IMG/VR virus record: IMGVR_UViG_3300017917_001123
Location: 248,001 to 312,000 of that record
DNA length: 64,000 nucleotides
Strand: one strand, 5' to 3'
Translations under genes and position numbers: made by a program
Notes under the pieces: model-generated
The model's database searches: none
Told to the model about the DNA's origin: nothing
The model's input: only the letters and a program-made list of their open reading frames with translations
In this document: piece after piece, positions 1 to 64,000 of the stretch
Layout: each line of letters starts with the position of its first letter
Position numbering within the stretch: position 1 is the first letter of the stretch

Positions 1-486
1 AGTTAACTTAAATTCAAAGTCTACGTTATTATAACACGAATTGTTAATCCAGTCATTAATTACTTTATAAACATCGGTAAAAGGAATACCTGTATCTGTG
101 CTAACCGCATCTTCTAACATTGAAATGGTTAAATGTAATAGAGTTACTTTTGGATCTAGGCTCAGTGAACGGCAACGTTCTGCTAGCAGTTTCTTTTTAC
201 GGCTGTAGTCGCTCTGTATAAGTTGGTCATACTGCCCTGCGATACTGCCCATAACTACAAGATTAGTTTTACCAGCAAGCGCATCTAGCAAAGGCAGTTG
301 TCCTGCGTTAGTGTTCAAGATTACTATGTCGCAAGTTTCTGCTACTGGTATAACCTTGCTAACGTCTTGCTCTAAGTCTAATCCTGAAAGTCTGCTAGCA
401 CCAATAACTTCGTGCCCGTCCTTAATAAATTGACCAAAGAGGTACTTACCTAGCCCACTAGTGTGGCCTGTAATGAATATTCTCAT
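1..486 (-). CDS. short-chain dehydrogenase/Rossmann-fold protein (3' end outside window)
   Basis: Manual translation from ATG at 486: MRIFITGHTSGLGKYLF..., an N-terminal TGxxxGxG NAD(P)-binding motif; open to position 1; ATGA overlap with the upstream ORF. Not in the ORF track because the stop lies outside the window. Confidence 0.7.
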   Translation of the reverse strand, partial: MRIFITGHTSGLGKYLFGQFIKDGHEVIGASRLSGLDLEQDVSKVIPVAETCDIVILNTNAGQLPLLDALAGKTNLVVMGSIAGQYDQLIQSDYSRKKKLLAERCRSLSLDPKVTLLHLTISMLEDAVSTDTGIPFTDVYKVINDWINNSCYNNVDFEFKLT

Positions 487-1100
487 ATCTGTCCTGTTAT
501 TTTTAATAGAGCAGGCATGTCTTCTCTCTTAACTGAAAAGAACATGTGTACTCTAGGAGTTGTATCTTGGTTCTTAACGCTGTGCATTAATGTTGTATCT
601 AATGCCCAAGAGGATCCATCTGCCGGATAGTGTTCCCAACTTATAGGTTGTCTGTTCTCGTCGTCCCACGTGAAGAAACTCTTAGGAGGACTGTAAATTG
701 GAAAGTGTATGTGCCAAGCATCGTCGGTATGCGACTCGATATAGTTTCCCCCGGGTGTTTCTGATATGCCTAGTCTATAGGCCATTGGGATCTTTTCTAA
801 CAATCGTTCGGCAATACCGAAAACCATATCAGTTCTTTTCTTGCCGTCTGTAAAGTCGCTGGTTAAAACATTCCACGGAGCACATATCTGATCGTCATTC
901 TTTAGATATGTTGTCAAAGCCCAACCGCTGGCCATCTTTGTTAAATCGATGTTTGGATCGTTGTAGGCTTCGCGCTTGATGTATTGCTTCTGTTCTGTCG
1001 CAACCCATTTACGATCAGCAAACTTAGTCTTAATGATATCATAGAACTCTCTTAGTTCGTTAATATCTGCTGTGATGTTTAACTTTATTTGCCTATCCAT
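483..1100 (-). CDS. 2OG-Fe(II) oxygenase / Asp-Asn beta-hydroxylase-like cupin
   Basis: HxD (SHTD), HIHFPI strand, distal H (LMHSVKN) and R (PRVH) in DSBH order. Confidence 0.6.
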   Translation of the reverse strand: MDRQIKLNITADINELREFYDIIKTKFADRKWVATEQKQYIKREAYNDPNIDLTKMASGWALTTYLKNDDQICAPWNVLTSDFTDGKKRTDMVFGIAERLLEKIPMAYRLGISETPGGNYIESHTDDAWHIHFPIYSPPKSFFTWDDENRQPISWEHYPADGSSWALDTTLMHSVKNQDTTPRVHMFFSVKREDMPALLKITGQI

Positions 1101-1141
1101 GAAAATATTTATAGGTGCTCTAGCCTAGCTTAAATATTTGT
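1101..1141. promoter_or_regulatory. back-to-back T4-late-like promoters
   Basis: TATAAATA on minus (1113-1106) 5 nt before ATG 1100; TAAATA on plus (1131-1136) 5 nt before ATG 1142; no SD. Confidence 0.6.
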
Positions 1142-2194
1142 ATGGCCTTCTACAACACAATCAAAGAGTTAGACATAGAACACAGCGCAGTTTGTAATGC
1201 GGCCTGTCCTCAGTGTACAAGAGAGCTTCGCCCCGGAGACTACAGTTGGTTTAACCAAACATGGCTTCCTACAGAGTTTTACCAAGAGCGTATTCCACAA
1301 TATGTATTAGACAACTTAGAAACTATCTTCTTTAGTGGCATGGTAGGCGATCCTTGTGCGGCTCCTAACTTCTTAGAAGTGTGTAAGGTTATTAAAGAAC
1401 GTGCTCCGCATATCCATATTAAGATTAGTACTAATGGAGGTATGCGTAGTCCTGCTTGGTGGGCAGAGCTTGCTAGTATATTAGGGCAAGGTAGTTGGGT
1501 TCGTTTTGCTATTGACGGACTAGCAGACACTAATCATATCTATCGTGTTAATGTAAGTTGGAATAAAGTTGTTGCTAACGTAGATGCGTTTATTAAATCT
1601 GGCGGAGAAGCAGAATGGCAGTATATTGTGTTCAAACACAACGAGCATCAAGTAGAAGAAGCAAAGAAATTATCTGAAGATATGGGCTTTGCTAGATTTG
1701 TTATTAGACGCAGTCATCGCTTCTTGCTAGATGCTCTATTTGAAACACAGTACGTGGGTATCTCTGTTCCTACTAATGACAAATATGTACATCCGTTGAT
1801 TCTACAAAAGAAGAAAGTGTTTAACATTGTAGATGCGTTAAAAGTATCCAACGATAGTAGTGTAACTTGTGAAGTACAAGGACGCAAGAGTGTTTACATA
1901 TCAGCAGATGGTTGGGTGTTTCCTTGTGTATATACAGGAACATGTGTTCACTTAATGAAGACACGCAGTCTACATGACGGTTGGACTAAGTTATGGGAAG
2001 AGCATGGCGGAGATAAGATTAATCTATTAAAGAATGATTGGAACAGCATACTAAACGGTACGTTCTTTAATGGCATACAAGATAGTTGGAATGTAGGATA
2101 TGAGCAAGGACGACTTGCCGCATGTGGGTTATTTTGTAGTCAATCAGCCGCACGTATATTTGATAACAATGTAGACTACGATATAATAGAATGA
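1142..2194 (+). CDS. radical SAM protein with C-terminal twitch/SPASM-like domain
   Basis: CNAACPQC, GDP, ISTNGG, FAIDG; C-terminal C...YISADGWVFPC...ACGLFC. Confidence 0.85.
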   Translation: MAFYNTIKELDIEHSAVCNAACPQCTRELRPGDYSWFNQTWLPTEFYQERIPQYVLDNLETIFFSGMVGDPCAAPNFLEVCKVIKERAPHIHIKISTNGGMRSPAWWAELASILGQGSWVRFAIDGLADTNHIYRVNVSWNKVVANVDAFIKSGGEAEWQYIVFKHNEHQVEEAKKLSEDMGFARFVIRRSHRFLLDALFETQYVGISVPTNDKYVHPLILQKKKVFNIVDALKVSNDSSVTCEVQGRKSVYISADGWVFPCVYTGTCVHLMKTRSLHDGWTKLWEEHGGDKINLLKNDWNSILNGTFFNGIQDSWNVGYEQGRLAACGLFCSQSAARIFDNNVDYDIIE

Positions 2195-3831
2195 CATATC
2201 AAGTAATATTATTTTCTGATACACCAGGAGCCGATTGGTTAAGTAGAGGCTATGGCACCTATCGCCTTGCTACAGAGCTACGTGAAGCGGGCTATTCTGT
2301 GTTGACTGTAGAGTATGCGTCTAGTCTTACTTGGGACAGGTATTGTGAAATTATAGATAGGACAGTAACAGCTGATACATTAGTTGTAGGATTTAGCACT
2401 ACGTGGTTTCCTTATCGCAGTCTTAATAAAATTAATCCTAGATACTCTGTAGGATTCAAGAGCAACAAAGAACATACAGACTTTAAACATGATCAACATC
2501 CATGGTATTACGAAAGTCTAAGCCATTGCTTCAGTCAAGAAGATCCGGACAAGTGGGTTGACTATGTTAAGACACGCAATTCAAAAGTTAAATGTGTTGT
2601 CGGCGGAGCAAAGAGTAACGAGTATGTGTTCGAACCTAAAGTAGATAACATCTTTATTGGCTTTAGTGAAAACATGATGTTGGACTATGTTAACAGCATT
2701 AGTGGTAAAGGACCTAAGCGCATCTTTAATAAGATTATTAACTATGATGTAAAAGCAAGTGATCCTCGTTTTGACTTTAAGAGCTCGTTTACACGTTATG
2801 TAGATACTGACTGTATTGTTCCGGGAGAAATGCTTACTATCGAGTTTGCTCGTGGTTGTATCTTTAACTGTAACTTCTGTAGCTATCCGCATCGCAATCA
2901 GCAGACTGCTGACTTTATCAAATACAAAGAAACTATCCGTGCTGAACTAATGGAAAACTACGAGCGTTGGGGCTGTACTCGTTATATGATTACAGACGAT
3001 ACATTTAACGATGCTACAGAAAAGTTAGTCTACATTAAAGAAGTTATTGAAACATTGCCATTCAAGCCTAAGTTTTGGGCATACTGTCGTATGGACTTGT
3101 TCCATAAGTACCCTGAGCAAATACAGTTAATGAAAGACATTGGTGTTACTGAAGTCTACTACGGTTTAGAAACTTGGCACGATAAAACTGCTAAGGCCAT
3201 TGCCAAAGGTGGTAAGCTACAGAACAAGATCAATGCTATGAAGAAAGCTCGTGAAGTATGGGGTAATGATGTTTATGTTACTGTAGGACTTGTAATGGGT
3301 TTACCACATGATACAGTTCAAAGCGTAACTGATGCTTGCGAATGGTTTAAAGCAGAAGGACACAATTATGTCGATTGGTTTAATGTGAGCTCGTTAACTG
3401 TGTATCCTCCTACAGACAATCAAAAGTACAAGTTCTTTAGTGATATCGAAAAACACTTAGACAAATATGGTTACACATTTCCAGACATTGAAAACAATCC
3501 AATCAATTGGCATCGTGCCGATGACGGAGACATTAATAGTAAAGAACAAGCAGACAAACTAATGGACTATTGGATGAAGGAACTAATGCCTTATCAAAAG
3601 AATAGAAAGCAGATGTGGTTTGCTGGTGCGCTTACTGTAATTGATCCTCGCTTAGACTTTGAAAATTTACTTAAAGCTGAGAAGGATGAATGGAACGATA
3701 TCTTTAGTGCGTTTAAGCCTACTGAATACTATTGGAAGTATGTTAATTACTATTACTGGCCTAAACTGCTAGCGATGCTTGATACATCTGTGCCTAGTCG
3801 TTCATTAGATGTTGCGTGTGTTTCTGGATAA
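2191..3831 (+). CDS. cobalamin-binding-domain radical SAM protein (class B-like)
   Basis: N-terminal YRLATELREAGY..V, GFS, VVGG B12-domain pattern; EFARGCIFNCNFC; DDTFN; GLET; GLPHDT. Confidence 0.8.
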   Translation: MTYQVILFSDTPGADWLSRGYGTYRLATELREAGYSVLTVEYASSLTWDRYCEIIDRTVTADTLVVGFSTTWFPYRSLNKINPRYSVGFKSNKEHTDFKHDQHPWYYESLSHCFSQEDPDKWVDYVKTRNSKVKCVVGGAKSNEYVFEPKVDNIFIGFSENMMLDYVNSISGKGPKRIFNKIINYDVKASDPRFDFKSSFTRYVDTDCIVPGEMLTIEFARGCIFNCNFCSYPHRNQQTADFIKYKETIRAELMENYERWGCTRYMITDDTFNDATEKLVYIKEVIETLPFKPKFWAYCRMDLFHKYPEQIQLMKDIGVTEVYYGLETWHDKTAKAIAKGGKLQNKINAMKKAREVWGNDVYVTVGLVMGLPHDTVQSVTDACEWFKAEGHNYVDWFNVSSLTVYPPTDNQKYKFFSDIEKHLDKYGYTFPDIENNPINWHRADDGDINSKEQADKLMDYWMKELMPYQKNRKQMWFAGALTVIDPRLDFENLLKAEKDEWNDIFSAFKPTEYYWKYVNYYYWPKLLAMLDTSVPSRSLDVACVSG

Positions 3832-5348
3832 AAGAATCTGTTGTACTGTGTTTGTCTAGCATTAGTAGCAACATTCTCACTGCCTAACTTTTTAACCTTG
3901 TAGTTATAGACAACATCTAGGTGTCTTACATCTACTTCATATAAGTCCGATGCTCTTAAGGCAAGCGATCCCTGTAACGAACCTGTTTGATTTACTCCCC
4001 AATCTAATACATAAGGATTCAATCCAAATAGTTTTTCTTTGTGATTGTAAACAGTAAACGCATCTGCCATCTCTCTAACACGAGCATAGCTTAGATTGTC
4101 ATTCTCCCAATTAAGCACTTGATTAACTTGTACTAGGTCGTTATGTCTATAGTTTAAATCTTTAAGCACGTTGGCAGATTCTCTATAACCATAGCTCTTC
4201 CAATCCATCGATATCTTGCTAGGTTTATCAACAAATGTATTAACAGGAATCTCTAATGGGTTTACATCGACTGCTTGCCCTTGCCAATTGTCCACAAGCC
4301 ATTTGAATGTTCTAGTAATAGACTCTTCTGTTTCGTGTGGCAGTCCTAATATAAAAGCTGTAACAGCTCTGTATCCGCCGTGTTCTTCAAAGTATTTGCG
4401 TATGTCTAACAGGCCTTGCTGTAGCTTTTCAGGCTTCATTCCTTTGCCTACAGTCTTACCTGCTTGATGATTAAATGTTTCAATGCCGTAGTAGTGCCCA
4501 TTGAAACCCATGCGTGATGCGTGTTCCCAATCCTGTGGACGTGATGTTAGTAAGTCTGCTCGCATAAATCCACTAAGCCATGGCTTGAACGGTAATTGTT
4601 CTGTAGCATCAGCAAACTTAAGAATCTTTTCACTGCGATCATTAAACGTTTCATCTGCTACAAAATAGTTTGTTGTACCAAATCTATCGTAGGCATCACG
4701 CATTTGTTCTATGTAATCGTCGGCATCTCTAGTATAGTCGCCCTTAACACCTAGCACAGGAAAGTTACAATAGTCACATTCAAATATACAGCCACGAGCA
4801 AACTCTACAGTAAGCCATTCCCATTCCTGGATGTAATCTCTGTCCTCGTATTTGATCATTAAAGACTTCATAGGAAACGCAGGATACAAATGGATAGCAT
4901 CAATAACCTTCTTGCCTTTAGCAAGCCAATTGATATCTAGTTTAATACTACTGCGGGATTCGTTGCCAGCAACAACCTTCATTAACTGTAATACAGCAAG
5001 TTCGCCAAAGCCAAAGATATAATAGTCAAAGTAATTGCTTTCCATTTTAGGGCGAGCCTGACTACCATATAACGTAGTAACATCTGGGTAGGTCTCTTTA
5101 ATCCACTTAAGGAACGACTCCATCTTCTCGTCCCAGTAGCAGAAGAAACAACTAAAGCCTATAATCTTTGTTTCTGCTGTAACCCTAGAGCGTGTGAACT
5201 CTTGTAGTTCTTCGAGTGTAAAATCTGTTGCCCATTCTAATACTTCAACATCCCATCCATGCTCTCGCATATATGTGGCAATGCGATATCCGCCGCCCGG
5301 GCGTCTTAACCACATTGTATGTGTATTGAATATTAATGAGTGTGGCAT
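3753..5348 (-). CDS. cobalamin-binding-domain radical SAM protein (class B-like)
   Basis: YRIATYMREHGWDVEV, GFS; EFARGCIFECDYC; DETFN; GIET; GLPHET. Confidence 0.8.
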   Translation of the reverse strand: MPHSLIFNTHTMWLRRPGGGYRIATYMREHGWDVEVLEWATDFTLEELQEFTRSRVTAETKIIGFSCFFCYWDEKMESFLKWIKETYPDVTTLYGSQARPKMESNYFDYYIFGFGELAVLQLMKVVAGNESRSSIKLDINWLAKGKKVIDAIHLYPAFPMKSLMIKYEDRDYIQEWEWLTVEFARGCIFECDYCNFPVLGVKGDYTRDADDYIEQMRDAYDRFGTTNYFVADETFNDRSEKILKFADATEQLPFKPWLSGFMRADLLTSRPQDWEHASRMGFNGHYYGIETFNHQAGKTVGKGMKPEKLQQGLLDIRKYFEEHGGYRAVTAFILGLPHETEESITRTFKWLVDNWQGQAVDVNPLEIPVNTFVDKPSKISMDWKSYGYRESANVLKDLNYRHNDLVQVNQVLNWENDNLSYARVREMADAFTVYNHKEKLFGLNPYVLDWGVNQTGSLQGSLALRASDLYEVDVRHLDVVYNYKVKKLGSENVATNARQTQYNRFFYPETHATSNERLGTDVSSIASSLGQ

Positions 5349-6856
5349 TATCTGTTTAGTTTCTTGTCAATGTAGCGTCTTGCGATTGAATGTCTAGCTT
5401 GTGCTAGTGTTTCTTTTCCGTAACCCTCTTCCCAACGTACAAATAAATCTTTTCTAGATGCCGACAGGGATTCATCTAATGATAAACCCATACCTGAAGC
5501 GTAGTCTAGTGTATATGGATTTAATTTAAACCAGTCTTCGTTTTCAATGCTTCTCAAGTATTGTGTTGCTAGATCTTTGGCTTTGTCGTAGTCCATGTTG
5601 TCGTTAACCCAGTTTAAATTTGTTGTACTGTGCATAACATTACACTCGAGTGATATATGATCGTATTGATCTGCTGGCTTTTCTCTGTAACCCCACTTGT
5701 GCCAGTCCTGTGCTAACTTGCTAAACTTTTCTGTATATTCGTCAATTGGAATTTCTAAAGGATAGCACTCAATGTTCTCTCCTTGCCAATTGTTACGTAA
5801 CCATTCGGCGCCTTCTTTAAATGTTTCTTCTGTTTCGTAGGGTAGTCCTACGACTAGAGCAATACATCCTCTATAGCGTTGCTGTCCATGCGATTTAAAG
5901 TAATCTCGTACTTCTAAAAGGCCTTCACGTAGTCTGTGCGGATTCATGCCTTTACCGATTGCTTTGGCTGTTGGGTGATTCATGCTCTCAATACCATAGA
6001 AATGCCCTAGCATACCTAAACGTACTAACGCATCCCAGTCTTGCTTACGCGATACTAACAAATCTGCTCGCATAAACCCTGTAAAGAATGGTTTAAAGGG
6101 TAACTTATCAGTTACATCGGCAAACTTTTGAATTTTCTCTGTGCGATCATTAAATGTTTCGTCTGAACAATAGTATAAGGTAGTTCCCCAGCGTTCGTAG
6201 TTTTCTAACAAATGATCGTGATAGTCTTGTGCGTCTCTAGTGTAATCTCCCTTAACACCTAGCACAGGGAAGTTACAATACAAGCATTCAAACATACAAC
6301 CTCGACTAAACTCGCAGGTTAGATATTCCCAGGGCTCGATAAAATCTCTATCTTGGTATTTGATACGCAAGCTCTTCATAGGAAACGCAGGGTAGTAATC
6401 GTTAGCACTAATAAACTTCATACCGCGTCCAAGATATTTTGGATCTAACTTAATTCCGCCTTTTGGTGTATTGCCAACAAAACTAGCAGTTAAGGCTAAT
6501 AGAGCGTGTTCGCCGTAGCCGTGTACGTAATAATCTACTTTAGGATATTGGAATTTAGGTTTGCCATTGCCGCCAACAACAACCCGGACGTGTGGCCACT
6601 TCTGTTTAATATAATCGATAAACAGATTAAACTTCGGATTCCAGTAACTAAAAAAGTATGCGAAGCCAACCCAAACGGTATTCTTTGTAATATTTGTATT
6701 ACAAAACTCTTCAAACTCTTTTTGCTGCCATAGGTCTAGATATTCTACAACTTCAACATCCCAGCCTTCGTCACGTAATATTGTGGCAATTCTATAAGGG
6801 CCGCCAGGCCTGTTAAAGTACATTGTATGACAGTTAAACAATAAACAGTGGTTCAT
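5348..6856 (-). CDS. cobalamin-binding-domain radical SAM protein (class B-like)
   Basis: YRIATILRDEGWDVEV, VVVGG; EFSRGCMFECLYC; DETFN; GIES; GLPYET; close paralog of 3753..5348. Confidence 0.8.
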   Translation of the reverse strand: MNHCLLFNCHTMYFNRPGGPYRIATILRDEGWDVEVVEYLDLWQQKEFEEFCNTNITKNTVWVGFAYFFSYWNPKFNLFIDYIKQKWPHVRVVVGGNGKPKFQYPKVDYYVHGYGEHALLALTASFVGNTPKGGIKLDPKYLGRGMKFISANDYYPAFPMKSLRIKYQDRDFIEPWEYLTCEFSRGCMFECLYCNFPVLGVKGDYTRDAQDYHDHLLENYERWGTTLYYCSDETFNDRTEKIQKFADVTDKLPFKPFFTGFMRADLLVSRKQDWDALVRLGMLGHFYGIESMNHPTAKAIGKGMNPHRLREGLLEVRDYFKSHGQQRYRGCIALVVGLPYETEETFKEGAEWLRNNWQGENIECYPLEIPIDEYTEKFSKLAQDWHKWGYREKPADQYDHISLECNVMHSTTNLNWVNDNMDYDKAKDLATQYLRSIENEDWFKLNPYTLDYASGMGLSLDESLSASRKDLFVRWEEGYGKETLAQARHSIARRYIDKKLNR

Positions 6857-7557
6857 AAGCTCTTTGCTATTTTAAGGTGGCTTTCAATTCCTGGATGTTT
6901 AAGATCTCTCCCAACATCAATAATTTCAAAATTGTTAATTTCAACTAGTTCTGTATCGTAGCACATAGCACGAACAGCATCTTTAATTATATTTGCGTAG
7001 TGAAAAAAGTAATCTGTACAACTTACAGAATTAAAGTTTTCAACTTCTTGTTTTAATTCTTTAATGTTCTTAAGGGTATTATCACTCCACGGACCTAGTG
7101 GAATGATTTCATCCCCTAGACCTCTAAAAGTTCTTGCCAGTTCGGGCCATTGAATAATAATACGTTTTGGTTTCTTTTTAATATTAAGAAACCATTTAGA
7201 TAGATTATAAGAAACTAAATCTACTCCTGCGCCTTCTACTGCTAGGTTGTAGTAATCTACATTATTGTTTTTAGAAACAATGTATGGATAGGTGTTTTCT
7301 AAAGGCACGGCAGAACCCACAGTTAAACTACAACCAACAAACAAATAAAAGTCTTTGTCTAATTGATCAAATTCTTTGGACCGGTGTCCGCAAGAGTTTC
7401 TGCTGTATTCTACTCTTGTAGAACGGTACAACCAATTAGAGTCAACAACTTTTAAATTTCTCTGATACAAATCTTCCGTATCAAAACCGAAGTCGCCGAA
7501 CTCAACTGTGCCAGTTTTAAAGTAGCCGATGAGGTTATTGTCATAAAGTTTTAACAT
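6853..7557 (-). CDS. SGNH/GDSL-like hydrolase or acyltransferase
   Basis: Block I-like FVGCSLTVG, block II-like NLAVEGAG, block V-like DLKHPG. Confidence 0.55.
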   Translation of the reverse strand: MLKLYDNNLIGYFKTGTVEFGDFGFDTEDLYQRNLKVVDSNWLYRSTRVEYSRNSCGHRSKEFDQLDKDFYLFVGCSLTVGSAVPLENTYPYIVSKNNNVDYYNLAVEGAGVDLVSYNLSKWFLNIKKKPKRIIIQWPELARTFRGLGDEIIPLGPWSDNTLKNIKELKQEVENFNSVSCTDYFFHYANIIKDAVRAMCYDTELVEINNFEIIDVGRDLKHPGIESHLKIAKSL

Positions 7558-7571
7558 GGAAAATTTTAACC

Positions 7572-7597
7572 ATAAATATTCGTTGTAGCATATTTAA
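7572..7597. promoter_or_regulatory. divergent TAAATA late-type boxes
   Basis: ATAAATA plus at 7572-7578 and TTAAATA minus at 7597-7591, in the divergent gap; farther from the starts than in other pairs. Confidence 0.45.
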
Positions 7598-7612
7598 CGC
7601 TGTAGTTAATGG

Positions 7613-8215
7613 GTGATAATTTATATGGACATGGTAATTGTAACAAAATCAAAAACTCTAGTAGAATTTACAAAAAAGTTATGGGATAGATATTATTCCC
7701 AGCCAGAGAAATGGATTGAACTAAGCCCAGGTACATATTACACACAGCCTTACATAGAACTTACAGACGACGAATGGGAAGAAGCAAAGAAGGAAGCACC
7801 CTTTGTAAGTCGTCGGTTGTTTATGGGTTATATGGAACCAGGTATCACAGCAATTACACACGTTGACAATCACGATACAGATCCTCCTCATATTGCTAAT
7901 TTTAACATCCTACTAGAAGCAGACGGTGACAACCATCATACAGCATATTACGACCATGTCGACGGCCCGTGGGACGCTAAAGAAAAAGGTTGGGTGTGCG
8001 TTGACAAGTCGAAGTTAACTGAAACATTTAGATACTCACTGCCATTAGACACACCGACTTGGTTTAGAGTAGACAAGTTACATGACATTACCAACAATGG
8101 TAAAACTAGAAGAAAAGGCGTCATGTGGGTAGTTGAAGTTGGTTGGACTGATGAAAAATTTAAACAGTGGTGCGAAACAAACAACATAGATTACGATATC
8201 AGATACAAAATATGA
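7613..8215 (+). CDS. putative 2OG-Fe(II)/cupin oxygenase (start may be 7625 or 7631)
   Basis: HVD...NFNILL...LHDITN..TRR; paralog of 10708..11262 (LEADGDNHHTAYY vs VESDGDNHSTRYY). Confidence 0.5.
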   Translation: MIIYMDMVIVTKSKTLVEFTKKLWDRYYSQPEKWIELSPGTYYTQPYIELTDDEWEEAKKEAPFVSRRLFMGYMEPGITAITHVDNHDTDPPHIANFNILLEADGDNHHTAYYDHVDGPWDAKEKGWVCVDKSKLTETFRYSLPLDTPTWFRVDKLHDITNNGKTRRKGVMWVVEVGWTDEKFKQWCETNNIDYDIRYKI

Positions 8216-8847
8216 GCTACGTTATCCAACAACACTTTCCTATTAAAACATACAAGACACACTTCGATCCTATTGGGGAACTAAAGGTATCTATGATGAC
8301 TAAGTTAACCAAACTATGGGAACAAGCGGCGGAAGTATCAAACGAAATTACAGACTGTGTTGTTGGACAAACAGATTGTGGATACGTAATTGATCCACAC
8401 TTAGAACGTTGGGAAGAAACACAAGAGCTTATTGCGTTCTTAAACAAACACGTTCAAACATATTGGGAAGTTTTAGGCTATAGCAAAACATTACAGCCTT
8501 ATGTTCATAGCATGTGGAGTAACAGATCGCATGAGCGTAGTTATATTCATTCTCACATACACAGCCCTATGCCAATTGCCGGTACAGTTTATCTAGAAGT
8601 AAACAAGGATATGGGCAACTTTGTGTTAGAAGATCCAAACGAAATGCTGTTACGTTCGCAACCTGTGGACGACCCTGATTCTATTGCTGAAGACGAAATT
8701 GATGTTGCTGTGGGAGATGTTTTAATGTTTCCAGGATATGTGCGTCACAGAACGATTAGTAACAAAACAACAACTCCTAGGATTACATTACCTTTTGTAA
8801 TTGGGTGTAAAGGTACATTCTCAACTGATCATTGGCGTTCAGCATAA
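8212..8847 (+). CDS. 2OG-Fe(II) oxygenase, TIGR02466-like
   Basis: MWSN...HSHIH..IAGTVYL, GDVLMFPGYVRHRT, RITLPF; start re-chosen at the ATGA overlap (8212). Confidence 0.75.
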   Translation: MSYVIQQHFPIKTYKTHFDPIGELKVSMMTKLTKLWEQAAEVSNEITDCVVGQTDCGYVIDPHLERWEETQELIAFLNKHVQTYWEVLGYSKTLQPYVHSMWSNRSHERSYIHSHIHSPMPIAGTVYLEVNKDMGNFVLEDPNEMLLRSQPVDDPDSIAEDEIDVAVGDVLMFPGYVRHRTISNKTTTPRITLPFVIGCKGTFSTDHWRSA

Positions 8848-9518
8848 ATGATTACACGCTGGCCGCGTACAAACTGTTCGTAATCATTGCTGTCTGGAAC
8901 ATATAGTTCTGTTTTAAATCCAAACATCTTTAAAATATTAAGCACAGCATCTAAGTCTGGAACTAGTGCTATGTCTGTTGGTCCGCCTATGTTTGAATCA
9001 CTGTAGTCGCTGACCAATGTAAAAGTACCCAACGGACTTCTTATAGATTTATATGTACCATCTTCTACGTGAGGCTTGCTAGAACTAGCAACCTGTGTTT
9101 CAATAACACAATACTTCTTTGCCATATTGTTAATGCGGCGAAGTATCTCTATAGGATTCTCTACATGATACAGGACACCGTAACACAATGCCAAGTCTAC
9201 TCTAGCAACGTGTTGTTCTATGAGAGCTTGTTTAAATGTAGAACGGCCGTTGCCTAGTTTGCTGTAGATGTATTGTGCTTGTTCAATAGAATCAGTAAAT
9301 CGGTCAATTCCTTCTACCTTAGGAATGTGCTTTTCTAATTCTAATGTAAAGTATCCTTGATGGCAACCCAAGTCTATTGCTGACTCGCAAGGGTGTGTAT
9401 CCAAGAATTGTTGTAACGCTTTAATTCTAGTTTCGTGTAACGGTAACACTTCTGCTGGAAGCATACATTCAATACCGTCAATTGGAAAAGGATAAAACCA
9501 TCCGTTAAGCTGTGCCAT
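8829..9518 (-). CDS. class I SAM-dependent methyltransferase
   Basis: IDLGCHQGYF motif I, GIDRF, DLALCYGVLYHV, CVIETQ. Confidence 0.8.
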   Translation of the reverse strand: MAQLNGWFYPFPIDGIECMLPAEVLPLHETRIKALQQFLDTHPCESAIDLGCHQGYFTLELEKHIPKVEGIDRFTDSIEQAQYIYSKLGNGRSTFKQALIEQHVARVDLALCYGVLYHVENPIEILRRINNMAKKYCVIETQVASSSKPHVEDGTYKSIRSPLGTFTLVSDYSDSNIGGPTDIALVPDLDAVLNILKMFGFKTELYVPDSNDYEQFVRGQRVIIYAERQ

Positions 9519-9557
9519 GATGTATTTAAGGCGTCAAAAGTACCCAATAAATAGATC
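9519..9557. promoter_or_regulatory. back-to-back late-type promoters
   Basis: TTAAATA minus (9529-9523) 4 nt before ATG 9518; TAAATA plus (9548-9553) 4 nt before ATG 9558. Confidence 0.6.
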
Positions 9558-10730
9558 ATGGTGCCGCTAATCAATCAATTTCGTAATGCTAATCTAGAAC
9601 TTCTATTCGACGAAATAAAGGCCCGCGGAGGCACGGTACTAAAACCTACTATTAGTTTGTGCCATAAATGTCACTATCATATACCTGCTTATACCTATCA
9701 CGTAAACAATCAGCTTTGGTTAGTTAAAGTTTGTAAGTCGCACGGTGTAAGCCATCACATGATTGAGCGTGATTACGAATTCTATTCTAATCTAGTTTAT
9801 ACTGAAAGCATTTTTAGTTTTACCAAACTTAATGTAATGACAGAAGTTACAGATCGTTGTAATGCTAATTGCCCACATTGTTATCATATACCAGACAACA
9901 CACCTGACGAAAGTACGGAAACAACAATCAATAGAATACGCAGTTGGTATAAGCCAGGAACTAGTATTATACTAGCAGGTGCTGAGCCTGTGTTACGTAA
10001 TGACATAGCTGAATTAATTCAAGAGATTAACGTTAACTTTCCAGACAGTGAAATAGCAACTCTTAGCAACGGAATACGTTTTAGTGATAAAAAATTAGTT
10101 CGCAAGGTAATGGACTCTAATTTAAAAGCAGTATTGATTGGACTAAATCATCCTAGCTATCTAAACAATCCTACAATAAGAAATAAACAATTAGAAGGTA
10201 TCAATAATTGTTTAGAAGAGGGACTTCCTTTATATTACATTGGATACACAATGAGTAGCACAAGTGAGCTACACGACATTCTAAATGAGATTGTTAGTAT
10301 GCCTTGGCAACCTAGACAGTTTAGAATACGTTACGGAAGTGATATTGGACGTTATCCAGAACAAGAACGCTTGTACGTCAGCGATACCTATAAGTTAATA
10401 AAGAAGTGGTGCGAGGACAATGGCAAACAGTTTGAAGATATGTTAGGAGACAATAATCTTTATCATACAATGGTAAAAGTTGAAGGCAAACCTATTCGAG
10501 TTATTCAATGGTGTGATGAAACAGATATTCACATGGAAGAACTTAGAACAGGACCCTATTGTGATTTTGTAGGAGATGGTATTACAAACTTCCTACATCA
10601 AGTTATTCGCAGAGATATATCAAAAAACAAACATATTGTGTTGCCCGATAAACCTATGAGTAGATATACAATAGATAGCGTGTTTGATAAAACAGAGTTA
10701 GACTTAAATGAATATTGTAACAGAAATTAA
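9558..10730 (+). CDS. radical SAM protein, MJ0619/Tes (GDGT-MAS)-family-like, with N-terminal rubredoxin-like CxxC-x20-CxxH
   Basis: SLCHKC..HIPA....K.C.SHG...D.EFY; EVTDRCNANCPHC; AGAEPVLRNDI; SNGIRF. Confidence 0.75.
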   Translation: MVPLINQFRNANLELLFDEIKARGGTVLKPTISLCHKCHYHIPAYTYHVNNQLWLVKVCKSHGVSHHMIERDYEFYSNLVYTESIFSFTKLNVMTEVTDRCNANCPHCYHIPDNTPDESTETTINRIRSWYKPGTSIILAGAEPVLRNDIAELIQEINVNFPDSEIATLSNGIRFSDKKLVRKVMDSNLKAVLIGLNHPSYLNNPTIRNKQLEGINNCLEEGLPLYYIGYTMSSTSELHDILNEIVSMPWQPRQFRIRYGSDIGRYPEQERLYVSDTYKLIKKWCEDNGKQFEDMLGDNNLYHTMVKVEGKPIRVIQWCDETDIHMEELRTGPYCDFVGDGITNFLHQVIRRDISKNKHIVLPDKPMSRYTIDSVFDKTELDLNEYCNRN

Positions 10731-11262
10731 CTCGCCTATATTAGTAGAGCGTTCTAAACAGTTATGGGAAACTATTTCTAAGATACCTTTGGAATATCAT
10801 AACGGTGTTGCTATATTAGAAGACTACTTAGACGAGCATACTGATATTCCCTGGTTAAGTGGTAAAGTAGGCTGTATTATATTTGAGCCGAATTCTACTT
10901 GCCCTATACATTGCGACGATCACGAAAGTGTAGCATACAATCGAAGTCTAAACATATTAGTAGAAAGCGACGGGGATAATCATTCTACACGATATTACAA
11001 ATGGAAACACGGAGAATGGAATCCTAAAGAGCATCAAGCATTATTTGACAAAGACGTAACTGATTTAAGTTTAGTGTTTGAATTTACTGTAACTAAACCT
11101 ACGCTGTTCTATAATCAAATATTACACGATGTACACAATTATGGTAATAAACGTCGAGTAATGATAATGTGGCTAATTGAAAAATCAGTAACTGACGAAG
11201 AAATATTTTCCTGGTTAGATAAAAATGGAATTACAACCAAAACAATTTTTAAATCCGAATGA
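10708..11262 (+). CDS. putative 2OG-Fe(II)/cupin oxygenase
   Basis: PIHCD, SLNILV, LHDVHN..KRR; paralog of 7613..8215. Confidence 0.5.
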   Translation: MNIVTEINSPILVERSKQLWETISKIPLEYHNGVAILEDYLDEHTDIPWLSGKVGCIIFEPNSTCPIHCDDHESVAYNRSLNILVESDGDNHSTRYYKWKHGEWNPKEHQALFDKDVTDLSLVFEFTVTKPTLFYNQILHDVHNYGNKRRVMIMWLIEKSVTDEEIFSWLDKNGITTKTIFKSE

Positions 11263-11818
11263 CTATAAGTTTCAATACATGTTGCCCTATGTATTAGAAA
11301 CTGCTCAAAAAGAATTAAAAGAATTTTTAGAAACTCATAGTCCTACGGAATTTGCTGACCTTAAATGGTTTGAACAGCAGTACGGCTACGAACTACCCTT
11401 ACAAGACATTATGAAACTATGGTATGCTGTTCCAGTATTAAGAGCAGGTACTACAACAGAATGGTCTTCATTACTGCCTAAGCTCACTGGTGCGGCACAG
11501 GCATTACCGGGCGTTGTTAATTTTAGTCTTAATGCTATTGCCCCTGGCGGACAAGTTCCAGAGCACAGTGATTATACATATGACATGAGAAAAGATTTAA
11601 GCAAAACAGATCTTGCTTATGTGATTCTCATGGCTGTTGATATTCCTAGTACAAATATAAAAGAGTGCGGATTTAAAATTGCCAACAACGAGTTTTTAAT
11701 TAGAACAGATGATATAATTGCGTTTGATGGAGCATTACCGCACAGCGGATGGAATTTTACAGATAAATGGCGTTATACTATTAATATTGATATTAAACAA
11801 GAGTACTGGCATGTTTGA
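11225..11818 (+). CDS. aspartyl/asparaginyl beta-hydroxylase-like 2OG oxygenase
   Basis: IAPGGQVPEHSD, IAFDGALPHSGWN, RYTINIDI. Confidence 0.7.
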   Translation: MELQPKQFLNPNDYKFQYMLPYVLETAQKELKEFLETHSPTEFADLKWFEQQYGYELPLQDIMKLWYAVPVLRAGTTTEWSSLLPKLTGAAQALPGVVNFSLNAIAPGGQVPEHSDYTYDMRKDLSKTDLAYVILMAVDIPSTNIKECGFKIANNEFLIRTDDIIAFDGALPHSGWNFTDKWRYTINIDIKQEYWHV

Positions 11819-12335
11819 GTATAAAAATTATCCTAAGGTTCCTAAGAACATTGTTGACGAAATTGTAGAAGAAGCTAACAAGCAATCTCTTACTGGATTC
11901 TCCGATAAAGTTAATTCAGCAGTCAAAGAAGCATACGGCAATATTGTTGATACTAATTTAGACGGTGTTGCTACAATGACTATGTTTACAAATGATAAAC
12001 TAACAGACTGGGTAAAGAATAATGTCACAGATAAATTTAACGCAGTTCATGTTCAGTGCTTTTCAAACGGCACATACTTTTTCCCGCACGTTGATCTACT
12101 AAGAACTAGAGCTTTAAATTACATACTTAAAACTGCCGATGCCAAAACAGTTTTTTACAAATCTAAAAACAATATTGAAGTTAAACCTAATACTGTTATT
12201 TCCTATCAGGATATAGAGGTTGTAAATACTCGTACATTCGAACCTTATGAATGGCATGAATTAAAAGTAGACAACATACACAGCGTTGAAAACATTAACG
12301 GAACTAGAATAGCAATCACAGTGAGCTTTTTATGA
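11811..12335 (+). CDS. putative 2OG-Fe(II) oxygenase
   Basis: FPHVD..R..ALNY, IHSVEN, RIAITVS; start re-chosen at ATG 11811. Confidence 0.55.
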   Translation: MFEYKNYPKVPKNIVDEIVEEANKQSLTGFSDKVNSAVKEAYGNIVDTNLDGVATMTMFTNDKLTDWVKNNVTDKFNAVHVQCFSNGTYFFPHVDLLRTRALNYILKTADAKTVFYKSKNNIEVKPNTVISYQDIEVVNTRTFEPYEWHELKVDNIHSVENINGTRIAITVSFL

Positions 12336-12943
12336 TTTATATTGGTAACTTTAAAAATTGGCTAGACGAAAATAAAAATATCATCGATAAGATGTTAGGC
12401 GTAGCCACAGGGGAAAGAAACGGAACGTATCACGAAACTGAAATACAACAAATGTATGGTGATCGCAGGCCAGCACCACCTAAAGAAGAAGATCTATATA
12501 AAGAAACACTTGATCTAGCACAACTTTGGGAAGGCGCAGGTTATAAAGTAGAAAGAGTGGGATGGGAAATGTTTTACGAAAGTCATTTAGGTAAGTTTAA
12601 TCCTCCATTCCCTGTTAATTCTAAATATGAGCATTGGTTTTGTAAAATGAGTCCTGGAGATATTCTTCCAATGCATGATGATCGCTTTGAAGGCAAAACG
12701 CTTGAAGAACTTTTATCACAAGGAACAACAGTTAAACGATATTGGATGGCATGTCAGGACGAATTACACGGACACGTATTGGCGTATAAGAATACTCTGC
12801 TAACTGGTTACAAGGCAGGAGATTTATATATGTTTGAAAAAGCCAATGACTTACACGGTTCTTGTAACTTAGGATTTGTTCCTAAGCTGTCCTATCAATT
12901 AACAGTTATTGAAACTAATTTTGATCGTAATGCGGTAAAATAA
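12332..12943 (+). CDS. putative 2OG-Fe(II) oxygenase
   Basis: KMSPGDILPMHDD, RYWM, GDLYMF, LHGSCN, PKLSYQLT. Confidence 0.6.
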   Translation: MIYIGNFKNWLDENKNIIDKMLGVATGERNGTYHETEIQQMYGDRRPAPPKEEDLYKETLDLAQLWEGAGYKVERVGWEMFYESHLGKFNPPFPVNSKYEHWFCKMSPGDILPMHDDRFEGKTLEELLSQGTTVKRYWMACQDELHGHVLAYKNTLLTGYKAGDLYMFEKANDLHGSCNLGFVPKLSYQLTVIETNFDRNAVK

Positions 12944-14061
12944 TCTAACCCAGCATCAAGCGGCAACATAATCAGTACGCCGCTTTTATCATTATTCCAC
13001 AGTCCCATATGTAACCCGTGCTTATAAAAAAGTTTTTCTTTTTCTAAGTAATCGGGTATTTCTTCATTTAAATCTAATTTGTAACAAACACCAAACGATT
13101 TAAAACTTTTAATGATGCCTTGTTTACACAAATCATTAAACAATGTGTCTGCCTGGGCCTTGACTGTTTTATGTTTTGCTAGAATATTTTCTTGCTCTAG
13201 GACCTTTAGATATTCCAGCACACTTAGAATTCCGGCCATTGGAAAACTATAACTAAATCCGTGTAGTAAAGTTTCTAGTTTAACAACATCCGCCACTTGT
13301 TGATTACATAGTGTAGCACTTAGCGGAAAGTAACCTCCGGTGATTCCTTTCCCAATACAGAAAATATCTGGTTTTATATCAAATGTTTGAAACCCAAATA
13401 TTGTTCCTGTCTTGCCTGCGCAGAATGCTATATCGTCTATTATCAATAGCGTACCTGTATCATCACATATTTGTCTTAGGTGTTTAAAAAACTCGTTACC
13501 TAAATTGTTTAGGCCCGCCTGCCAACTACATGTTTCAATAATTACTGCCGCAGTATTTGTATTGATTTCATTAAGACCGCTAATAGTTTTACAGTCTGGA
13601 TGCCTTCCGAAAGTATCTGTTAGATAATCACTGCCGCTAACACTAGCACTCATAAATGTGCTTCCGTGATAACTATCTCTAAAACCCACAATAGTTTTTC
13701 TTTTGCCCTTCCAATATAGTTGTACTAACTTAATGGCCCCTTCTACAGCATCACTTCCGCTGAGAGAGTACATGGGATAAAAACCCCCACTTAGATTATA
13801 TAACTTATTTGATAATTCAATTGTAGCCGAATTCGCAGTTACAAAATCGCTTTGGCAAAATGGGAGGTCCTTTAGTTTTTCTGTTACTCGTTCTAGTATA
13901 TCAGTTCTTTTAAAACCTAAAGGAAAGCATCCGCTACTTCCTAAACCTAAATCAATAACATCTTTACCGTTGGAATCAATAAACCCGTAGGGAGTTACTT
14001 CCTTGATATTCTTTACAGGAGGCAACGGATCATTGATGCTAAACGGAAATAATTGTTTCAT
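12895..14061 (-). CDS. class-III PLP aminotransferase (BioA/omega-amine type)
   Basis: SGSDAVEGAIK, SYHGST, LLIIDDI...GKTG, PDIFCIGKGITGGYFPLSA (Schiff-base Lys). Confidence 0.9.
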   Translation of the reverse strand: MKQLFPFSINDPLPPVKNIKEVTPYGFIDSNGKDVIDLGLGSSGCFPLGFKRTDILERVTEKLKDLPFCQSDFVTANSATIELSNKLYNLSGGFYPMYSLSGSDAVEGAIKLVQLYWKGKRKTIVGFRDSYHGSTFMSASVSGSDYLTDTFGRHPDCKTISGLNEINTNTAAVIIETCSWQAGLNNLGNEFFKHLRQICDDTGTLLIIDDIAFCAGKTGTIFGFQTFDIKPDIFCIGKGITGGYFPLSATLCNQQVADVVKLETLLHGFSYSFPMAGILSVLEYLKVLEQENILAKHKTVKAQADTLFNDLCKQGIIKSFKSFGVCYKLDLNEEIPDYLEKEKLFYKHGLHMGLWNNDKSGVLIMLPLDAGLDYFTALRSKLVSITVN

Positions 14062-15191
14062 TCGTATCTTTTTATATATGGAAATAATTTACGATAATCG
14101 GTACCTCTAGTTTTATCATATAGATCTAAAACTCTAGTACGTTCTTTAACTACTTCGTCAAAATCGTCAGGCACTACGTTGACTATTTTATGTATGTCAT
14201 TAAACTCTTCTGGCAATGTATTTTGATTTACTATATCTACCAGTTGTTGTTTTTGTTCCAACTCTAAATACTCTGGACTAAAGTAATCGGGAGCGATAAC
14301 ATAATTAATCTGCGTAAAACTATAGTTTCGCATCTGTTTAAACTCTTCAAATCTTTTAAAAATGTCTACTAAGTCAAATATATTAAAAATAGAAAGAGTA
14401 AAACAAATACCCCATTTAATGTCTGTTTCTGCTGAAAGAGTAACAATATTCCTTTCTAATGTTTCTAAATCGGCAGGGAATCGTATGAAATTAAACTTAG
14501 CAGGATCTATATGATCATAACTAACACCGACTGTTGTTTTAGGAAAGTCTGCAAGTCTTTTTAATATTCCTGTGCTTGATAAATTAGAAGTGGCACTAAT
14601 TGGTAAATTTGTATAACCTTTGTCCTTACAATATTCCAATAACTTAATAGTCATCGGGCTAGCAAACGGCTCACCGCCCTGTAAGTTAATAATAGAGCAT
14701 CCTGGTAATGCTGAGTCTAAGTGCTGTCCTACATTGTCAACATTGTTTATATCTAATTCATCTCTGTCAATCTCAGATAACCACAAGGGCAACTTAACAT
14801 TATCTTTCTTCCATTGTTCTACTTCTTTAGCATGTTGAGAACTTGCTAAATGGTTACAGGTAATACATTTGAGATTACAATCGTTGCCTGTCTTAATATC
14901 TAATTCAATTGGCACAGGCAAGGGAACATCTAATACTTGATTGTTCTGTTGTCGTCTGCTAACATACCCTTTGTCTTCAACAGTCCAACATCGTTCGCAG
15001 TTAGGATTTTTAACACCATTTAATAAATCGTGACGTAGTTTATTATAGTACTCGCTGTTCCATACTTCTTCAATTGAATGATGCTCAATATTATAACCTG
15101 TAGGTATTTTGCTAAGACAGCAAGGCAAATAATCACCGTTGCGCTCTGTGGCAATATGAATAAAAGGTTTGATACAGTAAGTATTACTCAT
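14058..15191 (-). CDS. radical SAM protein with N-terminal twitch domain
   Basis: N-terminal C..PF...NG...CC...WNS...C.RCW; CNLKCITC; GGEP. Confidence 0.85.
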   Translation of the reverse strand: MSNTYCIKPFIHIATERNGDYLPCCLSKIPTGYNIEHHSIEEVWNSEYYNKLRHDLLNGVKNPNCERCWTVEDKGYVSRRQQNNQVLDVPLPVPIELDIKTGNDCNLKCITCNHLASSQHAKEVEQWKKDNVKLPLWLSEIDRDELDINNVDNVGQHLDSALPGCSIINLQGGEPFASPMTIKLLEYCKDKGYTNLPISATSNLSSTGILKRLADFPKTTVGVSYDHIDPAKFNFIRFPADLETLERNIVTLSAETDIKWGICFTLSIFNIFDLVDIFKRFEEFKQMRNYSFTQINYVIAPDYFSPEYLELEQKQQLVDIVNQNTLPEEFNDIHKIVNVVPDDFDEVVKERTRVLDLYDKTRGTDYRKLFPYIKRYE

Positions 15192-16374
15192 AGTCTTTAA
15201 TATAAGGAAATAAACTTCTGTAGTCCGTACTGCGGAGTTTGTCGTACATTCTTAAAATACGAGTACGTTCTTTAACCACATGATCAAAGTCAATAGGATG
15301 TTCGTCAAGTATCCTACATATATTAGCAATATCTTCATTTGCCGAATAAGGTATTAACAGTTCTTTTACTTCCTGACGCTGTTCTGGCTCCATATACTCT
15401 ATGCTTAGATAATCAGGCTGTTGTACAAGTCTATAATAAGAGTGTGTATTAAGTTTGCCTTCTTTGTGTAATGACTCGTACATATCAATTAGTCTAGGTA
15501 GTTGATATATGTTTAATATAGATATAGCAAGCGAAATGCCACGTTGTATATTTGTTTCACACAGTTTATCAAAGTTGTTAAGAAATTGATTATAGTCAGC
15601 AGGATATCTAATATATTTGAAATAGTCTGCTCTATCGTGATCCCAACTAATAAACAATGATGCTTCTTTAAACTTGTTGAGCTTATCTAATATATTGTTT
15701 GATATGTTTGTTAAGTTAGTAACAAACCCTATCTTTAAATGTGTGTAATCTTGTTCTATACAGTAGTCTAGTATAGCATGTAAGTCAGGACTGCTTAAAG
15801 GTTCGCCACCGTCAATTAACAGTATGTCTACTTTACCTAATACATTTTTAAGGTTGTTAGACATATTGCCTTTTGGTGCTTTCATTTTACTACCAAACTG
15901 TGCGTCAATATACTCTATCCATTCTGGCACAGGCAATCCTTGCTTACGCATTAATTTAACTTCTGTTTCGTGCGAGGAACTGTGATACGGTGTACACATC
16001 AAACATTTAAGATTACAGGTGTTGCTTAACTTTACATCTAATTGCGACGGTGCTATATTGAGGTAGCCGTTGTTATTTTTACAATCAGCAATAGCATTAT
16101 TAAGTTCTTCGTTAAGTGGAAAGTTGCTTTTAACTCTTTTACTAACTAATCCTCTAGAGTCAGCTTCCCAGCATCTAATACAGTTTGAATTCTTAACTCC
16201 GTTAAGTAAGTCCATTCTTAGATTACGGAAGTATTCATTATTCCAACCTGTTTCGATATCTTCTGTATAGATATTAGAATTAGATGAACAGTTACTTTGT
16301 TGACAAGCCTGTAGATCTCCGTTACGTTCTGTACAAACGTTAATAAACGGAAGAATACAAAAAGTATCACTCAT
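15184..16374 (-). CDS. radical SAM protein with N-terminal twitch domain
   Basis: Same architecture; CNLKCLMC; GGEP; paralog of its neighbours. Confidence 0.85.
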   Translation of the reverse strand: MSDTFCILPFINVCTERNGDLQACQQSNCSSNSNIYTEDIETGWNNEYFRNLRMDLLNGVKNSNCIRCWEADSRGLVSKRVKSNFPLNEELNNAIADCKNNNGYLNIAPSQLDVKLSNTCNLKCLMCTPYHSSSHETEVKLMRKQGLPVPEWIEYIDAQFGSKMKAPKGNMSNNLKNVLGKVDILLIDGGEPLSSPDLHAILDYCIEQDYTHLKIGFVTNLTNISNNILDKLNKFKEASLFISWDHDRADYFKYIRYPADYNQFLNNFDKLCETNIQRGISLAISILNIYQLPRLIDMYESLHKEGKLNTHSYYRLVQQPDYLSIEYMEPEQRQEVKELLIPYSANEDIANICRILDEHPIDFDHVVKERTRILRMYDKLRSTDYRSLFPYIKDYE

Positions 16375-17665
16375 AGCGTTTCAAATACGGAAACAAGGTC
16401 TTGTGATCAGTTCCGCGAATTCTATCATACATATCTAGCACACGAGTTCTTTCTTTACAGACGGCATCGTGGTCTGGCTGTCGTCTATCCATGTAACCCG
16501 GGACACTAATTACACTTTCAACAAATTCTGGATTGTCTCTAAAGATCTTCCAGTCTTTGTTCTTAAACATAAAGCGATGTATTCTATCTGATATTTCTAC
16601 CTTTTGATTTTGCTCTAAGTAGCGTAGGCTAAAGTAATTAGGATAGTAAATTAAACCAAAGTTAATAACAAACCTATTAGGAGTGCGTTGGGAAATCTTT
16701 TCCCACTCTGTAAAGATATCCTCAAAGTCAAAGATATTAAAGATACCCCATGTAGTGCTTAGTTTCTTTTCAATATGGTCATACTCCCATATCTTATCAA
16801 AGTTCTCTTTAAACACAGCGTAGTCTGCTGGGTATCTAATAAAGTTAAACTTTACAGGGTCTATGTGATCGTAACTAATACACAGCATTGGATGTTTAAA
16901 TTGATCTAACAGATTAATTGTTTTGGGATTAATAACACTTAGGTTAGTGATAATCTGTAGCATCATATTAGGTGCGTAACCTTTTTCAACGCATTGTTCT
17001 AATATGCGTTGTGTTGTTTTGTTTACCAAAGGTTCGCCGCCTACAAGACTCATATGTATTGCTTGCTTGAGGCTAGGATCTAAATTGTTAACAACTTGTT
17101 CCACATCTAGATTGCGTGGATTAAAGTCATTCATGTCTAACTTTAATTCAATTACACGCTGATCCCATGTCTTCATTAACGCAGGTATTTCTTCGCCTGC
17201 GGCTTTCATTGCTTCTACTTCTTCGTGCTGTAGACTGCTACTACCCGGGTAACACATAATACACTTAAGGTTACATTGTGTACCTACCTTTAAGTCTAAG
17301 TCAGTAGGCGGTGTAGTCAGTGCGCCGTCGTTAGAAATAGCATCCTTAACAAATGAATCATAGTCAGGATACATGTTATGCTTTTCGTCATTTGTCTTTT
17401 GTCGCTTGCTGTATGCTCCGCTTGCTTCATAGTTCCAGCAATACTCGCACGTAGAGTTTTTAACTCCGTTGATTAGATCTTTGCGTAGTTGTTTGTAGTG
17501 CTCGCTGTTCCAAACTTCAATAACAGAGTCTTTACGCATATTGTATGCCGTGCCATCTGGTTTAGTAATAACCTTCTCTTCTGAACAACAGCAGACACGA
17601 TAGTTGCCATCGTTAGTAGAACTAATATGTGTAAATGGTAAAAGGCAAAAAGTATTCTGATTCAT
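16367..17665 (-). CDS. radical SAM protein with N-terminal twitch domain (alternative start 17674)
   Basis: FCLLPF..NYRVCCC..WNS..CEYCW; CNLKCIMC; GGEP. Confidence 0.85.
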   Translation of the reverse strand: MNQNTFCLLPFTHISSTNDGNYRVCCCSEEKVITKPDGTAYNMRKDSVIEVWNSEHYKQLRKDLINGVKNSTCEYCWNYEASGAYSKRQKTNDEKHNMYPDYDSFVKDAISNDGALTTPPTDLDLKVGTQCNLKCIMCYPGSSSLQHEEVEAMKAAGEEIPALMKTWDQRVIELKLDMNDFNPRNLDVEQVVNNLDPSLKQAIHMSLVGGEPLVNKTTQRILEQCVEKGYAPNMMLQIITNLSVINPKTINLLDQFKHPMLCISYDHIDPVKFNFIRYPADYAVFKENFDKIWEYDHIEKKLSTTWGIFNIFDFEDIFTEWEKISQRTPNRFVINFGLIYYPNYFSLRYLEQNQKVEISDRIHRFMFKNKDWKIFRDNPEFVESVISVPGYMDRRQPDHDAVCKERTRVLDMYDRIRGTDHKTLFPYLKRYE

Positions 17666-17673
17666 TATCAGCA

Positions 17674-17697
17674 TATTTAACTGCTAGTAAATACCTC
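17674..17697. promoter_or_regulatory. back-to-back late-type promoters
   Basis: TTAAATA minus (17680-17674) 8 nt before ATG 17665; TAAATA plus (17688-17693) 4 nt before ATG 17698. Confidence 0.55.
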
Positions 17698-18240
17698 ATG
17701 AACTTTATTAGTAACACCGGTACCTTAATAGACTGGGACGCAGTTATTAAACAATGCGAGAAAGCAACTGGTAATACCTTACAGTATAACAGCGAGTGCT
17801 TTCCCGATACAGAAGACTTCCGTAAGATAGACACGCTATGGCAAGAAGCGGGTTACTTCCGTGACGATCCTAGCATTGAATGGACTAACTATTTTCCCGG
17901 AGACTTTGACGCTAGTGTTGTTGATACATTTAAGAGTATTGTAAACGCAGAGCCCTGGATGGTATGGGTCAGTAAGATCAATCCGGGACAAATGGCTCCG
18001 TGGCATTTTGACGCACATCAAAAGATTAACGAACTACTTGCTTTAGGTACACCTGTTCGCTTTACTTGCTATATCCAAGAACCACAGCACGGACATATCA
18101 GTATTGTAGGAGAGAGCGCAGTCTATCGTCCTGCCAAAGGTAGCATCTATGTATGGCCTACATACAATGCTTGGCATTGTGGTATGAATGGAGGACTAAC
18201 TCCCAAGTATATGTTTAACTATTGGGGTTATAGACCTTAG
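17698..18240 (+). CDS. putative 2OG-Fe(II) oxygenase
   Basis: KINPGQMAPWHFD, RFTCYI, GSIYVW, AWHCGMN, PKYMFNY; paralog-like to 12332..12943; start re-chosen at ATG 17698. Confidence 0.6.
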   Translation: MNFISNTGTLIDWDAVIKQCEKATGNTLQYNSECFPDTEDFRKIDTLWQEAGYFRDDPSIEWTNYFPGDFDASVVDTFKSIVNAEPWMVWVSKINPGQMAPWHFDAHQKINELLALGTPVRFTCYIQEPQHGHISIVGESAVYRPAKGSIYVWPTYNAWHCGMNGGLTPKYMFNYWGYRP

Positions 18241-18805
18241 CATAGATGCTAGGTAATGGATTGTCTGGCCAGTCGATGTAATCATTAAAGGCATGCTTAA
18301 CTAGTATGCCCATATCTAACTTACCATTCTTTGCCAGCTTGTCAACTAAGGACTTTCTATCCGGGTTTAGGATAGGCTCATAGAACTTCATGTCAACGGG
18401 TTGTTCGCTGTAGTCACTTGCGCTGTAGAACGCAAATGCTCGCATCTGTCCTGTACTATCAACATAGAAGTACTTTGGATAGAAGCTAGGCTTGTAAATT
18501 CCTTCTTGGTGTAGGTCTTTAACAATAGTTTCTAGTTGTTCCTTATAATCATCACACAAGACTTCGTCGCAAGTATTGCCATTCCATTCGATGTAAATTT
18601 GTCTACACGCATCGATAGAATGTTTAATTTTTGGTGCCCAAGAATATTTTTGTAAACGAACAAGATAGTCGCGCTCGCGTTGATAACTGCTATCAATTAG
18701 CTCTGCTGGATATTTGTTGTTGTTGGGATTAAAATCTAATACAGCAAAGGTACTATAGATTTTTAAGTTAAAAATGCCTTGGTTAATAACTTTCAATATG
18801 ATCAA
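18215..18805 (-). CDS. protein-kinase-like fold protein with degenerate catalytic motifs
   Basis: RERDYL..L...WAPKI; LHQEGIYKPSFYPKYFYVD..G.MRAFAF aligns to HxxGIxHxDxKPxNxxxDxxGxxKxxDF without the catalytic D/N/D. Confidence 0.45.
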   Translation of the reverse strand: MIILKVINQGIFNLKIYSTFAVLDFNPNNNKYPAELIDSSYQRERDYLVRLQKYSWAPKIKHSIDACRQIYIEWNGNTCDEVLCDDYKEQLETIVKDLHQEGIYKPSFYPKYFYVDSTGQMRAFAFYSASDYSEQPVDMKFYEPILNPDRKSLVDKLAKNGKLDMGILVKHAFNDYIDWPDNPLPSIYAKVYNPNS

Positions 18806-19586
18806 TTCCTAGTTTCTGGCGGAACGTTTCTGTAAACTTGCCGTCAATGCGTAAGCTGTAGCTTTGTTCCATAATTGTTTCTCCTCCGTGCCAGTCTTGA
18901 TCGTTCCACCAAGCGGCTCGGCAGTTAATATAAGTTTTGTCCTTGCGTTCTGGATCCCAAAGATAAAACGCTTTCTTTGTGTTAGGACGAATGTGAATAA
19001 ACTCGTTGCGATGTGGAAATGTTTTATCAATGCCGTTTTTAGCATCTAAGTCACGATGCTCAAAAGGAATGCCATTATGATCACAGTGAAAGAATATTAC
19101 TCTGCCAATGTGTTCAAAGATACCAAATGTAATTAAGTCCTCAACCCAACGGACAACATTAGGAAAATAAGCAGCCTCGGCTGTGAGCTTACGTGGAGCG
19201 GTTCTATCGTCCCAACTGCCTTCTTCCCAGAGGAAATAGTAAATGTATGGATCGTAAGCACCTAATGCCATCTTTAGGTACCTAGTAAATTTGTTTCGTG
19301 TTTCGTGATCTTTAATTCCGCAGTATAGATCCCATCCACCTTTTTTAATTGGGTCATCGTCGGGGAGTGCTAGGAATTCTTCTAAGGCTTTATAGATTGG
19401 CTTCCAATTTGGAACATAGCTCATATCTTTAAAGGTAAAACCTGGAGTCATCCAAGTGCCTTCTTTGGCAAACATTCGAGCCTCAGCAAACCCGCGAATG
19501 ATTTCGGGTTGTAGGCTCTCAAACTCATCCATCCTTAAATACTGTTCAAGATTGAAATACGGTCGGTTGTTAATACCTTTGATCAT
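18783..19586 (-). CDS. hypothetical protein, probable cupin/2OG oxygenase fold
   Basis: GRVIFF..HNGIPFEHRD, WWNDQDWHGG, YSLRIDG. Confidence 0.5.
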   Translation of the reverse strand: MIKGINNRPYFNLEQYLRMDEFESLQPEIIRGFAEARMFAKEGTWMTPGFTFKDMSYVPNWKPIYKALEEFLALPDDDPIKKGGWDLYCGIKDHETRNKFTRYLKMALGAYDPYIYYFLWEEGSWDDRTAPRKLTAEAAYFPNVVRWVEDLITFGIFEHIGRVIFFHCDHNGIPFEHRDLDAKNGIDKTFPHRNEFIHIRPNTKKAFYLWDPERKDKTYINCRAAWWNDQDWHGGETIMEQSYSLRIDGKFTETFRQKLGIDHIESY

Positions 19587-19609
19587 ATAATTAATTATCG
19601 TAAAAAATT
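19587..19609. promoter_or_regulatory. divergent gap with variant TAATTA boxes
   Basis: Minus strand reads GATAATTAATTATATG: TAATTA 5 nt before ATG 19586. Confidence 0.35.
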
Positions 19610-20314
19610 ATGACACAAACTAAGTTTGAATATTACTACAATAACGTCCCTGGTCACGGATTGTGTCGTAACAACCTTGTCTATACAAGTCTAATCTCAG
19701 CTGACAAGAAAACATTCTGCCAACACTATGTTAATGATCCTGTGTATCACATGGGACAGAATACAGTAGATCCTGCGCTAATGAATGACAAATGGGCTCG
19801 AGAGCTATGTTGGCTTAATCATATGGCAACGTGGTATCCTGACCTTGTTCCTGAGATACAAGACATTGACTTATTAAACAAGAAGATTTATTTGCGTGTT
19901 GACGGGGTTGACTTCTGGGAACGTGCTGGATGTCTGACAGAAAACTTTGATAATGTTCTTCCTGACTGGCAGGAACAAATGCTTAACATTATCAAAGTAC
20001 ATCACAACGAAGGCATGTTTAAGTACAGCATGCATCCTAGCAGTTACTTTGTTGTAGACGGCAAACTTAAGAGCATTAATTATTTCTTCACATACAGCAA
20101 AGATGAAGGTCCTATTAAAATATCAGATCATCAGAGTCATCTAAGCGAGATACGACAAGCAGATCTGCGTAAGAAAGTCGAAGCACTGGGCATGGAGTGG
20201 GATGCTGTTACTCCATTGAAAGACTTAGAGTACTTGTGCTGGGAAAGTTTTAGAACAAACTATCCAAACGAGTTTGTAAAAAAGGTACACAATCTATGTA
20301 CGACATACTTGTAA
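19610..20314 (+). CDS. protein-kinase-like fold protein with degenerate catalytic motifs
   Basis: WARELCWL, VPEI; HHNEGMFKYSMHPSSYFVVDGKLKSINYF in place of HxDxHPxN...DF. Confidence 0.45.
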   Translation: MTQTKFEYYYNNVPGHGLCRNNLVYTSLISADKKTFCQHYVNDPVYHMGQNTVDPALMNDKWARELCWLNHMATWYPDLVPEIQDIDLLNKKIYLRVDGVDFWERAGCLTENFDNVLPDWQEQMLNIIKVHHNEGMFKYSMHPSSYFVVDGKLKSINYFFTYSKDEGPIKISDHQSHLSEIRQADLRKKVEALGMEWDAVTPLKDLEYLCWESFRTNYPNEFVKKVHNLCTTYL

Positions 20315-21036
20315 ACGAATCTGATAAGTTCCACAACGATTACAACCAATGGCGTGTTAATCGTGTGCGTAAGATGGAACAGGTGCTAGGCAAGGAATGG
20401 TTTAAGGGCAAGCGTGTACTAGAGCTTGCCTGCGGACAAGGAAACATTAGCGCATATCTAAAAAGCCTAGGAGCAGACGTAACCGCTAGCGATGCTAGGG
20501 CGCAACATTTAATACATGTTGAAAGCACGTACAATATTGATACGTTGCTTATTGATCAGGACAAGCCTTGGACATTAGATGAACACTACGATTTGATTGT
20601 ACACTTTGGTGTATTATATCATTTAAAGAACTGGAAGCAGGATTTGTCCTGTGCTCTTAAACACACAGACATGATGTTCTTAGAAAGTGTCGTAGCAGAT
20701 ACAGACGATGCGTACTTTGAACATCAGCTCGCTGAAGCAGAAGAAGGCGGACAGAATGCTTTTCATGGTGTCGGTACTGTTATGAGTGCGAGTAATGTAG
20801 AGCGTGTAATAGAAGAACTGGGTTACGAGTGGATTAGGTTTGATGATCCTGATCTAAACTTACCTAATAGAAGATTGTATCAATACGATTGGACCGTTAG
20901 TAACAACATCGATGGGTACGAGTCCGCAACATCGTTTGAAGACAAGCCATTATACGGCGGCCGCCGACTGTGGCTTATTAAGAAATCTTTCTCCAACGAT
21001 CGGCTAGGGCATATGAGCCTTGGTGTACGTGCATAG
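20296..21036 (+). CDS. class I SAM-dependent methyltransferase
   Basis: RVLELACGQG, VTASDAR, DLIVHFGVLYHL, FLES. Confidence 0.8.
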   Translation: MYDILVNESDKFHNDYNQWRVNRVRKMEQVLGKEWFKGKRVLELACGQGNISAYLKSLGADVTASDARAQHLIHVESTYNIDTLLIDQDKPWTLDEHYDLIVHFGVLYHLKNWKQDLSCALKHTDMMFLESVVADTDDAYFEHQLAEAEEGGQNAFHGVGTVMSASNVERVIEELGYEWIRFDDPDLNLPNRRLYQYDWTVSNNIDGYESATSFEDKPLYGGRRLWLIKKSFSNDRLGHMSLGVRA

Positions 21037-21592
21037 ATATCGCCATACGTCCGCCGTCGACAGGTTGTTCTTCTACTTCGTGCCACAAGAATCCGGGCCA
21101 TGCTAATAAGTCACCTTCTTCTGGTTGTATAGTAACTAGCTTTTGTCTATACGGAGCCATTCCTGTTTGCCCTTCAAAAGGATTGTAGAAAGTAATTGCG
21201 CTACTGCCTGCGGGCATTTTGTGATAGTAAGTCATTACCATCTCAGTCGACCCGTGTGCGTGTCCGCCTAGCTTAGACCCTTTAAAGAACTGATTAATCC
21301 AACTGCGCTCTATAGCAATATCGCAGTCTTCGTAGCCAATTTCTCTCCACAGATCTTTCATGACGCTTTCGGCCCATTTGCGAAAAGGATAAACACTAGG
21401 TAAGTTCATGATGTCGTTAAACTGACGAATGGTAGTGCTGTATTCGCCCTTAGCAGTATCAATTTTTCTATCCTCTGGTACATTGTTGAGGATATCGTTG
21501 ATCTCTTTATCAAATGCTTCGCCTAGTAAATGACGATCCTGCCATTTGGTTTTGGCAATGATGACAGGAAAAACATTTTGTGCTATAATCAT
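20978..21592 (-). CDS. 2OG-Fe(II) oxygenase, TIGR02466-like
   Basis: SWINQF...GHAH...TYY, GDLLAWPGFLWHEV, RMAIS. Confidence 0.75.
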   Translation of the reverse strand: MIIAQNVFPVIIAKTKWQDRHLLGEAFDKEINDILNNVPEDRKIDTAKGEYSTTIRQFNDIMNLPSVYPFRKWAESVMKDLWREIGYEDCDIAIERSWINQFFKGSKLGGHAHGSTEMVMTYYHKMPAGSSAITFYNPFEGQTGMAPYRQKLVTIQPEEGDLLAWPGFLWHEVEEQPVDGGRMAISMHVHQGSYALADRWRKIS

Positions 21593-21610
21593 GATGTAAA
21601 TACTTAGCTT
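21593..21610. promoter_or_regulatory. overlapping divergent late-type boxes
   Basis: TAAATA plus (21597-21602) 8 nt before ATG 21611; TAAGTA minus (21606-21601) 8 nt before ATG 21592. Confidence 0.5.
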
Positions 21611-22162
21611 ATGACATACACCATTAAACCCTATTCCGATGACTTAGACCTAACAGAGTTTTACCAAGAAGCAGAGCGTCGTGGTTTTGTCAATAATGCT
21701 AACAAGAAGATGCTAGTTGATAGCATTTCAAAAGAGCGAGAGTGGTGCGTGTGGGTTCTTTACTACAACGATAAAGCCGTAGGCACAGTAGGCGCACACA
21801 CTCTAGATATGTTTCCAAACGCTGTCCGTATTTGTGTAAGGACTTGTGCATTTACTGATATGTTGCCTACTCCTAGTCTTCGTACTCGAGTAGGCATCAC
21901 AAGTCATCAGCACGTTACAGCACAGTTCTTTATGCCTATTTGTATCGAATGGGCAGGTAACAGAGATATGTATATTACCAGTCATGATAGTGATGTAGGA
22001 ACACAGCGATTAGTTCATACTATCTGGGGACCTACATTAGAGATGACTGGTGTGTTGTCCAACGCGGGTGCTTATGATTATAGAGGACACAGACAAACGT
22101 TCTGGAAACTAAACAAGGATGTATTCCTTGAGCAGTTAAACAAGGAACCTAGATGGAAATAA
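21611..22162 (+). CDS. hypothetical protein, possible GNAT-like fold
   Basis: WVLYYNDKAVGTVG beta-hairpin pattern followed by RICVR; no clear acetyl-CoA motif. Confidence 0.35.
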   Translation: MTYTIKPYSDDLDLTEFYQEAERRGFVNNANKKMLVDSISKEREWCVWVLYYNDKAVGTVGAHTLDMFPNAVRICVRTCAFTDMLPTPSLRTRVGITSHQHVTAQFFMPICIEWAGNRDMYITSHDSDVGTQRLVHTIWGPTLEMTGVLSNAGAYDYRGHRQTFWKLNKDVFLEQLNKEPRWK

Positions 22163-23121
22163 GAATTCCTCTTAATACGATTACAAAGTTTGGTCAGCAG
22201 ACAATGTTAGATCGCCCTTTATTCAATGTAAGTTGGATACTAGGGCGATTCTGTAATTACAAGTGTTCTTACTGCTGGCCTTATGCTAGATCAGACAAGT
22301 TAGACTTTTTGCCTATAGAAACTTATACTAAAGTTATAGACGAAATAAAGCGGCAAGCCAGGGCGAACGGCTTCACAGAGTTTCACTGGAGTTTTAGTGG
22401 AGGCGAACCTACAGCTTTTAAACAGTTGCCAGAAATCTTTAAACACATTGAACGCGATCTTGTAAGTCCTTATCAGAGTGTTCATATGACTACTAATCTA
22501 AGCCCGGGAAGCAATTGGTGGAGAAACTGGTGCTTAATTACAAGTCCTTTACAGCGTAGAAGTATTACTGCCAGTTACCACGAAGAGTTTGCTAAAGAGC
22601 AAGAGTTTGGTGATAAGTGTCTACAGCTAATGTATGAAAGTGTTTTTGTAACAGTTAACCAAGTAATGGTTCCTGAGCGTTTCTATGAGCTGTATGAACG
22701 TTGTGCTAGACTGCGTCAGCGTGGTATCAACGTAACTCTAAAGCCACAGACAAATCCTACAGCTACAGCCGTTGTTGACGGATACACTGAAGATATGATT
22801 GCTATAATGAAGAAAGATTTTCAACAGCAGGCAAACGGAGAACAGCTACATCAAATACGACTAACTGACGGAAACAATACCTATTTTATTGATCAAGCAG
22901 AACGGTTTAATGCTTTAGGATTCAACAAGTTTAAAGGATGGAATTGCGTTGCGGGTTATCAAAGTGTTGTAATTAGAGGACAAGAAGTTAAACGTAGTCA
23001 TAGTTGTCACGAAGATTCTTTAGGCACGGTTGATAATTTTACTTTGTTTAAAGAATTAAAGCCCTGTATAACTGAGTCTTGTATGAGCTCTGCGGACAGT
23101 AAGTTACCTAAGACTAAATAG
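22153..23121 (+). CDS. radical SAM protein with C-terminal twitch-like Cys cluster
   Basis: CNYKCSYC, FSGGEPT, MTTNL; C-terminal CVAG...SC...CITESC. Confidence 0.85.
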   Translation: MEIRIPLNTITKFGQQTMLDRPLFNVSWILGRFCNYKCSYCWPYARSDKLDFLPIETYTKVIDEIKRQARANGFTEFHWSFSGGEPTAFKQLPEIFKHIERDLVSPYQSVHMTTNLSPGSNWWRNWCLITSPLQRRSITASYHEEFAKEQEFGDKCLQLMYESVFVTVNQVMVPERFYELYERCARLRQRGINVTLKPQTNPTATAVVDGYTEDMIAIMKKDFQQQANGEQLHQIRLTDGNNTYFIDQAERFNALGFNKFKGWNCVAGYQSVVIRGQEVKRSHSCHEDSLGTVDNFTLFKELKPCITESCMSSADSKLPKTK

Positions 23122-23146
23122 TAAAAAGAAACGGTTATTCTGTCCT

Positions 23147-23869
23147 ATGATCAATACACTACGAGAAAAAATACTGAGCTGGACCCCTGAGTTAGCAAAT
23201 TCTATGTACAATAACGTACCTAGAGTAAGTGATCTCGGAGGCATGATCTACGAAAAAACAGACAATGGTTGGTTTCTTTACTCAGTAGAAAAAGCCGCAT
23301 ACTACGACTTAAATGGAGAAAGTTTTATTCTAGAACAGAATTCTCCAGAAATAGAAGAATCTTTAAACGTACAAAAAACCTATTCTGATTATGCTGACGT
23401 ACATAATCTTGTTAAGATAGAAAAGCCTGTAGAAATACAACAAGTTAATATCTACGGAAGAACGTACATTTATTACAAAATGGTAAGACCGTATAATACT
23501 CACGGAATACCACAGCTTAATATGATTTACGTCCCTGAAGATCAAAAAGCCTCCGCAGTTCTTGAGCTTTCAAAAATAAACTTTAAGAAAATGGATGAGC
23601 TGTTTCAGTTAATCGATGCTTGTAACGGAACATTGTATCCTAAAGAGCTTAACACTGAAAATCTACATTATGATCCGGCAACTGACAATTACTTTTGGGC
23701 GGGTGATTTACTATTTGTTAAACCAAGACAAGAGTCAATTGATGCTCATGTATTAATGATTCCTAATTTAAGTTATTATGTAACTAAGGTAGTAGGAAAA
23801 CAGGTAGATCTACAGAGCGCAATTACTAACTACGTGAATACAGAATGTTCAATACTTCAACTTCCTTAA
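23147..23869 (+). CDS. hypothetical protein
   Basis: 240-aa ORF co-directional with its neighbours; no confident motif. Confidence 0.6.
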   Translation: MINTLREKILSWTPELANSMYNNVPRVSDLGGMIYEKTDNGWFLYSVEKAAYYDLNGESFILEQNSPEIEESLNVQKTYSDYADVHNLVKIEKPVEIQQVNIYGRTYIYYKMVRPYNTHGIPQLNMIYVPEDQKASAVLELSKINFKKMDELFQLIDACNGTLYPKELNTENLHYDPATDNYFWAGDLLFVKPRQESIDAHVLMIPNLSYYVTKVVGKQVDLQSAITNYVNTECSILQLP

Positions 23870-24630
23870 TCAGTTATAGAATTAAGTCTAGCAATGGTTC
23901 AGTTCTTTTTGAAGGACTAGTACCTTACGGACTACTGCCATTTGTTCAAAAAGCATTTCTTACAAATCAAGATAGATTAATGGAGTTTGAAGTAGCAACA
24001 ACATCTCACGTAATTTCTAGAAACTTTTCAGACTTACCGTCAAACACTCAATACGATACAACCAATCCAGCACACATTTCAAACAGAATGTATCAGGATT
24101 TGATTACAAGCAAAGAATTAACACGCATTGCCTCTTTGAATAATGCGGCATTTGAAACTTGGCAAGCACAGTTAGATGCTGAGAGAGTTCAACAAGAACA
24201 AAACGCACTCAATGAAGTAGCCACTCAGGCACAGACATTATACGAGCAGTCCTTATTAAATCAACAACAGATTAGTGAAGAATATGCTCAACATCTAAGA
24301 GACGAAGCATACAGATTAGACATGCTCCGTGCTCAAACTGTTACACAGATAGCAGTTGATCCTACAACCAGCGTCAGTGCTCTAATGAGCGAAGTTGGAC
24401 ATAACTCGGATGTACAGCGACAAATTGCCGCGTGTATGCGAGCAAACAAAGAAATTACTAAACTAGTTCTAGCTAGCACATCAACATTGTGGAATACCAG
24501 CTACGAAATTATGGATGTTGTTGCTATACAAGCGGCAACGGATAACGAAATTGCTGATCAATTAGTTGGTAAGATTCCAGAAACAAGTCTTTTATATCAA
24601 AGCCTACAACGTCTCGGTATTCTTAGTTAA
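23845..24630 (+). CDS. hypothetical coiled-coil protein
   Basis: 261-aa ORF with a Q/E/A-rich helical centre. Confidence 0.6.
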   Translation: MFNTSTSLISYRIKSSNGSVLFEGLVPYGLLPFVQKAFLTNQDRLMEFEVATTSHVISRNFSDLPSNTQYDTTNPAHISNRMYQDLITSKELTRIASLNNAAFETWQAQLDAERVQQEQNALNEVATQAQTLYEQSLLNQQQISEEYAQHLRDEAYRLDMLRAQTVTQIAVDPTTSVSALMSEVGHNSDVQRQIAACMRANKEITKLVLASTSTLWNTSYEIMDVVAIQAATDNEIADQLVGKIPETSLLYQSLQRLGILS

Positions 24631-26098
24631 AGACTTTGACACCGTAGGTATTTTCCCATTCTCTAGAATCCTCTTCGTTGTTAACCATAGGCTTGCCTTT
24701 GATGTTAAGGCTTGTGTTTAACAGTACAGGACACCCTGTAGTTTTATACCACATAACTAGTAGGGCATGAAACTCAGGATTCATTTCTTTCGTGACAGTT
24801 TGTACACGACTAGTCCCGTCAGCATGGACGATAGCAGGAAATAGCTCAGGATTCCGGCAACGAGCGACCATTTGCATATAAGGACTGCTACCACTAGGGA
24901 TATCAAAGTAATAGTGAGCCAGCTCAGCCAAAACTGCCGGCGCAAAAGGTCTGAATTCTTGTCGTTGTTTAATTCCATTTACTTTATCCTTCATCTCTAA
25001 ACTTCTAGGGTCGGCTAATAGACTTCTATTACCCAATGCTCTTGGTCCAAACTCTGCTGGCCCTCTTGCTACTCCACAAATGCCTCTGGTCATTAAGAAA
25101 TGTAATATCTTAGCGTTGTTATGTTTTGTTGGGATGTTGTATCCCAAGTATGGTGTGTAGTCGATACGTTGTTTTGTTTTTGCCAATACACTACCAATTG
25201 CGCTTCCGCTATCGCCCGGAGCAGGCATAATCCAAACGTTATCAAAATACTTGTAGGCAATAGGATTTGCTGAACAGTTCAAAGCACAGCCGCCCATAAA
25301 GACTAAATTCTTGCTAGGAACACATTGTCTAGCATACTGTAACACACGTTCGAATAGTAGTTCATATACTGCCTGCGTTGCTGCCGCAATATCAAACATA
25401 TCCTGCTCTGTAGTCAAATCAGGACGCCAGTCTTTACAACCTTTGTGAAAATTTCTTTTAAATGAGACTAGTCCATTAGTTTCACTAAACGGAAAATGAA
25501 TAAAATCATTTAACATTGTTGTGAATAACCTCTTAGGATCACCATATGCGGCCATGCCCATGAGAATGTACTCTTCCTCGTTGGGCTTCAATCCACACCG
25601 TTGTGTCATTGCGCTATACCACAAGCCGATACTTTCTGGATACTCTAAACTGAATACCTTTGTAAGCTCGTCATCCTTGCCCTGCCAAATAGACAGCGTA
25701 TCATATTCTCCGATGGCATCGATAACTAGAACGCAGGCTTCATCAAACTTGCTAGTGTAGTAGCCTGCTGCCGCATGGCTATAATGATGTGCTACATATT
25801 CTATTGCTGTAGGAAATATGCGTTTTGATACATATTTCTTTACATTGTTTTCTCCCCACATCCATCCTTGACCTGCTTCTAGTTGACGCATAGTTTTAAG
25901 GAACGGACGTTCGTACCAAACAACTTTGTCTGGCGTGAGTCCTCTGTTATGTAGGTAGTAAGTTAAGTCAGAGTCCAAATCTGGATCGTTTTTAATTCCA
26001 GACCACCGCTCTGTTTCTGTGGCAAATACTAGCCGATCGTTATCAAATACCGCAACTGCGGCATTGTGACTGTTAGCTGATATTCCCCAAGTAATCAT
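24623..26098 (-). CDS. carbamoyltransferase (NodU/CmcH family)
   Basis: SHNAAVA, HHYSHAA, DAIGE, GGCALN, PAPGDSG, EFGPRALGNRS, FRPFAP, DGTSRVQTV, LLNTSLN. Confidence 0.95.
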   Translation of the reverse strand: MITWGISANSHNAAVAVFDNDRLVFATETERWSGIKNDPDLDSDLTYYLHNRGLTPDKVVWYERPFLKTMRQLEAGQGWMWGENNVKKYVSKRIFPTAIEYVAHHYSHAAAGYYTSKFDEACVLVIDAIGEYDTLSIWQGKDDELTKVFSLEYPESIGLWYSAMTQRCGLKPNEEEYILMGMAAYGDPKRLFTTMLNDFIHFPFSETNGLVSFKRNFHKGCKDWRPDLTTEQDMFDIAAATQAVYELLFERVLQYARQCVPSKNLVFMGGCALNCSANPIAYKYFDNVWIMPAPGDSGSAIGSVLAKTKQRIDYTPYLGYNIPTKHNNAKILHFLMTRGICGVARGPAEFGPRALGNRSLLADPRSLEMKDKVNGIKQRQEFRPFAPAVLAELAHYYFDIPSGSSPYMQMVARCRNPELFPAIVHADGTSRVQTVTKEMNPEFHALLVMWYKTTGCPVLLNTSLNIKGKPMVNNEEDSREWENTYGVKVFN

Positions 26099-26196
26099 TT
26101 GTAAATGTAAGGATCCATTTTACGCAGTTTCTTTATTTGCTGTCTGCGTTTATACCATCTATACGGTGTTAGCAACCAATCAAGTATTCTTTTCAT
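26095..26196 (-). CDS. small basic 33-aa protein MKRILDWLLTPYRWYKRRQQIKKLRKMDPYIYK
   Basis: Manual translation; fills the gap between the GT-like gene and the carbamoyltransferase, with an ATGA overlap at 26095-26098. Confidence 0.65.
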   Translation of the reverse strand: MKRILDWLLTPYRWYKRRQQIKKLRKMDPYIYK

Positions 26197-26860
26197 ATTG
26201 TTCTCTTAACCAATTATAATTATTAATCAACAACAGGGCTTCTGGGTTATCTTGATTGTACTCTCCGTAGGACCTTCCTGCTAGTGCGCCACGAATAGCG
26301 TCGTGTCCAAATGGTTTGTCCTCTCCTACAGAGCACCATACCTTAAGACGTATAGAAGTTTCCGTGTCTACTTGATTGTTAATTGTTTTGCTGGCTAGCT
26401 TACAACATTCTCTAAACCCGCTACGCCATGCGCTAAATGCGTCTGTGTTAAATGCTGTGTTGTTACTAACTTCGGGCATAGCATTAAACCTAGTACCGAT
26501 GCTAGTTGTCATGTCGGGCTTGCTAGTATCCATCTCCAGTGTTTGCTTTTTTGGTAAAAGTTTAACACCGCCGTATCCATATTCTAGTCCGTTAACAGGA
26601 TTACGACTGCGCCATACATGAACAGCATCGTAGTCCCATTCGGGTGCCTGATAGCTAAAGTCAAAGCTGTCTAATACATCAGCGTCGCCGTCGATTACCC
26701 AAAACATTTCTGTAAACGATTTCTTTGCGGCGGCAAGGTGTGCGTTATGAATACCTTCTACATCCTTAACCCGCTTTAATAAAGGAAAGCGACTCTTTAG
26801 CTTTTTGTAGTTTTCTTCAGCATTTGGTTCTCCATAGCTGATAAAGATCATATCATACAT
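26180..26860 (-). CDS. glycosyltransferase-like (GT-A) protein
   Basis: FISYGEPNAE, GIHNAH.AAA, FWVIDGD (DxD); paralog of 29384..30259. Confidence 0.55.
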   Translation of the reverse strand: MYDMIFISYGEPNAEENYKKLKSRFPLLKRVKDVEGIHNAHLAAAKKSFTEMFWVIDGDADVLDSFDFSYQAPEWDYDAVHVWRSRNPVNGLEYGYGGVKLLPKKQTLEMDTSKPDMTTSIGTRFNAMPEVSNNTAFNTDAFSAWRSGFRECCKLASKTINNQVDTETSIRLKVWCSVGEDKPFGHDAIRGALAGRSYGEYNQDNPEALLLINNYNWLREQYEKNT

Positions 26861-28046
26861 TAAAGTAGGCCTTATAGTGTTCTTCTAACTCAATCATTGC
26901 TTTGTGCTTTTTAATCGTTGTTAGATTTTCATAGTTGTGTTTTAAAATTGGTTTGATTGATTCTAACCAGCTTGCTTTGTCTTCTATGGCTTTTAGTTTT
27001 TGTAGACTATTGATAATAGCATCTAGTCTTTGCTCTGTAGGCAATGTGTCGTAGCTTTCGTCTATAAATCCGTCAAACGTTTTATATCCTAAATCTCGCA
27101 ACCTCTTCAAACTTCCCCGGCCACCCACAACAATAAACGGCTGTAGACAAGCAATAGGTTTAAAAATCTTTTCACTACAAAATGTAGATAACTCGTAGTC
27201 AGCAAACTGCGGCTCTGTTACAATGCTAACCCATGACTGTGCGTACAGATTTGGTAACACTCTTCCAATGTACACAGGATCTGGTTCTACATTGTTCGGC
27301 TTGCCATCAATTAACATAGGCAAATACTTGCGTCCTTGTTCTAGCAAACTTTGACTTGGCCAATCATTAGTTAATGGATGTATATGATGACCGTAGTCGT
27401 TCATACTAACAATACCGTCATCAAGTAAGCCCGCTTCTAATAACTTTAAGAAGAACCAGCTTCTATGTGAACGTGGCCTCTTGTTTAAGCAATCATATAG
27501 TTTAGTCTTTGTATTAGCAGACACAACGGGCATTGGTCTAGAACGAGCATACCACATAAGGTCTGGTTCAAAGTGCTCAAATGTAATAACCTTCATAGGC
27601 TTTACATTGTGTGTGCTAACATATATCGAATACTGCTCCGGTGCCTGTGCGTTGCCTGTTATGTATATAACTGCCTGCGGGGTAACACTATGGTTAGCTA
27701 ACTCTTGATGAAACCAATCCCATAACTGAGGTGTCTGATAACCTTCAAGTGATTGATCGATACACAACATTGCCCGCCCTTCCTGTAGGTCTAGCAAGTT
27801 CTGCTTAGGCAAATGGTTTAGAATACTGTCTCTAGCCCAGTCGTGCGGATGATGGTTAACACCTGTGCCAATAATGTAATGATCTGCGCTTCCTGTGATA
27901 ATGCTTATGTGATTGTCTTGATTAAAGTGATTAATCATTCTATCTAGCATAGGAGGTGTGGTAAATCGTTTGATACCAGATCCTGCCCTGTCTGTACAAG
28001 CAATAAAGTTTTCTCTAGCAGATATATTTTCAAACGCTACACGCAC
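26853..28046 (-). CDS. glycosyltransferase-like protein (GT10/GT-B-like C-terminus)
   Basis: CLNKRPR.HR; SIVTE...FCSEKIFKPI...PFIVVG resembles the fucosyltransferase EN..Y.TEK..A...PI..G motif. Confidence 0.45.
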   Translation of the reverse strand: MRVAFENISARENFIACTDRAGSGIKRFTTPPMLDRMINHFNQDNHISIITGSADHYIIGTGVNHHPHDWARDSILNHLPKQNLLDLQEGRAMLCIDQSLEGYQTPQLWDWFHQELANHSVTPQAVIYITGNAQAPEQYSIYVSTHNVKPMKVITFEHFEPDLMWYARSRPMPVVSANTKTKLYDCLNKRPRSHRSWFFLKLLEAGLLDDGIVSMNDYGHHIHPLTNDWPSQSLLEQGRKYLPMLIDGKPNNVEPDPVYIGRVLPNLYAQSWVSIVTEPQFADYELSTFCSEKIFKPIACLQPFIVVGGRGSLKRLRDLGYKTFDGFIDESYDTLPTEQRLDAIINSLQKLKAIEDKASWLESIKPILKHNYENLTTIKKHKAMIELEEHYKAYFNV

Positions 28047-29391
28047 GATAAAACTCCGCTAGGTGTGGGAAAGTTGTAGTAAAGTTTGTACCACGTCTGC
28101 GGTCATGTTCTTTAAACCATTCGTAGAAGTCTTTACGTCCCTCTGTTAACTTGTCCTCTGGATAGTGGGTAGTTTCCATATAGTCTACTACACGTCTAAA
28201 CTTTTCGTACTCTAATTCGCTAAACTTTCCTCTAGTCAGTCCCTTCATATGATTCTTAATGAATTCTAAATGGCTGTACATGTAAGGCATAAACTCCTCT
28301 TTTGGTAGTATGTTCATGTCGTACTGTAAAGGTTCTTTGAGATAGGGTGTGTCAAATCGAATACGCTGATACTGTGTTTGGAATATCTTGTTATACTTCT
28401 TACGCCATTCTAGGATCTTTTCTAACAAGCTAGTAAAGCTAGTAACTGCTAGAATGTTAAATGTGATCATAAAGGTAATGGGCAAGTTTGTCTTGGTAAG
28501 GTATATATCTAAGTTCTTTTCCCAAACTGTTAAGTCTAGTCCTGTGCGAGCATACTCCGCAGGCTTACCCCACGTGTCGATACTAGTAAACAGTTTAAAC
28601 TTTTTAATCTTACCTTCTTTGAGCAACTTGTTAACACGTTCTGTTAATCGTTCTACTAGGATAGGCTTTACACCTAAGTTACTGTTTAAATTAAGTTCTA
28701 AATTAGGTTTAGGATTGTTGTCTAACTCGTCAAACAAACGCCACGTGCTTTTTTGTAGCAAAGGTTCGCCGCCTGTGATGCGTAAGATGTTTAGTGTCTT
28801 ACTAACTTCGGGCCACCATTGCCACCATGCGTTAACATACGGGTTATTATCTTCTTCATAGACTTGGAACCAATCGACATCGTTTCTATGATTCTTAACC
28901 ATACTATAAGGGCCGTGATCTCTAATCTCTTTGTAGTAGGCAGAACTATGCTTTGGATGGCAGTAACCGCATTTGAAGTTGCACTCGTTTCCAAAACTTA
29001 TTTCAATGTATTCTGGATTTACGTTAGCCATTGGTGCGTTTTTAATTTCTGCAAAACGCTCGGGTGTATAGATACTAGCATTTCTTTCGTATCTATCGCT
29101 AATGTAGTCTGGACCCATTGCTTCGATGTTCCAGCAATATTGGCAACCACTTGGCTTTTCTCCCTGTAGCATAGCGTAACGCTCATCACGCTTTTGATTT
29201 GTGTTGTGTAATGCGCTAGGATTAATAGCTAATTCCAACAAAGGAACTACATGCGGTCTTGGATGATAGCAACTATGTGTCTGCCCTGTTTGTAAGTAGA
29301 TAGTTGTGTGATGCCACTTAGCCATACAAAATGTAGGGCTAATTTCATTCATTATAGGAATAATCTTTTTAATGCGATCTACGTCAGACAC
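28030..29391 (-). CDS. radical SAM protein with N-terminal twitch domain
   Basis: FC.AKW...HSCYH...GCQYCW; CNFKCGYC; ITGGEP; LNSN; SID. Confidence 0.85.
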   Translation of the reverse strand: MSDVDRIKKIIPIMNEISPTFCMAKWHHTTIYLQTGQTHSCYHPRPHVVPLLELAINPSALHNTNQKRDERYAMLQGEKPSGCQYCWNIEAMGPDYISDRYERNASIYTPERFAEIKNAPMANVNPEYIEISFGNECNFKCGYCHPKHSSAYYKEIRDHGPYSMVKNHRNDVDWFQVYEEDNNPYVNAWWQWWPEVSKTLNILRITGGEPLLQKSTWRLFDELDNNPKPNLELNLNSNLGVKPILVERLTERVNKLLKEGKIKKFKLFTSIDTWGKPAEYARTGLDLTVWEKNLDIYLTKTNLPITFMITFNILAVTSFTSLLEKILEWRKKYNKIFQTQYQRIRFDTPYLKEPLQYDMNILPKEEFMPYMYSHLEFIKNHMKGLTRGKFSELEYEKFRRVVDYMETTHYPEDKLTEGRKDFYEWFKEHDRRRGTNFTTTFPHLAEFYRACSV

Positions 29392-30259
29392 GATTTAACC
29401 TATAAAATTCGTCAAACGTATGAACTACGTACCCACTAACATCAGCGTCAAGAACAGGAACATCGATAAAGTTTATCGACTGTGCTTTAAACTTTTTAAT
29501 CAAATCGTCTGCGCCAAATCGTTCAATTGCTTTAAACATGGTAGTTAGTGTTTCGAAGTCGCGGACGTTAGTAACATCCCAGTCTGTACACATTGTTAGA
29601 TAAACACCTTGCCATGCTCCGGCAATAGCCCATAGACCGTTTTCTACGTGTGCGCCAAGGGTAAGCCATTGCTTTAATCTATGTAGGTTCTCCCACCAAA
29701 TAACTTCTTTGGCAGGTTTGCCCTGTTCTACTCTAACGCCTTTGTCTAAACACATCTTAACACCTTCGCGAAACCCTGCTCGCCATGCTTGAAGCGGTGT
29801 TGTGTTTATAATAGTATCGCTGTATGAAACTGTGAGTGGATAGTACCCTGCTTCCCAACAGAAGTCTACTTGGCCTTTGTCTTCTTCTGCGGCTTCGTGT
29901 GTTTTCATGTTAAGCACAAAGTCCTTGCGCCAAACTTTAAGACTGCCGTTTCCGTAGCGTAGTCCGTTAATACAGTTACGTCCTGGCCAATTGAACGCCT
30001 GTGCGTTTGGATATTGGTCTAAGTCTAATTGTAAATCCCAAAACTTAGGATTAACAATGTTGTCAGCATCAACGGTAACAAACCATTCTGTATTGCTTAG
30101 GTTAGCAGCCGCCTTGTGGCAAGCATCACTGCCCTTAACACCGTGAACACGTTCGACCCACGGCGCATCCTGTAACAGTTTAGCATAGTTCATTTCTGCG
30201 TTAGGTTCATCGTACGAGATAAACACACAGTCTAATTCATTAATTTTTAGCAACGACAT
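29384..30259 (-). CDS. glycosyltransferase-like (GT-A) protein
   Basis: FISYDEPNAE, GSDACHKAAA, FVTVDAD (DxD); start re-chosen at ATG 30259. Confidence 0.55.
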   Translation of the reverse strand: MSLLKINELDCVFISYDEPNAEMNYAKLLQDAPWVERVHGVKGSDACHKAAANLSNTEWFVTVDADNIVNPKFWDLQLDLDQYPNAQAFNWPGRNCINGLRYGNGSLKVWRKDFVLNMKTHEAAEEDKGQVDFCWEAGYYPLTVSYSDTIINTTPLQAWRAGFREGVKMCLDKGVRVEQGKPAKEVIWWENLHRLKQWLTLGAHVENGLWAIAGAWQGVYLTMCTDWDVTNVRDFETLTTMFKAIERFGADDLIKKFKAQSINFIDVPVLDADVSGYVVHTFDEFYRLNRV

Positions 30260-30803
30260 AAACAGAAATATCCTTAGGACCTTGATAAGGTAACGACATA
30301 GTTCCTTTTGTAATAAAAGGTTCAAGAGTAATCTCAAAGCTATCGTATATAGCGAATGGATTACCTTTGCGAGTTACATATAGATTGTACACTTTATCTT
30401 TAACTAAAGTCAATCGGTCGATGTTCTCTTGATTGGTAATTGTATCAAAGTAATTAGGATCGTAAATTAAGGTTAAACCTTTATCAGTTGCTTCGGTAAT
30501 AATTCTTGCGCTGGCAATGAAATTTTCAAAACTACGTAATGCTCTAACAACTTCGTCTTCTGTGTTCAAGACGATCTGACTCTCAAAAATTTCTTTTCGT
30601 CTAAATCCTACAATGTTACTATCAACTATTAACGGATAGTATTCGCTAGGTATTTTCTTTAAGGTAAAGAACGGTTCCAATAGACTGAAATCGTCTACTG
30701 GTAAGACTGTATATCCTTCTGCCTCTTCAAATTCAAACCCGATGCCCTTGATAACTAGCGTATCGGATTCAAACTTTACATAACGTCTTTGTACTTGTTC
30801 CAT
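30240..30803 (-). CDS. hypothetical protein
   Basis: 187-aa ORF overlapping both neighbours in the operon. Confidence 0.6.
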   Translation of the reverse strand: MEQVQRRYVKFESDTLVIKGIGFEFEEAEGYTVLPVDDFSLLEPFFTLKKIPSEYYPLIVDSNIVGFRRKEIFESQIVLNTEDEVVRALRSFENFIASARIITEATDKGLTLIYDPNYFDTITNQENIDRLTLVKDKVYNLYVTRKGNPFAIYDSFEITLEPFITKGTMSLPYQGPKDISVYVVAKN

Positions 30804-31639
30804 ACTAATGACTCTAATGTGTTGATGAAGTTATCTGTAATAAGATCCTTCTTTGTGTAATGTAGGATATCGGACTGAGCGTATGGCCCAATCTTTATAT
30901 TTAGGTCCCCGTCATAGTAAAACGGAATACGTTCTGTCCATTCGTAGTCTGTTGCGCCAAGCCCTTGACTTCTGCCCTTCATGTGTGTAAAGCGAGGAAA
31001 TGGTACAGCAGGATTACTCATATCTTCTACCATATCTAACATCTTAGCAGTTAGCGCACAGGCTTCGTCTGTTGGGATGCTGTCAAACTTGTAATCCTCT
31101 AATTGTTCTTTCCACAGCTCTGGATAATCAGTTAGTGCTTCTAGTACACGAAAAAACTTTGTAGTTTCTCTACTTTGTTTGAAGTATAACCAGCCACTGT
31201 AGAAGTCTGGCAATTTGTTTTGATCAACGACATATCTGTAATAACGATCTGTCATTGTTTCTCCTCTGAACGTCATAGGGCGGGTAGCAACATACAAGTC
31301 GTGTTTTCTAACAAACGGAAGCCAATGACTAACATCGCTTAGGAACAGCAGGTCGCTATCTAAGAATATAGTTTCTTTATAAGGCGTGTGCTCATAGGCT
31401 CTGCTTCTGGCATTCATTCCTTTAGGGCCATCGTAATTAATGACGGTATCAAATACCCATTTTAGTTTTAAGTTTTGAACAACCTTTGGAGTAGTTGTTG
31501 CGATGCTTACAGAATTAAATCCCTGCGGTTGTGTTAGTTTAATTGTTAGCGCAGTAGCATAGGCTAATCTAAGATAGTCTGTAGTCTGCGTGTTGTTGGC
31601 TATCATAAAGTAGCCTAGGTTAAACTCTTTTGAAATCAT
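30776..31639 (-). CDS. nucleotide-diphospho-sugar transferase (GT8-like)
   Basis: YLRLAYATALTI, TPYKETIFLDSDLLF (DxD), YSGWLYF, FTHMK, LHY. Confidence 0.65.
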   Translation of the reverse strand: MISKEFNLGYFMIANNTQTTDYLRLAYATALTIKLTQPQGFNSVSIATTTPKVVQNLKLKWVFDTVINYDGPKGMNARSRAYEHTPYKETIFLDSDLLFLSDVSHWLPFVRKHDLYVATRPMTFRGETMTDRYYRYVVDQNKLPDFYSGWLYFKQSRETTKFFRVLEALTDYPELWKEQLEDYKFDSIPTDEACALTAKMLDMVEDMSNPAVPFPRFTHMKGRSQGLGATDYEWTERIPFYYDGDLNIKIGPYAQSDILHYTKKDLITDNFINTLESLVWNKYKDVM

Positions 31640-32436
31640 TTGACTAACTCCATGAGCTTTGGTAACTTATCTAGCAAGTCGAATTTATTCATGTAGTGTA
31701 TGTCTTGCCCTTGCGTTTTAACAAGCGTTTCTCCACACATTAGGACTGTCAGTGTTTGATCTTTAACCTGTAGAATCTCATCTTTGTCTGTAAAGATTAT
31801 AGGACTTGGTAAGGCAGTATAAAACTTATCAAGACCAAACCCGCCCATAGTATGACAAGCAACACTAAATGCGTAATCGTTTCTAAATCTTCTTGTATCG
31901 AACTTATAGAGTGCGCCGTAGTAACTCCAGTTTTCTCTAACATGGTCAACAAGTTCAAACAGGGCTTTAACTTCAGGTGTCTTGTTAAAAATAATGTTTG
32001 TAGCCCAGAGCATAGGAATACTAGCAGGGTCTAGCATTAGTGCGCCTAGTGAATTGCCCAGCATGTCGTTCATACCTTCGCAAATCATAAAGTCTCTATC
32101 TGCTTCTAAGTAAGGCTTCAAGCAACTGCTTTGAACTAAGAAATCGCTGTCAATCACTAGTGTTCTGTCATAAGGGCTTAGTTCGTATGCCGAACTTCTG
32201 TTGGTGTTCTTAAACGAAATGGTCTTACCGGCAAGTGTTCTAGTATTGTCTGTTTCCACAGTAGTAACAATCAGTCCATCAAATACGCCCACATCTGTTG
32301 CGTCCAAGGTCTTGCTGTCTGTAACAAGCGTGACAGGAATGTTAAGATGTTTCTTAACAAGGCCTGCGGCTAAAACAGCTTGAGGGCCGTATGCTATGTC
32401 GCCATCAAAGGCGAAAATGACGCACCCTGTTGTCAT
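31636..32436 (-). CDS. nucleotide-diphospho-sugar transferase (GT8-like)
   Basis: SPYDRTLVIDSDFLV (DxD), LWATNIIF, RNDYAFS, IHYMNK. Confidence 0.65.
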   Translation of the reverse strand: MTTGCVIFAFDGDIAYGPQAVLAAGLVKKHLNIPVTLVTDSKTLDATDVGVFDGLIVTTVETDNTRTLAGKTISFKNTNRSSAYELSPYDRTLVIDSDFLVQSSCLKPYLEADRDFMICEGMNDMLGNSLGALMLDPASIPMLWATNIIFNKTPEVKALFELVDHVRENWSYYGALYKFDTRRFRNDYAFSVACHTMGGFGLDKFYTALPSPIIFTDKDEILQVKDQTLTVLMCGETLVKTQGQDIHYMNKFDLLDKLPKLMELVK

Positions 32437-32774
32437 AGGTCCACCAGTTTGGCTGCGGTTCGTTTTTGTTTGATTTGACTGTAGTCTGTCATGTATCTGT
32501 TTGTTACTTCAAAATACACACCTACAATCTTGTTGAAGAAATCCTGTAGGTTTTCAATTTCTACAGGATATTCGTTGTCGTCTAAGATAACGGCAGATTC
32601 ATAATCTTTAATTGAACTGATAAAACCAATCAGTTCTCTGCCTACAGTGAAAATGCCTCCGTTGTGTGCGATAACAAGTTCAGCAAGTGCTTTGTCTTTT
32701 AAGCGTTGTCTTTCTATTCCTAGTGTCTGTCTATAGTTTGCGTGTTCGATTGCTTGTTTAAGCCGATCATCCAT
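32433..32774 (-). CDS. hypothetical protein
   Basis: 113-aa ORF with SD (GAGG) and ATGA overlap. Confidence 0.6.
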   Translation of the reverse strand: MDDRLKQAIEHANYRQTLGIERQRLKDKALAELVIAHNGGIFTVGRELIGFISSIKDYESAVILDDNEYPVEIENLQDFFNKIVGVYFEVTNRYMTDYSQIKQKRTAAKLVDL

Positions 32775-32783
32775 GTGTGCCTC

Positions 32784-33665
32784 TTAGTAGTTGTTTGGTT
32801 TTGTCTGTGAATAAGGATAGTAGATTGCTACGTTATGATATATGTTACCATTAACATAGTCCGGACCGCCTGCGATGCCCGGGTGATCATCGACATAATA
32901 CACGGTCATAGTAATAGCAGTTCTTTGTTTAACGTCTGTGTTATTATGCCACAGATATATTTGTACATAGTTTGCTGTATAAGGACTTTCTGGACTATAA
33001 ATTCTAAATGCTTCGTTAGCGCCTGTGTTTGATGTTCCATAAACACCACCTGATCCCCAGCTGTTGTAGAATGTTCCGCCCCAGGCTGCGCCCGATTGGA
33101 ACATCCCCGTACGAGTCAGAACAATAGTTCCCATGTTTGCTAGCAAGTTTGACCATGTTGCGTTTTGGCTAGTGCCGTCGCCCCCTGATCGACTTCCTGT
33201 AAATTGTAGTCTGCCACCGCCATTCCAGAAACCCCTGTATGCGGCATTGTCTGCCCAAGTAACTGACACAGATCCTAATGGAGTTAATACTCCGTTCCAT
33301 GCTCCGCCATACCCATATGACGGGCCAGCAACATAAGCTAGCTGACCTGTACTGATAGCACCCCTATTAGAGTAAGCAGTATCAACACGAGCAGAGATTG
33401 TTGACAAATCAGTTGAAGTAATAATCGCCGTATCGGCTCTTGTTGTAAGGTCTGAGTTAGCACCTGTTTGTAATAGGTATGCTTTGTTAACGTCGGCTCT
33501 TAGATTGTTCCATTGAACACCGGTAATTTTTTCATTATCGGCTACCGTTGCCGCAGAGTAAGTTGTGTTATAGCCAAGATCGTTAGTAGTACCATCTGGT
33601 GTGCTTAACACACTACGCATTTTAAGAATAACTGGGTTCCAGTCTTCGTTTTGAATGATTGCCAT
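32784..33665 (-). CDS. putative virion structural protein
   Basis: G/S/T/N-rich; NLRADV..A...QTG, RGFWNGGG...F.G...G.G.SQ..TW; paralog of the next gene. Confidence 0.5.
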   Translation of the reverse strand: MAIIQNEDWNPVILKMRSVLSTPDGTTNDLGYNTTYSAATVADNEKITGVQWNNLRADVNKAYLLQTGANSDLTTRADTAIITSTDLSTISARVDTAYSNRGAISTGQLAYVAGPSYGYGGAWNGVLTPLGSVSVTWADNAAYRGFWNGGGRLQFTGSRSGGDGTSQNATWSNLLANMGTIVLTRTGMFQSGAAWGGTFYNSWGSGGVYGTSNTGANEAFRIYSPESPYTANYVQIYLWHNNTDVKQRTAITMTVYYVDDHPGIAGGPDYVNGNIYHNVAIYYPYSQTKPNNY

Positions 33666-33669
33666 AATT

Positions 33670-34569
33670 TTATCCTAATGTAGATCCTAGCTGTGTAGCT
33701 GTTGGTGTTTTATTATACGAGTAATATGTGTTAACAGAAAAACCTAATGTGCCGTCGACTAGGTCTGGACCTTGCCCTGTTGCTACGTGTGGGTCTAGTA
33801 ATACATATTCGATCTCAAAACCTGTTGCAGTAAGAACATTATTACCGCCATATGGTCTAATATAAATGGTAAAGCTATTAGAAGTGTAGTTTGCGTCACT
33901 GGCAAGTATTCTAAAAGCAATACCAGCGTTTACACCAGTTTGTCCATTCTGTAACAAATTATATAGCCCGCCGTTTGGAAAACTACCGTTACGTGATTGA
34001 TTTTGTTGAATGGCAGAGTTACCACTGAATACTAAAATTCCAATAGCCTGGAAGATATTAGTCCAGGAAGAAGTTTGACTTGAACCACTACCTCCTGTCA
34101 TTGATCCGCCAATGGTAATAAATCCGCCTAAGTTAGCCCACCCACGAAACTCTGCGTTTGATCCCCAATCGAATCTTACTTTATATTTGTGCTCGGTCTT
34201 CCATGTGGAACCGTTAACATAATTATCTGATGTTGTAATTTGTAATTTTCCAACACCGGCAGTAGTTCTGCTAGCATAGGCAATGTCAACTTTTGCTGAT
34301 ACTTCTGTTAAGTCGTCTGTTTCGATTAACTGACTTCTGTTGTAGATAGCTAGTCCAGTAGACAATCCTGTTTGATGTTCAATTGCTAGGTTAACGTCTT
34401 GAATTACTAGGTTAAGGTCTTGTCCAACAACTTTGGCGCCTTGGACGGCAGGCAAACTAGCAACAGCTAGGTTGTATCCGAGGTCGAACACCGTGCCGCT
34501 AGGTGATCCGATAATTGATGCTATTTTGTTCTGTACTAAATTGAACGCTTCGTCCGTTACTTTTGCCAT
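33670..34569 (-). CDS. putative virion structural protein
   Basis: Paralog of 32784..33665 (DLGYN, HQTG, RGWANLGG, SQTSSW, DPH..G.GPD.V.G). Confidence 0.5.
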   Translation of the reverse strand: MAKVTDEAFNLVQNKIASIIGSPSGTVFDLGYNLAVASLPAVQGAKVVGQDLNLVIQDVNLAIEHQTGLSTGLAIYNRSQLIETDDLTEVSAKVDIAYASRTTAGVGKLQITTSDNYVNGSTWKTEHKYKVRFDWGSNAEFRGWANLGGFITIGGSMTGGSGSSQTSSWTNIFQAIGILVFSGNSAIQQNQSRNGSFPNGGLYNLLQNGQTGVNAGIAFRILASDANYTSNSFTIYIRPYGGNNVLTATGFEIEYVLLDPHVATGQGPDLVDGTLGFSVNTYYSYNKTPTATQLGSTLG

Positions 34570-34580
34570 CAGTTGCTCCG

Positions 34581-34901
34581 TTATACCCTAAACGACTCGC
34601 CGCATCCGCAACGATCTCTTTCATTAGGGTTCTTAAATTCAAATCCTTCGTTTAGCCCGTTCCTTACATAATCAACAGTTAGGCCATCTACATAAACATG
34701 GCTTTTGGGATCAACAAAAATGCTGAATCCGGTTTTTTCAAACACTAAATCGGAACTGTCGGGCTCGTCTACATATTCTAACACATAAGCTAGCCCTGAA
34801 CAGCCAGTAGTTTTAACGCCTATCCGAATGCCCATTCCTTTCCCTCTCTTTTGTAGGTTTAACAAGAATTTATTGTAGGCTTCAGTTGTTAAGTTGACCA
34901 T
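34581..34901 (-). CDS. iscA: iron-sulfur cluster assembly protein IscA (HesB family)
   Basis: [25 protein letters not shown]...CGCGESF. Confidence 0.92.
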
Positions 34902-34912
34902 AAAGTGTTAAA

Positions 34913-34935
34913 ATAAATATTATACGCATATTTAG
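34913..34935. promoter_or_regulatory. divergent late-type boxes between iscA and iscU
   Basis: ATAAATA plus 34913-34919; CTAAATA minus 34935-34929; iscU has SD AAGGAG. Confidence 0.5.
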
Positions 34936-34967
34936 CGAGTAAAGCAACGGCTTAAAAGGAGTCTGAT

Positions 34968-35366
34968 ATGGCATACAGCGAAAAGGTAATTGATCATTAT
35001 GAAAACCCCAGAAATGTGGGTAGTTTTGATAAGTCTGATACTTCCGTTGGTACTGGTATGGTTGGTGCACCTGCTTGCGGCGATGTTATGAAATTACAAA
35101 TAAAGGTGGACGATGCTACAGGTATTATTACAGATGCGAAATTTAAAACGTATGGCTGTGGATCGGCTATCGCAAGTTCGAGCCTTGTCACAGAGTGGGT
35201 CAAAGGAAAAACTCTTGACGAAGCCGGAGCAATCAAAAACAGCCAAATTGCCGAAGAATTAGCCCTTCCCCCGGTAAAGATTCACTGTTCAATTCTAGCA
35301 GAAGATGCTATCAAAGCCGCAGTAGCGGACTACAAGGAAAAACATGGAAGCAATAACAGTAACTGA
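34968..35366 (+). CDS. iscU: Fe-S cluster scaffold IscU
   Basis: [48 protein letters not shown]. Confidence 0.96.
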
Positions 35367-35670
35367 TGCGGCTTATGACAAGATAATTGACGTACTTGCC
35401 GAAGAAAACAATCCTAATATTGCTCTTAGGGTATTTGTTCAGGGCGGCGGCTGTTCGGGCTTCCAATATGGTTTTACCCTAGACGAAGAACAAAACGAAG
35501 ACGACTTTGTTATTGAAGGCAAAGTTAAGATTTTAGTTGACTCGATGAGCTACCAGTACCTTGTAGGTGCTACTATAGATTACAAAGATGAAATCTACGG
35601 TAGCCAATTTACTATTAAAAATCCCAACGCCCAATCAACTTGTGGCTGTGGCTCTAGTTTTTCCGTTTAA
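35344..35670 (+). CDS. erpA: Fe-S insertion protein ErpA (HesB family)
   Basis: [46 protein letters not shown]. Confidence 0.9.
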
Positions 35671-35678
35671 GGATATTA

Positions 35679-36929
35679 ATGAAGATAGCTATACTAGGTG
35701 TAGGTTCAGCAGGTTCTATTTCAATTGCCCAACTTTGTGCTCATGTTCCTAAAGGTTGTAAAGTAGTCAGCATACACGATCCATCAATTCCTATGTTTCA
35801 AATAGGCGAAAGTACAAATGCTAATATGGTATCTGTTCTTGAGCAAGCATGTCACTTTAGTTTCACTGAAGATCTTCCAGCAATGGAAAGTACAATCAAA
35901 TTCGGTAATAAGTTTATGAAGTGGCGTGACCGAGATTGGTTCAACCCTTTGCTCGATGGTGGCATCGGAATACATTTCAACAACTTTAAATTAAAAGAAT
36001 TTGTAATCAGTCGAGTTAAAAAACATTGGCCTGATAAATTTGAAATGATAGAGGGAAACGTTTCTAATTTAGTGAACCATGGAACGTATGCCGACGTTGT
36101 AGTTGACGGACAGACCCATAGGTTTGATTGGGTAATTGATACACGAGGAACACCAACCAACTGGAGCGAATACGAAATTGTAGACGGCATTTCGATTAAT
36201 AGCGGAATTATTCATACAGTAAACGAGCCAGGAAACTTTCAATATACAGAACATCTAGCAACAGCAAATGGCTGGATGTTCGGAGTACCACTAACATCTC
36301 GTCATACTCACGGTTATCTCTTTAATGATAAAATTACTTCTAAAGAAGAAGCCATTGAAGATATGAAAAAATATTTTGGCACAGACGATATTGGCCGTAA
36401 GAATGCTCCGGTACACTATCAATTTAAGAGTTACTTTGCTAAAAAAGTTCTAGAAGGTAGAGTCTTAAAGAACGGCAACAGGGCTAACTTCTTTGAACCA
36501 ATTAGCGCCAGTGGAATATTCTACTATATCTATACAAACTATCTTCTAATTGATTTGTTTAAGAAAAGACACAACGAAGATGAACTAAATCAAAAATTTA
36601 GAGATTTCGGAAATCAGTTGGCAGATCTTATTTGTTTCTTTTATCACGGCGGAAGTACTTACGATACACCATTTTGGAAATATGCCAAAGAAAACGCAAG
36701 ACAGCGACTTTTTAGAAGTCCGTTTTTTAGAAAAGCGTTAATTGACTGTTTTGTCAAGGGCGAAGCAGGGTTACCACATTATGCTGACCCGTGGATCTTT
36801 AGTGGATATCATCTTCATTTAATCGATAAAAAGTTTGGATATAATTACTTCACAGATCCTGTAAAAAATCGGCAAGCAGTAGCAGAAATTGATGCCAACT
36901 TAAAGTCTCAAGGAAAAATAATATTATGA
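35679..36929 (+). CDS. flavin-dependent tryptophan halogenase-like protein
   Basis: GVGSAG, IGEST, TIKFG..F..W, GWMFGVPL.SR...GY, FFEPISASG. Confidence 0.75.
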   Translation: MKIAILGVGSAGSISIAQLCAHVPKGCKVVSIHDPSIPMFQIGESTNANMVSVLEQACHFSFTEDLPAMESTIKFGNKFMKWRDRDWFNPLLDGGIGIHFNNFKLKEFVISRVKKHWPDKFEMIEGNVSNLVNHGTYADVVVDGQTHRFDWVIDTRGTPTNWSEYEIVDGISINSGIIHTVNEPGNFQYTEHLATANGWMFGVPLTSRHTHGYLFNDKITSKEEAIEDMKKYFGTDDIGRKNAPVHYQFKSYFAKKVLEGRVLKNGNRANFFEPISASGIFYYIYTNYLLIDLFKKRHNEDELNQKFRDFGNQLADLICFFYHGGSTYDTPFWKYAKENARQRLFRSPFFRKALIDCFVKGEAGLPHYADPWIFSGYHLHLIDKKFGYNYFTDPVKNRQAVAEIDANLKSQGKIIL

Positions 36930-37645
36930 TTGAATATAGATCGCCGACAACTGTAAAAGATTCTCTACCCCAAACAGAACAACGTACCGAATGGATGGAT
37001 GGTTGGTTTAAAATTCGTAAGCTCGACTTGAACATGGATGCTCTAAGACACGAATGTCTAGGAGTTCAAAAAATGGTCAAGGAACGTTACGGAGACCAAG
37101 ACGGAATGAATTACTATGAGAATAAGACAACAAACTTATTTGGCAAGTACAACATTTTTATGTTTAGTTCTTTTTCTCTACATACATTGTACTCTGAGAT
37201 AGTTAAGACTTGGAACATGGTCAAACCCGATGATCAAAAATATTATCTACAAAGTTGGTTAAATGTCTATGACCAGAGCAAAAGTATTGGCTGGCACTAT
37301 CATTGGACAGAAAAGTATCTTGCTTGGCATGGATTTTTCTGTGTTGATGTCGACGTGAGTAAAACAACTTACGCATTACAGCCACCACACTTTCAGCGTA
37401 GCAAGTCAATTCCTTACGGAACTTACAACGGTCGAGAAATCCTTGAATACAACGATGAGTACGAACTAATCGATGTAGTAGGACAAGACGGTCTCTTAAT
37501 TATGAGCCCTAGCGCAGGAGATAGCCACAGAAATATTCCGTGGAAGATTGCGGAACGTCCTCGAATTACTATTGCGTTTGATATTGTGCCAGGTCAACAT
37601 ATTTTTAATGAAGACTGGGAGAATCACTGGATACCTCTAGTATGA
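36926..37645 (+). CDS. 2OG-Fe(II) oxygenase, TIGR02466-like
   Basis: QSWLNVY...IGWHYH, HGFFCV, SHR, RITIAFD. Confidence 0.65.
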   Translation: MIEYRSPTTVKDSLPQTEQRTEWMDGWFKIRKLDLNMDALRHECLGVQKMVKERYGDQDGMNYYENKTTNLFGKYNIFMFSSFSLHTLYSEIVKTWNMVKPDDQKYYLQSWLNVYDQSKSIGWHYHWTEKYLAWHGFFCVDVDVSKTTYALQPPHFQRSKSIPYGTYNGREILEYNDEYELIDVVGQDGLLIMSPSAGDSHRNIPWKIAERPRITIAFDIVPGQHIFNEDWENHWIPLV

Positions 37646-37896
37646 GCTTATATAAACAACTACACATTGACACAATTAAGTTAGGAGCCCGTGCCCAAAC
37701 TGAACACGATTTTGGAGAGGAGGGAGCCATTCTTATTCCAAATGGAAAATCCAAAATATTTGTACATTGGATGACCGACAAAGGCAATATTCGTTCAACT
37801 TGGACTATGACTTATGCGTCCAAAATAAAAGGAAAAGTTCGTTTAATTAACGGTTTGGACAATGAACTTTCAATTCAAGTCTTGACAGACTGGTAA
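37642..37896 (+). CDS. hypothetical protein
   Basis: 84-aa ORF, ATGA overlap. Confidence 0.5.
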   Translation: MSLYKQLHIDTIKLGARAQTEHDFGEEGAILIPNGKSKIFVHWMTDKGNIRSTWTMTYASKIKGKVRLINGLDNELSIQVLTDW

Positions 37897-37910
37897 ATCT
37901 TTGCTATAAT
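37882..37910 (+). promoter_or_regulatory. consensus sigma70 (early-type) promoter
   Basis: TTGACA (37882-37887), 17 nt, TG-c-TATAAT (37905-37910), upstream of the ligase with SD AAGGA. Confidence 0.85.
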
Positions 37911-37939
37911 ATACATATAGACACTGAAAAAGGATCCAA

Positions 37940-39229
37940 ATGTATCAGATTATTCAAGAGCTTGAAGCAGACAATAGTCGCCTTGCTAAAGAAGCAATCA
38001 TTGAACGTGAAAAAGATAATGCTGAATTGTTTGAGGGCTTTGAACTTGCCCTAAGTCCATACATTACTTTTGGTGTTAAGAAAGTCCCTACACACGGTGG
38101 TCCAGACGGGCAAGGACTTCCTTGGGACGCATTTAAAGAACTTTGTCATCTTCTTAGCACTCGTCAGCTAACTGGCGACGATGCTCGTTCTGCTATTGAA
38201 CTAGCCCTTGGCGCAAGCACTAAAGCTCAATGGAATGATTGGTACCGTCGAATTCTTATTAAAGACCTCCGTTGCGGCGTTAGCGAAAAAACTGTAAATA
38301 AAGTTAAGAAAAACGCTGTACCAGTGTTTGAATGTATGCTGGCACACGACGGAGCCAATCATGAGAAGAAAATTAACGGTCTACGACTCCTCGAACCAAA
38401 GTTGGACGGTGTACGATGCCTCACAATCGTCGACTATGAATCTCGAACCGTGGTTCAGTACACACGAAATGGCAAAGTATTGGAAAACTTTAGCCACATT
38501 ACAGATAGCCTTCTTGCTAACATCGATGATATTGGTCGATCATATGTTCTTGACGGAGAAGTCGTTAGTCATAGCTTCCAAGACTTGATGAAGCAGGTAC
38601 ATCGCAAAGACGATGTAAAAGCACAAGACGCTCGGCTGATGCTGTTTGACATTTTGCCTCTTAGCGAGTTTAAGAAAGGCAAGAGCATCATGGGCCAAAA
38701 GCGCCGTAGCAATCTACTCAAAACCCTCAAACCCATCTTTGACAAGTGCGGTAGCATCGATGTTATTCCGCAAATTGAAGTCGACCTCGACAGCTATGTG
38801 GGAGAACTTCAATTCAAAGAATTTAACAAACAAGCAATCGAAGACGGCTTCGAAGGCATTATGATCAAGGTGCCAGATGCGGCATATGAATGTAAGCGAA
38901 GCACTAGCTGGCTCAAAATTAAACCCTTTATCGAAGTGTCGCTAACTGTAGTTGGCATTGAAGAGGGTACTGGTAAAAACGAAGGCCGACTTGGCGCATT
39001 AATCTGTGAGGGTGTAGATGACGGAAAAACTATCTCTGTCAATGTTGGATCGGGCTTTACTGACGACCAACGTTCTGAATTCTGGTCCGATCAAGGATCT
39101 TTGGTTGGTCAAGTCGTGGAGATCCGCGCTGATGCGGCGACTCGGAGCCAAGATAGCGAGGATGTGTGGTCGCTACGTTTTCCTCGTTTTCTCCGATTCC
39201 GAGGTTTCAAAGCAGGTGAAAAAATTTAA
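37940..39229 (+). CDS. ATP-dependent DNA ligase
   Basis: EPKLDGVR (motif I), VLDGE, EGIMIK, WLKIKP, VGSG, LRFPRF. Confidence 0.95.
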   Translation: MYQIIQELEADNSRLAKEAIIEREKDNAELFEGFELALSPYITFGVKKVPTHGGPDGQGLPWDAFKELCHLLSTRQLTGDDARSAIELALGASTKAQWNDWYRRILIKDLRCGVSEKTVNKVKKNAVPVFECMLAHDGANHEKKINGLRLLEPKLDGVRCLTIVDYESRTVVQYTRNGKVLENFSHITDSLLANIDDIGRSYVLDGEVVSHSFQDLMKQVHRKDDVKAQDARLMLFDILPLSEFKKGKSIMGQKRRSNLLKTLKPIFDKCGSIDVIPQIEVDLDSYVGELQFKEFNKQAIEDGFEGIMIKVPDAAYECKRSTSWLKIKPFIEVSLTVVGIEEGTGKNEGRLGALICEGVDDGKTISVNVGSGFTDDQRSEFWSDQGSLVGQVVEIRADAATRSQDSEDVWSLRFPRFLRFRGFKAGEKI

Positions 39230-39230
39230 G

Positions 39231-39491
39231 ATGGAAAAATCAGCAGTTAAAGACTTACTATTTGGGGGCATCAATGAGTTGATGCGTGACCGAAGATACT
39301 ACTATCACAGTTCGGTAGGATCGGGTTACAGTTATTGGACTGATGAAGGCAAGGAAGCCCTTATTGAGTATATGAATGTAATGGGCTGGAAACTAAAGGA
39401 AGCCGAAGAGGCCGACTTGAATAAGCGTTCGAAGGATATGGTAATGAACGCATTAAAGGGAAAGAATCTTGACGGAAGTAAGAGTTCTTGA
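39231..39491 (+). CDS. hypothetical protein
   Basis: MEKSAVKDLLFGG...; start re-chosen at ATG 39231 right after the ligase stop. Confidence 0.6.
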   Translation: MEKSAVKDLLFGGINELMRDRRYYYHSSVGSGYSYWTDEGKEALIEYMNVMGWKLKEAEEADLNKRSKDMVMNALKGKNLDGSKSS

Positions 39492-40077
39492 TAATGTAGT
39501 ACCTGTAGAAATACAGGATAAGGTGCTGGACATGGTTCAGCACCATCGCTTCAATTGGCATTTCGCACCTAGTAATGTCTATGAAGACGATGAAAATCGT
39601 GGCCAGACTTTTCTGGACAATCAAACTGTAGATTCTTATCAGTTTTATCATTTGTTTCTACAGACTCAAATGGGTTACAACGAGCCTTTCTATCAAAATT
39701 TTAGGCCGTTAATTCAAGAGATACAAAAGTCGTTTGATCTACAAAGCCGAAATGTCTTGCGTGTTAAAGCAAATATGCTGACTAACAACAGACGTTTCTA
39801 TCCACTGGCGTATAATCCTGCCCATGTGGATAATGAAGAAGAACATTGGGTAGTTGTTTACTATGTTAACGATTCGGATGGGGATACAGTAATTTTCAAT
39901 GAAACTTACGGTTCTTCGTTTGATAAACTTACCGAACAGGCAAGAGTTTCGCCTAAGAAAGGCAGAGCTGTATGCTTTCCGGGTAAGTATTTTCACGCTA
40001 GTTCAAATCCTATCAATTCGGAGTGGAGATGCGTGTTTAACATTAACCTGTCGATGACAGGGCCCATTGTTCTATAA
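39469..40077 (+). CDS. 2OG-Fe(II) oxygenase (prolyl-hydroxylase-like)
   Basis: PAHVD...VVYYVNDSDGDT, PKKGRAVCFPG..FHAS, RCVFNIN. Confidence 0.8.
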   Translation: MTEVRVLDNVVPVEIQDKVLDMVQHHRFNWHFAPSNVYEDDENRGQTFLDNQTVDSYQFYHLFLQTQMGYNEPFYQNFRPLIQEIQKSFDLQSRNVLRVKANMLTNNRRFYPLAYNPAHVDNEEEHWVVVYYVNDSDGDTVIFNETYGSSFDKLTEQARVSPKKGRAVCFPGKYFHASSNPINSEWRCVFNINLSMTGPIVL

Positions 40078-40093
40078 GGAGATGTAACTCAAA

Positions 40094-40309
40094 GTGGCAA
40101 AAGACGATTGTATCGTAATGTTCGGTACTGTTGAAGAAGTACTACCCAACGCAATGTTTCGCGTTAAGCTCGAAAGCGGACAATATGTTCTAGGACATAT
40201 CTCTGGTAAGATGCGTCAAAACAGAATTCAAATTCTACTAGGTGATAATGTCAAAATTGAAATGAGTCCATATGATTTGTCTAAGGGACGAATAGTTTAT
40301 AGACAATGA
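40094..40309 (+). CDS. infA: translation initiation factor IF-1
   Basis: AKDD.I...[13 protein letters not shown]....[30 protein letters not shown]. Confidence 0.95.
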
Positions 40310-41106
40310 TCCCTATCATTACAGGTTCTGACGGTTATATAGGAACCAACCTATCCCAGCTATTCAATAAGCACAATAGATCTTTTGTTGGGCTTGATCG
40401 CAAATCAGGTCCAGATCTCCTGAGTGCCGAGGGCAAGGATCTTTTTGAGGAATGTGCTAGTACAGCGGATGTAGTTATACATCTTGCGGCTCGTCCTCGA
40501 ATTCCTCCTAGCTGGGTAGATACTACTGCTTATATTCGTGATAACATTGAGCTAACAGAATATGTTGCTCGAATATGCGCCGAACAAGGCTGTCATTTAA
40601 TATTTGCTAGTTCTAGCTCTGTTTACGGGAACGGAACAGGTCCTCTGAATCCCTATGCTTGGACTAAAAAAGCCGGAGAGGACATTATTCGTATCTACGG
40701 CGAAAAAGGACTAAGTTACACAATTTGTCGCTTGTTTACTACCTTTGGCAATAACGGACCCTTGGTTTTAGATAAGTGGCTCAAGCAAAGCCTAGCCGGA
40801 GAACCTATAACACTCTACGGCGATGGCACACAAAGTAGAGATTTTATTCATGTAGAGGATGTAGCAGATGCTCTTTACTCTGCTTATCTTGCCAAATTAG
40901 ACAAAGAAACGCTAGATGTAGGCACAGGCAAAGCCCACAAACTACAGGATATTGCGGACTGGTACGGGAACGAAATTATTCGTGGTCCTGCTCAAGAGGG
41001 CTATGCTCACAGCACTCAAGCGAAAGCCCAGCGAACAATGGAATTGCTCAACTGGGCTCCTAAACGTCCAGTAATTAGTTGGATCCGTTCTGGCCTAGAT
41101 ATGTAG
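40306..41106 (+). CDS. NAD-dependent epimerase/dehydratase (extended SDR)
   Basis: [29 protein letters not shown] (YxxxK), [16 protein letters not shown]. Confidence 0.9.
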
Positions 41107-41602
41107 CCCAACTTGGGTGCGCCATGTGAAATGGCAACTTCTTACGTTGTTCAATAAGTTCCCAATAAGTAGGCTTATAAGGCTTCTTCTTAGGCACGAT
41201 TTTCTTGTTGTTACCCTTGTTTGCGTTACATGGAGAACAGGCAGTCGTTGCGTTTTCAAAGGTAGACTTACCACCGTGCGATGTTGGAACCACGTGGTCT
41301 AGGGTAGCAGTCTTTTTATTGACTTCGGTACCGCAGTACTGGCATTTAAATCCGTCGCGAAGAAATACGTTCTGCTTAGAGTAGCGAACGCCTGTTTTCG
41401 GCTTCATGTATTCTTTTACCATAATAACAGCCGGTACAGGAGTAGACCAGCGAGCTGATCTAACGACCCAGTCGTCGTGCCATTCCAATACAATAGCTTT
41501 GTCCAAAACCATGTATCGAATAGCTTCCTGCCATGTAATTACACTCAACGGAAGCATTGAAACTGGGCTTCCGTCTGTGTTTAAAACTAAAACGTCTGAC
41601 AT
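41075..41602 (-). CDS. HNH endonuclease (McrA/HNH_5-like)
   Basis: VLVLN, NVFLRD.F.CQYCG, TLDHVVP.S.GG.S.FEN.TTAC..CN..K. Confidence 0.9.
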   Translation of the reverse strand: MSDVLVLNTDGSPVSMLPLSVITWQEAIRYMVLDKAIVLEWHDDWVVRSARWSTPVPAVIMVKEYMKPKTGVRYSKQNVFLRDGFKCQYCGTEVNKKTATLDHVVPTSHGGKSTFENATTACSPCNANKGNNKKIVPKKKPYKPTYWELIEQRKKLPFHMAHPSWATYLGQNGSN

Positions 41603-41609
41603 AATCACA

Positions 41610-41684
41610 TATTTAGTGGGGGTTAAAACAGCTTTTAGTATAACAGATCACAATGGTTTAATCAAGAGCTCTAGGCAATAAATA
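41610..41684. promoter_or_regulatory. divergent late-type boxes
   Basis: CTAAATA minus (41616-41610) 7 nt before ATG 41602; TAAATA plus (41679-41684) 6 nt before ATG 41691. Confidence 0.55.
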
Positions 41685-41690
41685 CGCAGT

Positions 41691-41957
41691 ATGAGCCGCC
41701 AAAAATCACTATTACAAGAATATACCGCCGATCCAAAAGCTATAAAAGAAGCACGTTCTGAGCCCTTTCCAGAGCCAGTAATCGACCGCAGTTTGAGCTT
41801 TTTACGTGCTATTGTGCTAGATTTACCCATCCAAACGGGTAGTGTAGTAGAAAGTACACAAGAATATACCGAAATGGAACGAGCAATTATGGAAGGTGGA
41901 CACAGTTTAGAAGAAGAACAAATGGCAATGCTTAAAAAATTAGCAGGATTAAAATAA
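41691..41957 (+). CDS. hypothetical protein
   Basis: 88-aa ORF directly after a TAAATA box; ends LKKLAGLK. Confidence 0.6.
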   Translation: MSRQKSLLQEYTADPKAIKEARSEPFPEPVIDRSLSFLRAIVLDLPIQTGSVVESTQEYTEMERAIMEGGHSLEEEQMAMLKKLAGLK

Positions 41958-43715
41958 ATGACAACAGCGACAATTCTTTTTATTAACACAGGAACATCTG
42001 CTAATAAGGGCGACGGTGATAGTCTACGCCTAGCATTTCACAAAGTAAACAAAAACTTTGAGCTTTTAGGTGTTACTACAGGTTTCGACACAAATGCTGT
42101 CAAAGATACAGTTTCGGAAATTTTAACTCAAGGAACACACTACGGTATTTCATATCTGTACAACACAGCAACAAACGTAATTATTTCTAGTTTAACTACA
42201 GCAACAACTGATCGTTTAGGCGGTGTTAAACCGGGATCGGGAATTTCTATTACCGCAGACGGTACAATTTCTGCGGCTACTGCTTATGTGCTACCTATTG
42301 CTACAGCAAACCAATTAGGCGGTGTGCGTGTAGGTAATGGCCTAGCAATTGATCAATTTGGTGTGCTTTCAAATGACGGCGTTACAGCATTCCGTCCTAA
42401 TGTAAGTCAACCATTTAGAACAGGTAATATTACATTACAATCAACAGACATTAGTTTTGCCCTAGGATTTACTCCTCTTAACGCAAACCTAAAAGGCGCC
42501 CTAAACGGCGTAGCAGAATTAGACGGTACAGGTAAGGTTCCGTTAAGTCAAATGAACGAGGCAGTTCTTGGAGGATTGAACTTCCAAGGAACATGGAACG
42601 CAAGTTCAAACAATCCACAGATACAAAGCGGAGTTGGTACTAAAGGTTACTACTATAAAGTCAGTGTAGCAGGTACTACTAGCATTGACGGGATTGGTAT
42701 TTGGAACGTTGGTGACTTAATTCTTTATAATGGTACTGCTTGGCTAAAGATTGACGGTACTACAACAGAAGTTTTATCTGTTGCAGGCCGTACAGGCGAC
42801 GTTGTACTTTCTTTTACAGACATCAACGGAAATATCGATCGTTCTGCGTTCAGCGCAACAAGTACAGCAACTAACCTAGCACTGGGCACAGTTAAGTTAG
42901 GTACAGGTCTAGTAGGTGCGGTAGACGGAACAGTTAGTGTATCTGAAGCACTACTTGGAAGTACATTACCTGCCACAACATCTACACTTGGAGTTATTAA
43001 AGTTGGAGATGGTTTATTAATTACTCCAGACGGTACATTAAGTGCTGTTGTTGGTAGTTCTGGAAACATTACTTTCCAAGGCAACGAAATTAGAACTATT
43101 GAATTAGATACTGATCTAGTTCTTCGTCCGACCAGTAACGTAGTAAGATTCTATACAACATTGTTACATATGGGCGGTAATAACAACTTGTTGTTAAGAA
43201 CTAACCAATTTTTAAATGCAGGTCTAGCAACAGATTCAACAAACTTCAGCTTACGTATTGTAGGTGATAGTAACGTAGGTACTACATTATTTGATGCTGG
43301 TATCTACAATAGCCCAATTGCAACCACTGGTTGGTCAAGTAAGATGCTGTTAACAAAGAATGGTAACTTAACAGTTGCTGGTACGTTGCGTGTTAACGGT
43401 GTGGGCGGAATTACATTTGCGGACGGATCAACTCAAACAACCGCAGCCGCATTAACTACAGCAACAACTACAGCAGTCGGTGGTATTGTTGTAGGCAATG
43501 GTTTGACAATAGATGGTGCTGGTGTTCTTAGCGTTGTGTTAGGAACAACAGGCGGACAGATTACGGACGTAAGCGCAACAAGAGGTACTATTACTTCTGG
43601 AACAGAACCAGGTGATCCAGGTATGGTATCTTATGACGGTTCTTATCTATATCTATGTATTGCTACAAATACATGGGCAAGGATCGCAATCGTTGACGTT
43701 CCAGGACAATGGTAA
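41958..43715 (+). CDS. tail fibre-like protein
   Basis: N-terminal INTG..AN.GDGDSLR.AF.K.N.NF; five ATxxxLGxxKxGxGLxIxxDGxxS repeats; C-terminal SYDGSYLYLC.ATNTW.R. Confidence 0.75.
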   Translation: MTTATILFINTGTSANKGDGDSLRLAFHKVNKNFELLGVTTGFDTNAVKDTVSEILTQGTHYGISYLYNTATNVIISSLTTATTDRLGGVKPGSGISITADGTISAATAYVLPIATANQLGGVRVGNGLAIDQFGVLSNDGVTAFRPNVSQPFRTGNITLQSTDISFALGFTPLNANLKGALNGVAELDGTGKVPLSQMNEAVLGGLNFQGTWNASSNNPQIQSGVGTKGYYYKVSVAGTTSIDGIGIWNVGDLILYNGTAWLKIDGTTTEVLSVAGRTGDVVLSFTDINGNIDRSAFSATSTATNLALGTVKLGTGLVGAVDGTVSVSEALLGSTLPATTSTLGVIKVGDGLLITPDGTLSAVVGSSGNITFQGNEIRTIELDTDLVLRPTSNVVRFYTTLLHMGGNNNLLLRTNQFLNAGLATDSTNFSLRIVGDSNVGTTLFDAGIYNSPIATTGWSSKMLLTKNGNLTVAGTLRVNGVGGITFADGSTQTTAAALTTATTTAVGGIVVGNGLTIDGAGVLSVVLGTTGGQITDVSATRGTITSGTEPGDPGMVSYDGSYLYLCIATNTWARIAIVDVPGQW

Positions 43716-43735
43716 AAACTTTTTAGGATAGATAT

Positions 43736-46700
43736 ATGGGTATTAAGATTTCACAACTGCCAACACTGACTCTTGGAAACATCAGAGATGCTAACCAATT
43801 GCCAGTAGTTGATACTACAACACTAGGTACTAAAAAAGTTACCATCGGTGACATTAAAACCTATGCGACACAGGGATTAAGTGCGCTGGCGTTTTCTGGA
43901 AGCTACGCAGATCTAGTTAACGTTCCAACAACGTTTCCAATTCCTACAGCTAGCCCAACAACGTTGGGTGGTATACGTGTTGGTGGATTTTTAAATATTG
44001 ACCAAAACGGTGTTCTAAGCGCAGACCCTGGCTTCTATAACATCAACGTAGGTAACGTACAGATTAACTCTGCCAATGGCGCATTAAACGTTATTGCTGG
44101 TAATAACGTAACTATTGACGCAGACGATCTAACTAACACAATTATTATCAACAGCTCCGGTGGCAGCGGCGGTGGCTCTGGCAACGTAGGAAAAGCAAAC
44201 ACAGGAACATTAGCAGTTTACTTTAATACTAATACCGTAACAGGTACAAACATTACAATCGAAGGCGGAAGTATTACTACTGACGGAGTAGTAACAGCCG
44301 CAGGCTTTGTTGGCGAAAGACTTACCGCAACTAGCATTGTTACTACAGTAGGCGATTTAATACTAGCACCAAGCGCAAACGTTTCTGTAACAGGAAAACG
44401 TATCGTTAACTTATCAACACCAGTTGGTTCAAACGATGCGGCAACCAAAGCCTACGTAGATGCTCAGACAAGTCGTGCGTTTGGTAAAGTTTCTGTTCCA
44501 GGACAGGGACTAGTATCAGCAACTTCTGGTACAGATACATTAAACTTTGCCGCAGGTAATAACGTTACGCTTTCGACTAACCCTGCTACAAAGACAGTTA
44601 CTATCGCAGTTAACAATACACTATCTTTTGCTCTATTACCTGCTACAACAAGTAGTATCGGTGGTGTTATCATTGGCTCAGGATTGTCAATTGACCAAAA
44701 CGGTGTAGTAACTGCTTCGGCTCAAGCTCTTACAACCGCAACAACAAGTACGCTCGGCGGAATCATTATCGGTGATGGACTATCAATTGACGGCAATGGA
44801 AGATTAAGTTCAGCCGCTCAGTTTGTTCTTAATACTGCGTCTTCAACAGTTGTTGGTGGTGTTAAGATTGGTTTTGGTTTACAAATTGATAGTCAAGGTA
44901 CTATTAGCGTACCAACACAAGTTTTAACAACAGCAACTAAATTCTTATTAGGTGGTGTTAAGATTGGTAACTCGATTGCTGCCGCGGTAGACGGAACAAT
45001 TGATGTTAACGTAGGTCAACTAACTCCAGCAACTACATCTTCCTTAGGAGTTGTAAAACCGGGTTACGGTCTAAGTGTAAGACCAGATGGATCACTAGAC
45101 TTAGGAGTCGACGGTAACTTTACTATCACAGGTAACCTAAGCGTTGCTGGTGTAATTAGTGCCACAAACATTTTTACAACAGGCACAGCAGTTACTATTA
45201 TTAGTAGTGCTAATGATCTTCAATTACGTGCGGCAGGCCAAGTAATTACAAATACAACATTGTATGTAAACACTAGTACACCTGCTACTTCTACATCAAC
45301 TGGTGCTTTACAAGTGTGGGGCGGAATTGGCGTAGGTAAGAATATTATTACAGGTGAACCAAGTATTATTGATGGCGTTTATATCAGCGGTTCTCGTACA
45401 GCCGGAGGTGTTTACAACATTGCTTTAGGTTCAGGTGCGTTGGGATCTAACGCAGGCGCATCTTATCTAACAGCAGTCGGTTATAATGCTCTTCAATTAG
45501 CAAACGTAAGTGAAAACTCTGCGTTCGGGTATAATGCTGGTAATTCTTTAACTAACGGCAGCAAGAATACATTCATCGGACAAGCCGCCGGTTCTGGACT
45601 GGCAAGCGGAACATTTAACTCTGTATTAGGCCATCAGTCTTATACTGGTCAAGGTGCTAGTTCGTACAATACTATTTTAGGTAGCAATATCAATGCTAAC
45701 GCTAACCAAGTACAAAGTTACAATACATTTATTGGTTATAATATTGCTAACATTACAAACCGTCCTGGTTCGTATAACATCGCAATCGGTGGTAACAACC
45801 TACAGGCAACAACTGGCACAAGTAACATTGTAATTGGATACGGTGCTGGAAGCGGATTAACAACAGCCAGCAACCAAGTTATCATTGGTGGATACAACGG
45901 AACGGCTATTGCTACACAAACAGGCTACATTAGTCTTGCTGACGGAATAGGTAATCTTCGTGCTCAGTGGGATAACAAAGGACAGGTTACATTCTTTAAT
46001 ACAGCAACATTCTTTGCCACACAGAATGCTACTAACTCTACAAACAGCGGCGCATTAATTGTTGCTGGTGGTGCTGGTATTGGACAGGATTTATATGTTG
46101 GCGGAACAATTTACTCACAAGGTTCTCCAGTAATTACACAGGCGTATCTTGGTACTCCAATTAGTACAATCACAGCAGGTACTGATACTAAAGTAGTTAC
46201 AGCAGGTAGCGCAGTTACAATTTGGAATACATCGACTCTACAATCTATTACGTCAAGAGGAAACACTACTTCTAACCCAATTAGAATTACAAGTCAAGCA
46301 TCAACAACTGGTACTAGTACAGGTGCCTTAATCCTTGACGGCGGACTAGGACTAGCAGGAAGTATCCAAGCAGGTGGTACTATTAACGCAGGTGCTGACA
46401 GTACCGCAAGTTCGATTGCTGAAACTGTTGGTTTATTTGATCGTGGCCGTCGTGTAATGACACAGGCAATTTTAACTGGCGACCTAGGAATCGAAGTAAC
46501 ATCAAGTAGCAATACTGCTACTGTAATGGCCTATAACATCAAGAACACTGGTGTAAGATTTATTACTCCGGGCGATGGCCTTGCTATGTTAGTAAACGGA
46601 ACAAGTGCGGTTGCTAATGGTACTGGCTCTGTTACACTTTCTGTTACTGCGGGCCTTGAACAAGTTTCTGTAAACGGTAATACAACAGCATTCCCGATTA

Positions 46701-47611
46701 AAGTTCTAAGTACAGGATCTGTTTCAACAAGTTCCAACTCTGGTGCTCTTGTTGTTGCGGGCGGTATGGGTGTAACTGGTGCTGTTAATATTTCTGGTAG
46801 TTTAACTTTAAACGGCGCGGCAATTACAACATCTACTGTGTTTAACGGTGGAACAATTACCGGAGCATTGTTTGTTAATAATGCTACTGCTAGTACAACT
46901 CCGACAACTGGTGCGTTACGTGTAGCAGGCGGAGCAGGTATTCAAGGAGATGTTAACGTAGGTGGAAGTATCTTCATCAACGGTGTTCAGTTATCAACAA
47001 GTACAATCTTTAACGGCGGTACTATTACTGGAGCATTAACAGTTAATAATGCCACTGATGCTACTTCAACCGGAACTGGTGCTATTATTACTACAGGTGG
47101 CGTAGGTATTGGTAAGAACTTGTACGTCGGCGGAAGTATTTTTGAAGTAAACGTTGCGTCAGGAACTACATCGTTGGTTGGCAATGGACCTTCATTTAGT
47201 GCCTATAGGTCGACCACCCAGGCAGTTGCCTCCGGAGCAACACCAGTTAAGATTACTTACAACACAGAAGAATTTGATACAGATGGCGCATACGACAACG
47301 TTTCAAATTTCCGCTTCCAACCTGTAGTTGCTGGATATTATAGAGTTAGTGCGTCAATACAGCAAGGCGGTACAAGTGCTACTGGCTATTCAGCAATATC
47401 AATTTACAAAAACGGTTCGGCATTTAAACACGGTAATCGCTTGCCAAACAACGCTAACTCGGTTGTTGTACAAGTGACTGCTCTAATTCAAATGAACGGC
47501 ACTACTGATTACTTAGAAATCTTTTACGCACAAACAACTGGCGCAAGTATGACTATTGCGGCAAGCCAGCAATACAATTATTTCCAAGCAGAATTTGTAA
47601 GAGGTCTGTAA
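43736..47611 (+). CDS. long tail fibre / adhesin protein
   Basis: 1291 aa, G/T/S/N-rich; six LGGxxIGxGL repeats, six STxxGALxVxGGxGIG repeats, NxxxGxxA beta-roll, C1q-like C-terminus. Confidence 0.8.
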   Translation: MGIKISQLPTLTLGNIRDANQLPVVDTTTLGTKKVTIGDIKTYATQGLSALAFSGSYADLVNVPTTFPIPTASPTTLGGIRVGGFLNIDQNGVLSADPGFYNINVGNVQINSANGALNVIAGNNVTIDADDLTNTIIINSSGGSGGGSGNVGKANTGTLAVYFNTNTVTGTNITIEGGSITTDGVVTAAGFVGERLTATSIVTTVGDLILAPSANVSVTGKRIVNLSTPVGSNDAATKAYVDAQTSRAFGKVSVPGQGLVSATSGTDTLNFAAGNNVTLSTNPATKTVTIAVNNTLSFALLPATTSSIGGVIIGSGLSIDQNGVVTASAQALTTATTSTLGGIIIGDGLSIDGNGRLSSAAQFVLNTASSTVVGGVKIGFGLQIDSQGTISVPTQVLTTATKFLLGGVKIGNSIAAAVDGTIDVNVGQLTPATTSSLGVVKPGYGLSVRPDGSLDLGVDGNFTITGNLSVAGVISATNIFTTGTAVTIISSANDLQLRAAGQVITNTTLYVNTSTPATSTSTGALQVWGGIGVGKNIITGEPSIIDGVYISGSRTAGGVYNIALGSGALGSNAGASYLTAVGYNALQLANVSENSAFGYNAGNSLTNGSKNTFIGQAAGSGLASGTFNSVLGHQSYTGQGASSYNTILGSNINANANQVQSYNTFIGYNIANITNRPGSYNIAIGGNNLQATTGTSNIVIGYGAGSGLTTASNQVIIGGYNGTAIATQTGYISLADGIGNLRAQWDNKGQVTFFNTATFFATQNATNSTNSGALIVAGGAGIGQDLYVGGTIYSQGSPVITQAYLGTPISTITAGTDTKVVTAGSAVTIWNTSTLQSITSRGNTTSNPIRITSQASTTGTSTGALILDGGLGLAGSIQAGGTINAGADSTASSIAETVGLFDRGRRVMTQAILTGDLGIEVTSSSNTATVMAYNIKNTGVRFITPGDGLAMLVNGTSAVANGTGSVTLSVTAGLEQVSVNGNTTAFPIKVLSTGSVSTSSNSGALVVAGGMGVTGAVNISGSLTLNGAAITTSTVFNGGTITGALFVNNATASTTPTTGALRVAGGAGIQGDVNVGGSIFINGVQLSTSTIFNGGTITGALTVNNATDATSTGTGAIITTGGVGIGKNLYVGGSIFEVNVASGTTSLVGNGPSFSAYRSTTQAVASGATPVKITYNTEEFDTDGAYDNVSNFRFQPVVAGYYRVSASIQQGGTSATGYSAISIYKNGSAFKHGNRLPNNANSVVVQVTALIQMNGTTDYLEIFYAQTTGASMTIAASQQYNYFQAEFVRGL

Positions 47612-47612
47612 T

Positions 47613-49181
47613 ATGAAGTATAGATATTACGTAGTTGTAAATGATCCGCAGTTTAAGGCTGCGGTTCATACAGAATTAGTCAGTGACAGAGGAACAGAAT
47701 TTGTCCCTTCAAGAAGAGTATCGGCAGACAATCCAATGCGCCATAGCGAGTATAATGGTTGTTATATGTTAACTCCTGAAGAAGCTCAACAACTACAAAA
47801 CGACTCTAGAGTAAATGCTGTAGAGCGTGTTCCTGAAGATATTGGGATCAGTTTAAAACCACTGTCTGTTATGACAGCACAATATAATAAGACAACCGCT
47901 ATAGCAAACACTCACAGAAATTGGGGGTTAGTTAGATCTTCTAGCAGAGCAGAGCCTTACGGTGCGGCAACTAATTTAACTACTTTCAATTACAACCTAG
48001 ATGGAACAGGAGTAGACATTGTTATTATGGATAGTGGTGTTTTAAAATACCATCCAGAAATGGCAAAACGTTCAGATGGTACTGGCGGAACACGATATGT
48101 AGACATTAACTGGAGTCAGTTTGGTATCATAGCAAATAACGGTTCAGGTAGCTGGCAAGGGGATATTGACGGTCACGGAAGTCACTGTGCCGGCATTGCC
48201 GCAGGTATCACCTGCGGATGGGCCAAAGGCGCACAAGTCTATGGATTTAATATTTTAGATCCTAACAATGCTACAACCTACGTTAGTCCGTTGCTGGCCT
48301 TCCAAACAGTACGTGCTTGGCATAATGCCAAACCTATTGATCCTAATACAGGTTATAAACGCCCGACTGTTGTTTCAATGAGTTTTGGTTACGAACTGAC
48401 CTACACTGACATGGTTACAACAACATGGCGCGGCACAACATACAATACAACTGGCCCGGCAAGCGCATACGGTCAAGTTAGTGCCGATGGTAGTGCTCCT
48501 CTAGCAGATAGCGACTTGTCAACACACGGATATCGATCACCTTCCTTAGAAGCAGAAATACAAAGCTGTATTGATGCTGGCATTATTATGATTGGTGCGG
48601 CAGGTAATCAAGCAATAAAAGTAGATGTTCCAGGAGGAATCGACTACGATAACTACTATACCGACTCGTTTGGCGATCGTTGGTATTATCATAGAGGTAC
48701 AACTCCTAGCGCAACATCAAATGTCGTTTGCGTAGGATCAATTAGCTATTCAACTCCAGAACATAAAGTAAGTTATTCAAATACTGGGCCTAGAGTTGAT
48801 GTGTTTGCTCCGGGACTTGCTATTGCTAGTGCCTACATTAATCAAACAGAGGGAGGCAATCCTGCGGTCATAGATCCACGCAGTACAGCAAGCACCTCAT
48901 CTGTTACAACATCGTTCTACTTACAAAAGATTGGCGGCACGAGTATGGCATGTCCACAGGTTGCTGGAGTTGTTGCTTGCTTGTTACAAAGTCGTCCTTG
49001 GTACACACAGTGGCAAGTATCGCAATGGGTTAAAGAAAATGCCACAACGGGGTTATTAGACGAAACTTTTTACGGCGGAGCAGGCTATACACAATACGGC
49101 GGACTACAGGGGGCAGGGAATAGAATTTTATTCCAGCCATTTAATGATCCGAATCCTTGGTCAATAACAAGCAACTCTTAA
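47613..49181 (+). CDS. subtilisin-like S8 serine peptidase, probably virion-associated
   Basis: Catalytic D (IVIMDSG), H (GHGSHCAG), oxyanion N (AAGN), S (GGTSMACP); N-terminal propeptide-like segment. Confidence 0.9.
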   Translation: MKYRYYVVVNDPQFKAAVHTELVSDRGTEFVPSRRVSADNPMRHSEYNGCYMLTPEEAQQLQNDSRVNAVERVPEDIGISLKPLSVMTAQYNKTTAIANTHRNWGLVRSSSRAEPYGAATNLTTFNYNLDGTGVDIVIMDSGVLKYHPEMAKRSDGTGGTRYVDINWSQFGIIANNGSGSWQGDIDGHGSHCAGIAAGITCGWAKGAQVYGFNILDPNNATTYVSPLLAFQTVRAWHNAKPIDPNTGYKRPTVVSMSFGYELTYTDMVTTTWRGTTYNTTGPASAYGQVSADGSAPLADSDLSTHGYRSPSLEAEIQSCIDAGIIMIGAAGNQAIKVDVPGGIDYDNYYTDSFGDRWYYHRGTTPSATSNVVCVGSISYSTPEHKVSYSNTGPRVDVFAPGLAIASAYINQTEGGNPAVIDPRSTASTSSVTTSFYLQKIGGTSMACPQVAGVVACLLQSRPWYTQWQVSQWVKENATTGLLDETFYGGAGYTQYGGLQGAGNRILFQPFNDPNPWSITSNS

Positions 49182-49193
49182 TTTGGAAAAAAT

Positions 49194-51944
49194 ATGTCAG
49201 CAATTAAATTTAGTCAATTAAAACTTTTAACAAACCCAACAGGTGAAATATTTTTTCCTGTAGTTTATAATGGAACAAACTGGAAACTAACTTTAGATTC
49301 GATAAAAGGATCGTTCGCTCCATCATGGACTGATCTTCAGAACAAACCTGTGTTCCATGAAACAGCAATCAGTGGAGATTATACAAGACTAAACAACTTA
49401 CCTGCTATTCCTTCTAATACAAGCCAACTAACTAACGGCGCAGGATTTATCACCACAGCTAGTCTAACATGGAACAATATCACTGGGAAGCCTAATTTAT
49501 TCAGCGGCGTGTATAATGACCTAAGTGGCAAACCTAATTTATTCAGCGGTAGCTATAACGATTTAACGGACAAGCCTCAGTTGTTTGACGGCAATTACAA
49601 TTCATTATCGAACAGACCTGAGATACCATCAAACACTAATCAACTAGCCAACGGTGCTGGATTTATTACAACTGCTAGCATCACATGGGAATCTCTACAA
49701 AGTAGTGTTCCTCTAGCAATGGTTGCCAAAACCGGTAGTTATACTGACTTAGGAAATAAACCAGATCAAGCATTAAACACTAATAGCAATGTTACTTTCT
49801 CTAGTATAACATTCCCAGATGCTAGTGTACAATCGACGGCGTTTATTCCGTTAACTTTTATTACTCCCGATGACATCTCATTATCGGGCATTACAACAAT
49901 CGCACTTACTGGTACTGGAGTAACTGCTTCTGCAGTAGGCAATGCTATTACACTAGATATATCAGGTGGCGGCAGTGGAAATGTAGGAGACTTTACATTT
50001 GTAGGTGGAACAGCAAGTCTTCCTCTAGGAAGCACAATGACTCTTCAAACCTACCAAAACGGTGGAAACAGAGAGTCTGTGTTAACATTGGCTCCTATTG
50101 GAGATTCTGCTCTTGATGTCGGTGGAGGATTAAGAGTAAGAACTGCCTACGGTACAGGTTTTGAAAAGTCTTGGACATTTAATACAGATGGTAGTATAAC
50201 ATTTCCAGATGCTACATTACAATCAACCGCGTTTGTCGGTACCGGCAATATCCAATTTAGAAATGATACATTAAACAATCTTAATGGTGTTATCATTACT
50301 AATGCTGATCAAACCACTACTGCTACTGCTCAGATAAGTGTTCCTGCCAATGGCTCTGGAAGTATACTAATCACTAATAATAACACCAGTTGGGGATTTG
50401 AAAGTAACGGCAATCTATCACTCCCAGGAGATTTAACATTACCTACCGGATGGAGGATTTCATCTAATCAAATCAACACAGGACTCGGAACCACAGTAAC
50501 TTCTATTTCATTGATTACAGAGAGTCTATCTGTGGACCGTCGTTTAGAAATATATTCTGAAAGTAATCGACTACATTTAGATTCACACAACCCAACTACT
50601 GAATTATACATAGGTGATAATTCACAGTTTATCGCTTTGCAACAAAGTGGCGAGATATTTGTCAGTGCTACTGGTGGCTTAAGCCTTCATGGTGGCGGGG
50701 CAAACAGTCTCGCAAGAGTTGTTATACCCGACCAAGAAGATGCACCGTTTACACCTCTTTATGTAATAAACACAGGAACTCCTGGAGTTATAATACAAGC
50801 TGGCGCAACTCCGCGGAATTGGCAGTTCCGTGGTAGCGACGGTGGGTTAGTATTCCCAGACAATACCGTTCAGACTACTGCTTGGTTAGGTACCGCGGAC
50901 GTAGTTAGAAATGTCACCAGCCTTGGTGGCACGGTCAGTATTCAAACAGCCAGTCAGCAGGGTGATCCTGATAAAACTTGGTTGTTTAAGCACGATGGCG
51001 CCGGTGCATTAGTTCTAACAGATGGTAGTACCATTAGAGCAAAACACGGATTTAACATTTTAGCCACTGCGCCAGAATTTGTTAACTTCACGAGCATAAG
51101 AAACTTTGATTCTCTGTCATTCCTTGATCTCACTAACATCGTAATAATAAATCCAACAGCTAGTATTTTAGCCGCCATTGATCCCTCAACTTCCACCTGC
51201 GTAGCAGTAACCGGCACTACAGTCAGACTTATGCTTGATAACGGTGTTGTACAAAACTACCAGTTGACATCAACATTTGTTGGCGAAGAAAATAATCCGT
51301 TTTATGGGTTACCAGTATGGACAGCTACTATTCCTAACAGCGGTATTGCATCAACTTCAATCAAAGAAGTTAGTTTTGGATACTCTGCCAACTGGAGGTT
51401 TGATACAGCCGGCCGCATAACTTTCCCCGATGGTACAACATCAACTGGTGCTACTATATTTGCTAATTCTTCTAGTTATAAGATTCAAACAATATCGTTT
51501 GCCGGCAGTCCTAGCAATTTAGTTTCTACATATGAATTTGGTGTAGCTAGTATAACTATCCCCGGAAATGGAATAATTTACAATGAAGGCCAATCAGGAT
51601 ATTGGGCACTTGATGGTGTTAACGGAGAGTTTTCATTCCCTAACAATTCAAGAATTAGTTACGGTTTAAATAATGCTGGACTAACTGAAGACGACTTAAA
51701 AATTCAAGCCATTAACACAGGTAATGTAGTTGTATCCGCCAACGGAGCTGACTGGATATTCGGAACCGACGGCAGTCTAACACTCCCAGACTCTACTGTA
51801 CAAACTACCGCATGGACTACAACATCTAACTATACTCCCGCAACACCCAGTGACTGGTCAGGAACACCTCCTACTACCATAGCAGAAGCATTAGATAGGT
51901 TAGCCGCAAGGATTAAATTAATTGACGGCGGCATCGGAGCATAA
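49194..51944 (+). CDS. tail fibre-like repeat protein
   Basis: SWxDLxxKP and YNDLxxKP repeats; repeated WxFxxDGxxxFPDxTxQxTA motifs. Confidence 0.7.
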   Translation: MSAIKFSQLKLLTNPTGEIFFPVVYNGTNWKLTLDSIKGSFAPSWTDLQNKPVFHETAISGDYTRLNNLPAIPSNTSQLTNGAGFITTASLTWNNITGKPNLFSGVYNDLSGKPNLFSGSYNDLTDKPQLFDGNYNSLSNRPEIPSNTNQLANGAGFITTASITWESLQSSVPLAMVAKTGSYTDLGNKPDQALNTNSNVTFSSITFPDASVQSTAFIPLTFITPDDISLSGITTIALTGTGVTASAVGNAITLDISGGGSGNVGDFTFVGGTASLPLGSTMTLQTYQNGGNRESVLTLAPIGDSALDVGGGLRVRTAYGTGFEKSWTFNTDGSITFPDATLQSTAFVGTGNIQFRNDTLNNLNGVIITNADQTTTATAQISVPANGSGSILITNNNTSWGFESNGNLSLPGDLTLPTGWRISSNQINTGLGTTVTSISLITESLSVDRRLEIYSESNRLHLDSHNPTTELYIGDNSQFIALQQSGEIFVSATGGLSLHGGGANSLARVVIPDQEDAPFTPLYVINTGTPGVIIQAGATPRNWQFRGSDGGLVFPDNTVQTTAWLGTADVVRNVTSLGGTVSIQTASQQGDPDKTWLFKHDGAGALVLTDGSTIRAKHGFNILATAPEFVNFTSIRNFDSLSFLDLTNIVIINPTASILAAIDPSTSTCVAVTGTTVRLMLDNGVVQNYQLTSTFVGEENNPFYGLPVWTATIPNSGIASTSIKEVSFGYSANWRFDTAGRITFPDGTTSTGATIFANSSSYKIQTISFAGSPSNLVSTYEFGVASITIPGNGIIYNEGQSGYWALDGVNGEFSFPNNSRISYGLNNAGLTEDDLKIQAINTGNVVVSANGADWIFGTDGSLTLPDSTVQTTAWTTTSNYTPATPSDWSGTPPTTIAEALDRLAARIKLIDGGIGA
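49488..49613 (+). repeat. three tandem 42-nt (14-aa) coding repeats
   Basis: KPNLFSGVYNDLSG / KPNLFSGSYNDLTD / KPQLFDGNYNSLSN; the first two share CCTAATTTATTCAGCGG. Confidence 0.85.
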
Positions 51945-51947
51945 GGT

Positions 51948-51953
51948 TAAATA
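51948..51953 (+). promoter_or_regulatory. late-type TAAATA box
   Basis: 5 nt before ATG 51959. Confidence 0.55.
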
Positions 51954-51958
51954 TAACT

Positions 51959-52303
51959 ATGAGAGCAACTGACCTAATCCGAAGCGTACTTTGCGTGATC
52001 GACCAAATTGAACAAAAAGAACAACAAGCAGAAATTCCAGCGTCGGCTACTATTTCTGTAAGTGTTCCACCAGAAGAAGTTCACCAAGCTGATGTAGTAG
52101 AGCCAGGGTTTAAGCAGATCTTTGATTTGCTTTCCGGACGTAGACACGGTCAGTATGCCAATAGCCCAACCGAAACAGTAGCAGGTATTGATTCAGTAAC
52201 CAAAGACGCCGGAGCAGAAGGTTGGAACGGAACAAAGCATCCAGCAGATTTACGTGTAAAGGATCCTTCAATGTATCCTAACTCACAATTAGGGAGTCAA
52301 TAA
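51959..52303 (+). CDS. hypothetical protein
   Basis: 114-aa ORF after a TAAATA box. Confidence 0.65.
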   Translation: MRATDLIRSVLCVIDQIEQKEQQAEIPASATISVSVPPEEVHQADVVEPGFKQIFDLLSGRRHGQYANSPTETVAGIDSVTKDAGAEGWNGTKHPADLRVKDPSMYPNSQLGSQ

Positions 52304-52530
52304 TGTCTTTAAACGGAATAAGCACACTACCTACAAAACGCGAGCGCCAAGATGCTAAACTAGCACAGGCGGCATTAGATCGTGCGGCAGATGGCAATCC
52401 TCGTTCTACTCTTAACGCAACTCAATTACCTACAAGATATAAAGTAGGCGACAACGATACAGCAGATGTTGTTGATAATCCTAACGTTGGAGGCCTAGTA
52501 CAAGGCAGACCCTGGACAACCGGAGATTAA
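52303..52530 (+). CDS. hypothetical protein
   Basis: 75-aa ORF, SD GGGAG, TAATG overlap. Confidence 0.65.
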   Translation: MSLNGISTLPTKRERQDAKLAQAALDRAADGNPRSTLNATQLPTRYKVGDNDTADVVDNPNVGGLVQGRPWTTGD

Positions 52531-52533
52531 TCA

Positions 52534-54156
52534 ATGACGGTTGACCGCTATCAAAATAGTACCAGCTACGAACACCCACAGGAGAGCAATCTTCTAAACG
52601 TTCATAAGGCTATGGAGTACGACCTTGGCGGTAAGCCAATGCTTCGTGTTGCAGCTAAATTGTCGGGCCCGAGTATTGCTGGACAAGTATCAGCGTTCGG
52701 TGAGCCATTAGCAATCTCACCAACTGCAGTTATACAGTTAGATGGTATTTACGGTACTACCAATGATGTTATACAAACATACACTAACGGCACCGGTTCA
52801 AGCGCAGGATCAGTAGATGGTATGTTCAGAGTACATTCAGGAACTAGCCAAGGTGGATATGGTGTGCTTCGTAGCAAACGCTTTGTTCGCTATCGTCCAG
52901 GACAGGGTATTCAATGTCGTATGACTGCTGGGTTTACCACAGGTGTAGCAGGTAGCAGTCAGTTTGCTGGACTTGCTAACCAAGAGAACCGTGTAGGCTT
53001 TGGCTACGATGGCACACGCTTTGGTGTTGTTCGCTCAACAGGCGGCAAGGCTGTAATATTAACTATGGTTATTAACACAGCACCCGACGCACCGCAGACT
53101 GCTACTATTACTCTAAACGGTGTTGCCTATACTGTAGCACTGACAGCAGGTACGGCCGCACACGCAGTCACTGAAATGGTTAATCGTGTAGGTGGGTATG
53201 GAACTTGGCTGACACAACAAACAGACGGTGCTATGCTATGGCTAGGGCCAGTAGGCGTTGCCAACGGAGCATTTAATTTTACCAGCACAGGTAATGCCAC
53301 AGCTACGTTTACGGTTGTACAGGCAGGTGTTAACCAAACCCACAACTGGACCTATCAAGAAGAATGGAATGTGGACAAGTTAGACGGCAGTGGCGCTATT
53401 GACACTAATCCTAGTGGTATGCTGTTAGACACAACTAAACTTAATGTTTATCAAGTTAGTATGCGATGGCTAGGAGCAGGTGTAATCAGTTATGCTATAG
53501 AAGACGAACTATCTGGCACATTAGTCTATGTTCATAGAGAACATTATGTAAACCAACATACTACAACACATACCGCTAATCCAAGTTTTAAAGTTCAGTA
53601 CAATGCCGTTAATACAACCAATACTACAGACATACAGGTCTACGGCGGCAGTATGTATGCGGCAATTGAAGGTACTATTCACTTAAACGAACTTACACGT
53701 TCTGCTTCGACTAGCAAAACAGGATTGGTAAAAGATGTTATTCATCATATGATGACCATTAAGAACTCTGTGGTCACTAACGGGCTTGCTGGTGCTAACA
53801 ACGGAAACTATGTGCTCAACACCAAAGAAGCTATCGTTAAAAGTCTAAGCGTATCCTGTCAAAGTACAGACCCTGTAGAAGTTTATCTGTACTTTGAACC
53901 AGCTGGATTTTCTGGCGCACACGAATACTATGCCATTCCACGTTGTAATGAAGTTAAGAGTACAGTAACAGGTACATTTAACGGCACTTCAGATACACCT
54001 ATATATACAGGCTTCTGCGGCATCAACGGGACTATCAACGTTGATCTAAGCCAGTACCGTATTACTATACCTCCAGGCAGTTGGCTAAGTATTGCGGTAA
54101 AGAGTACTAACTCAATCAGCCCTTGTATCGCTGCCTTGACTTGGAGTGAAGATTAA
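52534..54156 (+). CDS. putative virion structural protein
   Basis: 540 aa, T/G/N-rich beta protein; RYRPGQG, YQVSMRWLGAG; SD GGAG. Confidence 0.55.
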   Translation: MTVDRYQNSTSYEHPQESNLLNVHKAMEYDLGGKPMLRVAAKLSGPSIAGQVSAFGEPLAISPTAVIQLDGIYGTTNDVIQTYTNGTGSSAGSVDGMFRVHSGTSQGGYGVLRSKRFVRYRPGQGIQCRMTAGFTTGVAGSSQFAGLANQENRVGFGYDGTRFGVVRSTGGKAVILTMVINTAPDAPQTATITLNGVAYTVALTAGTAAHAVTEMVNRVGGYGTWLTQQTDGAMLWLGPVGVANGAFNFTSTGNATATFTVVQAGVNQTHNWTYQEEWNVDKLDGSGAIDTNPSGMLLDTTKLNVYQVSMRWLGAGVISYAIEDELSGTLVYVHREHYVNQHTTTHTANPSFKVQYNAVNTTNTTDIQVYGGSMYAAIEGTIHLNELTRSASTSKTGLVKDVIHHMMTIKNSVVTNGLAGANNGNYVLNTKEAIVKSLSVSCQSTDPVEVYLYFEPAGFSGAHEYYAIPRCNEVKSTVTGTFNGTSDTPIYTGFCGINGTINVDLSQYRITIPPGSWLSIAVKSTNSISPCIAALTWSED

Positions 54157-54158
54157 GA

Positions 54159-54164
54159 TAAGTA
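54159..54164 (+). promoter_or_regulatory. late-type TAAGTA box
   Basis: 5 nt before ATG 54170. Confidence 0.45.
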
Positions 54165-54169
54165 CTATT

Positions 54170-54493
54170 ATGAAAATACAGCAAATTTTTGAAGCACCTA
54201 TTGCCGCTACAGACGATCCTAATAATCCTATGATTTATGGACATGAAAAAGCTAATCCAATGGACCTAAAGGGTCGCATTGTACAAGCTCGCGGACAATT
54301 AAAAGAATTAGCTCAGTTAGCAGAAACAAATGATCTAGCTAGCTGGCAACGTATTTGTCAATTAGCCAAGGGCGGAATGTTTATGGGCCTAGAGCAGAAC
54401 TTAGAACAAATTCGTCATGGTATAGAAGAACTAAGTAAAAAGAGAGCCAAAGGCGGTGTTCAAAGCCGCGGCATAGATAAAAACATAGGATAA
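54170..54493 (+). CDS. hypothetical protein
   Basis: MKIQQIFEAPI...; start re-chosen at ATG 54170. Confidence 0.6.
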   Translation: MKIQQIFEAPIAATDDPNNPMIYGHEKANPMDLKGRIVQARGQLKELAQLAETNDLASWQRICQLAKGGMFMGLEQNLEQIRHGIEELSKKRAKGGVQSRGIDKNIG

Positions 54494-54495
54494 AA

Positions 54496-54930
54496 ATGAA
54501 AAAATTATTAGCATTATTATTGTTAGTTCCAACACTAGCATTAGCACAAAAGACACCACAGGGTGTTACGTATGACGCACAAATTCTAAGGGTAAATGAC
54601 GGCGATACTGTAGTAATCAGTGCGCCGTTTCTTCCTAAACCCCTTAAGCCAGAACTTGCTGTTCGAGTTTACGGAGTTGACACACCTGAAAAAGGATTTA
54701 GAGCACAATGCCCAAGCGAAGACCAACGTGGACAAGCTGCCACTGCCTTTACCAAAAACGCAGTTGCTACTACCCAAAAGCATCAGGTTACGCTCTATGG
54801 ATGGGATAAGTTCGGCGGTCGTGTTTTGGGAGACGTCATTCTAAATGGTGTTAGCCTACGTGCTGAATTGATTAAAAACGGCTTTGCTCGTGAATACTAC
54901 GGTGAGGCAAAACAAAGCTGGTGTCAGTAA
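54496..54930 (+). CDS. thermonuclease (SNase) family protein with signal peptide
   Basis: MKKLLALLLLVPTLALA; RVNDGDT, VRVYGVDTPE, DKFGGR.LG.V, LIKNGFAR.Y. Confidence 0.9.
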   Translation: MKKLLALLLLVPTLALAQKTPQGVTYDAQILRVNDGDTVVISAPFLPKPLKPELAVRVYGVDTPEKGFRAQCPSEDQRGQAATAFTKNAVATTQKHQVTLYGWDKFGGRVLGDVILNGVSLRAELIKNGFAREYYGEAKQSWCQ

Positions 54931-55016
54931 TGAATCCAGATAATCCTAACGATTACCCAGTTTACCCGGAGGATGATGGTTATGACCGTCCGAGAAACCC
55001 TTACAGCCCTGTATAA
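54930..55016 (+). CDS. small 28-aa ORF MNPDNPNDYPVYPEDDGYDRPRNPYSPV
   Basis: TAATG coupling to the nuclease stop; below the ORF-track cutoff. Confidence 0.4.
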   Translation: MNPDNPNDYPVYPEDDGYDRPRNPYSPV

Positions 55017-55143
55017 AAATATTATTATGGGCTTTGCCATGTATGGTATTAGTATGAGTCTAGCCTATGGTGGCTATGTAGGTCAAGATTACAACGACTT
55101 ATGTGACCCTAGATATTGCTGTCCTCCAAAAGACATTAACTGA
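54982..55143 (+). CDS. small 53-aa ORF with hydrophobic stretch and Cys-rich C-terminus
   Basis: GGAGG at 54968-54972, 9 nt before ATG; MTVRETLTALYKNIIMGFAMYGISMSLAYGGYVGQDYNDLCDPRYCCPPKDIN. Confidence 0.5.
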   Translation: MTVRETLTALYKNIIMGFAMYGISMSLAYGGYVGQDYNDLCDPRYCCPPKDIN

Positions 55144-55150
55144 TTATAAG

Positions 55151-55240
55151 AACATACCCTAGGACCGTTTGGGGTTATGTGGCCGGCTGCTGGCCTGGGA
55201 CTGAAAGATTCGCTACCTAGTAGGTTCCTAAAGTGAGCAC
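55151..55240 (+). ncRNA. candidate structured non-coding RNA, family unassigned
   Basis: GC-rich non-coding stretch with three hairpins and a possible pseudoknot (UUCGCU/AGUGAG), followed by a terminator-like hairpin. Confidence 0.4.
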
Positions 55241-55249
55241 ATATTCAAG

Positions 55250-55279
55250 AGAACGCCCCAATTAAGGGGCGTTCTGCTT
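55250..55279. terminator. intrinsic terminator-like hairpin between convergent units
   Basis: Perfect 10-bp stem AGAACGCCCC-aattaa-GGGGCGTTCT; U-tails short on both strands. Confidence 0.65.
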
Positions 55280-55346
55280 TACGGATTAAAGTATAGTAAA
55301 CTAATACGGGCTATGCCCCGATAATATATTATTTTTGTAAAGCAAA

Positions 55347-55616
55347 TTACTTCTTAGCGCCAGTGTTAACAAAGGCATACATCTTTTCAGCTGTCTCTAG
55401 AACTTTATCAAGTCCTGGAAACTCTGGCATTTCTACCTTGCTAACGATTTGACCAGTCTTCTCATCACGTTGAGCAGTCATTTCCCAACCGGCAAATTTA
55501 ACTTGAAAGTCTTGCTGAACAAGTTCTTTAGCCATTGCTAAGATGTCTGTACGGATTTCGTAACCGTTTTTATTGAACTTTACTTCTGGTAGTTTTGGTG
55601 TATTGAATTCTGACAT
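55347..55616 (-). CDS. hypothetical protein
   Basis: 89 aa, strong SD AGGAGAA; KNGYEIR.DIL.MAK...PGLD.VL..AEKMY.FV. Confidence 0.7.
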   Translation of the reverse strand: MSEFNTPKLPEVKFNKNGYEIRTDILAMAKELVQQDFQVKFAGWEMTAQRDEKTGQIVSKVEMPEFPGLDKVLETAEKMYAFVNTGAKK

Positions 55617-55621
55617 AATTT

Positions 55622-55638
55622 TTCTCCTGTGTGTATGT
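55622..55638 (-). repeat. leader repeat ACATACACACAGGAGAA (copy 1)
   Basis: Identical to 55856-55872; includes the SD of 55347..55616. Confidence 0.8.
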
Positions 55639-55646
55639 CTTACTGC

Positions 55647-55850
55647 TTATTTGGCCACTGCGTTTTTAAAAAACTTAATGACCGCATCATTAAGTGCGGA
55701 ATTGCCCTTAACAATACTCTTGGCAAACTCACGTTGTGCTTCTACGTAAGCTAGCATCCCGTTTTTCAGCGGCTCGTTGGTTACAAATGTATTAACAAAC
55801 TGTGCCTTGGCATTCTGAATGCCGTCAATGAAAAAATCTGGTGTAAACAT
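55647..55850 (-). CDS. small amphipathic helical protein, possibly phasin-like
   Basis: 67 aa all-helical amphipathic pattern (FFIDGIQNAKAQFVNTFV...YVEAQREFAKSIV); family assignment unverified. Confidence 0.45.
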   Translation of the reverse strand: MFTPDFFIDGIQNAKAQFVNTFVTNEPLKNGMLAYVEAQREFAKSIVKGNSALNDAVIKFFKNAVAK

Positions 55851-55855
55851 TTTTA

Positions 55856-55872
55856 TTCTCCTGTGTGTATGT
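55856..55872 (-). repeat. leader repeat ACATACACACAGGAGAA (copy 2)
   Basis: Identical to copy 1; includes the SD of 55647..55850. Confidence 0.8.
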
Positions 55873-55897
55873 TTAACAATGCGTTGAACATTGTACT

Positions 55898-55926
55898 ATT
55901 ATATATCTTTTTATTTAAAATGTCAA
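55898..55926 (-). promoter_or_regulatory. consensus sigma70 promoter
   Basis: TTGACA (55926-55921), 17 nt, TATAAT (55903-55898); a TAAATA box also lies at 55917-55912. Confidence 0.85.
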
Positions 55927-56487
55927 AGGAAACCTGAGCATTTGAGCAAATTTTCTCTGAGCCTTACCTAAGTGATCAATCTTAGCAAGGCTATCGCTAA
56001 CCGCTTCTCTCCATACACTAACCGGAGTTGGGGCAGGAATTGCTATCTCAGCACTAGCATCGCCGTGCTCTGACTTAACTAAAATACCGTGCTTACGTGC
56101 CAGGCTTTTAATCTTATCGTTGCTACCCAAGCAGACCATACAACCTGTTTTGATACTGTGGTTTTGACAATACTCAATGGTACGAGCCATTAGGGCATCG
56201 CCCATACCTTGTCCTTGGCATTCTTTTAAAACACTAAAAGCTAGCTCAGCAGGATCATCTTCTAAACTGATGTGACCGATACCTACAATTTCAAGGTCAT
56301 CATTTTCGATCGCAAAGATAATGTGCTTGTCCGAGTTATCGCGCCACTTGTTACAAAGATCGATAATCTGTTCATTTCGAATGTGGTATCCAAAACGCAT
56401 ATATCGACTTTCTTCATCCAGACTAAGCAGATGTAGTTTGTATCTGTGATACTCGGGCTTTTCTAACTTGTAGATGGTATGTACCAT
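55915..56487 (-). CDS. GNAT N-acetyltransferase (Pat-GNAT-like)
   Basis: SLDEESRYMRFG, AELAFSV...QGQGMG.ALM, N.KIKSLARKHG. Confidence 0.85.
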   Translation of the reverse strand: MVHTIYKLEKPEYHRYKLHLLSLDEESRYMRFGYHIRNEQIIDLCNKWRDNSDKHIIFAIENDDLEIVGIGHISLEDDPAELAFSVLKECQGQGMGDALMARTIEYCQNHSIKTGCMVCLGSNDKIKSLARKHGILVKSEHGDASAEIAIPAPTPVSVWREAVSDSLAKIDHLGKAQRKFAQMLRFPLTF

Positions 56488-56613
56488 TTACTTTCCTTCC
56501 ATTACCGCTCTAGCTTCGTCGTATTTGCGGGCTCTAGCTAATTCTGCCGCATACTTAGCACGGCCAATTGAGCAAAGAAAATCCCAAATAAATTTAATTG
56601 TTGTTTTGAACAT
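56488..56613 (-). CDS. small 41-aa protein MFKTTIKFIWDFLCSIGRAKYAAELARARKYDEARAVMEGK
   Basis: Manual translation; strong SD AAGGAG within the leader repeat; stop abuts the GNAT start. Confidence 0.65.
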   Translation of the reverse strand: MFKTTIKFIWDFLCSIGRAKYAAELARARKYDEARAVMEGK

Positions 56614-56619
56614 TGTGTG

Positions 56620-56637
56620 TTCTCCTTGTGTGTATGT
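56620..56637 (-). repeat. leader repeat ACATACACACAAGGAGAA (copy 3, +1 nt)
   Basis: Same motif ahead of the 41-aa ORF. Confidence 0.8.
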
Positions 56638-56660
56638 AGCTACTCATGGTTTCTACTGAG

Positions 56661-56699
56661 TATTTAGCACATTATATGTTGCGGCCGCATAAAACACAA
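56661..56699 (-). promoter_or_regulatory. sigma70 promoter with palindromic operator in the spacer, plus late-type box
   Basis: TTGTGT (56699-56694), 17 nt, TATAAT (56676-56671); TGCGGCCGCA palindrome 56680-56689; TAAATA 56666-56661. Confidence 0.65.
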
Positions 56700-56701
56700 G
56701 T

Positions 56702-56752
56702 TTGCGTTTTGCCAAACAAGATGTTATTATAGTTGAAGTTAGCCGCTAAATA
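56702..56752 (+). promoter_or_regulatory. divergent sigma70-like promoter and late-type box
   Basis: TTGCGT (56702-56707), 17 nt, TG-t-TATTAT (56725-56730); TAAATA 56747-56752. Confidence 0.45.
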
Positions 56753-56774
56753 CCAAGTAGAAAAAGGAAATGAC

Positions 56775-57083
56775 GTGAAACGCCATACTCGAAGCTTACT
56801 AGAAGAACTTAACGATATTGCTGTCCGTAAGGACGCAGAAAGCGTTATCGAAAGTAGAGCACAGCACATTATTGACTCAGCAATTAACCTTCTCCACCTT
56901 ATACGTGAGAATTTTGATCCAGAACAAGCATACGAACTAGAGCGCCGTTTCCTTAATTCAATCAAGGGTGCTGACCCTGCTAAATTTACACGCGGTATTC
57001 GCAAGTTCCGCGATGCTAAACACTCCGATAGTCCGCTACATTCTATCGAAGAAACTGCTAAATCTGACGAAGATAGCGTCTAA
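56775..57083 (+). CDS. hypothetical protein
   Basis: GTG start 6 nt after SD AAGGA; KRHTRSLLEEL... Confidence 0.65.
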   Translation: MKRHTRSLLEELNDIAVRKDAESVIESRAQHIIDSAINLLHLIRENFDPEQAYELERRFLNSIKGADPAKFTRGIRKFRDAKHSDSPLHSIEETAKSDEDSV

Positions 57084-57118
57084 AATTCCCCCATTTGACA
57101 CGGTTTTTCCTTAACTGG

Positions 57119-57155
57119 ATAAATATTGTTACCAATGCTTCAGAGTAGAAGCGTT
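57119..57155 (+). promoter_or_regulatory. late-type promoter followed by a 5' UTR hairpin
   Basis: ATAAATA 57119-57125; AATGCTTC-agagta-GAAGCGTT stem 57134-57155; SD AAGGAG. Confidence 0.55.
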
Positions 57156-57181
57156 AGACATATCGAGTTAAGGAGAAAATT

Positions 57182-57625
57182 ATGTCAGCAGGAATTACAA
57201 GAGTAAATGGTAAGGCCGAAATCGGTGCTTCCCTAAATGTTACAGGTGAAAAGAGCTTTTTCATCGGTGGTTATCAGCCACTATTTGTTACTATCCAAAC
57301 AGTAACAGCAACTTACGACTTCACAACAAACTACGGTAACGTAAACAGCGAATTCGAACAAGTCATCCGTGCTTGCGAAACAGTTGGTACAGTAGTTGGT
57401 TATGGTAAGCCAGCAAATGCTAACTCTAGCTCAACAATGGTTGTTATCTATGATGCAGGTTCTGTAAACCAAGGTGACGGCGCAGGTGGTCAAGCTGGTG
57501 CTACAACTGGTTTTGGTGCTCTAAAGTCTGCTTTAGCAGCCGCAGGTGGTGTTACAGCTAGCGATTTCGCAGTTACAACATACACAGGCTTCTTAGGTGC
57601 CGCTTTAGCTAACAACGCATCTTAA
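57182..57625 (+). CDS. putative abundant virion structural protein
   Basis: Own promoter, strong SD and terminator; strongly biased codons (GGT, GCT, TTC, AAC). Confidence 0.55.
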   Translation: MSAGITRVNGKAEIGASLNVTGEKSFFIGGYQPLFVTIQTVTATYDFTTNYGNVNSEFEQVIRACETVGTVVGYGKPANANSSSTMVVIYDAGSVNQGDGAGGQAGATTGFGALKSALAAAGGVTASDFAVTTYTGFLGAALANNAS

Positions 57626-57644
57626 TCTAATCTAAATTAGATAC

Positions 57645-57677
57645 AAGGGCATCTTTTTTAAGGTGCCCTTTTTCTTT
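57645..57677 (+). terminator. Rho-independent terminator
   Basis: AAGGGCATC...GGTGCCCTT stem followed by a T-rich tail. Confidence 0.85.
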
Positions 57678-57708
57678 GGCTTAAATATCAGACAAGAATT
57701 GAGCCACA

Positions 57709-58125
57709 ATGCAGAGAATCAAAATAGAAACTTTAATAGATGTTACATGTTCTAGCGCCAAGCGACCTGGACAAGGTGATGCTACAGAAATGAACCAGTA
57801 TAGAAACTATACAACATTGTTACAGGCTATTGGTCTACGAGCCAACGTTTCGTTTGAAGATCCTCCAACATGCTCTGTTCAGAAATTAAACGGAAAGAAG
57901 TTTGGTACTGAATACGATGGGAAAAGTCACGCTGTTTGGACATTTGAATTTACTACCGATCGTGACGATGTTTACAATGATGGTAACGGGGAGTTATCTC
58001 TGTTAAAAGAAGATCTACACAATGTCCCAGTGGTAAGAAACTTAAAAGAAACAATAAATACAGACAAGAGCGTATTTGACCTTAAATCAGTCAAATATAG
58101 AAACACTATTGTTTCTTTAGATTAA
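57709..58125 (+). CDS. hypothetical protein
   Basis: 138-aa ORF after TAAATA (57682-57687). Confidence 0.65.
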   Translation: MQRIKIETLIDVTCSSAKRPGQGDATEMNQYRNYTTLLQAIGLRANVSFEDPPTCSVQKLNGKKFGTEYDGKSHAVWTFEFTTDRDDVYNDGNGELSLLKEDLHNVPVVRNLKETINTDKSVFDLKSVKYRNTIVSLD

Positions 58126-58137
58126 TGGAGCAAGGTA

Positions 58138-58377
58138 ATGTCCTTACAACCAACAGATATTGAAAAAGAAAATCTAGAAAGCCACGTTGAACTATGTGCT
58201 TTACGTTATGGTGAACTAGAGCGTCGCCTTAGTTCTATTGAAGACAAAGTCGGCAAATTAGCAGAAGCTATTCAAGAAAGCCGTACTAGCATGACAAAGG
58301 TATTAATTGCCACAGCTGGTACAGTAGTAGCAGGAGTACTTTCTACTCTTGTAGTTTTATTAACAAAGTCACTATAA
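58138..58377 (+). CDS. small coiled-coil protein with C-terminal transmembrane helix
   Basis: HVELCALRY.ELE.RL coiled coil; VLIATAGTVVAGVLSTLVVLL hydrophobic tail; SD GGAG. Confidence 0.6.
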   Translation: MSLQPTDIEKENLESHVELCALRYGELERRLSSIEDKVGKLAEAIQESRTSMTKVLIATAGTVVAGVLSTLVVLLTKSL

Positions 58378-58378
58378 A

Positions 58379-58801
58379 ATGCGTATCCAAGACTTACTTT
58401 CAGAAACCGCTCCAGGAACTATGGGCGTCGGAAATACAATCAAAACAGGTATGGGTTTTAATGCCGGCGCAGGAACAGGAGCAGTTTTAAAGACAATGGC
58501 GTTAAAAGGCCTAGGTCTTGGAAATACAGCTAACGCATACGCACAGCAAAAAGGTGCTATTGGCGACACAACTAATCTCGCTAAACAGACACCCCAACAA
58601 CTAGCACAAAATCTTGCTCTGAAGCCTGGATCTACAGTAGACTTAGGCAACGGACAAAAAGGTCAAATTAAAGCAATCGATCAAACTGGTGTTAAATTTG
58701 CCGACGGCACAATCTGGGGAAGTGAAAAATTAGCTACCCTGGCACAGCAACGTCAAGCACTTCAAACACTAAGTCAGCAAGGCCAACCGAAGGTTCAGTA
58801 A
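58379..58801 (+). CDS. hypothetical protein (possible internal head protein)
   Basis: MRIQDLLSE N-terminus; G/Q-rich. Confidence 0.55.
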   Translation: MRIQDLLSETAPGTMGVGNTIKTGMGFNAGAGTGAVLKTMALKGLGLGNTANAYAQQKGAIGDTTNLAKQTPQQLAQNLALKPGSTVDLGNGQKGQIKAIDQTGVKFADGTIWGSEKLATLAQQRQALQTLSQQGQPKVQ

Positions 58802-58802
58802 T

Positions 58803-59021
58803 ATGAGAATTCATCATTTGCTAGATCAGCCTTCTATTATCTTAACAAATGAAGAAAAAGAATTCATTGACGCAATGGGCAATGAAATTAGATTGAACGC
58901 ACTTAAAGAGCGCGAGCAAGTTTTAGCTCGTAACCTTGTCCGTAAGGGCGTTTATACAATAAGTAAAACAAACGAAACACTTCATTTAAGCCATGCCGAA
59001 AGTCCAAAAAGATTTAGTTGA
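58803..59021 (+). CDS. hypothetical protein
   Basis: 72-aa ORF in the operon. Confidence 0.55.
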   Translation: MRIHHLLDQPSIILTNEEKEFIDAMGNEIRLNALKEREQVLARNLVRKGVYTISKTNETLHLSHAESPKRFS

Positions 59022-59454
59022 ACGAGTTAACACCATAGCAGAACACGTTAAAGATGATCTGCGTAAAAAAGGTGTTATTGTTCCTGTCAAACAAAAAGAC
59101 GGTTCCGTACACTTTGACGATTACATAATGGTCAAAGAGTCCGACGGATACCACATCTATAAAAAGAAACTACATATTGCCGGCCCAATAAATTTGCCGC
59201 AAACTGCTATCGTTATTGCTAACGGACTAGCACTTGGTAGATTAGTAGATGACAAACTAATAGAACAAGATCGCTGGTATGGATTTAAGCTATTTGATGA
59301 AGAAGTTTACACAAAGTCAGCAAATAACAGTCTAAAAAGCAAAAACTACGACAAAGCCGACTTCTGTTTTACACGGGCTAGTATTGCTAAACAGCAAAAA
59401 GAGACTCATAAACGAGATATTATGAGTCACTTCAACCGTATCAAACTAGCTTAA
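58993..59454 (+). CDS. hypothetical protein
   Basis: 153-aa ORF in the operon. Confidence 0.6.
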   Translation: MPKVQKDLVERVNTIAEHVKDDLRKKGVIVPVKQKDGSVHFDDYIMVKESDGYHIYKKKLHIAGPINLPQTAIVIANGLALGRLVDDKLIEQDRWYGFKLFDEEVYTKSANNSLKSKNYDKADFCFTRASIAKQQKETHKRDIMSHFNRIKLA

Positions 59455-59458
59455 CGGA

Positions 59459-59466
59459 TATAAATA
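59459..59466 (+). promoter_or_regulatory. perfect T4 late consensus TATAAATA
   Basis: Intergenic, 28 nt before ATG 59495. Confidence 0.65.
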
Positions 59467-59494
59467 ACATTACTATTGATTTAGGGAAACCTTT

Positions 59495-60994
59495 ATGAGA
59501 ACGAACGATTTTACAGCACCTATCACAAGCAAACAATTGAACGAAAACATGTTCAAGAAATTCGGAGTTAAGATAAACTTCGAAAAATACGACCGCGAGC
59601 AACTAGAAAACTATCGCAATCTGCTACGTACAAAGTTACACCAGACAGAGCTTTCTAGCAATTTTAACGCTCTTTTAAGCAACGAGTCATACCAAAAAGA
59701 TAAGCACATGATGGATCTTTTAACTGCTCGTATTAAAGAGATGCTCGGCGAAGCTAAATTACCAATGAAAACCGTTAACGGTAAGAAAGTTCCAGCATTT
59801 GCAGCAGATGGCAAGGGCAAGAACGATATTGCTAAGAACAAGAAAACTAAAGAAGGTCTTGATCCAGTTGGCAAAGAAGATGATGACGTTAACAACGATG
59901 GTAAGAAAGACAAGAGTGATTCCTATTTGAAAAATCGTCGTGCGGCAGTTGCTAAGGCAGTTGCTAAGAAAGGTTCTGTTAAAGAAGGCAAAGCACATGC
60001 TTATGAAATGGCACACCGCTATGCTATGGAATACGCAAAAGCAGTTAAAGAAGGCAACCTAGATTACGCAATCGAAATGCGTGATGCTTGTGAAAGCTGG
60101 GGTGGAAAGATTAGCCACGGTGCTATGGGCGAAGCATTCCACACTCATATGGGATTAAACAATGGCCAGGCTTACAAGTGCGATGAAGGCGCAGTTGGTA
60201 TGGGCGTTGGCGGACTAGCAGGCGGAACATTAGGTAAAGCCGGAGGAGCCGCATTAGGTACAACAGTCGGCGGTCCAATTGGTGGGGTTATTGGCGCAGT
60301 TGCCGGCGATATCGCAGGAACAGCATTAGGCGCTAAAGCCGGAGACAAGTTAACTGGTGAGTCAGTTGGAGAAGGCCTAAAAGGCGGTCAGAAAAAACTT
60401 GATAAGAATAAGAACGGCAAGTTAGACGCAAAAGACATGGCAATGCTACGTGCTAGTAAGGACAAAAAAATGAAAAAAGTTAAAGAAGGTATTACAGAAT
60501 CAATCGCACGTTATATTGCTGAAGACGAAGAAGGCAAGGCAAAATCAATTACAGCCGGTCTTGATATGGTCAACGACTTTACAAGCTGGATGCAACGTAT
60601 TGCTACATACCAAACAAAGTCAATGATTGAATTAAGCGATCAGATTCGCGCTCACTTTGGTGACGCAGAAGCTCAACGCTTCAAAGAAGAAACTTATGCG
60701 GCTTTAGAAGCATCTCTAAATGCTCTAACACAAAGTCGTGAGCAACTAAGCAATTCTGTTGCTGTTCTAGCAGGCGAAGCTCCAGCTGAAGAGCCAATGG
60801 GAAGCGAGCCAGCAATGGACGCAGGTATGGACGCAGACATGGGCGGCGATATGGCAGGCGCTGAAGAAATGCCTCCAGTAGAAGACGAGTTTGGTGCCGC
60901 AGACGCTGCCGCCGGCGGTCCAGAAACAACAGGCCGCATTAAACGTGAGAGCATTGAGCGTGGTAATCGCTTAATGAAAATCTTAGGAGCATAA
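59495..60994 (+). CDS. putative prohead core/scaffold-like protein
   Basis: Charged low-complexity protein with many (I/L/V)xE sites, a central glycine zipper and an acidic M/G/D-rich tail. Confidence 0.45.
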   Translation: MRTNDFTAPITSKQLNENMFKKFGVKINFEKYDREQLENYRNLLRTKLHQTELSSNFNALLSNESYQKDKHMMDLLTARIKEMLGEAKLPMKTVNGKKVPAFAADGKGKNDIAKNKKTKEGLDPVGKEDDDVNNDGKKDKSDSYLKNRRAAVAKAVAKKGSVKEGKAHAYEMAHRYAMEYAKAVKEGNLDYAIEMRDACESWGGKISHGAMGEAFHTHMGLNNGQAYKCDEGAVGMGVGGLAGGTLGKAGGAALGTTVGGPIGGVIGAVAGDIAGTALGAKAGDKLTGESVGEGLKGGQKKLDKNKNGKLDAKDMAMLRASKDKKMKKVKEGITESIARYIAEDEEGKAKSITAGLDMVNDFTSWMQRIATYQTKSMIELSDQIRAHFGDAEAQRFKEETYAALEASLNALTQSREQLSNSVAVLAGEAPAEEPMGSEPAMDAGMDADMGGDMAGAEEMPPVEDEFGAADAAAGGPETTGRIKRESIERGNRLMKILGA

Positions 60995-61342
60995 ATGAGA
61001 CTGTTTGAGTTTGCCAATCAAGCGGCAGACGATGTTGAAACAGTTTTAAGAAATTTACTTGGGCAGGCTGATACAAATCAACAAACTGCCCAAGTTGATT
61101 ACCAAACACTCAGCAATCTGCTCAATCCCCTAGGCTACGGCGAAATGGATTACGATGCTTTTAAAGCATTACATGATGCCGACCCTGACAAATTTAAAGA
61201 CGTTGTAGCTAACTTTGACAGCGAAGGCGTTACATTAAAAACCAAAGCAGAAACCCCAGCACAAAAACTTACGCCAAGTACATCCAGCGGTAAATCCGTT
61301 GATCAAATGGCACACAACGTAGTTTCCAAAGAGTTGTCCTAA
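60995..61342 (+). CDS. hypothetical protein
   Basis: 115-aa ORF, SD GGAG; MRLFEF N-terminus. Confidence 0.6.
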   Translation: MRLFEFANQAADDVETVLRNLLGQADTNQQTAQVDYQTLSNLLNPLGYGEMDYDAFKALHDADPDKFKDVVANFDSEGVTLKTKAETPAQKLTPSTSSGKSVDQMAHNVVSKELS

Positions 61343-61370
61343 CACTAATTAGATGTTATAATTAGTGTTA
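61334..61370 (+). promoter_or_regulatory. sigma70 promoter overlapped by a perfect 12-bp inverted repeat
   Basis: TTGTCC (61334-61339), 17 nt, TG-t-TATAAT (61357-61362); TAACACTAATTA-gatgtta-TAATTAGTGTTA (61340-61370). Confidence 0.7.
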
Positions 61371-61371
61371 T

Positions 61372-62103
61372 ATGACTACAACTATAATTAACCCACCTCC
61401 ATTCGTTGAGCGTTTTCAATATAAAAACTGTAAACAAATCAACGACCCTGTAACTGGTAAGAGAGTATATGCCACACCAGACGGGGAAACACTTCCAAGC
61501 GTAACAACAATCCTTAGTGCTACTAAAGACATGACCCACCTGAATGAGTGGAAAAAGCGTGTCGGTGAAGATAACGCTAAACGCATTACGCAAGAAGCCG
61601 CAGGCATAGGCACAGCAATGCATAATAATCTAGAAAGATTTATTGCTGGACTAGATCGTATGCCGGGCAATAATCATGTTCACCAACATGCCCATAAGAT
61701 GGCTGATCAGATTATTGAGAATGGGTTAAAGTTTGTAGACGAGGTATGGGCAATCGAGCAGAGTTTATATTTCCCTGGGTTGTATTCAGGAACCACAGAC
61801 ATAGTCGGTGTGTACAAGGGCAAGCCTGCGGTAATGGATTACAAACAAACTAACAAGCCTAAGAAAGAAGAGTGGATTGAAGATTATAAGATGCAGTTGA
61901 TGGCTTATATTCTAGCACATAACGAAGTCTATGGCACAGACATTCGAGAAGGACATGTTTTTATGTGTTCAAGAGAATTCCAATATCAACACTTTGAGCT
62001 TCGTACAGAAGATTTCAACAAGTATCAAGATTTATGGTTAAGCAAAGTTGAAGAGTTTTACACAACTGGCTTAATGGGTATGAAACAATTACTAACACAA
62101 TGA
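61372..62103 (+). CDS. PD-(D/E)XK exonuclease (lambda-exo/Cas4-like fold)
   Basis: LPSVTTIL, GTAMH, AIEQSL, YSGTTD, MDYKQ, QLMAY. Confidence 0.85.
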   Translation: MTTTIINPPPFVERFQYKNCKQINDPVTGKRVYATPDGETLPSVTTILSATKDMTHLNEWKKRVGEDNAKRITQEAAGIGTAMHNNLERFIAGLDRMPGNNHVHQHAHKMADQIIENGLKFVDEVWAIEQSLYFPGLYSGTTDIVGVYKGKPAVMDYKQTNKPKKEEWIEDYKMQLMAYILAHNEVYGTDIREGHVFMCSREFQYQHFELRTEDFNKYQDLWLSKVEEFYTTGLMGMKQLLTQ

Positions 62104-62552
62104 ACGAACAACAGTTAAAAGAATTAGCAAAAGCACTGGCTCCGTACATTAGCCAAGAGTTGTTAAGTCAGCCCTCTGTTTGGGGAGATCCAAACAGACT
62201 ACATCTAGGCAACGATGTACATGTAATTAACACTTTCTTTAACTTGTCCTGCGGACATGTTTATATTGGTGACCATAGCTTTTTTGGAAACCACTGTTCC
62301 CTTCTAACAGGAACACACCCTATTGATCGTAAAAACAAGGCAAGACATCATCATCCAGACTCCGGAAACGATATTGTAATCGGACAAGGTGTGTGGATTG
62401 CTAGCCATGCGGTAGTCATCGGTCCTTGTAAAATTGGTGACCACGCTGTGATTGCGTCGGGGTCTGTGTTACTTCCGGGTGAATATGAAGGCGGGTATCT
62501 TTATGCTGGATTACCTGCTGTAGCAAAACGCAAAATAGATTTTAAGGACTAA
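62100..62552 (+). CDS. hexapeptide-repeat (LbH) O-acyltransferase
   Basis: VYIGDHSFFG, LLTGTH, IVIGQGVWIA, CKIGDHAVIASGSV, YAGLPA. Confidence 0.85.
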   Translation: MNEQQLKELAKALAPYISQELLSQPSVWGDPNRLHLGNDVHVINTFFNLSCGHVYIGDHSFFGNHCSLLTGTHPIDRKNKARHHHPDSGNDIVIGQGVWIASHAVVIGPCKIGDHAVIASGSVLLPGEYEGGYLYAGLPAVAKRKIDFKD

Positions 62553-62553
62553 T

Positions 62554-63138
62554 ATGAATTTAACACTTCAAGAAATGCTGAATAAAACTAATCAGCGTCA
62601 AATTACTTTTCAGCTAATGCTTGATCATCTTAGAAGGACTAACAATCCTCTTATCATCGAAACAGGGTGTGCTAGAGCAGAACGTCATGGCTTTGACGGC
62701 GATGGATATAGCACATTGATCTTTGATAAGTTTGTAAATGAACACGGCGGAGAATTACGCACAGTTGATATTAGTCCTGAAAGTGTAGCATGGGGTAAAT
62801 CTCAAACCAGTTCCAAAGCACAGTTTTTCTGCGAAGATAGTGTCAGTTTTCTATGGAAATTGAACAAAGAATTGGCTGAATCTGGTCGTTATATTGACCT
62901 ATTGTACTTAGACAGTTTTGACTTTGAACCAAGCAATCCGCATCCTAGCTCTTTCCACCATGTAAAAGAATTAACTGCTATCTTTAGTCGTTTGCGTCCC
63001 GGTACTATGATTGCTGTAGATGATAACTTTGGCAATGCTGAAAATCGTACAGGCAAAGGCAAATACGTTGAAGAATTCATGAAAAACATTGGTGTTCCGT
63101 TAGTTTACGATGGGTATCAATTGCTGTGGGTGCTTTAA
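62554..63138 (+). CDS. class I SAM-dependent methyltransferase (Methyltransf_24-like)
   Basis: IIETGCAR, TVDIS, EDSVSFL, IDLLYLDS, MIAVDD, GKG. Confidence 0.75.
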   Translation: MNLTLQEMLNKTNQRQITFQLMLDHLRRTNNPLIIETGCARAERHGFDGDGYSTLIFDKFVNEHGGELRTVDISPESVAWGKSQTSSKAQFFCEDSVSFLWKLNKELAESGRYIDLLYLDSFDFEPSNPHPSSFHHVKELTAIFSRLRPGTMIAVDDNFGNAENRTGKGKYVEEFMKNIGVPLVYDGYQLLWVL

Positions 63139-63150
63139 GGTAAAAGCTAG

Positions 63151-63157
63151 ATAAATA
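63151..63157 (+). promoter_or_regulatory. late-type ATAAATA box
   Basis: Intergenic, before SD AGAGGA and ATG 63180. Confidence 0.55.
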
Positions 63158-63179
63158 TCCTTGTTAAGAGGATATTTTC

Positions 63180-64000
63180 ATGGCTGTATTACAGATCTCC
63201 AAAATTCAGGTCCGAAGAGGACAAAAATCACAAGCAGGTATTCCTACTCTGTCCGCGGGCGAATTTGCCTGGGCAGTTGATGCTCAGGAACTGTACATTG
63301 GTAACGGTTCTGTTGGTGAAGGTGCTCCGTTTGTTGGAAACACTCGTCTTTTAACTGAATTGGATGCTAGTAACATTTTTAAACTAGCAGGTACATACGG
63401 TTACGAAGGCAACACTAGTGCTACTGTTATCACAGGCCCGGATGCTAATAGTCCTATTTCAAGAACACTACAAGACAAGTTAGATGATTTTGTATCTCTA
63501 GCAGATTTTGGGGCAGTAGGTGATGGTGTTACAAATGACACAAGTGCTTTACAACGTGCTATTGATCAGATCTACTTAAATTCAGACAAGTCAATTCCTT
63601 TAGCTAGAAAAAGACTACGTTTCCCAGCAGGCACATACTTAATTACAGGAACAATTTATATTCCTAGTTATGCTACATTAGAAGGCGACGGAATTGATAG
63701 AACAATTATCAAACAATCTACAACAGCAACCGCTATTTTTCAAACAGTAGACTTTACTTCTACTCCTAGTTCAAAGGTATTGTTTCCATCGATTCAAAGC
63801 ACTACACAACCTAGAAATATCAATGTTTCTGGAATGACACTACAATACGATCAAGCATCAAAACAAGGCAGTGGCGCATTAATTAATGTAGACTGTGCGA
63901 CTGACATGACTGTTGAAAAATGTAAGTTTCTAGGACTTGCTTCTAGTCCAGAAAATGATCTTCAAGAATCTATTCAAATTAGAGGACAAGGCGCAACTAC
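63180..64000 (+). CDS. tailspike/baseplate-like protein with Mtd_N-like N-terminus and pectate-lyase-like beta-helix start (partial)
   Basis: Manual translation MAVLQISKIQVRRG...LSAGEFAWAVDAQELYIGNG; VSLADFGAVGDGVTNDTSALQRAI...FPAGTYLI; open to the window end. Confidence 0.75.
   Translation, partial: MAVLQISKIQVRRGQKSQAGIPTLSAGEFAWAVDAQELYIGNGSVGEGAPFVGNTRLLTELDASNIFKLAGTYGYEGNTSATVITGPDANSPISRTLQDKLDDFVSLADFGAVGDGVTNDTSALQRAIDQIYLNSDKSIPLARKRLRFPAGTYLITGTIYIPSYATLEGDGIDRTIIKQSTTATAIFQTVDFTSTPSSKVLFPSIQSTTQPRNINVSGMTLQYDQASKQGSGALINVDCATDMTVEKCKFLGLASSPENDLQESIQIRGQGAT

What the first reader, a model, noticed from the sequence alone, without database searches (positions are those of the whole stretch)
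1..33665. A ~33-kb, apparently late-expressed phage tailoring-enzyme island with 10 radical-SAM enzymes
Seen: about 40 tightly packed genes that are almost all chemistry. There are 10 CxxxCxxC radical-SAM proteins of at least four architectures and about 10 HxD...H...R oxygenase/cupins. There are also an SDR, a class-III aminotransferase, two SAM methyltransferases, an SGNH-like enzyme, two kinase-fold proteins, a carbamoyltransferase and about five GT-like proteins. Fe-S assembly genes sit immediately downstream, and no replication or nucleotide-pool genes are interspersed. Established: such enzyme inventories typify natural-product, lipid-tailoring or glycan-tailoring clusters. T4-like phage islands usually hold 2OG oxygenases and GTs, but I know of none described with this radical-SAM depth. 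Inference: T4-late-like TAAATA boxes front most transcription units, so the product is probably made late. That fits a multi-step decoration (glycan or PTM) of virion proteins better than early DNA-base modification. Host lipid/envelope remodelling or a small molecule are alternatives.
Basis: partly seen in the sequence, partly recalled or inferred. Interest (0 to 1): 0.85.

Follow-up and report, generated by a model that had tools for sequence, protein, structure and literature searches.

The report
Radical-SAM and glycosyltransferase island, jumbo phage
A 331-kb uncultured aquatic phage carries a roughly 50-kb accessory island with at least 15 radical-SAM enzymes, sugar-transferring and sugar-tailoring enzymes and its own iron-sulfur assembly genes; islands of this kind have been reported before, but their product is still unknown and is most likely a tailored glycan on fibre-like virion proteins.

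Summary
There are exactly 10 CX3CX2C radical-SAM (rSAM) proteins in 1-33665, plus cupin/2OG oxygenases, two methyltransferases, a class-III aminotransferase and a carbamoyltransferase. IscA/IscU genes lie directly downstream.

The island is cut by the window edge. Five more rSAM genes lie within 8 kb to the left, giving at least 15. Chemistry genes continue rightwards to about 41.1 kb.

The island is composite. Window 26180-34569 is a conserved module: two fibre-like beta-sandwich proteins, two GT8-like and two GT-A glycosyltransferases, and an N-terminal-twitch rSAM. The rSAM has more than 5000 metagenomic homologues at about 75% identity. The module is collinear in Ralstonia jumbo phage RsoM2USA, next to its tail genes. 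The remaining ~26 kb is variable and is shared only with one close relative.

TAAATA is a real promoter-like signal. It also fronts the tail-fibre operon, whereas the ligase and exonuclease genes have sigma-70-type promoters. Late expression is therefore plausible but unproven.

The claim that no island of this rSAM depth has been described is wrong. T4-like marine viral genomes with 12 rSAM genes plus Fe-S genes, and pelagimyophage host-recognition clusters with GT8 and rSAM cassettes, are published.

New here: the closest cellular counterparts are tandem rSAM arrays in Bdellovibrionota chromosomes. Best guess (0.4): glycan synthesis and tailoring for fibre-like virion proteins.

The parts
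1..483 (-). 5' part of a 199-aa ORF that runs off the window's left edge; weak Rossmann/SDR-like N-terminus. To its left, outside the window, lie five more rSAM genes.
   Evidence: adh_short/Epimerase, E 0.006; L087 4658-5713, 6981-8336, 9127-10023, 10001-11113, 10983-12455 all carry CX3CX2C
483..1100 (-). Asp/Asn beta-hydroxylase-like cupin oxygenase
   Evidence: PF05118, E 3e-8; HxD...H...R motif
1142..2194 (+). Radical-SAM enzyme (350 aa); a paralogue lies left of the window
2191..6856 (.). Three paralogous B12-binding-type rSAM enzymes (2191-3831 +, 3753-5348 -, 5348-6856 -); probable methyltransferase class, substrate unknown
   Evidence: best NCBIfam hits to B12-rSAM families, all far below their cut-offs
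6853..7557 (-). DUF6473/SGNH-like protein (weak)
7613..12943 (.). Mixed tailoring block: cupin-motif paralogues 7613 and 10708; 2OG oxygenase 8167; SAM methyltransferase 8829 (-); Zn-ribbon rSAM 9558; Asp/Asn-hydroxylase-like 11225; 11718; 12332 (paralogue of 17635)
12895..14061 (-). Class-III (PLP) aminotransferase
   Evidence: PF00202, E 8.5e-48
14058..17674 (-). Three tandem N-terminal-twitch rSAM paralogues (14058, 15184, 16367); they form a phage-only clade
   Evidence: (NF033640, 242-284 bits against a cut-off of 170)
17635..24630 (.). Variable block: 2OG-like 17635; unknowns 18215, 18783, 19610; methyltransferase 20296; 2OG oxygenase 20978 (-); unknown 21611; rSAM 22153; unknowns 23147, 23845
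   Evidence: shared only with L005
24623..26098 (-). Carbamoyltransferase (NodU/CmcH-type two-domain enzyme)
   Evidence: PF02543 + PF16861, E 1e-43 and 3e-51; homologues sit beside 28030-type rSAMs in other loci
26180..26860 (-). GT-A glycosyltransferase, paralogue of 29384 (conserved module)
26853..28046 (-). 397-aa conserved protein; possible glycosyltransferase (motif only, not verified)
   Evidence: no PDB match; present in 57 related loci
28030..29391 (-). Conserved N-terminal-twitch rSAM, the core of the module
   Evidence: NF033640, 313 bits; 5236 homologues, top ones 73-84% identical; 597 IMG/VR stretches; RsoM2USA, 35%
29384..30337 (-). GT-A glycosyltransferase with invariant DxD (D90, D92)
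   Evidence: pLDDT 87; RmlT E 8e-5; PBCV-1 A64R 2e-4
30240..30803 (-). 187-aa conserved protein of unknown function (a same-sized gene, RsoM2USA ORF351, occupies this slot; no sequence match found)
30776..32436 (-). Two paralogous GT8-like (glycogenin-like) glycosyltransferases (30776-31639, 31636-32436)
   Evidence: hhalign 98.5%; glycogenin E 2.3e-5 through the DxD; Pfam PF01501 not hit
32433..32774 (-). 113-aa conserved helical protein (homologue of RsoM2USA ORF354)
32784..34569 (-). Two paralogous Cys-free, Gly/Ser/Thr/Asn-rich proteins (helical N-terminus + beta-sandwich); non-enzymatic and fibre/receptor-binding-like. In relatives the same ~300-aa unit is fused into 557-779-aa proteins.
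   Evidence: pLDDT 89; no PDB match; RsoM2USA ORF355
34581..35670 (.). Fe-S assembly genes: IscA (34581-34901, -, first gene of the leftward run), IscU (34968-35366, +), IscA (35344-35670, +)
35679..41106 (+). Right-hand continuation: flavin halogenase-like 35679; 2OG-like 36926; (DNA ligase 37940, not part of the island); 2OG 39469; NAD-dependent sugar epimerase/dehydratase 40306
1106..1136 (.). Back-to-back TAAATA boxes 11 nt before the ATGs of 483 (-) and 1142 (+). Similar boxes occur at 7573/7596, 9528/9548, 17679, 21597, 23115, 34914/34934 and 41679.

Best explanation
What it is. The region is part of a hypervariable accessory island of at least ~50 kb (at least 13 kb beyond the window's left edge to about window 41.1 kb). 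It lies next to the tail-fibre genes of a 331-kb uncultured aquatic myovirus-like jumbo phage. It is the same kind of region as the 'host recognition cluster' of pelagimyophages and cyanomyophages.

Two layers.
1. A conserved module at window 34569-26180 on the minus strand. It holds two fibre-like beta-sandwich proteins, a 113-aa protein, two GT8-like transferases, a 187-aa protein, a GT-A transferase, an N-terminal-twitch rSAM, a 397-aa protein and a second GT-A transferase.
2. A variable mosaic of tailoring cassettes. These include more N-twitch rSAMs, B12-type rSAMs, cupin/2OG oxygenases, SAM methyltransferases, a PLP aminotransferase, a carbamoyltransferase, and epimerase and nucleotidyltransferase genes.

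Proposed mechanism (inferred).
- Sugar-nucleotide precursors are made or altered by the epimerase, aminotransferase, rSAM and B12-rSAM enzymes.
- The four or five soluble glycosyltransferases transfer them in the cytoplasm onto fibre-like virion proteins.
- The glycan is further decorated by O-carbamoylation, methylation and hydroxylation.
- The phage's own IscA/IscU, co-transcribed with the module, load the at least 15 [4Fe-4S] enzymes.
- The TAAATA promoter class shared with the fibre operon expresses everything together with the structural genes.

Shown versus inferred. Shown: the gene families, the paralogy, the module's conservation and neighbourhoods, and the promoter-motif statistics. 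Inferred: the glycan product, the virion acceptor and the timing.
For: - Families and motifs.
- GT-A fold of 29384/26180. Hits include the chlorovirus capsid-glycosylating A64R and the peptide S-glycosyltransferases SunS/ThuS.
- GT8-like 31636/30776.
- The module is conserved in 60-84 related loci, and its rSAM has thousands of metagenomic homologues.
- Eight genes are collinear in RsoM2USA, directly after the structural ORF356 and the tail-sheath ORF359.
- In relatives the module lies beside fibre-like proteins. L002 has 651-aa and 619-aa proteins with tail-fibre PHROG hits. L172 has a 3844-aa protein with a Peptidase_S74 fibre chaperone domain. All 31 loci with at least 8 kb of upstream sequence hold a same-strand ORF of at least 450 aa upstream.
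- The 32784 family is non-enzymatic, is fused into longer proteins in relatives, and ORF355, its RsoM2USA member, matches the N-terminal region of the 619-aa fibre-like protein of L002 (36% over 72 residues).
- Sugar-nucleotide enzymes sit next to the rSAM in relatives (epimerase, UDP-glucose dehydrogenase) and here (epimerase 40306; cytidylyltransferase/mannose-6-P-isomerase fusion to the left).
- No integral membrane protein among about 80 proteins.
- TAAATA is shared with the fibre operon, while ligase and exonuclease use sigma-70-like promoters.
- IscA heads the module's co-directional gene run.
Against: - No glycan, acceptor or expression timing was observed.
- None of the rSAM enzymes reaches any equivalog cut-off, so no reaction can be assigned.
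- GT8 membership fails Pfam, and 26853 has no detectable fold relative.
- Asp/Asn beta-hydroxylase-like cupins, B12-rSAMs and twitch/SPASM rSAMs are equally typical of direct protein or peptide modification.
- The published reading for the analogous pelagimyophage islands is modification of the host O-chain (PMC7029224).
- The variable part may consist of unrelated cassettes with different substrates.
- In the window itself the module is separated from the fibre operon by about 7 kb that includes a DNA ligase and an HNH endonuclease.
Confidence: 0.4

Rival explanations
1. Host-envelope remodelling. The glycosyltransferases and tailoring enzymes alter the host's O-antigen or capsule during infection, to block superinfection by competing phages. 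This was proposed for pelagimyophage host-recognition clusters.
For: - A published interpretation of analogous islands rich in GT8 and LPS-type genes (PMC7029224).
- GT8, UDP-glucose dehydrogenase, epimerase and carbamoyltransferase are typical of surface-polysaccharide loci.
- Hypervariability fits surface-antigen diversification.
Against: - No integral membrane component at all: no Wzx/Wzy, GtrA/Gtr-type, polyprenyl-phosphate transferase or ABC exporter.
- The promoter class is shared with structural genes rather than with the sigma-70-type units.
- The module is tightly linked to fibre-like proteins, including in a soil Ralstonia phage.
Confidence: 0.2
2. Mosaic of unrelated cassettes. The 'island' is a hypervariable dumping ground in which several independent small cassettes act on different substrates, with no common product. 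Candidate cassettes are the GT/rSAM module, an rSAM triad, a B12-rSAM trio, and oxygenase paralogues.
For: - Only 26180-34569 is widely conserved; the rest is shared with one close relative.
- Other contigs carry the same families in different orders.
- There are about 14 short transcription units on alternating strands.
- The window's N-twitch paralogues fall into four separate orthogroups.
Against: - The same combination of families recurs together in many phage contigs and in Bdellovibrionota chromosomes.
- The units share a promoter motif and Fe-S supply genes.
Confidence: 0.25
3. Direct radical and oxidative post-translational modification of virion proteins or of a peptide (RiPP-like), with the rSAM, B12-rSAM and Asp/Asn-hydroxylase-like enzymes acting on protein side chains rather than on sugars.
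For: - Twitch/SPASM and B12 rSAMs give weak hits to peptide maturases (RiPP C-methyltransferase, ApyD, WgkB, CefB).
- There are three Asp_Arg_Hydrox-type cupins.
- A flavin halogenase-like gene and a subtilase lie nearby.
Against: - All hits are far below the family cut-offs.
- No RRE domain was found.
- Coding density is 92%, with intergenic gaps of 19-82 nt, which leaves no room for precursor peptide genes.
- The best-conserved rSAM is sandwiched between glycosyltransferases.
Confidence: 0.15
4. A diffusible small molecule or lipid (aminoglycoside- or nucleoside-like natural product, or modified membrane lipid) made during infection.
For: - The enzyme mix resembles aminoglycoside-type clusters: B12-rSAM, twitch rSAM, aminotransferase, carbamoyltransferase, methyltransferases.
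- The best, though weak, NCBIfam hits of the B12-rSAMs and of 9558 are to lipid-modifying families.
Against: - No scaffold-forming enzyme (PKS, NRPS, cyclase, inositol or 2-deoxy-scyllo-inosose synthase), no exporter and no resistance gene was detected.
- The island is linked to fibre genes.
Confidence: 0.08
5. DNA hypermodification of the phage genome.
For: - rSAM, PLP enzymes, glycosyltransferases and carbamoyl chemistry occur in known phage DNA modification pathways (own knowledge).
- A weak QueC-like PP-loop ATPase lies left of the window.
Against: - No hydroxymethylase, DpdA/TGT, nucleotide kinase or other nucleotide-pool domain in the island.
- The promoter class is shared with structural genes, not replication genes.
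- QueC-like genes also sit inside the Bdellovibrionota rSAM arrays.
Confidence: 0.05

Closest known systems
Host recognition cluster (HRC) of pelagimyophages and the hypervariable structural-region island of cyanomyophages (Zaragoza-Solas et al. 2020, PMC7029224)
   Same: Both are large non-syntenic islands beside tail-fibre genes in aquatic myoviruses. Both hold GT8-type glycosyltransferases, sugar-nucleotide genes, Asp/Asn beta-hydroxylase-like genes and rSAM cassettes that differ between close relatives.
   Different: - The host genome here is a 331-kb contig, whereas the published pelagimyophage-type genomes are much smaller (the T4-like one cited here is 183 kb).
- rSAM density is far higher: at least 15.
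- The VrlC and gp14 landmarks were not identified.
- The published interpretation is host O-chain modification, whereas the absence of membrane parts here points to a cytoplasmic acceptor.
T4-like marine environmental viral genomes with Fe-S assembly genes and many rSAM genes (Nishimura et al. 2017, PMC5332604; TARA_ERS488813_N000010, 183 kb, 12 rSAM + A-type carrier)
   Same: A-type carrier and/or IscU genes are encoded together with a large set of rSAM genes. The suggested logic is the same: the virus supplies cluster assembly for its own Fe-S enzymes.
   Different: That report is an inventory across a whole genome. Here at least 15 rSAMs are clustered in about 45 kb, IscA is co-directional with the conserved module, and two IscA plus IscU flank it.
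Virus-encoded virion glycosylation (chlorovirus PBCV-1 A64R and partners; mycobacteriophage capsid/tail-tube glycosylation operons; own knowledge)
   Same: Soluble virus-encoded GT-A enzymes act in the cytoplasm on structural proteins. The 29384 model matches the A64R structure (2p72, E 2e-4).
   Different: No rSAM enzymes are known in those systems, and no glycan has been demonstrated here.
NCBIfam NF033640 'twitch domain-containing radical SAM protein' (N_Twi_rSAM)
   Same: Four window proteins, and two more to the left by homology, are full-length members above the curated cut-off.
   Different: The family has no characterised reaction that I could find, so membership gives no function.
Tandem rSAM arrays in Bdellovibrionota chromosomes
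   Same: The orthogroups match: N-twitch rSAMs, homologues of 22153 and 1142, GT-A of the 29384/26180 type, and carbamoyltransferase. Protein identity is 40-51%.
   Different: These are cellular, sit on Mb-scale contigs and have no fibre-like 32784-family gene nearby in the loci read. Their function is equally unknown.

Membership tests
Radical SAM superfamily (PF04055) | CX3CX2C cluster motif | tested here: met
   10 of 10 in the window, 5 of 5 to the left
Radical SAM superfamily (PF04055) | Profile score above the gathering threshold | tested here: met
   9 of 10 above 29.5 bits. 28030 scores 23 bits but reaches 313 bits on NF033640
Radical SAM superfamily (PF04055) | GGE-type SAM-binding motif | tested here: met
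   G207 G208 E209 P210 are invariant in 12 diverse N-twitch members
NF033640 N-terminal-twitch rSAM | Full-length match above the curated cut-off (170 bits) | tested here: met
   14058: 242 bits; 15184: 254; 16367: 284; 28030: 313
Class B (cobalamin-dependent) rSAM methyltransferases | N-terminal B12-binding domain plus rSAM core | tested here: inconclusive
   PF02310 is above threshold only in 5348 (35.9 against 32.1). It is below threshold in 3753 and not detected in 2191, although the three are paralogues
Class B (cobalamin-dependent) rSAM methyltransferases | Membership of a characterised equivalog (PhpK, HpnR, Fom3/GenK-like, RiPP C-methyltransferase) | tested here: not met
   Best scores are 47-61 bits against cut-offs of 280-750
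GT8 (glycogenin-like retaining glycosyltransferases) | DxD motif in a GT-A N-terminal domain alignable with GT8 structures | tested here: met
   Profile A8 hits only glycogenin-1/2, E 2.3e-5, residues 12-114, with the DxD aligned
GT8 (glycogenin-like retaining glycosyltransferases) | Pfam PF01501 match | tested here: not met
   0 of 30 members at E <= 1
GT-A fold glycosyltransferases (GT2-like) for 29384/26180 | GT-A Rossmann-like fold with DxD | tested here: met
   Model pLDDT 87. Foldseek probability 0.99-1.0 to RmlT, A64R, K4CP, SpsA, TarS and SunS. D90 and D92 are invariant
Pelagimyophage/cyanomyophage host recognition cluster | Large non-syntenic island containing glycosyltransferases and rSAM cassettes next to tail-fibre genes | tested here: met
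Pelagimyophage/cyanomyophage host recognition cluster | Position between VrlC and neck gene gp14 of a T4-like genome | not tested
   Neither landmark was identified in the stretches read.
T4-type late promoter | TATAAATA octamer at -10 | tested here: not met
   2 sites against 6.6 expected. Only the hexamer TAAATA is enriched
T4-type late promoter | gp55/gp33-type late sigma and co-activator in the genome | not tested
   The contig outside the fetched stretches could not be scanned
RiPP biosynthetic cluster | Precursor peptide gene and RRE-type recognition domain | tested here: not met
   Intergenic gaps are 19-82 nt, coding density is 92%, and there are no RRE Pfam hits
Phage O-antigen modification (gtrABC-like) or Wzx/Wzy polysaccharide loci | Integral membrane flippase, polymerase or transferase | tested here: not met
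   A hydropathy scan finds no multi-span protein among about 80 proteins
ISC Fe-S assembly system | IscU scaffold and A-type carrier | tested here: met
   NifU_N 187 bits; Fe-S_biosyn 67 and 68 bits
ISC Fe-S assembly system | Cysteine desulfurase IscS, HscBA, ferredoxin | tested here: not met
   None in the window or the left extension. The phage presumably relies on the host for these

The most novel reading that the evidence does not exclude
Arrays of N-terminal-twitch rSAM enzymes working with GT-A glycosyltransferases form one previously unrecognised surface-decoration system. It would be shared, orthogroup by orthogroup, between abundant aquatic and soil myoviruses and predatory Bdellovibrionota. 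Both would use it to build chemically unusual, fast-diversifying glycans (or glycan-like modifications) on the fibre-type adhesins with which they recognise Gram-negative prey. The conserved 28030-type enzyme would then be a new sugar- or glycoprotein-directed radical reaction.
Probability: 0.12. Interest if true: 0.85.

Novelty: new member of a known kind. Interest (0 to 1): 0.55.

Why it matters
- The 28030-type rSAM and its glycosyltransferase neighbours are among the most conserved accessory genes of a very abundant group of freshwater and marine phages. There are thousands of near-identical homologues in metagenomes, yet no member of the family has an assigned reaction.
- If the module decorates receptor-binding fibres, it adds a chemical layer to phage host-range evolution that sequence-based host-range prediction ignores.
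- A phage that brings IscU and IscA for at least 15 of its own [4Fe-4S] enzymes is also a notable draw on host iron and sulfur.
- A cultivated carrier exists, so the question is experimentally open now. Ralstonia phage RsoM2USA holds the module as ORF348-355.
- The shared orthogroups with Bdellovibrionota suggest either a gene-flow route or a common functional need between two kinds of bacterial predators.

Tried and rejected
- DNA similarity to 50,697 phage records. There was no megablast or blastn hit for 1-24000 or for 41958-49181, so no cultured close relative exists.
- PHROGs on the module proteins gave nothing useful.
- Profile searches of the single-family alignments A1-A4 against PDB sequences were not significant. 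Only the pooled GT8-like profile A8 became significant.
- Pfam on 30 GT8-like members gave no GT8 hit.
- Foldseek of the 32784 model against the PDB gave no match. BFVD returned only uncharacterised phage proteins.
- hhalign between the GT8-like and GT-A families was not significant.
- Iterative local HMM searches for the unknown ~200-aa proteins only recovered their own paralogues. 'Kinase-fold' proteins could not be confirmed.
- tRNA and Rfam scans found nothing. The repeat scan found only paralogue echoes.
- A giant-virus (NCLDV) origin was considered because of the AT-rich start-proximal promoter motif and the contig size. I rejected it on three grounds: tail-type PHROG hits, the phage-type ligase and exonuclease, and the module shared with a myovirus.
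I rebuilt it without that row and used the RsoM2USA sequences only in local scripts.
- One look-up of a gammaproteobacterial homologue failed, probably because the start codon was not on record.

Full report
**Source and setting.** The window is positions 248,004-312,003 of IMGVR_UViG_3300017917_001123, a 331,570-bp viral contig. G+C content is about 40% and there are no tRNAs. It has no nucleotide-level relative among 50,697 deposited phage genomes. Several features mark it as a tailed phage:
- tail-fibre-type and virion-protein PHROG hits at 41958-54156;
- a phage-type ATP-dependent DNA ligase (PHROG 114, E 6e-103) and an exonuclease;
- a structural protein 37% identical to one in Synechococcus myoviruses.

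**Checking the observation.** All-frame ORF listing gives about 38 tightly packed genes in 1-33665.

Radical-SAM (rSAM) enzymes:
- Exactly ten proteins carry CX3CX2C, and they are the same ten that hit Pfam Radical_SAM.
- Three are mutually paralogous B12-binding-type enzymes (2191, 3753, 5348).
- Four have the auxiliary-cluster domain at the N-terminus and pass the curated NCBIfam cut-off for NF033640, 'twitch domain-containing radical SAM protein' (14058, 15184, 16367, 28030).
- One has an N-terminal zinc ribbon (9558).
- Two are plain (1142, 22153).

Other enzymes:
- Profile-supported oxygenases are 483, 11225, 8167, 20978 and, weakly, 17635. 12332 is a paralogue of 17635. Three further ~200-aa proteins (7613, 10708, 11718) show the HxD...H...R/K pattern.
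- The aminotransferase, both methyltransferases, the carbamoyltransferase and the IscA/IscU/IscA trio are clear.
- I could not confirm the 'kinase-fold' proteins.
- The 'SDR' and 'SGNH' calls rest on weak hits.

**The island is bigger than the finding.** Fetching the contig to the left of the window (L001, L087, L088) shows the island is truncated by the window edge.
- Five more CX3CX2C enzymes lie within 8 kb of window position 1, two of them of the N-twitch type.
- Beyond them lie another Asp/Asn-hydroxylase-like cupin, a QueC-like PP-loop ATPase, a GDSL-like protein, a cytidylyltransferase/mannose-6-phosphate-isomerase fusion, a cell-wall hydrolase and a further 2OG oxygenase.
- To the right, after the Fe-S genes, come a flavin halogenase-like gene, two 2OG-type genes and an NAD-dependent sugar epimerase/dehydratase. 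A DNA ligase interrupts this stretch.
- The true unit therefore spans roughly 50 kb and holds at least 15 rSAM genes.

**The island is composite.** I compared every window protein with 84 related loci, fetched through the 28030 rSAM. Only window 26180-34569 is widely conserved. Everything to its left is shared with a single close relative, L005, whose proteins are 56-94% identical.

The conserved rSAM itself is extraordinarily common:
- 5236 database proteins passed E 1e-3 among the capped candidates, and the best 120 are all 73-84% identical.
- At least 597 IMG/VR stretches encode it, from freshwater and marine samples.
- The only cultured carrier is the 344-kb Ralstonia jumbo myovirus RsoM2USA, at 35% identity.
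- In RsoM2USA, ORF355-348 occupy the same order as window 32784 to 26180; six are sequence homologues, ORF351 matches 30240 only in size and position, and no 26853 counterpart is present.
- That block sits directly after the MS-confirmed structural protein ORF356 and the tail-sheath ORF359 (PMC8504454).

**What the module proteins are.**
- The 29384/26180 family was folded with a 23-row alignment (pLDDT 87). It is a GT-A glycosyltransferase. Foldseek gives probability 0.99-1.0 to RmlT, the chlorovirus capsid-glycosylating A64R, chondroitin polymerase, SpsA, TarS and the peptide S-glycosyltransferases SunS/ThuS. A DxD motif is invariant.
- 31636 and 30776 are paralogues (hhalign 98.5%). Their pooled profile matches only glycogenin-1/2 in the PDB (E 2.3e-5), from the N-terminus through the DxD. 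No member reaches Pfam Glyco_transf_8. I therefore call them GT8-like rather than GT8 members.
- 26853 is conserved, but I found no relative of known fold.
- 32784 and 33670 are Cys-free, Gly/Ser/Thr/Asn-rich paralogues. The confident model (pLDDT 89) is a helical N-terminus plus a beta-sandwich. It has no PDB match and only uncharacterised phage relatives.
- In several relatives the same ~300-residue unit is fused into 557-779-aa proteins. ORF355, the family's RsoM2USA member, shares an N-terminal stretch (36% over 72 residues) with the 619-aa fibre-like protein of L002. That modularity is what one expects of fibre or receptor-binding proteins, not of enzymes.

**Neighbourhoods.**
- In L002 the module follows 651-aa and 619-aa proteins with tail-fibre PHROG hits. 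An epimerase, a 2OG oxygenase and UDP-glucose dehydrogenase follow it.
- In L172 it lies between GT7/laminin-G fusions and UDP-glucose dehydrogenase plus a carbamoyltransferase, next to a 3844-aa protein with the Peptidase_S74 fibre-chaperone domain.
- All 31 loci with at least 8 kb of upstream sequence have a same-strand ORF of at least 450 aa upstream of the module.
- In the window, the fibre-like operon (41691-54930) starts about 7 kb from the module.

**Similar islands elsewhere.** Other large viral contigs carry the same families in other orders.
- 6-8 rSAM genes per ~21-kb stretch read, with Asp/Asn-hydroxylase-like, 2OG or TauD oxygenases.
- Some stretches add methyltransferases, a class-III aminotransferase, halogenase-like genes and GT8.
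- A recurrent triad consists of an N-twitch rSAM of about 410 aa, an rSAM of about 300 aa and an rSAM of about 365 aa.

This is therefore a recurrent, shuffled gene pool, not a one-off.

**Promoters and timing.**
- The T4 late octamer TATAAATA is not enriched.
- The hexamer TAAATA is the rarest of the 15 permutations of its letters (32 sites against 48-114). Half of its sites lie within 70 nt upstream of a same-strand start.
- The same holds in 79 related loci: 818 sites, 17.6% within 40 nt of an ATG, against 2-5% for most of the other permutations and 10% for the overlapping ATAAAT.
- It fronts 10 of about 14 island transcription units, both Fe-S units, the fibre operon (41679) and several downstream structural-region genes.
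- The DNA ligase instead has a perfect TTGACA-17-TATAAT promoter, and the exonuclease a near-perfect one.
- The island thus shares a promoter class with structural genes and differs from at least two replication-type genes. This supports late co-expression but does not prove it.
- In seven cases the box ends only 4-11 nt before the ATG, which suggests very short or absent leaders.

**Membrane test.** A hydropathy scan of about 80 proteins from the window and the left extension finds no integral membrane protein. The only hydrophobic feature of note is a signal anchor on the cell-wall hydrolase. The parts that O-antigen or capsule modification normally needs (Wzx/Wzy, Gtr-type, polyprenyl-phosphate transferases, exporters) are absent. 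This favours a cytoplasmic acceptor.

**Cellular counterparts.**
- A scan of one genome per prokaryotic species with an N-twitch rSAM alignment returned 76 loci. By my count most of them (about 55) come from Bdellovibrionota MAGs, several on 0.8-3.7-Mb contigs.
- These carry tandem arrays of 5-9 rSAM genes. They also hold homologues of window 22153 (43-48% identity), of the 1142 family (about 40%), of the GT-A pair (37-46%) and of the carbamoyltransferase.
- In a FastTree of 84 sequences, three of the four orthogroups that hold the window's N-twitch paralogues group with Bdellovibrionota sequences, with support of 99-100. The 14058/15184/16367 group is phage-only.
- Some 'bacterial' hits are evidently mis-binned phage contigs: the Fischerella, Pelagibacterales and Flavobacteriaceae bins.

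**Literature.**
- Nishimura et al. 2017 described T4-like marine viral genomes that encode A-type carriers and/or IscU together with rSAM genes. One genome had 12 rSAMs. They suggested that the viral Fe-S assembly genes work within Fe-S-related processes involving both host and virally encoded proteins (PMC5332604).
- Zaragoza-Solas et al. 2020 defined the pelagimyophage host recognition cluster. It is a hypervariable island with a mean size of 44.6 kb in the structural region, holding fibres, GT8 glycosyltransferases, LPS-type genes and rSAM cassettes. They interpreted it as modifying the host O-chain (PMC7029224).
- Multi-rSAM Campylobacter myoviruses have been known since 2010 (title seen).
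- I found no paper that assigns a reaction to NF033640 enzymes or that describes the GT/rSAM/fibre-like module or the Bdellovibrionota arrays. This is absence within the searched library only.

**Interpretation.** The best-supported reading is a glycan synthesis and tailoring system whose transferases act in the cytoplasm on fibre-like virion proteins, with a fast-evolving set of tailoring cassettes. It is powered by phage-encoded Fe-S assembly and expressed with the structural genes (confidence 0.4). The rivals are:
- host-envelope remodelling (0.2);
- an unconnected mosaic of cassettes (0.25);
- direct protein or peptide modification (0.15);
- a small molecule or lipid (0.08);
- DNA modification (0.05).

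None of the rSAM reactions can be named, because every equivalog match is far below its cut-off.

**Verdict.** The kind of island is already in the literature, so I file it as a new, unusually rSAM-dense member of a known kind. Two sub-findings are worth follow-up: the conserved N-twitch rSAM/GT-A/fibre-like module, which has a cultivated carrier, and its orthologous arrays in predatory bacteria.

Noticed in passing
L094-L169 (genome contigs), e.g. L098/L120 (OZ220490.1, 1.89 Mb), L143 (804 kb), L114 (3.0 Mb): Bdellovibrionota chromosomes carry tandem arrays of 5-9 rSAM genes: N-twitch paralogues plus homologues of window 22153, 1142, the GT-A pair and the carbamoyltransferase. Three phage orthogroups group with these sequences.
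   Followed up: partly
window 1106-1136, 9523-9553, 17674-17679, 41610-41615, 51948-51953: TAAATA boxes end only 4-11 nt before the start codon, with no Shine-Dalgarno sequence between them. This suggests leaderless or near-leaderless transcripts. In divergent intergenic regions the two boxes lie back-to-back (1100/1142, 9518/9558) or crossed (7557/7613, 34901/34968).
   Followed up: partly
window 37882-37910 (+) and 55898-55926 (-): Two perfect sigma-70 consensus promoters (TTGACA-17-TATAAT). The first is 30 nt before the DNA ligase gene. The second points at small minus-strand ORFs near 55347-55616.
   Followed up: no
window 32784-34569; L038 2173-4215, L026 3353-5692, L015 3395-5347: The 32784/33670 family has a confidently predicted fold (helical N-terminus + beta-sandwich) with no PDB counterpart. 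In relatives it occurs free-standing or fused as the C-terminal ~300 residues of 650-779-aa proteins.
   Followed up: partly
window 35679-36929; L170 18022-19248: A tryptophan-halogenase-like flavoprotein (PF04820, E 8e-31) sits next to the Fe-S genes. A homologue lies among rSAM genes in a 273-kb phage contig.
   Followed up: no
window 47613-49181: A subtilase (Peptidase_S8; PHROG 9158, E 2e-80) is embedded between the 1291-aa and 916-aa fibre-region proteins.
   Followed up: no
window 41075-41608 (-): An HNH endonuclease gene with its own TAAATA box sits between the epimerase and the fibre operon. It may be a mobile insertion.
   Followed up: no
window 52534-54156: A virion structural protein is 36-37% identical to one in Synechococcus phages S-B05, S-B43 and S-T4. 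In S-T4 that gene lies between the small and large terminase genes. This may be a hint of a cyanobacterial host or of gene exchange with cyanomyoviruses.
   Followed up: partly
L087 6380-7087, 2427-3185, 1486-2157 (5.4-11 kb left of the window): A QueC-like PP-loop ATPase (weak, also found inside the Bdellovibrionota arrays), a cytidylyltransferase/mannose-6-phosphate-isomerase-cupin fusion, and a SleB-type cell-wall hydrolase with a signal anchor.
   Followed up: partly
L097, L113, L108/L172, L164: Contigs binned as Fischerella, Pelagibacterales, Flavobacteriaceae and Legionellales MAGs carry the phage GT/rSAM module. L172 also has a 3844-aa Peptidase_S74 fibre protein. They look like mis-binned phage contigs and could hint at hosts.
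   Followed up: no
L091 17055-19173; L092 3268-6482; L170 12386-15579; L087 6981-11113: A recurrent rSAM triad (an N-twitch rSAM of about 410-450 aa, one of about 300 aa and one of about 365 aa) is conserved across several 266-356-kb phage contigs and in the window's left extension.
   Followed up: partly
window 37940-39229: The ATP-dependent DNA ligase finds its best deposited-phage matches (32-35% identity) in SPO1-like and SP-10-like Bacillus phages rather than in T4-like phages.
   Followed up: no

What the first reader, a model, noticed from the sequence alone, without database searches (positions are those of the whole stretch)
1101..63157. TAAATA boxes 4-8 nt before ATG: a late programme apparently built on near-leaderless mRNAs and tiny bidirectional promoters
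Seen: TA(A/T/G)-type TAAATA/TAAGTA/TAATTA boxes sit 5, 5 (1100/1142), 4, 4 (9518/9558), 8, 4 (17665/17698), 5 (19586), 8, 8 (21592/21611), 7, 6 (41602/41691), 5 (51959) and 5 (54170) nt before start codons that lack an SD. Divergent pairs share gaps of only 18-90 nt. Perfect TATAAATA occurs at 1106-1113 (minus) and 59459-59466. Boxes lying further from the start (34913, 57119, 63151) front genes that do have an SD. Established: T4 gp55 recognises TATAAATA and starts a few nt downstream. Inference: many late transcripts begin at or within a few nt of AUG, an unusual systematic use of leaderless translation. Ligase, the exonuclease and the 55.3-56.6 kb module instead have sigma70 promoters.
Basis: partly seen in the sequence, partly recalled or inferred. 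Interest (0 to 1): 0.62.

Follow-up and report, generated by a model that had tools for sequence, protein, structure and literature searches.

The report
Late promoters fused to start codons
In this uncultivated 331-kb freshwater jumbo phage and its relatives, a six-base T4-type late promoter box sits a fixed five bases before the ATG of about a tenth of the genes, so these messages should start at the start codon with no ribosome-binding leader, an arrangement cultured relatives lack.

Summary
The window is bases 248001-312000 of a 331,570-bp IMG/VR phage contig related to Pseudomonas phage PA5oct and the Rak2-like jumbo phages.

- **Motif and spacing:** TAAATA is about three-fold depleted and half its copies are intergenic. 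All 20 TAAATA-N5-ATG sites open ORFs of 70-735 codons. 35 of 359 genes carry the box 4-9 nt before ATG, and none has an SD.
- **Sigma factor and geometry:** the genome encodes a gp55-family late sigma. The T4 late box occupies -13 to -6, so N5 places +1 on the A of ATG.
- **Independent support:** the -1 base is a pyrimidine in 24/26 boxed starts. Sigma70-type TATAAT boxes fuse to ATG at N6, as their geometry predicts. Terminators lie directly upstream of some boxes, and 21 of 35 boxed genes sit at divergent junctions.
- **Conservation:** box and spacing are kept at TerL (77/78 loci) and at a divergent adaptor pair (70/78 loci) in relatives. A second complete genome shows the same N5 peak.
- **Contrast:** T4, PA5oct, an Asteriusvirus phage, Phosso and Atu_ph07 lack the peak or any N5 enrichment.

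No RNA data exist, so the transcription start sites remain inferred. I rate this a new variant of known kinds.

The parts
1098..1113 (-). TATAAATA/TAAATA box (1106-1113), 5-nt spacer and ATG (1098-1100) of gene 483-1100, an Asp/Asn beta-hydroxylase-like protein. This is the left half of a divergent pair with a 41-nt gap.
1131..1144 (+). TAAATA box (1131-1136), 5-nt spacer and ATG of gene 1142-2194 (radical SAM). This is the right half of the same divergent pair.
9516..9528 (-). TAAATA box (9523-9528), 4-nt spacer and ATG of gene 8829-9518 (methyltransferase). Divergent pair with a 39-nt gap.
9548..9560 (+). TAAATA box (9548-9553), 4-nt spacer and ATG of gene 9558-10730 (radical SAM). In relative L151 the same divergent pair has N5 on both sides.
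17663..17679 (-). TAAATA box (17674-17679), 8-nt spacer and ATG of gene 16367-17665 (radical SAM). Divergent pair with a 32-nt gap.
17688..17700 (+). TAAATA box (17688-17693), 4-nt spacer and ATG of gene 17698-18240.
19584..19597 (-). Variant box TAATTA (19592-19597), 5-nt spacer and ATG of gene 18783-19586. This is a weak candidate, because the variant is not statistically supported on its own.
21590..21606 (-). Variant box TAAGTA (21601-21606), 8-nt spacer and ATG of gene 20978-21592 (2OG-Fe(II) oxygenase). It overlaps the opposite box inside an 18-nt gap.
21597..21613 (+). TAAATA box (21597-21602), 8-nt spacer and ATG of gene 21611-22162.
41600..41615 (-). TAAATA box (41610-41615), 7-nt spacer and ATG of gene 41075-41602 (HNH endonuclease, with a PA5oct orthologue).
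41679..41693 (+). TAAATA box (41679-41684), 6-nt spacer and ATG of gene 41691-41957.
51948..51961 (+). TAAATA box, 5-nt spacer and ATG of gene 51959-52303, inside the virion-protein block.
54159..54172 (+). Variant box TAAGTA, 5-nt spacer and ATG of gene 54170-54493.
34914..34934 (.). Back-to-back far boxes. TAAATA at 34914-34919(+) lies 48 nt before the SD-led ATG at 34968. TAAATA at 34929-34934(-) lies 27 nt before the ATG at 34901. These are leadered late promoters of the ordinary T4-like layout.
59459..59466 (+). TATAAATA lying 28 nt before the ATG at 59495 (499-aa virion or tail-like protein). Leadered late promoter.
63152..63157 (+). TAAATA lying 22 nt before the SD-led ATG at 63180. Leadered late promoter.
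37882..37910 (+). Perfect sigma70-type promoter (TTGACA, 17 nt, TG-TATAAT) in front of the SD-led ATP-dependent DNA ligase gene 37940-39229. This is the early/middle class.
55898..55926 (-). Perfect sigma70-type promoter (TTGACA, 17 nt, TATAAT) in the 55.3-56.6 kb module, followed by a leader with an SD.

Best explanation
TAAATA is the -10-like core of the phage's late promoters. It is read by host RNA polymerase core carrying the phage's gp55-family late sigma, which is encoded outside the window at contig 121445-122365. As in T4, the box occupies -11 to -6 and needs no -35 element, so transcription begins 6 nt after the box.

In about 35 genes the start codon sits exactly there (N5, the main class) or within 1-3 nt of it (N4, N6-N8). 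The mRNA therefore begins with, or 0-3 nt before, AUG. It has no Shine-Dalgarno sequence and must be translated by the leaderless pathway, in which ribosomes recognise a 5'-terminal AUG.

Because the promoter is only about 12 bp long and lies entirely between -11 and +1, two of them fit back to back in gaps of 12-41 nt. One also fits between a terminator's T-run and the next ATG.

**Shown:**
- the motif, its spacing and its depletion elsewhere in the genome;
- the lack of an SD at boxed starts;
- the presence of the sigma homologue;
- conservation of box and spacing across the clade;
- the contrast with cultured relatives.

**Inferred:**
- that the sigma reads this box;
- the exact transcription start;
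- that translation is leaderless;
- a plausible purpose: compact, individually transcribed, modestly translated late genes. TerL, an adaptor, enzymes and an HNH nuclease are of this type, whereas the major capsid protein keeps an SD.
For: 1. **Spacing.** There are 19-20 N5 sites against about 1.3 expected (P about 2e-16), and all 20 N5 ATGs open ORFs of 70-735 codons, so the ATG is the start codon.
2. **Box distribution.** The box is about three-fold depleted and half its copies are intergenic.
3. **Sigma factor.** A gp55-family sigma is present, next to SbcD as in PA5oct and Asteriusvirus, and as gene 55 lies near gene 47 in T4.
4. **T4 geometry.** The T4 box lies at -13 to -6 (PMC1524935), so N5 puts +1 on the A of ATG. 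In leadered boxes the base at box+6 is A in 26/37 (second clade genome), 20/25 (PA5oct) and 16/26 (T4).
5. **The -1 base.** It is a pyrimidine in 24/26 boxed starts against 47% of other starts (P = 5e-6), and in 20/23 against 43% in the second genome. This is the usual Y(-1)R(+1) start-site preference.
6. **Internal control.** Sigma70-type TATAAT boxes (-12 to -7) are fused to ATG at N6 rather than N5. Five of 37 promoters do this, none has an ATG at N7-N19, and the second genome repeats the pattern.
7. **Position.** 21 of 35 boxed genes are at divergent junctions, and others directly follow terminator hairpins.
8. **Gene class.** Boxed genes with orthologues are late or structural: TerL, head-tail adaptor, tube-like and virion proteins. 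Their PA5oct orthologues carry ATAAATA 25-40 nt upstream (an SD-like GGAG or GAGG follows in three of them).
9. **Conservation.**
   - 77 of 78 TerL relatives (56-89% identity) keep TAA[AG]TA 4-8 nt before the ATG, 59 of them at exactly N5, while spacers and flanks differ.
   - 70 of 78 adaptor relatives keep N5, and 54 keep both divergent boxes.
   - A complete 344-kb clade genome has 26 N5 sites.
10. **Start codon.** It is ATG in 49 N5 sites against at most 3 GTG/TTG sites, whereas 14.5% of SD-led starts are not ATG.
Against: - There is no RNA evidence at all. The only run holding this DNA is a pond DNA metagenome.
- The N4 class would put a T at +1 under strict T4 geometry. The N7/N8 classes (11 genes here) imply 2-3-nt leaders. 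The N7 site at the adaptor's neighbour keeps a conserved ACT before the ATG, which suggests a start 3 nt upstream rather than at the A.
- A 6-bp promoter carries little information and in T4 needs gp33 and the gp45 clamp. Neither was detected here.
- The leadered boxes in this genome do not show a clear A at box+6.
- The host is unknown. If it is a proteobacterium, as the beta-type tmRNA and the SD and sigma70 signals suggest, leaderless translation is generally regarded as inefficient there (my own knowledge).
- Within the window alone, the strict N5 pattern is not above chance.
Confidence: 0.8

Rival explanations
1. UAAAUA is an RNA-level translation signal, a Shine-Dalgarno substitute or the binding site of a phage or host factor, placed 5 nt before AUG on ordinary leadered or polycistronic mRNAs that start elsewhere.
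For: - A fixed distance to the start codon and the absence of an SD are also what a ribosome-positioning element would show.
- Fourteen boxed genes are co-directional with their upstream neighbour, nine of them with gaps of only 4-17 nt. They could be read from upstream transcripts.
Against: - The same box occurs 18-35 nt upstream of SD-led genes in this genome, and 23-34 nt upstream in T4, PA5oct and Asteriusvirus, where it cannot position ribosomes.
- Boxed genes are strongly concentrated where new transcription must begin: at divergent junctions and right after terminators.
- The sigma70 -10 hexamer shows the same fusion one base further out (N6), which promoter geometry predicts and an RNA element does not.
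- The pyrimidine at -1 fits a transcription start site.
- The spacing is sharper than that of the real SD in the same genome.
Confidence: 0.08
2. The boxes are promoters that give leaderless mRNAs, but they are read by the host primary sigma or by another phage factor rather than by the gp55 homologue. On this reading they need not be 'late'.
For: - No gp33 or gp45 partner was found.
- The leading TA of the T4 octamer is not conserved.
- Many boxed genes in the window are enzymes (radical SAM, oxygenases, methyltransferase) rather than virion proteins.
- Sigma70-type promoters in the same genome also make N6 fusions.
Against: - TAAATA lacks the T at the last position of a sigma70 -10 hexamer, and there is no -35 or TG extension.
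- The optimum spacing is N5, not the N6 seen for TATAAT.
- The box matches the late motif of T4 and of the Rak2-like phages (ATAAATA; PMC5259590), and it fronts TerL, adaptor and tail genes.
- A well-conserved gp55 homologue is encoded.
Confidence: 0.09
3. The pattern is a by-product of AT-rich intergenic DNA or of wrongly chosen start codons.
For: - In the window alone, TAAATA-N5-ATG is found 3 times against 1.55 expected.
- My gene calls are crude.
Against: - The test that needs no gene calls gives 20 of 20 long ORFs at N5. Other hexamers of like composition give none of this peak.
- The motif is depleted, not enriched, overall.
- Box and spacing are conserved in relatives down to 56% protein identity while the flanks vary.
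- A terminator directly upstream of the TerL box excludes a longer reading frame.
Confidence: 0.01

Closest known systems
T4 late promoters (TATAAATA read by gp55, with gp33 and the gp45 sliding clamp)
   Same: - A gp55-family sigma is encoded.
- There is an A/T box with the same core, no -35 element, and the box lies in front of packaging, head and tail genes.
- The box-to-start geometry (-13 to -6 in T4; PMC1524935) explains the N5 optimum.
   Different: - In T4 the box peaks about 28 nt before the ATG and the leader carries an SD. Here the main class is fused to the ATG.
- Only the 6-mer is conserved.
- The sigma is about 120-135 residues longer at its N terminus.
- No gp33 or gp45 homologue was detected.
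Late-promoter motif ATAAATA predicted in Rak2-like jumbo phages (CBB, GAP32; PMC5259590), and the nearest cultured relatives, PA5oct-like Pseudomonas phages
   Same: - Closest sequence relatives: sigma 47-48% and TerL 50% identical to PA5oct.
- The locus order virion protein / sigma / SbcD / SbcC is the same.
- The motif is the same, in front of structural genes.
- The CBB paper likewise reports no gp33 or gp45 in CBB.
   Different: - In PA5oct and the Asteriusvirus phage Ec-M-J the box lies 23-34 nt before the ATG, mostly with an SD-like core before the ATG, and there is no N5 peak.
- Phosso and Atu_ph07 also show no enrichment.
- None of the papers I read mentions leaderless transcripts.
Thermus phage phiYS40: most middle and late transcripts are leaderless (as summarised in PMC3594737)
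   Same: A phage whose later gene classes are largely expressed from mRNAs that start at the start codon.
   Different: - It is an unrelated phage whose host belongs to Deinococcus-Thermus, a phylum in which a -10 region adjacent to ORFs and leaderless mRNAs are common (PMC12340547).
- Its promoters are, to my knowledge, host-sigma -10 elements rather than a gp55-type box.
- That phage is reported to shift IF2 and IF3 levels. Here no IF3, S21 or S1 gene was found.
'-10 region adjacent to the ORF' architecture of Deinococcus-Thermus and Actinobacteria (PMC12340547, PMC4007540, PMC4633059)
   Same: A promoter -10 element at a fixed short distance from ATG, no SD, and an AUG start.
   Different: - That architecture is a host-genome feature using the primary sigma. 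Here it is a phage late sigma box at N5, plus a few sigma70-type fusions at N6.
- This phage's other genes use strong AAGGAG-type SDs.
Poxvirus late promoters (TAAATG, with the initiator overlapping the start codon). This comparison rests on my own knowledge and was not tested.
   Same: A late-class viral promoter element built around TAAAT and fused to the ATG of the gene.
   Different: That is a eukaryotic cytoplasmic virus with its own polymerase and poly(A) heads added by slippage. There is no homology, so this is an analogy only.
Jumbo phages with mapped transcription start sites (phiKZ: PMC8244752; AR9: PMC5312081)
   Same: Large phage genomes with phage-specific promoter classes.
   Different: - Both use their own multisubunit polymerases.
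- No leaderless transcript was detected in phiKZ.
- AR9 5' UTRs are 26-491 nt long.

Membership tests
T4-type (gp55-dependent) late promoter system | The genome encodes a gp55-family late sigma factor. | tested here: met
   - phmmer with T4 gp55 gives E = 2.2e-7.
- The ORF matches phrog_12791 at 1.9e-86 and phrog_234 at 6e-27.
- It aligns to gp55 of PDB 7d7c.
- Synteny with SbcD matches PA5oct and Asteriusvirus; in T4 gene 55 lies near gene 47.
T4-type (gp55-dependent) late promoter system | A -10-region box related to TATAAATA, with no conserved -35 element. | tested here: met
   - The TAAATA core is invariant.
- The two bases upstream of it are not conserved.
- Nothing is conserved further upstream apart from terminator hairpins.
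- PMC1524935 reports that the T at -13 is poorly conserved in other T4-like phages too.
T4-type (gp55-dependent) late promoter system | The box lies in front of late (virion and packaging) genes. | tested here: met
   TerL, head-tail adaptor, tube-like and virion proteins are boxed. In the window the box also fronts accessory enzymes.
T4-type (gp55-dependent) late promoter system | Transcription starts 6 nt after the box, and only late in infection. | not testable with these tools
   No RNA run holds this DNA. Indirect support comes from A at box+6 in leadered boxes of a clade genome, PA5oct and T4, and from the pyrimidine at -1.
T4-type (gp55-dependent) late promoter system | A gp33 co-activator and a gp45 sliding clamp. 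| tested here: inconclusive
   There was no match with the T4 proteins or with phrog_254 and phrog_223. The contig is estimated 93% complete, and divergent analogues would be missed. The same absence is reported for CBB.
Bacterial leaderless mRNAs | The primary 5' end lies at, or within a few nt of, the start codon. | not testable with these tools
   This is predicted from promoter geometry only. No transcriptome is available.
Bacterial leaderless mRNAs | There is no Shine-Dalgarno sequence upstream of the start codon. | tested here: met
   0 of 26 boxed starts have an SD core, against 117 of 297 others. In my crude gene set the figure is 0 of 35.
Bacterial leaderless mRNAs | The start codon is AUG rather than GUG or UUG. 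| tested here: met
   There are 49 ATG sites against at most 3 GTG/TTG sites at N5 in the two genomes. Among strong-SD starts, 14.5% are not ATG. All TerL relatives use ATG.
Bacterial leaderless mRNAs | A promoter -10 element lies at a fixed short distance upstream of the start codon. | tested here: met
   There is an N5 peak for TAAATA and an N6 peak for TATAAT carrying a -35 element.

The most novel reading that the evidence does not exclude
An uncultivated freshwater jumbo-phage clade has made promoter-to-start-codon fusion a general rule of its gene expression: late box at N5, sigma70-type box at N6. This would imply that its host, possibly a betaproteobacterium, translates dozens of leaderless phage mRNAs efficiently. 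Either that host is unexpectedly good at leaderless initiation, or the phage retunes initiation late in infection by a factor not yet recognised. On this reading the leaderless versus SD-led choice would serve as a built-in dosage code for late proteins.
Probability: 0.25. Interest if true: 0.8.

Novelty: new variant of a known kind. Interest (0 to 1): 0.64.

Why it matters
T4-type late transcription is a textbook system, and its promoters have always been described with SD-bearing leaders. I found no report of them fused to start codons in the literature searched. A whole clade that fuses the late box to the start codon matters for several reasons.

- **Minimal expression unit:** it shows how small a complete phage expression unit can be, at about 14 bp including the start codon. 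That explains the 12-41-nt divergent gaps that look impossibly short.
- **Annotation:** it gives a simple rule for start-codon and promoter annotation in hundreds of metagenomic jumbo-phage contigs.
- **Leaderless translation:** it offers a natural set of dozens of leaderless mRNAs in a phage whose other genes use strong SDs. This is a ready-made system for asking what leaderless initiation is for, and how efficient it is outside Actinobacteria and Deinococcus-Thermus.
- **Testable now:** the prediction can be tested without the unknown host, using core RNA polymerase plus the recombinant sigma in vitro.

Tried and rejected
- **Similarity to cultured phages.**
  - Megablast of 11 kb of the window, and tblastn of one virion protein, found nothing in the phage collection.
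  - TerL and sigma tblastn show the nearest isolates are PA5oct-like, at only about 50% identity. No cultured member of the clade is therefore available.
- **RNA evidence.** The look-up of sequencing runs returned only pond DNA metagenome contigs. Read laying was not used, because contigs cannot show RNA ends.
- **Phage-encoded translation factors that might favour leaderless mRNAs.** No IF3_C, ribosomal S21 or S1 domain was found.
- **gp33 and gp45.** Neither was found with the T4 proteins or with PHROG profiles.
- **Host from the tmRNA.** An exact 32-nt match of its 3' end hit Saprospiraceae, Opitutaceae and Geobacteraceae MAGs. That stretch is generic and uninformative.
- **Alternative genetic code.** A tRNA with anticodon CUA exists, but coding density is 94% under table 11 and read-through of TAG stops extends no gene. 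I kept the standard code.
- **Degenerate boxes as a class.** TAAGTA and TAATTA give only 2 long-ORF hits each at N5 here. I count them as candidates only.
- **A second register to explain N7/N8.** I looked for a shifted box inside the N7/N8 spacers and saw none.
- **Literature.** Searches for leaderless with jumbo phage, with late promoter, and for TAAATA found no description of this arrangement. The phiYS40 primary paper is not held.

Full report
**What the window is.** The window is bases 248001-312000 of a single 331,570-bp viral contig from IMG/VR, estimated 93% complete, with 41% G+C.
- Its only sequencing-run holder is a pond DNA metagenome.
- It is a jumbo phage of the wider T4 superfamily. 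Its closest cultured relatives are PA5oct-like Pseudomonas phages (late sigma 47-48% identical, TerL 50%), followed by Rak2-like or Asteriusvirus phages.
- The local gene order is virion protein, late sigma, SbcD, SbcC, the same as in PA5oct and Asteriusvirus.
- My crude gene call gives 359 genes covering 94% of the contig under the standard code.

**Checking the observation.** Every cited site is present at the stated place and spacing.
- Within the window the strict pattern TAAATA-N5-ATG occurs only three times against 1.55 expected. The window alone would therefore not carry the claim.
- TAAATA itself is strongly avoided in the window: 32 copies against 87.5 +/- 9.3 in shuffles.
- Across the whole contig there are 146 copies against 258 expected, and 75 of them lie in the 6% of the genome that is intergenic.
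- A test that needs no gene calls asks, for each box, at what distance an ATG opens a long ORF.
  - It gives 19 at distance 5, 3 at 4, 7 at 7 and 4 at 8, against about 1.3 per distance elsewhere (Poisson P about 2e-16).
  - Hexamers of similar composition show no comparable peak apart from frame-shifted versions of the same motif.
- All 20 TAAATA-N5-ATG sites in the genome open ORFs of 70-735 codons. The ATG is therefore the start codon and not merely part of a promoter consensus, which would be in frame only one time in three.
- A blind ranking of positional hexamers upstream of candidate starts puts TAAATA at distance 5 first, ahead of the SD hexamer AAGGAG.
- No boxed start has an SD core: 0/26 against 117/297.
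- The variants TAAGTA and TAATTA are weakly supported here, with two N5 sites each.

**What reads the box.**
It matches phrog_12791 ('sigma factor for late transcription') at E = 1.9e-86 and phrog_234 at 6e-27. Residues 153-245 align to T4 gp55 in PDB 7d7c.
- It has its own perfect sigma70-type promoter and an SD.
- It is about 120-135 residues longer than T4 gp55 at the N terminus.
- No gp33 or gp45 homologue was detected. The same is reported for the related phage CBB, whose authors predicted an ATAAATA late motif before structural genes (PMC5259590).

**Geometry.**
- The T4 late box lies between -13 and -6 (PMC1524935). TAAATA is then -11 to -6, and the sixth base after the box is +1. With N5 that base is the A of ATG.
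- In leadered boxes (14-40 nt from an SD-led ATG), the base at box+6 is A in 26/37 in a second clade genome, 20/25 in PA5oct and 16/26 in T4. This is as expected for a start site. This genome's own 18 leadered boxes do not show it clearly.
- The base before the ATG of boxed genes is a pyrimidine in 24/26 against 47% of other starts (P = 5e-6). In the second genome it is 20/23 against 43%. This is the usual pyrimidine(-1)/purine(+1) start preference.
- Strong sigma70-type promoters, whose TATAAT lies at -12 to -7, should be fused one base further out, and they are.
  - Among strong sigma70-type promoters, five of 37 have an ATG at exactly N6 and none at N7-N19.
  - Three of the five open ORFs of 78-177 codons.
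  - The second genome repeats this pattern.
  - An RNA-level ribosome signal would not predict this one-base shift between the two promoter classes.

**Where the boxes sit.**
- Twenty-one of the 35 boxed genes are at divergent junctions, which make up only 44 of 359 gene starts.
- Nine junctions have both sides boxed, with gaps of 12, 18, 28, 29, 32, 39, 41 and 88 nt, plus one with a variant box.
- The TerL and tube-like genes have a terminator hairpin and T-run ending 2-4 nt before the box. The only room for a promoter there is the box itself.
- Boxed genes with recognisable orthologues are TerL, a head-tail adaptor, a tube-like protein and virion proteins.
- In PA5oct those orthologues carry ATAAATA 25-40 nt upstream (an SD-like GGAG or GAGG follows in three of them).
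- The major capsid protein and several other structural genes here keep an SD. The phage uses both layouts, and my reading is that leaderless genes are the lower-dosage class. That last point is inference.

**Conservation.**
- *TerL relatives.* Eighty IMG/VR loci have a TerL 56-89% identical to this one.
  - Seventy-seven of the 78 with upstream sequence have TAA[AG]TA 4-8 nt before the TerL ATG, and 59 have it at exactly N5.
  - The box usually follows a terminator. Spacers and flanks vary freely, and the -1 base is T in 88%.
- *Adaptor gene and its divergent neighbour.*
  - Seventy of 78 relatives (61-86% identical) keep N5 on the adaptor side.
  - Fifty-four keep boxes on both sides, with gaps mostly of 26-33 nt.
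  - The neighbour's N7 spacing is itself conserved, with ACT before the ATG, which suggests a 3-nt leader there.
- *A window pair.* The divergent pair at 9518/9558 is N5/N5 in one relative and absent in three others.
- *A second complete genome.* A 344,483-bp clade genome with terminal repeats, whose TerL is only 57% identical, has 48 TAARTA-N5-ATG sites against 9 in the reversed control. Its N5 peak is 26, with 2 at N4 and 2 at N6.
- *Cultured relatives.*
  - T4, PA5oct and an Asteriusvirus phage show no N5 peak. Their boxes peak at about 28, 23 and 26-34 nt.
  - Phosso and Atu_ph07 show no N5 enrichment.

The fusion is therefore a derived trait of an uncultivated clade.

**Comparison with what is known.**
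- Leaderless middle and late transcripts are known for Thermus phage phiYS40 (PMC3594737). Its host's phylum commonly places the -10 region next to ORFs (PMC12340547).
- No leaderless transcripts were found in phiKZ, and AR9 5' UTRs are 26-491 nt.
- The PA5oct paper, the CBB paper and my searches do not mention a late box fused to start codons.
- I therefore file this as a new variant of two known kinds: the gp55-type late promoter and bacterial leaderless mRNA.

**What remains open.**
- No transcription start site has been mapped.
- The N4, N7 and N8 classes do not fit the strict geometry.
- The partner proteins of the sigma are unknown.
- The host is unknown. A full-length match to the betaproteobacterial permuted tmRNA family and canonical sigma70 and SD signals point to a proteobacterium. 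An exact-match search with the tmRNA 3' end was uninformative.
- No phage gene for IF3, S21 or S1 was found.

Noticed in passing
window 1-37000: The left half of the window is a dense block of modifying enzymes, many on alternating strands and many with fused late boxes.
- At least six radical SAM proteins, two of them with B12-binding domains.
- An Asp/Asn beta-hydroxylase-like protein.
- 2OG-Fe(II) oxygenases and a SAM methyltransferase.
- A carbamoyltransferase (24623-26098).
- A tryptophan-halogenase-like protein (35679-36929).

It looks like a peptide, protein or small-molecule tailoring pathway carried by a phage. Its substrate is unknown.
   Followed up: partly
outside the window: contig 320017-320406 (L155:2017-2406, +): The phage encodes a full-length permuted tmRNA that best matches Rfam beta_tmRNA (152.6 bits, E = 2e-47). 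ARAGORN reads the tag as ANDEVYALAA. This hints at a betaproteobacterial host. A search with its 3' end in bacterial genomes was uninformative.
   Followed up: partly
outside the window: contig 329801-329875 (+): A tRNA with anticodon CUA, an amber-suppressor type that ARAGORN labels 'Pyl'. TAG ends only 9 of 359 predicted genes, and TAG read-through extends none of them. I saw no sign of recoding in this genome.
   Followed up: partly
outside the window: contig 10481-10518, 42437-42474, 43795-43833 (+): Perfect or near-perfect sigma70-type promoters (TTGACN, 16-18 nt, TATAAT) whose ATG lies exactly 6 nt after TATAAT and opens ORFs of 78-177 codons. Leaderless design is therefore not confined to the late class. 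The same is seen in the second clade genome.
   Followed up: yes
outside the window: contig 121445-122365 (L002:1045-1965, +): The gp55-like sigma is 306-321 aa long against 185 aa in T4. Its N-terminal extension of about 120-135 residues belongs to the PA5oct/Rak2-type family phrog_12791. No gp33 or gp45 homologue was found, so the extension might replace a partner. This was not tested.
   Followed up: partly
window 37905-37940, and contig 21963, 83254, 218679-222968, 324469: Several sigma70-type promoters are followed by a shared leader that starts right after TATAAT, roughly ATAYACATAC then AGTTAGA or ACTGAAAC, and then an SD. This may be a conserved early 5' UTR or a regulatory site.
   Followed up: no
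window 21597-21606: The boxes of the divergent pair 21592(-)/21611(+) overlap on opposite strands, since TAAATACTTA read backwards is TAAGTATTTA, inside an 18-nt gap. At contig 241833/241846 the gap is only 12 nt. The two open complexes must exclude each other.
   Followed up: partly
window 41958-54156: A virion-protein block on the + strand. It holds a 585-aa tail-protein-like ORF, a 1291-aa ORF with a head-decoration-like stretch, a subtilase (S8) protease of 522 aa (47613-49181), a 916-aa ORF with no family match, and a virion structural protein (52534-54156).
   Followed up: no
outside the window: contig 96779-110761 (-): A single ORF of 4660 codons with weak similarity (24-28%) to giant proteins of PA5oct and Asteriusvirus.
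   Followed up: no
L170-L249 (relatives of the adaptor locus): The N7 spacing of the adaptor's divergent neighbour is conserved as N7, with the spacer ending in ACT before the ATG, in about 40 relatives. This suggests a fixed 3-nt leader (5'-ACU-AUG) for that gene rather than a start at the A.
   Followed up: partly

What the first reader, a model, noticed from the sequence alone, without database searches (positions are those of the whole stretch)
2191..6856. Three cobalamin-dependent (class B-like) radical-SAM paralogs in a virus
Seen: three adjacent 500-550-aa proteins, each with an N-terminal B12-binding-type Rossmann pattern (YR.A..LR..G..V, GFS, VVGG) and the same core (EF.RGC.F.C..C, DxTFN, GxE, GLP.ET). 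The two minus-strand copies share long near-identical stretches, also at DNA level (CCCTTAACACCTAGCACAGG at about 4741 and 6250), pointing to recent duplication. Established: class B enzymes use methylcobalamin to methylate unactivated C or P (e.g. ThnK, GenK, HpnP/HpnR, MCR Gln C-methyltransferase); the thienamycin cluster also pairs three of them with 2OG oxygenases. Inference: sequential C-methylation at different positions, which would make the phage dependent on host B12.
Basis: partly seen in the sequence, partly recalled or inferred. Interest (0 to 1): 0.72.

Follow-up and report, generated by a model that had tools for sequence, protein, structure and literature searches.

The report
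Phage trio of B12-type radical-SAM enzymes
A 331-kb T4-like pond phage carries three adjacent radical-SAM enzymes with the fold and cofactor motifs of vitamin-B12-dependent methylases; they belong to a large, unstudied, almost purely viral family and sit in a ~38-kb island of 15 radical-SAM genes whose product is unknown.

Summary
The three ORFs exist as described: 2191-3831(+), 3753-5348(-) and 5348-6856(-). All have a CxxxCxxC radical-SAM core behind an N-terminal Rossmann domain. AlphaFold models of ORF1 and ORF3 (pLDDT 91-92) match cobalamin-dependent radical-SAM enzymes best. The literature-defined cobalamin motifs (GxS after beta3, Gly on beta4, GE on alpha5) are conserved family-wide. 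There is no MiaB-type Cys triad and no YgiQ or HemN domain. Class-B architecture is therefore supported. Cobalamin binding and methyl transfer remain inference, because AprD4, which binds no cobalamin, is structurally just as close.

"Recent duplication" is not supported. ORF2 and ORF3 are 48-49% identical. The shared 20-mer arises by chance about 7% of the time given the protein conservation. ORF1 belongs to a separate, deep subfamily.

The family is large and essentially viral: at least 475 IMG/VR loci and 733 clusters at 50% identity. It is absent from isolate phages and PHROGs. It occurs singly in marine T4-like phages or in arrays of up to four.

Here it is part of an island of 15 radical-SAM genes, many cupin hydroxylases and IscU/IscA, next to tail genes. 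The substrate is unknown. This is a new viral variant of a known enzyme class and is moderately to highly interesting.

The parts
2191..3831 (+). ORF1, 546 aa: B12-type Rossmann domain + radical-SAM barrel + helical C-domain. It belongs to a deep subfamily distinct from ORF2/3. It has a ~39-aa insertion after beta3; residues 80-95 of the model have pLDDT <50.
3753..5348 (-). ORF2, 531 aa: paralogue of ORF3 (49% identity). PF02310 scores 21.9 bits, below the cut-off. The beta4 motif is G-S instead of G-G. The non-conserved C-terminal tail overlaps the ORF1 3' end by 79 nt in convergent orientation.
5348..6856 (-). ORF3, 502 aa: PF02310 B12-binding 35.9 bits (cut-off 32.1) plus PF04055. The AF2 model has pLDDT 92.
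6467..6856 (-). ORF3 N-terminal Rossmann (B12-type) domain, residues ~1-130: G64-F-A66 after beta3, W72, G95-G96 on beta4, G115-E116 on alpha5.
   Evidence: motif definitions from PMC9204698 and PMC13331322
4959..5348 (-). ORF2 N-terminal Rossmann domain (G-F-S, W72, G-S, G-E).
2191..2715 (+). ORF1 N-terminal Rossmann domain including the insertion (G67-F-S69, G138-G139, S159-E160).
2857..2880 (+). ORF1 CxxxCxxC radical-SAM cluster motif (C223, C227, C230).
4767..4790 (-). ORF2 CxxxCxxC motif (C187, C191, C194).
6275..6298 (-). ORF3 CxxxCxxC motif (C187, C191, C194). These are the only invariant Cys residues in the family.
4741..4760 (.). Shared exact 20-mer, copy in ORF2. It encodes the conserved PVLGVKG stretch after the Cys motif.
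6249..6268 (.). Shared exact 20-mer, copy in ORF3.
1142..2194 (+). 350-aa twitch/SPASM-type radical-SAM gene whose stop overlaps the ORF1 start by 4 nt. The same family is adjacent to ORF1-type genes in loci L088, L104 and L107.
6853..7557 (-). 234-aa SGNH/GDSL-like protein (weak DUF6473 hit) whose stop overlaps the ORF3 start by 4 nt. It is a viral-only family, and its association with ORF3-type genes is conserved in L088, L104 and L107.
1..29391 (.). The part of the radical-SAM/cupin island that lies in the window. The island starts upstream at about G000 239,534. It holds 15 radical-SAM matches in all (14 above the Pfam cut-off, one below), many Asp/Arg-hydroxylase-like and 2OG cupins, a class III aminotransferase, SAM methyltransferases and a carbamoyltransferase.
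34581..35670 (.). IscA-like (34581-34901, -), IscU/NifU_N (34968-35366, +) and IscA-like (35344-35670, +): phage-encoded Fe-S assembly scaffold beside the island.

Best explanation
The three genes encode class-B (cobalamin-type) radical-SAM enzymes of a phage-specific family. An N-terminal Rossmann domain would hold cobalamin base-off/His-off over a CxxxCxxC [4Fe-4S]/SAM barrel. The most likely chemistry is methylation of unactivated carbon. In that mechanism SAM cleavage gives 5'-deoxyadenosyl radical, which abstracts a substrate hydrogen; the substrate radical takes the methyl of methylcobalamin, and a second SAM re-methylates cob(I)alamin. Two old subfamilies are present (ORF1-type and ORF2/3-type). 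They form a conserved module with a twitch/SPASM radical-SAM enzyme and an SGNH-like hydrolase. That module lies inside a ~38-kb island of radical-SAM enzymes and cupin hydroxylases next to tail genes. The island probably tailors one heavily modified molecule. I favour a nucleotide-linked sugar, glycan or other small molecule over a protein. What is shown: architecture, fold, motif conservation, family distribution and synteny. What is inferred: cobalamin binding, methyl transfer and the substrate.
For: PF04055 is present in all three ORFs. PF02310 is above its cut-off in ORF3 and matches 47 of 63 family members at E<=0.01. The AF2 models have pLDDT 92 and 91. Foldseek against the PDB ranks CysS, TokK, MgmA, OxsB and TsrM first for ORF3, and TsrM, MgmA and OxsB first for ORF1. 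Against AFDB Swiss-Prot, the top 19 hits are all entries of the B12-binding radical-SAM class, both characterised and uncharacterised: BchE, BchQ/R, TokK, ThnK, HpnR, HpnP, Fom3, OxsB and others. The cobalamin motifs defined from the OxsB, TsrM and TokK structures (PMC9204698 and PMC13331322) are conserved. In the ORF2/3-type alignment: G64 62/63, S66 48/63, W72 59/63 (HMMER aligns it with TokK Trp76), G95 63/63, G96 37 Gly and 15 Ser, G113 63/63, E116 61/63. In the ORF1-type alignment: G67 48/51, S69 45/51, GG 51/51 and 50/51, E or D at position 160 in 51/51. The beta1-alpha1 loop is 9-12 residues long and has no conserved His. The profile search of the PDB gives TokK as best hit, E=1.2e-6. 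The best NCBIfam hits are all B12-type radical-SAM families. The module ORF3-type / SGNH-like / twitch radical-SAM / ORF1-type recurs in L088, L104 and L107. An SDR sugar-nucleotide epimerase/dehydratase lies within 10 kb in 18 of the 76 viral loci that carry a family gene, including loci without the island.
Confidence: 0.5

Rival explanations
1. The enzymes bind cobalamin but are not methylases. They would catalyse another radical reaction such as ring contraction, cyclisation or C-C or C-X bond formation, as OxsB, BchE and HpnJ do.
Against: Most characterised class-B enzymes, and most of the top structural hits, are methylases. Tandem arrays of paralogues (up to 4) recall the sets of several methylases in known pathways such as ThnK/L/P (from my own knowledge).
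Confidence: 0.18
2. These are cobalamin-independent radical-SAM enzymes whose Rossmann domain is structural or substrate-binding only, as in AprD4 (a diol dehydratase) or ArsL-type enzymes.
Against: The GxS, GG and GE motifs and an aromatic or Trp residue in the beta3 loop are conserved across two subfamilies that share under 30% identity. That is hard to explain if the pocket were unused. PF02310 matches 47 of 63 members. I could not obtain the AprD4 sequence to check whether it lacks these motifs, so the discrimination is incomplete.
Confidence: 0.27
3. They are methylthiotransferase-like (MiaB/RimO), YgiQ/UPF0313-like or HemN-like radical-SAM enzymes. The JGI label on homologues is 'YgiQ'.
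Confidence: 0.03

Closest known systems
TokK / ThnK / CysS (cobalamin-dependent radical-SAM C-methylases of carbapenem and cystobactamid pathways)
   Same: Rossmann Cbl domain followed by a radical-SAM barrel and a helical C-domain. Best sequence-level PDB hit (TokK, E=1.2e-6) and top Foldseek hits. Shared GG and (G)GE motifs, and a Trp that HMMER aligns with TokK Trp76. Several paralogues occur in one cluster together with 2OG oxygenases, as in the thienamycin cluster.
   Different: Only 12-16% identity. The phage proteins are 130-180 residues shorter. They are viral, not actinomycete or myxobacterial. The substrate is unknown, and no carrier-protein or pantetheine logic was seen.
TsrM (Trp 2-C-methyltransferase)
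   Same: Best overall TM-scores (0.63-0.66 for ORF3) and the top Foldseek hit for ORF1. Similar length (~540-600 aa).
   Different: TsrM places Arg69 under the cobalt and does not use radical chemistry. The phage family has aromatic residues (Phe/Trp) there, which is more like TokK.
Fom3 / PhpK (methylation of nucleotide-linked or phosphinate substrates)
   Same: The PhpK model gives the longest NCBIfam alignment for ORF3 (residues 25-355). Fom3 is a top-10 AFDB Swiss-Prot hit. The island includes a cytidylyltransferase-like/cupin fusion, which recalls Fom3's cytidylylated substrate.
   Different: Scores (54-59 bits) are far below the 600-bit family cut-off. No phosphonate genes (such as PEP mutase) were noticed.
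BchE, HpnJ, OxsB (cobalamin radical-SAM non-methylases)
   Same: Same architecture. BchE is the top AFDB Swiss-Prot hit.
   Different: There is no evidence for their pathways in the phage, and identity is about 15%.
AprD4 (radical-SAM diol dehydratase with a B12-like domain that binds no cobalamin)
   Same: Equal best structural Z (21.4) and similar size (~450 aa). It works in a pathway with aminotransferases, deacetylases and a carbamoyltransferase, enzyme types that also occur in these phage islands.
   Different: The phage family keeps the GxS, GG and GE cobalamin motifs. There is no detectable sequence similarity to AprD4 in HMMER searches.
Radical-SAM cassettes in the 'host recognition cluster' of pelagimyophages (PMC7029224)
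   Same: T4-like aquatic phages with variable radical-SAM gene cassettes and Asp/Asn beta-hydroxylases beside tail-fibre genes. Here the island also lies next to tail-like genes.
   Different: That paper does not describe B12-type domains, paralogue arrays or an island on this scale. The present phage is a GAP32-like jumbo phage from a pond.

Membership tests
Class B (cobalamin-dependent) radical-SAM enzymes, 'class 1' architecture (OxsB/TsrM/TokK type) | Radical-SAM core with CxxxCxxC binding a [4Fe-4S] cluster | tested here: met
   PF04055 scores 41-69 bits against a 29.5-bit cut-off in all three ORFs. The three Cys are invariant in 63 and 51 homologues.
Class B (cobalamin-dependent) radical-SAM enzymes, 'class 1' architecture (OxsB/TsrM/TokK type) | Five-stranded Rossmann Cbl-binding domain N-terminal to the barrel | tested here: met
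   AF2 models of ORF3 and ORF1 (pLDDT 92 and 91) align from residue 1 with CysS, TokK, TsrM, OxsB and MgmA. PF02310 is over its cut-off only in ORF3. It scores 21.9 bits in ORF2, does not hit ORF1, and matches 47 of 63 family members. ORF2 was not modelled; it is inferred from 49% identity to ORF3.
Class B (cobalamin-dependent) radical-SAM enzymes, 'class 1' architecture (OxsB/TsrM/TokK type) | Downstream Cbl motif G/A-x-S/T-x-X after beta3, which supplies the lower-face residue | tested here: met
   G-F-S in ORF1 and ORF2, G-F-A in ORF3. Family counts: G 62/63 and S 48/63, followed by Phe and a Trp present in 59/63. ORF1-type: G 48/51 and S 45/51. Motif defined.
Class B (cobalamin-dependent) radical-SAM enzymes, 'class 1' architecture (OxsB/TsrM/TokK type) | Gly residue(s) on beta4 forming the DMB pocket, and a GE pair on alpha5 | tested here: met
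   GG in ORF1 and ORF3, GS in ORF2. The first Gly is 63/63 and 51/51. GE is present in ORF2 and ORF3, SE in ORF1. Glu is 61/63, and Glu or Asp 51/51.
Class B (cobalamin-dependent) radical-SAM enzymes, 'class 1' architecture (OxsB/TsrM/TokK type) | Actual binding of cobalamin | not testable with these tools
AprD4 shows that fold alone is insufficient.
Class B (cobalamin-dependent) radical-SAM enzymes, 'class 1' architecture (OxsB/TsrM/TokK type) | Methyl transfer using two SAM molecules (methylase subgroup) | not testable with these tools
   This needs a biochemical assay.
Curated NCBIfam B12 radical-SAM equivalogs (ladderane TIGR04072, PhpK TIGR04479, HpnJ, HpnR, BchE, TsrM-type, QCMT) | Whole-protein score above the curated cut-off | tested here: not met
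   The best scores are 50-61 bits against cut-offs of 360-650 bits. The proteins are not members of any named equivalog.
Methylthiotransferases (MiaB/RimO/MtaB) | N-terminal UPF0004 domain with a three-Cys auxiliary cluster, and a C-terminal TRAM domain | tested here: not met
   There are no conserved Cys outside CxxxCxxC and no TRAM or UPF0004 hit in 63 members.
YgiQ / UPF0313 | Radical_SAM_N and DUF3362 domains flanking the core | tested here: not met
   Only PF04055 and PF02310 were found in 63 members, plus one stray GumK_N hit.
HemN-like | No N-terminal Rossmann domain; HemN_C domain | tested here: not met
AprD4-type cobalamin-independent enzymes | B12-like Rossmann domain lacking a functional corrin pocket | tested here: inconclusive
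   Structural Z equals that of the class-B enzymes. The motif conservation argues against membership, but the AprD4 sequence could not be compared column by column.

The most novel reading that the evidence does not exclude
A virus-specific clade of cobalamin-dependent radical-SAM methylases works with about a dozen other phage radical-SAM enzymes, cupin hydroxylases and phage-encoded IscU/IscA. Together they build a densely C-methylated and hydroxylated product (a glycan, lipid, small molecule or virion-protein modification) during infection. The product would be tied to host recognition or superinfection and defence. Infection outcome would then depend on host B12 and iron status. This would be a widespread but undescribed radical biosynthetic pathway in aquatic T4-like phages.
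Probability: 0.25. Interest if true: 0.85.

Novelty: new variant of a known kind. Interest (0 to 1): 0.62.

Why it matters
Class-B radical-SAM enzymes perform some of the hardest methylations in natural-product, lipid and cofactor biosynthesis, and all characterised examples are cellular. This work finds a large family with the same architecture and cofactor motifs that is almost purely viral: at least 475 IMG/VR loci and 733 clusters at 50% identity. It is missing from isolate phage genomes and from PHROGs, and I found no description of it. Here it sits in an island of 15 radical-SAM genes with its own Fe-S assembly genes. If the family is active, aquatic T4-like phages run multi-step radical chemistry whose product is unknown. 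Infection might then be coupled to vitamin B12 and iron availability. The family would also be a new source of methylases for biocatalysis. The finding is directly testable with synthetic genes.

Tried and rejected
- Recent duplication or gene conversion was rejected. ORF2 and ORF3 are 48-49% identical. Their tree branches are 0.56 and 0.69 substitutions per site, in a clade with a single-copy orthologue from L088. The 20-mer has P about 0.07 under codon resampling.
- MiaB/RimO, YgiQ and HemN membership was rejected.
- An amoC-phage identity was rejected: there is no AmoC gene.
- Isolate phages carrying the family were sought by megablast and tblastn against INPHARED; nothing was found. PHROGs also gave no hit.
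- Phage B12 genes (CobS_N, CobT), flavodoxin and 2Fe-2S ferredoxin are all absent. The RNR is class I.
- A RiPP precursor was considered. The island is tightly packed with overlapping genes and has no conserved small ORF, so none was identified. This is not excluded if the substrate is encoded elsewhere.
- Cellular relatives gave no functional clue. The closest GTDB hits (35-42% identity) are short MAG contigs that are probably mis-binned phage. True cellular relatives are at most 30% identical (Bdellovibrionales, Enhygromyxa). The Enhygromyxa context (AMP-ligase, Asn-synthetase-like genes) was uninformative.
- Profile-profile comparison of unknown island families added only one further cupin assignment (cluster 10), plus a weak cupin link for cluster 4. 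A first, larger run timed out.
- Literature searches found no paper describing phage B12-type radical-SAM enzymes. They did find a note on radical-SAM cassettes in pelagimyophage host-recognition clusters.
- I could not obtain the AprD4 sequence for a motif-level negative control.

Full report
OBSERVATION

The window is bases 248,001-312,000 of a 331,570-bp IMG/VR virus record, estimated 93% complete. It comes from a pond metagenome.

All three carry PF04055 above its cut-off and an EF-x-RGC-x-F-x-C-x-x-C motif.

PF02310 (B12-binding) is above its cut-off only in ORF3 (35.9 against 32.1 bits). It scores 21.9 bits in ORF2 and does not hit ORF1.

The quoted N-terminal patterns are mostly present but not uniform:
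- ORF3 has GFA rather than GFS.
- ORF2 has LYGS rather than VVGG.
- ORF1 has GLPHDT rather than GLP.ET.

The 20-mer is real, at 4741 and 6249.

THE DUPLICATION IS OLD

ORF2 and ORF3 are 49% identical by BLASTP (48% over the MAFFT alignment). ORF1 is 28-30% identical to either. Nucleotide identity between ORF2 and ORF3 is 57%, and only 53% of codons for identical residues are the same.

I kept the protein alignment and resampled codons from the genes' own usage. An exact run of 20 nt or more appeared in 7% of 5000 trials. The 20-mer is therefore not evidence of recent duplication or conversion.

In a FastTree of 108 family members from viral loci, ORF2 and ORF3 form a clade (support 96) with a single-copy orthologue from locus L088. 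Their terminal branches are 0.56 and 0.69. ORF1 lies in a separate deep subfamily together with genes from L088, L104 and L107.

WHAT THE PROTEINS ARE

AlphaFold models built with family alignments are confident: ORF3 has pLDDT 92.1 and ORF1 has 91.0. Only ORF1 residues 80-95 and the extreme C-terminus are disordered. Both models show a five-stranded Rossmann domain, a radical-SAM barrel and a helical C-terminal domain.

Structural searches gave these results:
- Foldseek against the PDB ranks CysS (4e-16), TokK, MgmA/QCMT, OxsB and TsrM first for ORF3, then AprD4, then RimO and MiaB.
- For ORF1 the order is TsrM, MgmA, OxsB, AprD4, CysS.
- Against AlphaFold models of Swiss-Prot proteins, the top 19 hits all belong to the B12-binding radical-SAM class. 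They include BchE, BchQ/R, TokK, ThnK, HpnR, HpnP, Fom3, OxsB and several uncharacterised entries. TsrM ranks 24th, after the first methylthiotransferases at rank 20.
- A profile of the family finds TokK as best PDB sequence hit, E=1.2e-6.
- The best NCBIfam hits are all B12-type radical-SAM models (ladderane lipid, PhpK, HpnJ, HpnR, BzaD, BchE). They score 50-61 bits against cut-offs of 360-650, so none is a membership.

DOES THE DOMAIN BIND COBALAMIN?

I therefore used the motifs defined from the OxsB, TsrM and TokK structures:
- a G/A-x-S/T-x-X motif in the loop after beta3, which supplies the residue under the cobalt;
- Gly residue(s) on beta4 forming the dimethylbenzimidazole pocket;
- a GE pair on alpha5;
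- a long beta1-alpha1 loop without a His ligand.

In 63 ORF2/3-type sequences the counts are: G64 62/63; S66 48/63 (Ala in ORF3); F68 51/63; W72 59/63; G95 63/63; G96 37 Gly and 15 Ser (Ser in ORF2); G113 63/63; E116 61/63. HMMER aligns W72 with TokK Trp76, the lower-face residue.

In 51 ORF1-type sequences the counts are: G67 48/51; S69 45/51; GG 51/51 and 50/51; G157 50/51; Glu or Asp at position 160 in 51/51.

The beta1-alpha1 loop is 9-12 residues long and has no conserved His. PF02310 matches 47 of 63 members at E<=0.01.

Conservation of these pocket residues across subfamilies that share under 30% identity is the main argument that the pocket is used. I put cobalamin binding at roughly two in three.

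Caveats remain. ORF1 has a 39-residue insertion exactly in the beta3 loop. ORF2 and ORF3 each deviate at one motif position. I could not run the AprD4 negative control at residue level.

FAMILIES EXCLUDED

DISTRIBUTION

The family is large and essentially viral.
- A word-indexed search with ORF3 found 831 proteins, all metagenomic.
- An exhaustive phmmer search with ORF1 found 733 clusters at 50% identity with E<=1e-30.
- The nearest ESM-Atlas clusters are 100% viral. Bacterial and archaeal B12 radical-SAM families come next at TM 0.67-0.75.

In one genome per GTDB species, the only hits above 30% identity are on short MAG contigs that look like mis-binned phage. Genuine cellular relatives (Bdellovibrionales, Enhygromyxa and others) are at most 30% identical.

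No isolate phage in INPHARED and no PHROG family matches. Literature searches found no description of phage B12-type radical-SAM enzymes.

CONTEXT

The phage is a T4-like jumbo myovirus. Its capsid protein is about 70% identical to those of Sinorhizobium phage Phosso, Vibrio phage 2.275.O and Cronobacter phage GAP32.

The genome has 15 radical-SAM matches (14 above the Pfam cut-off, one below), all between 240 and 277 kb. The types are:
- the three B12-type genes;
- twitch/SPASM-type genes;
- a group with an N-terminal zinc ribbon or SPASM-like motif related to the HMPTM, Tes and TrsS models;
- others.

Interleaved with these are the following:
- many Asp/Arg-hydroxylase-like cupins, some recognisable only by structure or features;
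- 2OG-FeII_Oxy_5 proteins;
- a class III aminotransferase;
- SAM methyltransferases;
- SGNH-like proteins;
- a QueC-like protein;
- a cytidylyltransferase-cupin fusion;
- a NodU-type carbamoyltransferase;
- a flavin halogenase-like protein.

IscA, IscU and a second IscA follow at 34581-35670. Tail-like genes and an S8 protease begin at about 42 kb.

Comparison with 78 viral loci shows two recurrent settings. About 30 of the 79 regions compared (78 viral loci plus this genome) carry at least three island genes. In a marine T4-like lineage the gene is single and sits after gp33-gp59-gp32, before baseplate genes.

Arrays are common: 21 of 76 loci have 2-4 copies. A micro-module of ORF3-type gene, SGNH-like gene, twitch radical-SAM gene and ORF1-type gene recurs in L088, L104 and L107 as well as here. 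In this window the twitch radical-SAM gene overlaps ORF1 by 4 nt, and the SGNH-like gene overlaps ORF3 by 4 nt. An SDR sugar-nucleotide epimerase/dehydratase lies within 10 kb in 18 of the 76 loci that carry a family gene, including loci with no island.

A pelagimyophage study had already noted variable 'radical SAM cassettes' and a core Asp/Asn beta-hydroxylase in the tail-fibre 'host recognition cluster' of aquatic T4-like phages.

MECHANISM AND SUBSTRATE (INFERENCE)

The most likely reaction is cobalamin-dependent radical methylation of unactivated carbon. The two subfamilies would act at different positions or on different intermediates.

The substrate is unknown. The island leaves no room for a precursor-peptide gene. 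The recurrent partners are an SDR epimerase/dehydratase, an SGNH-like hydrolase, an aminotransferase, a carbamoyltransferase and a cytidylyltransferase. These lean towards a nucleotide-linked sugar, glycan or other small molecule (about 50%). A virion or host protein is less likely (about 30%). The many Asp/Asn-hydroxylase-like cupins and the adjacency to tail genes keep the protein option open.

The phage provides Fe-S assembly parts but no CobS or CobT, no flavodoxin and no 2Fe-2S ferredoxin. It uses a class I RNR. Cobalamin and reductant would therefore have to come from the host.

VERDICT

'Recent duplication' is wrong. Cobalamin binding, methyl transfer and the target remain untested.

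This is a new, virus-specific variant of a known enzyme class, embedded in a striking and uncharacterised radical-SAM island. Interest 0.62.

Noticed in passing
window 34581-35670: The phage encodes an Fe-S assembly set right beside the radical-SAM island: IscA-like (34581-34901, -), IscU/NifU_N (34968-35366, +, 187 bits) and a second IscA-like gene (35344-35670, +).
   Followed up: partly
G000:C1 ~239,534-277,391 (window -8466 to 29391; L005 holds the upstream part): All 15 radical-SAM matches of the genome (14 above the Pfam cut-off, one below) cluster in about 38 kb. At least six have the Fe-S/zinc-ribbon (SPASM-like or HMPTM-type) motif at the N-terminus rather than the usual C-terminus. 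Their best NCBIfam hits are TrsS, Tes and HxsC.
   Followed up: partly
window 483-1100, 10708-12943, 17635-18240; L005 11159-11833 and 18483-18935: There is an expanded set of Asp/Arg beta-hydroxylase-like cupins. Several have no Pfam hit and are recognisable only through ESM-Atlas features or structure. Their families are 100% viral, with hundreds of members.
   Followed up: partly
window 3753-3831: ORF1 and ORF2 converge and overlap by 79 nt at their 3' ends. ORF2's last ~30 residues have no counterpart in ORF3 or in homologues, and the last 10 residues of ORF1 are modelled as disordered.
   Followed up: partly
window 24623-26098, 35679-36929, 12895-14061, 40306-41106; L005 7893-8651: Tailoring-type enzymes lie around the island: a NodU/Nol-type carbamoyltransferase, a flavin (Trp) halogenase-like protein, a class III aminotransferase, an SDR sugar-nucleotide epimerase/dehydratase and a cytidylyltransferase-cupin fusion. 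This enzyme set is reminiscent of aminoglycoside or modified-sugar pathways.
   Followed up: no
window 47613-49181: A subtilisin-like S8 protease (PF00082, 101 bits) is embedded among large tail-like structural genes (41958-54156).
   Followed up: no
window 37940-39229: An ATP-dependent DNA ligase (phrog_114, E=6e-103) lies between the island and the structural genes.
   Followed up: no
L001 (ENA contig of 351 kb), 10001-11500: Another ~350-kb phage carries a single family member next to Cpn10, MazG, PhoH, DnaJ, peptide deformylase and ClpB homologues, and 2.5 kb from a 1335-aa YHYH-domain structural protein.
   Followed up: no
L095/L096/L100/L101 (IMG/VR loci): These loci hold arrays of three tandem family genes plus a fourth, longer (640 aa), deeply divergent paralogue. 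They are followed by an unknown 352-aa family and a class III aminotransferase.
   Followed up: no
G000:C1:313993-316610 (just beyond the window): Class I ribonucleotide reductase large and small subunits. These imply an aerobic host, and there is no B12-dependent RNR in this phage.
   Followed up: yes
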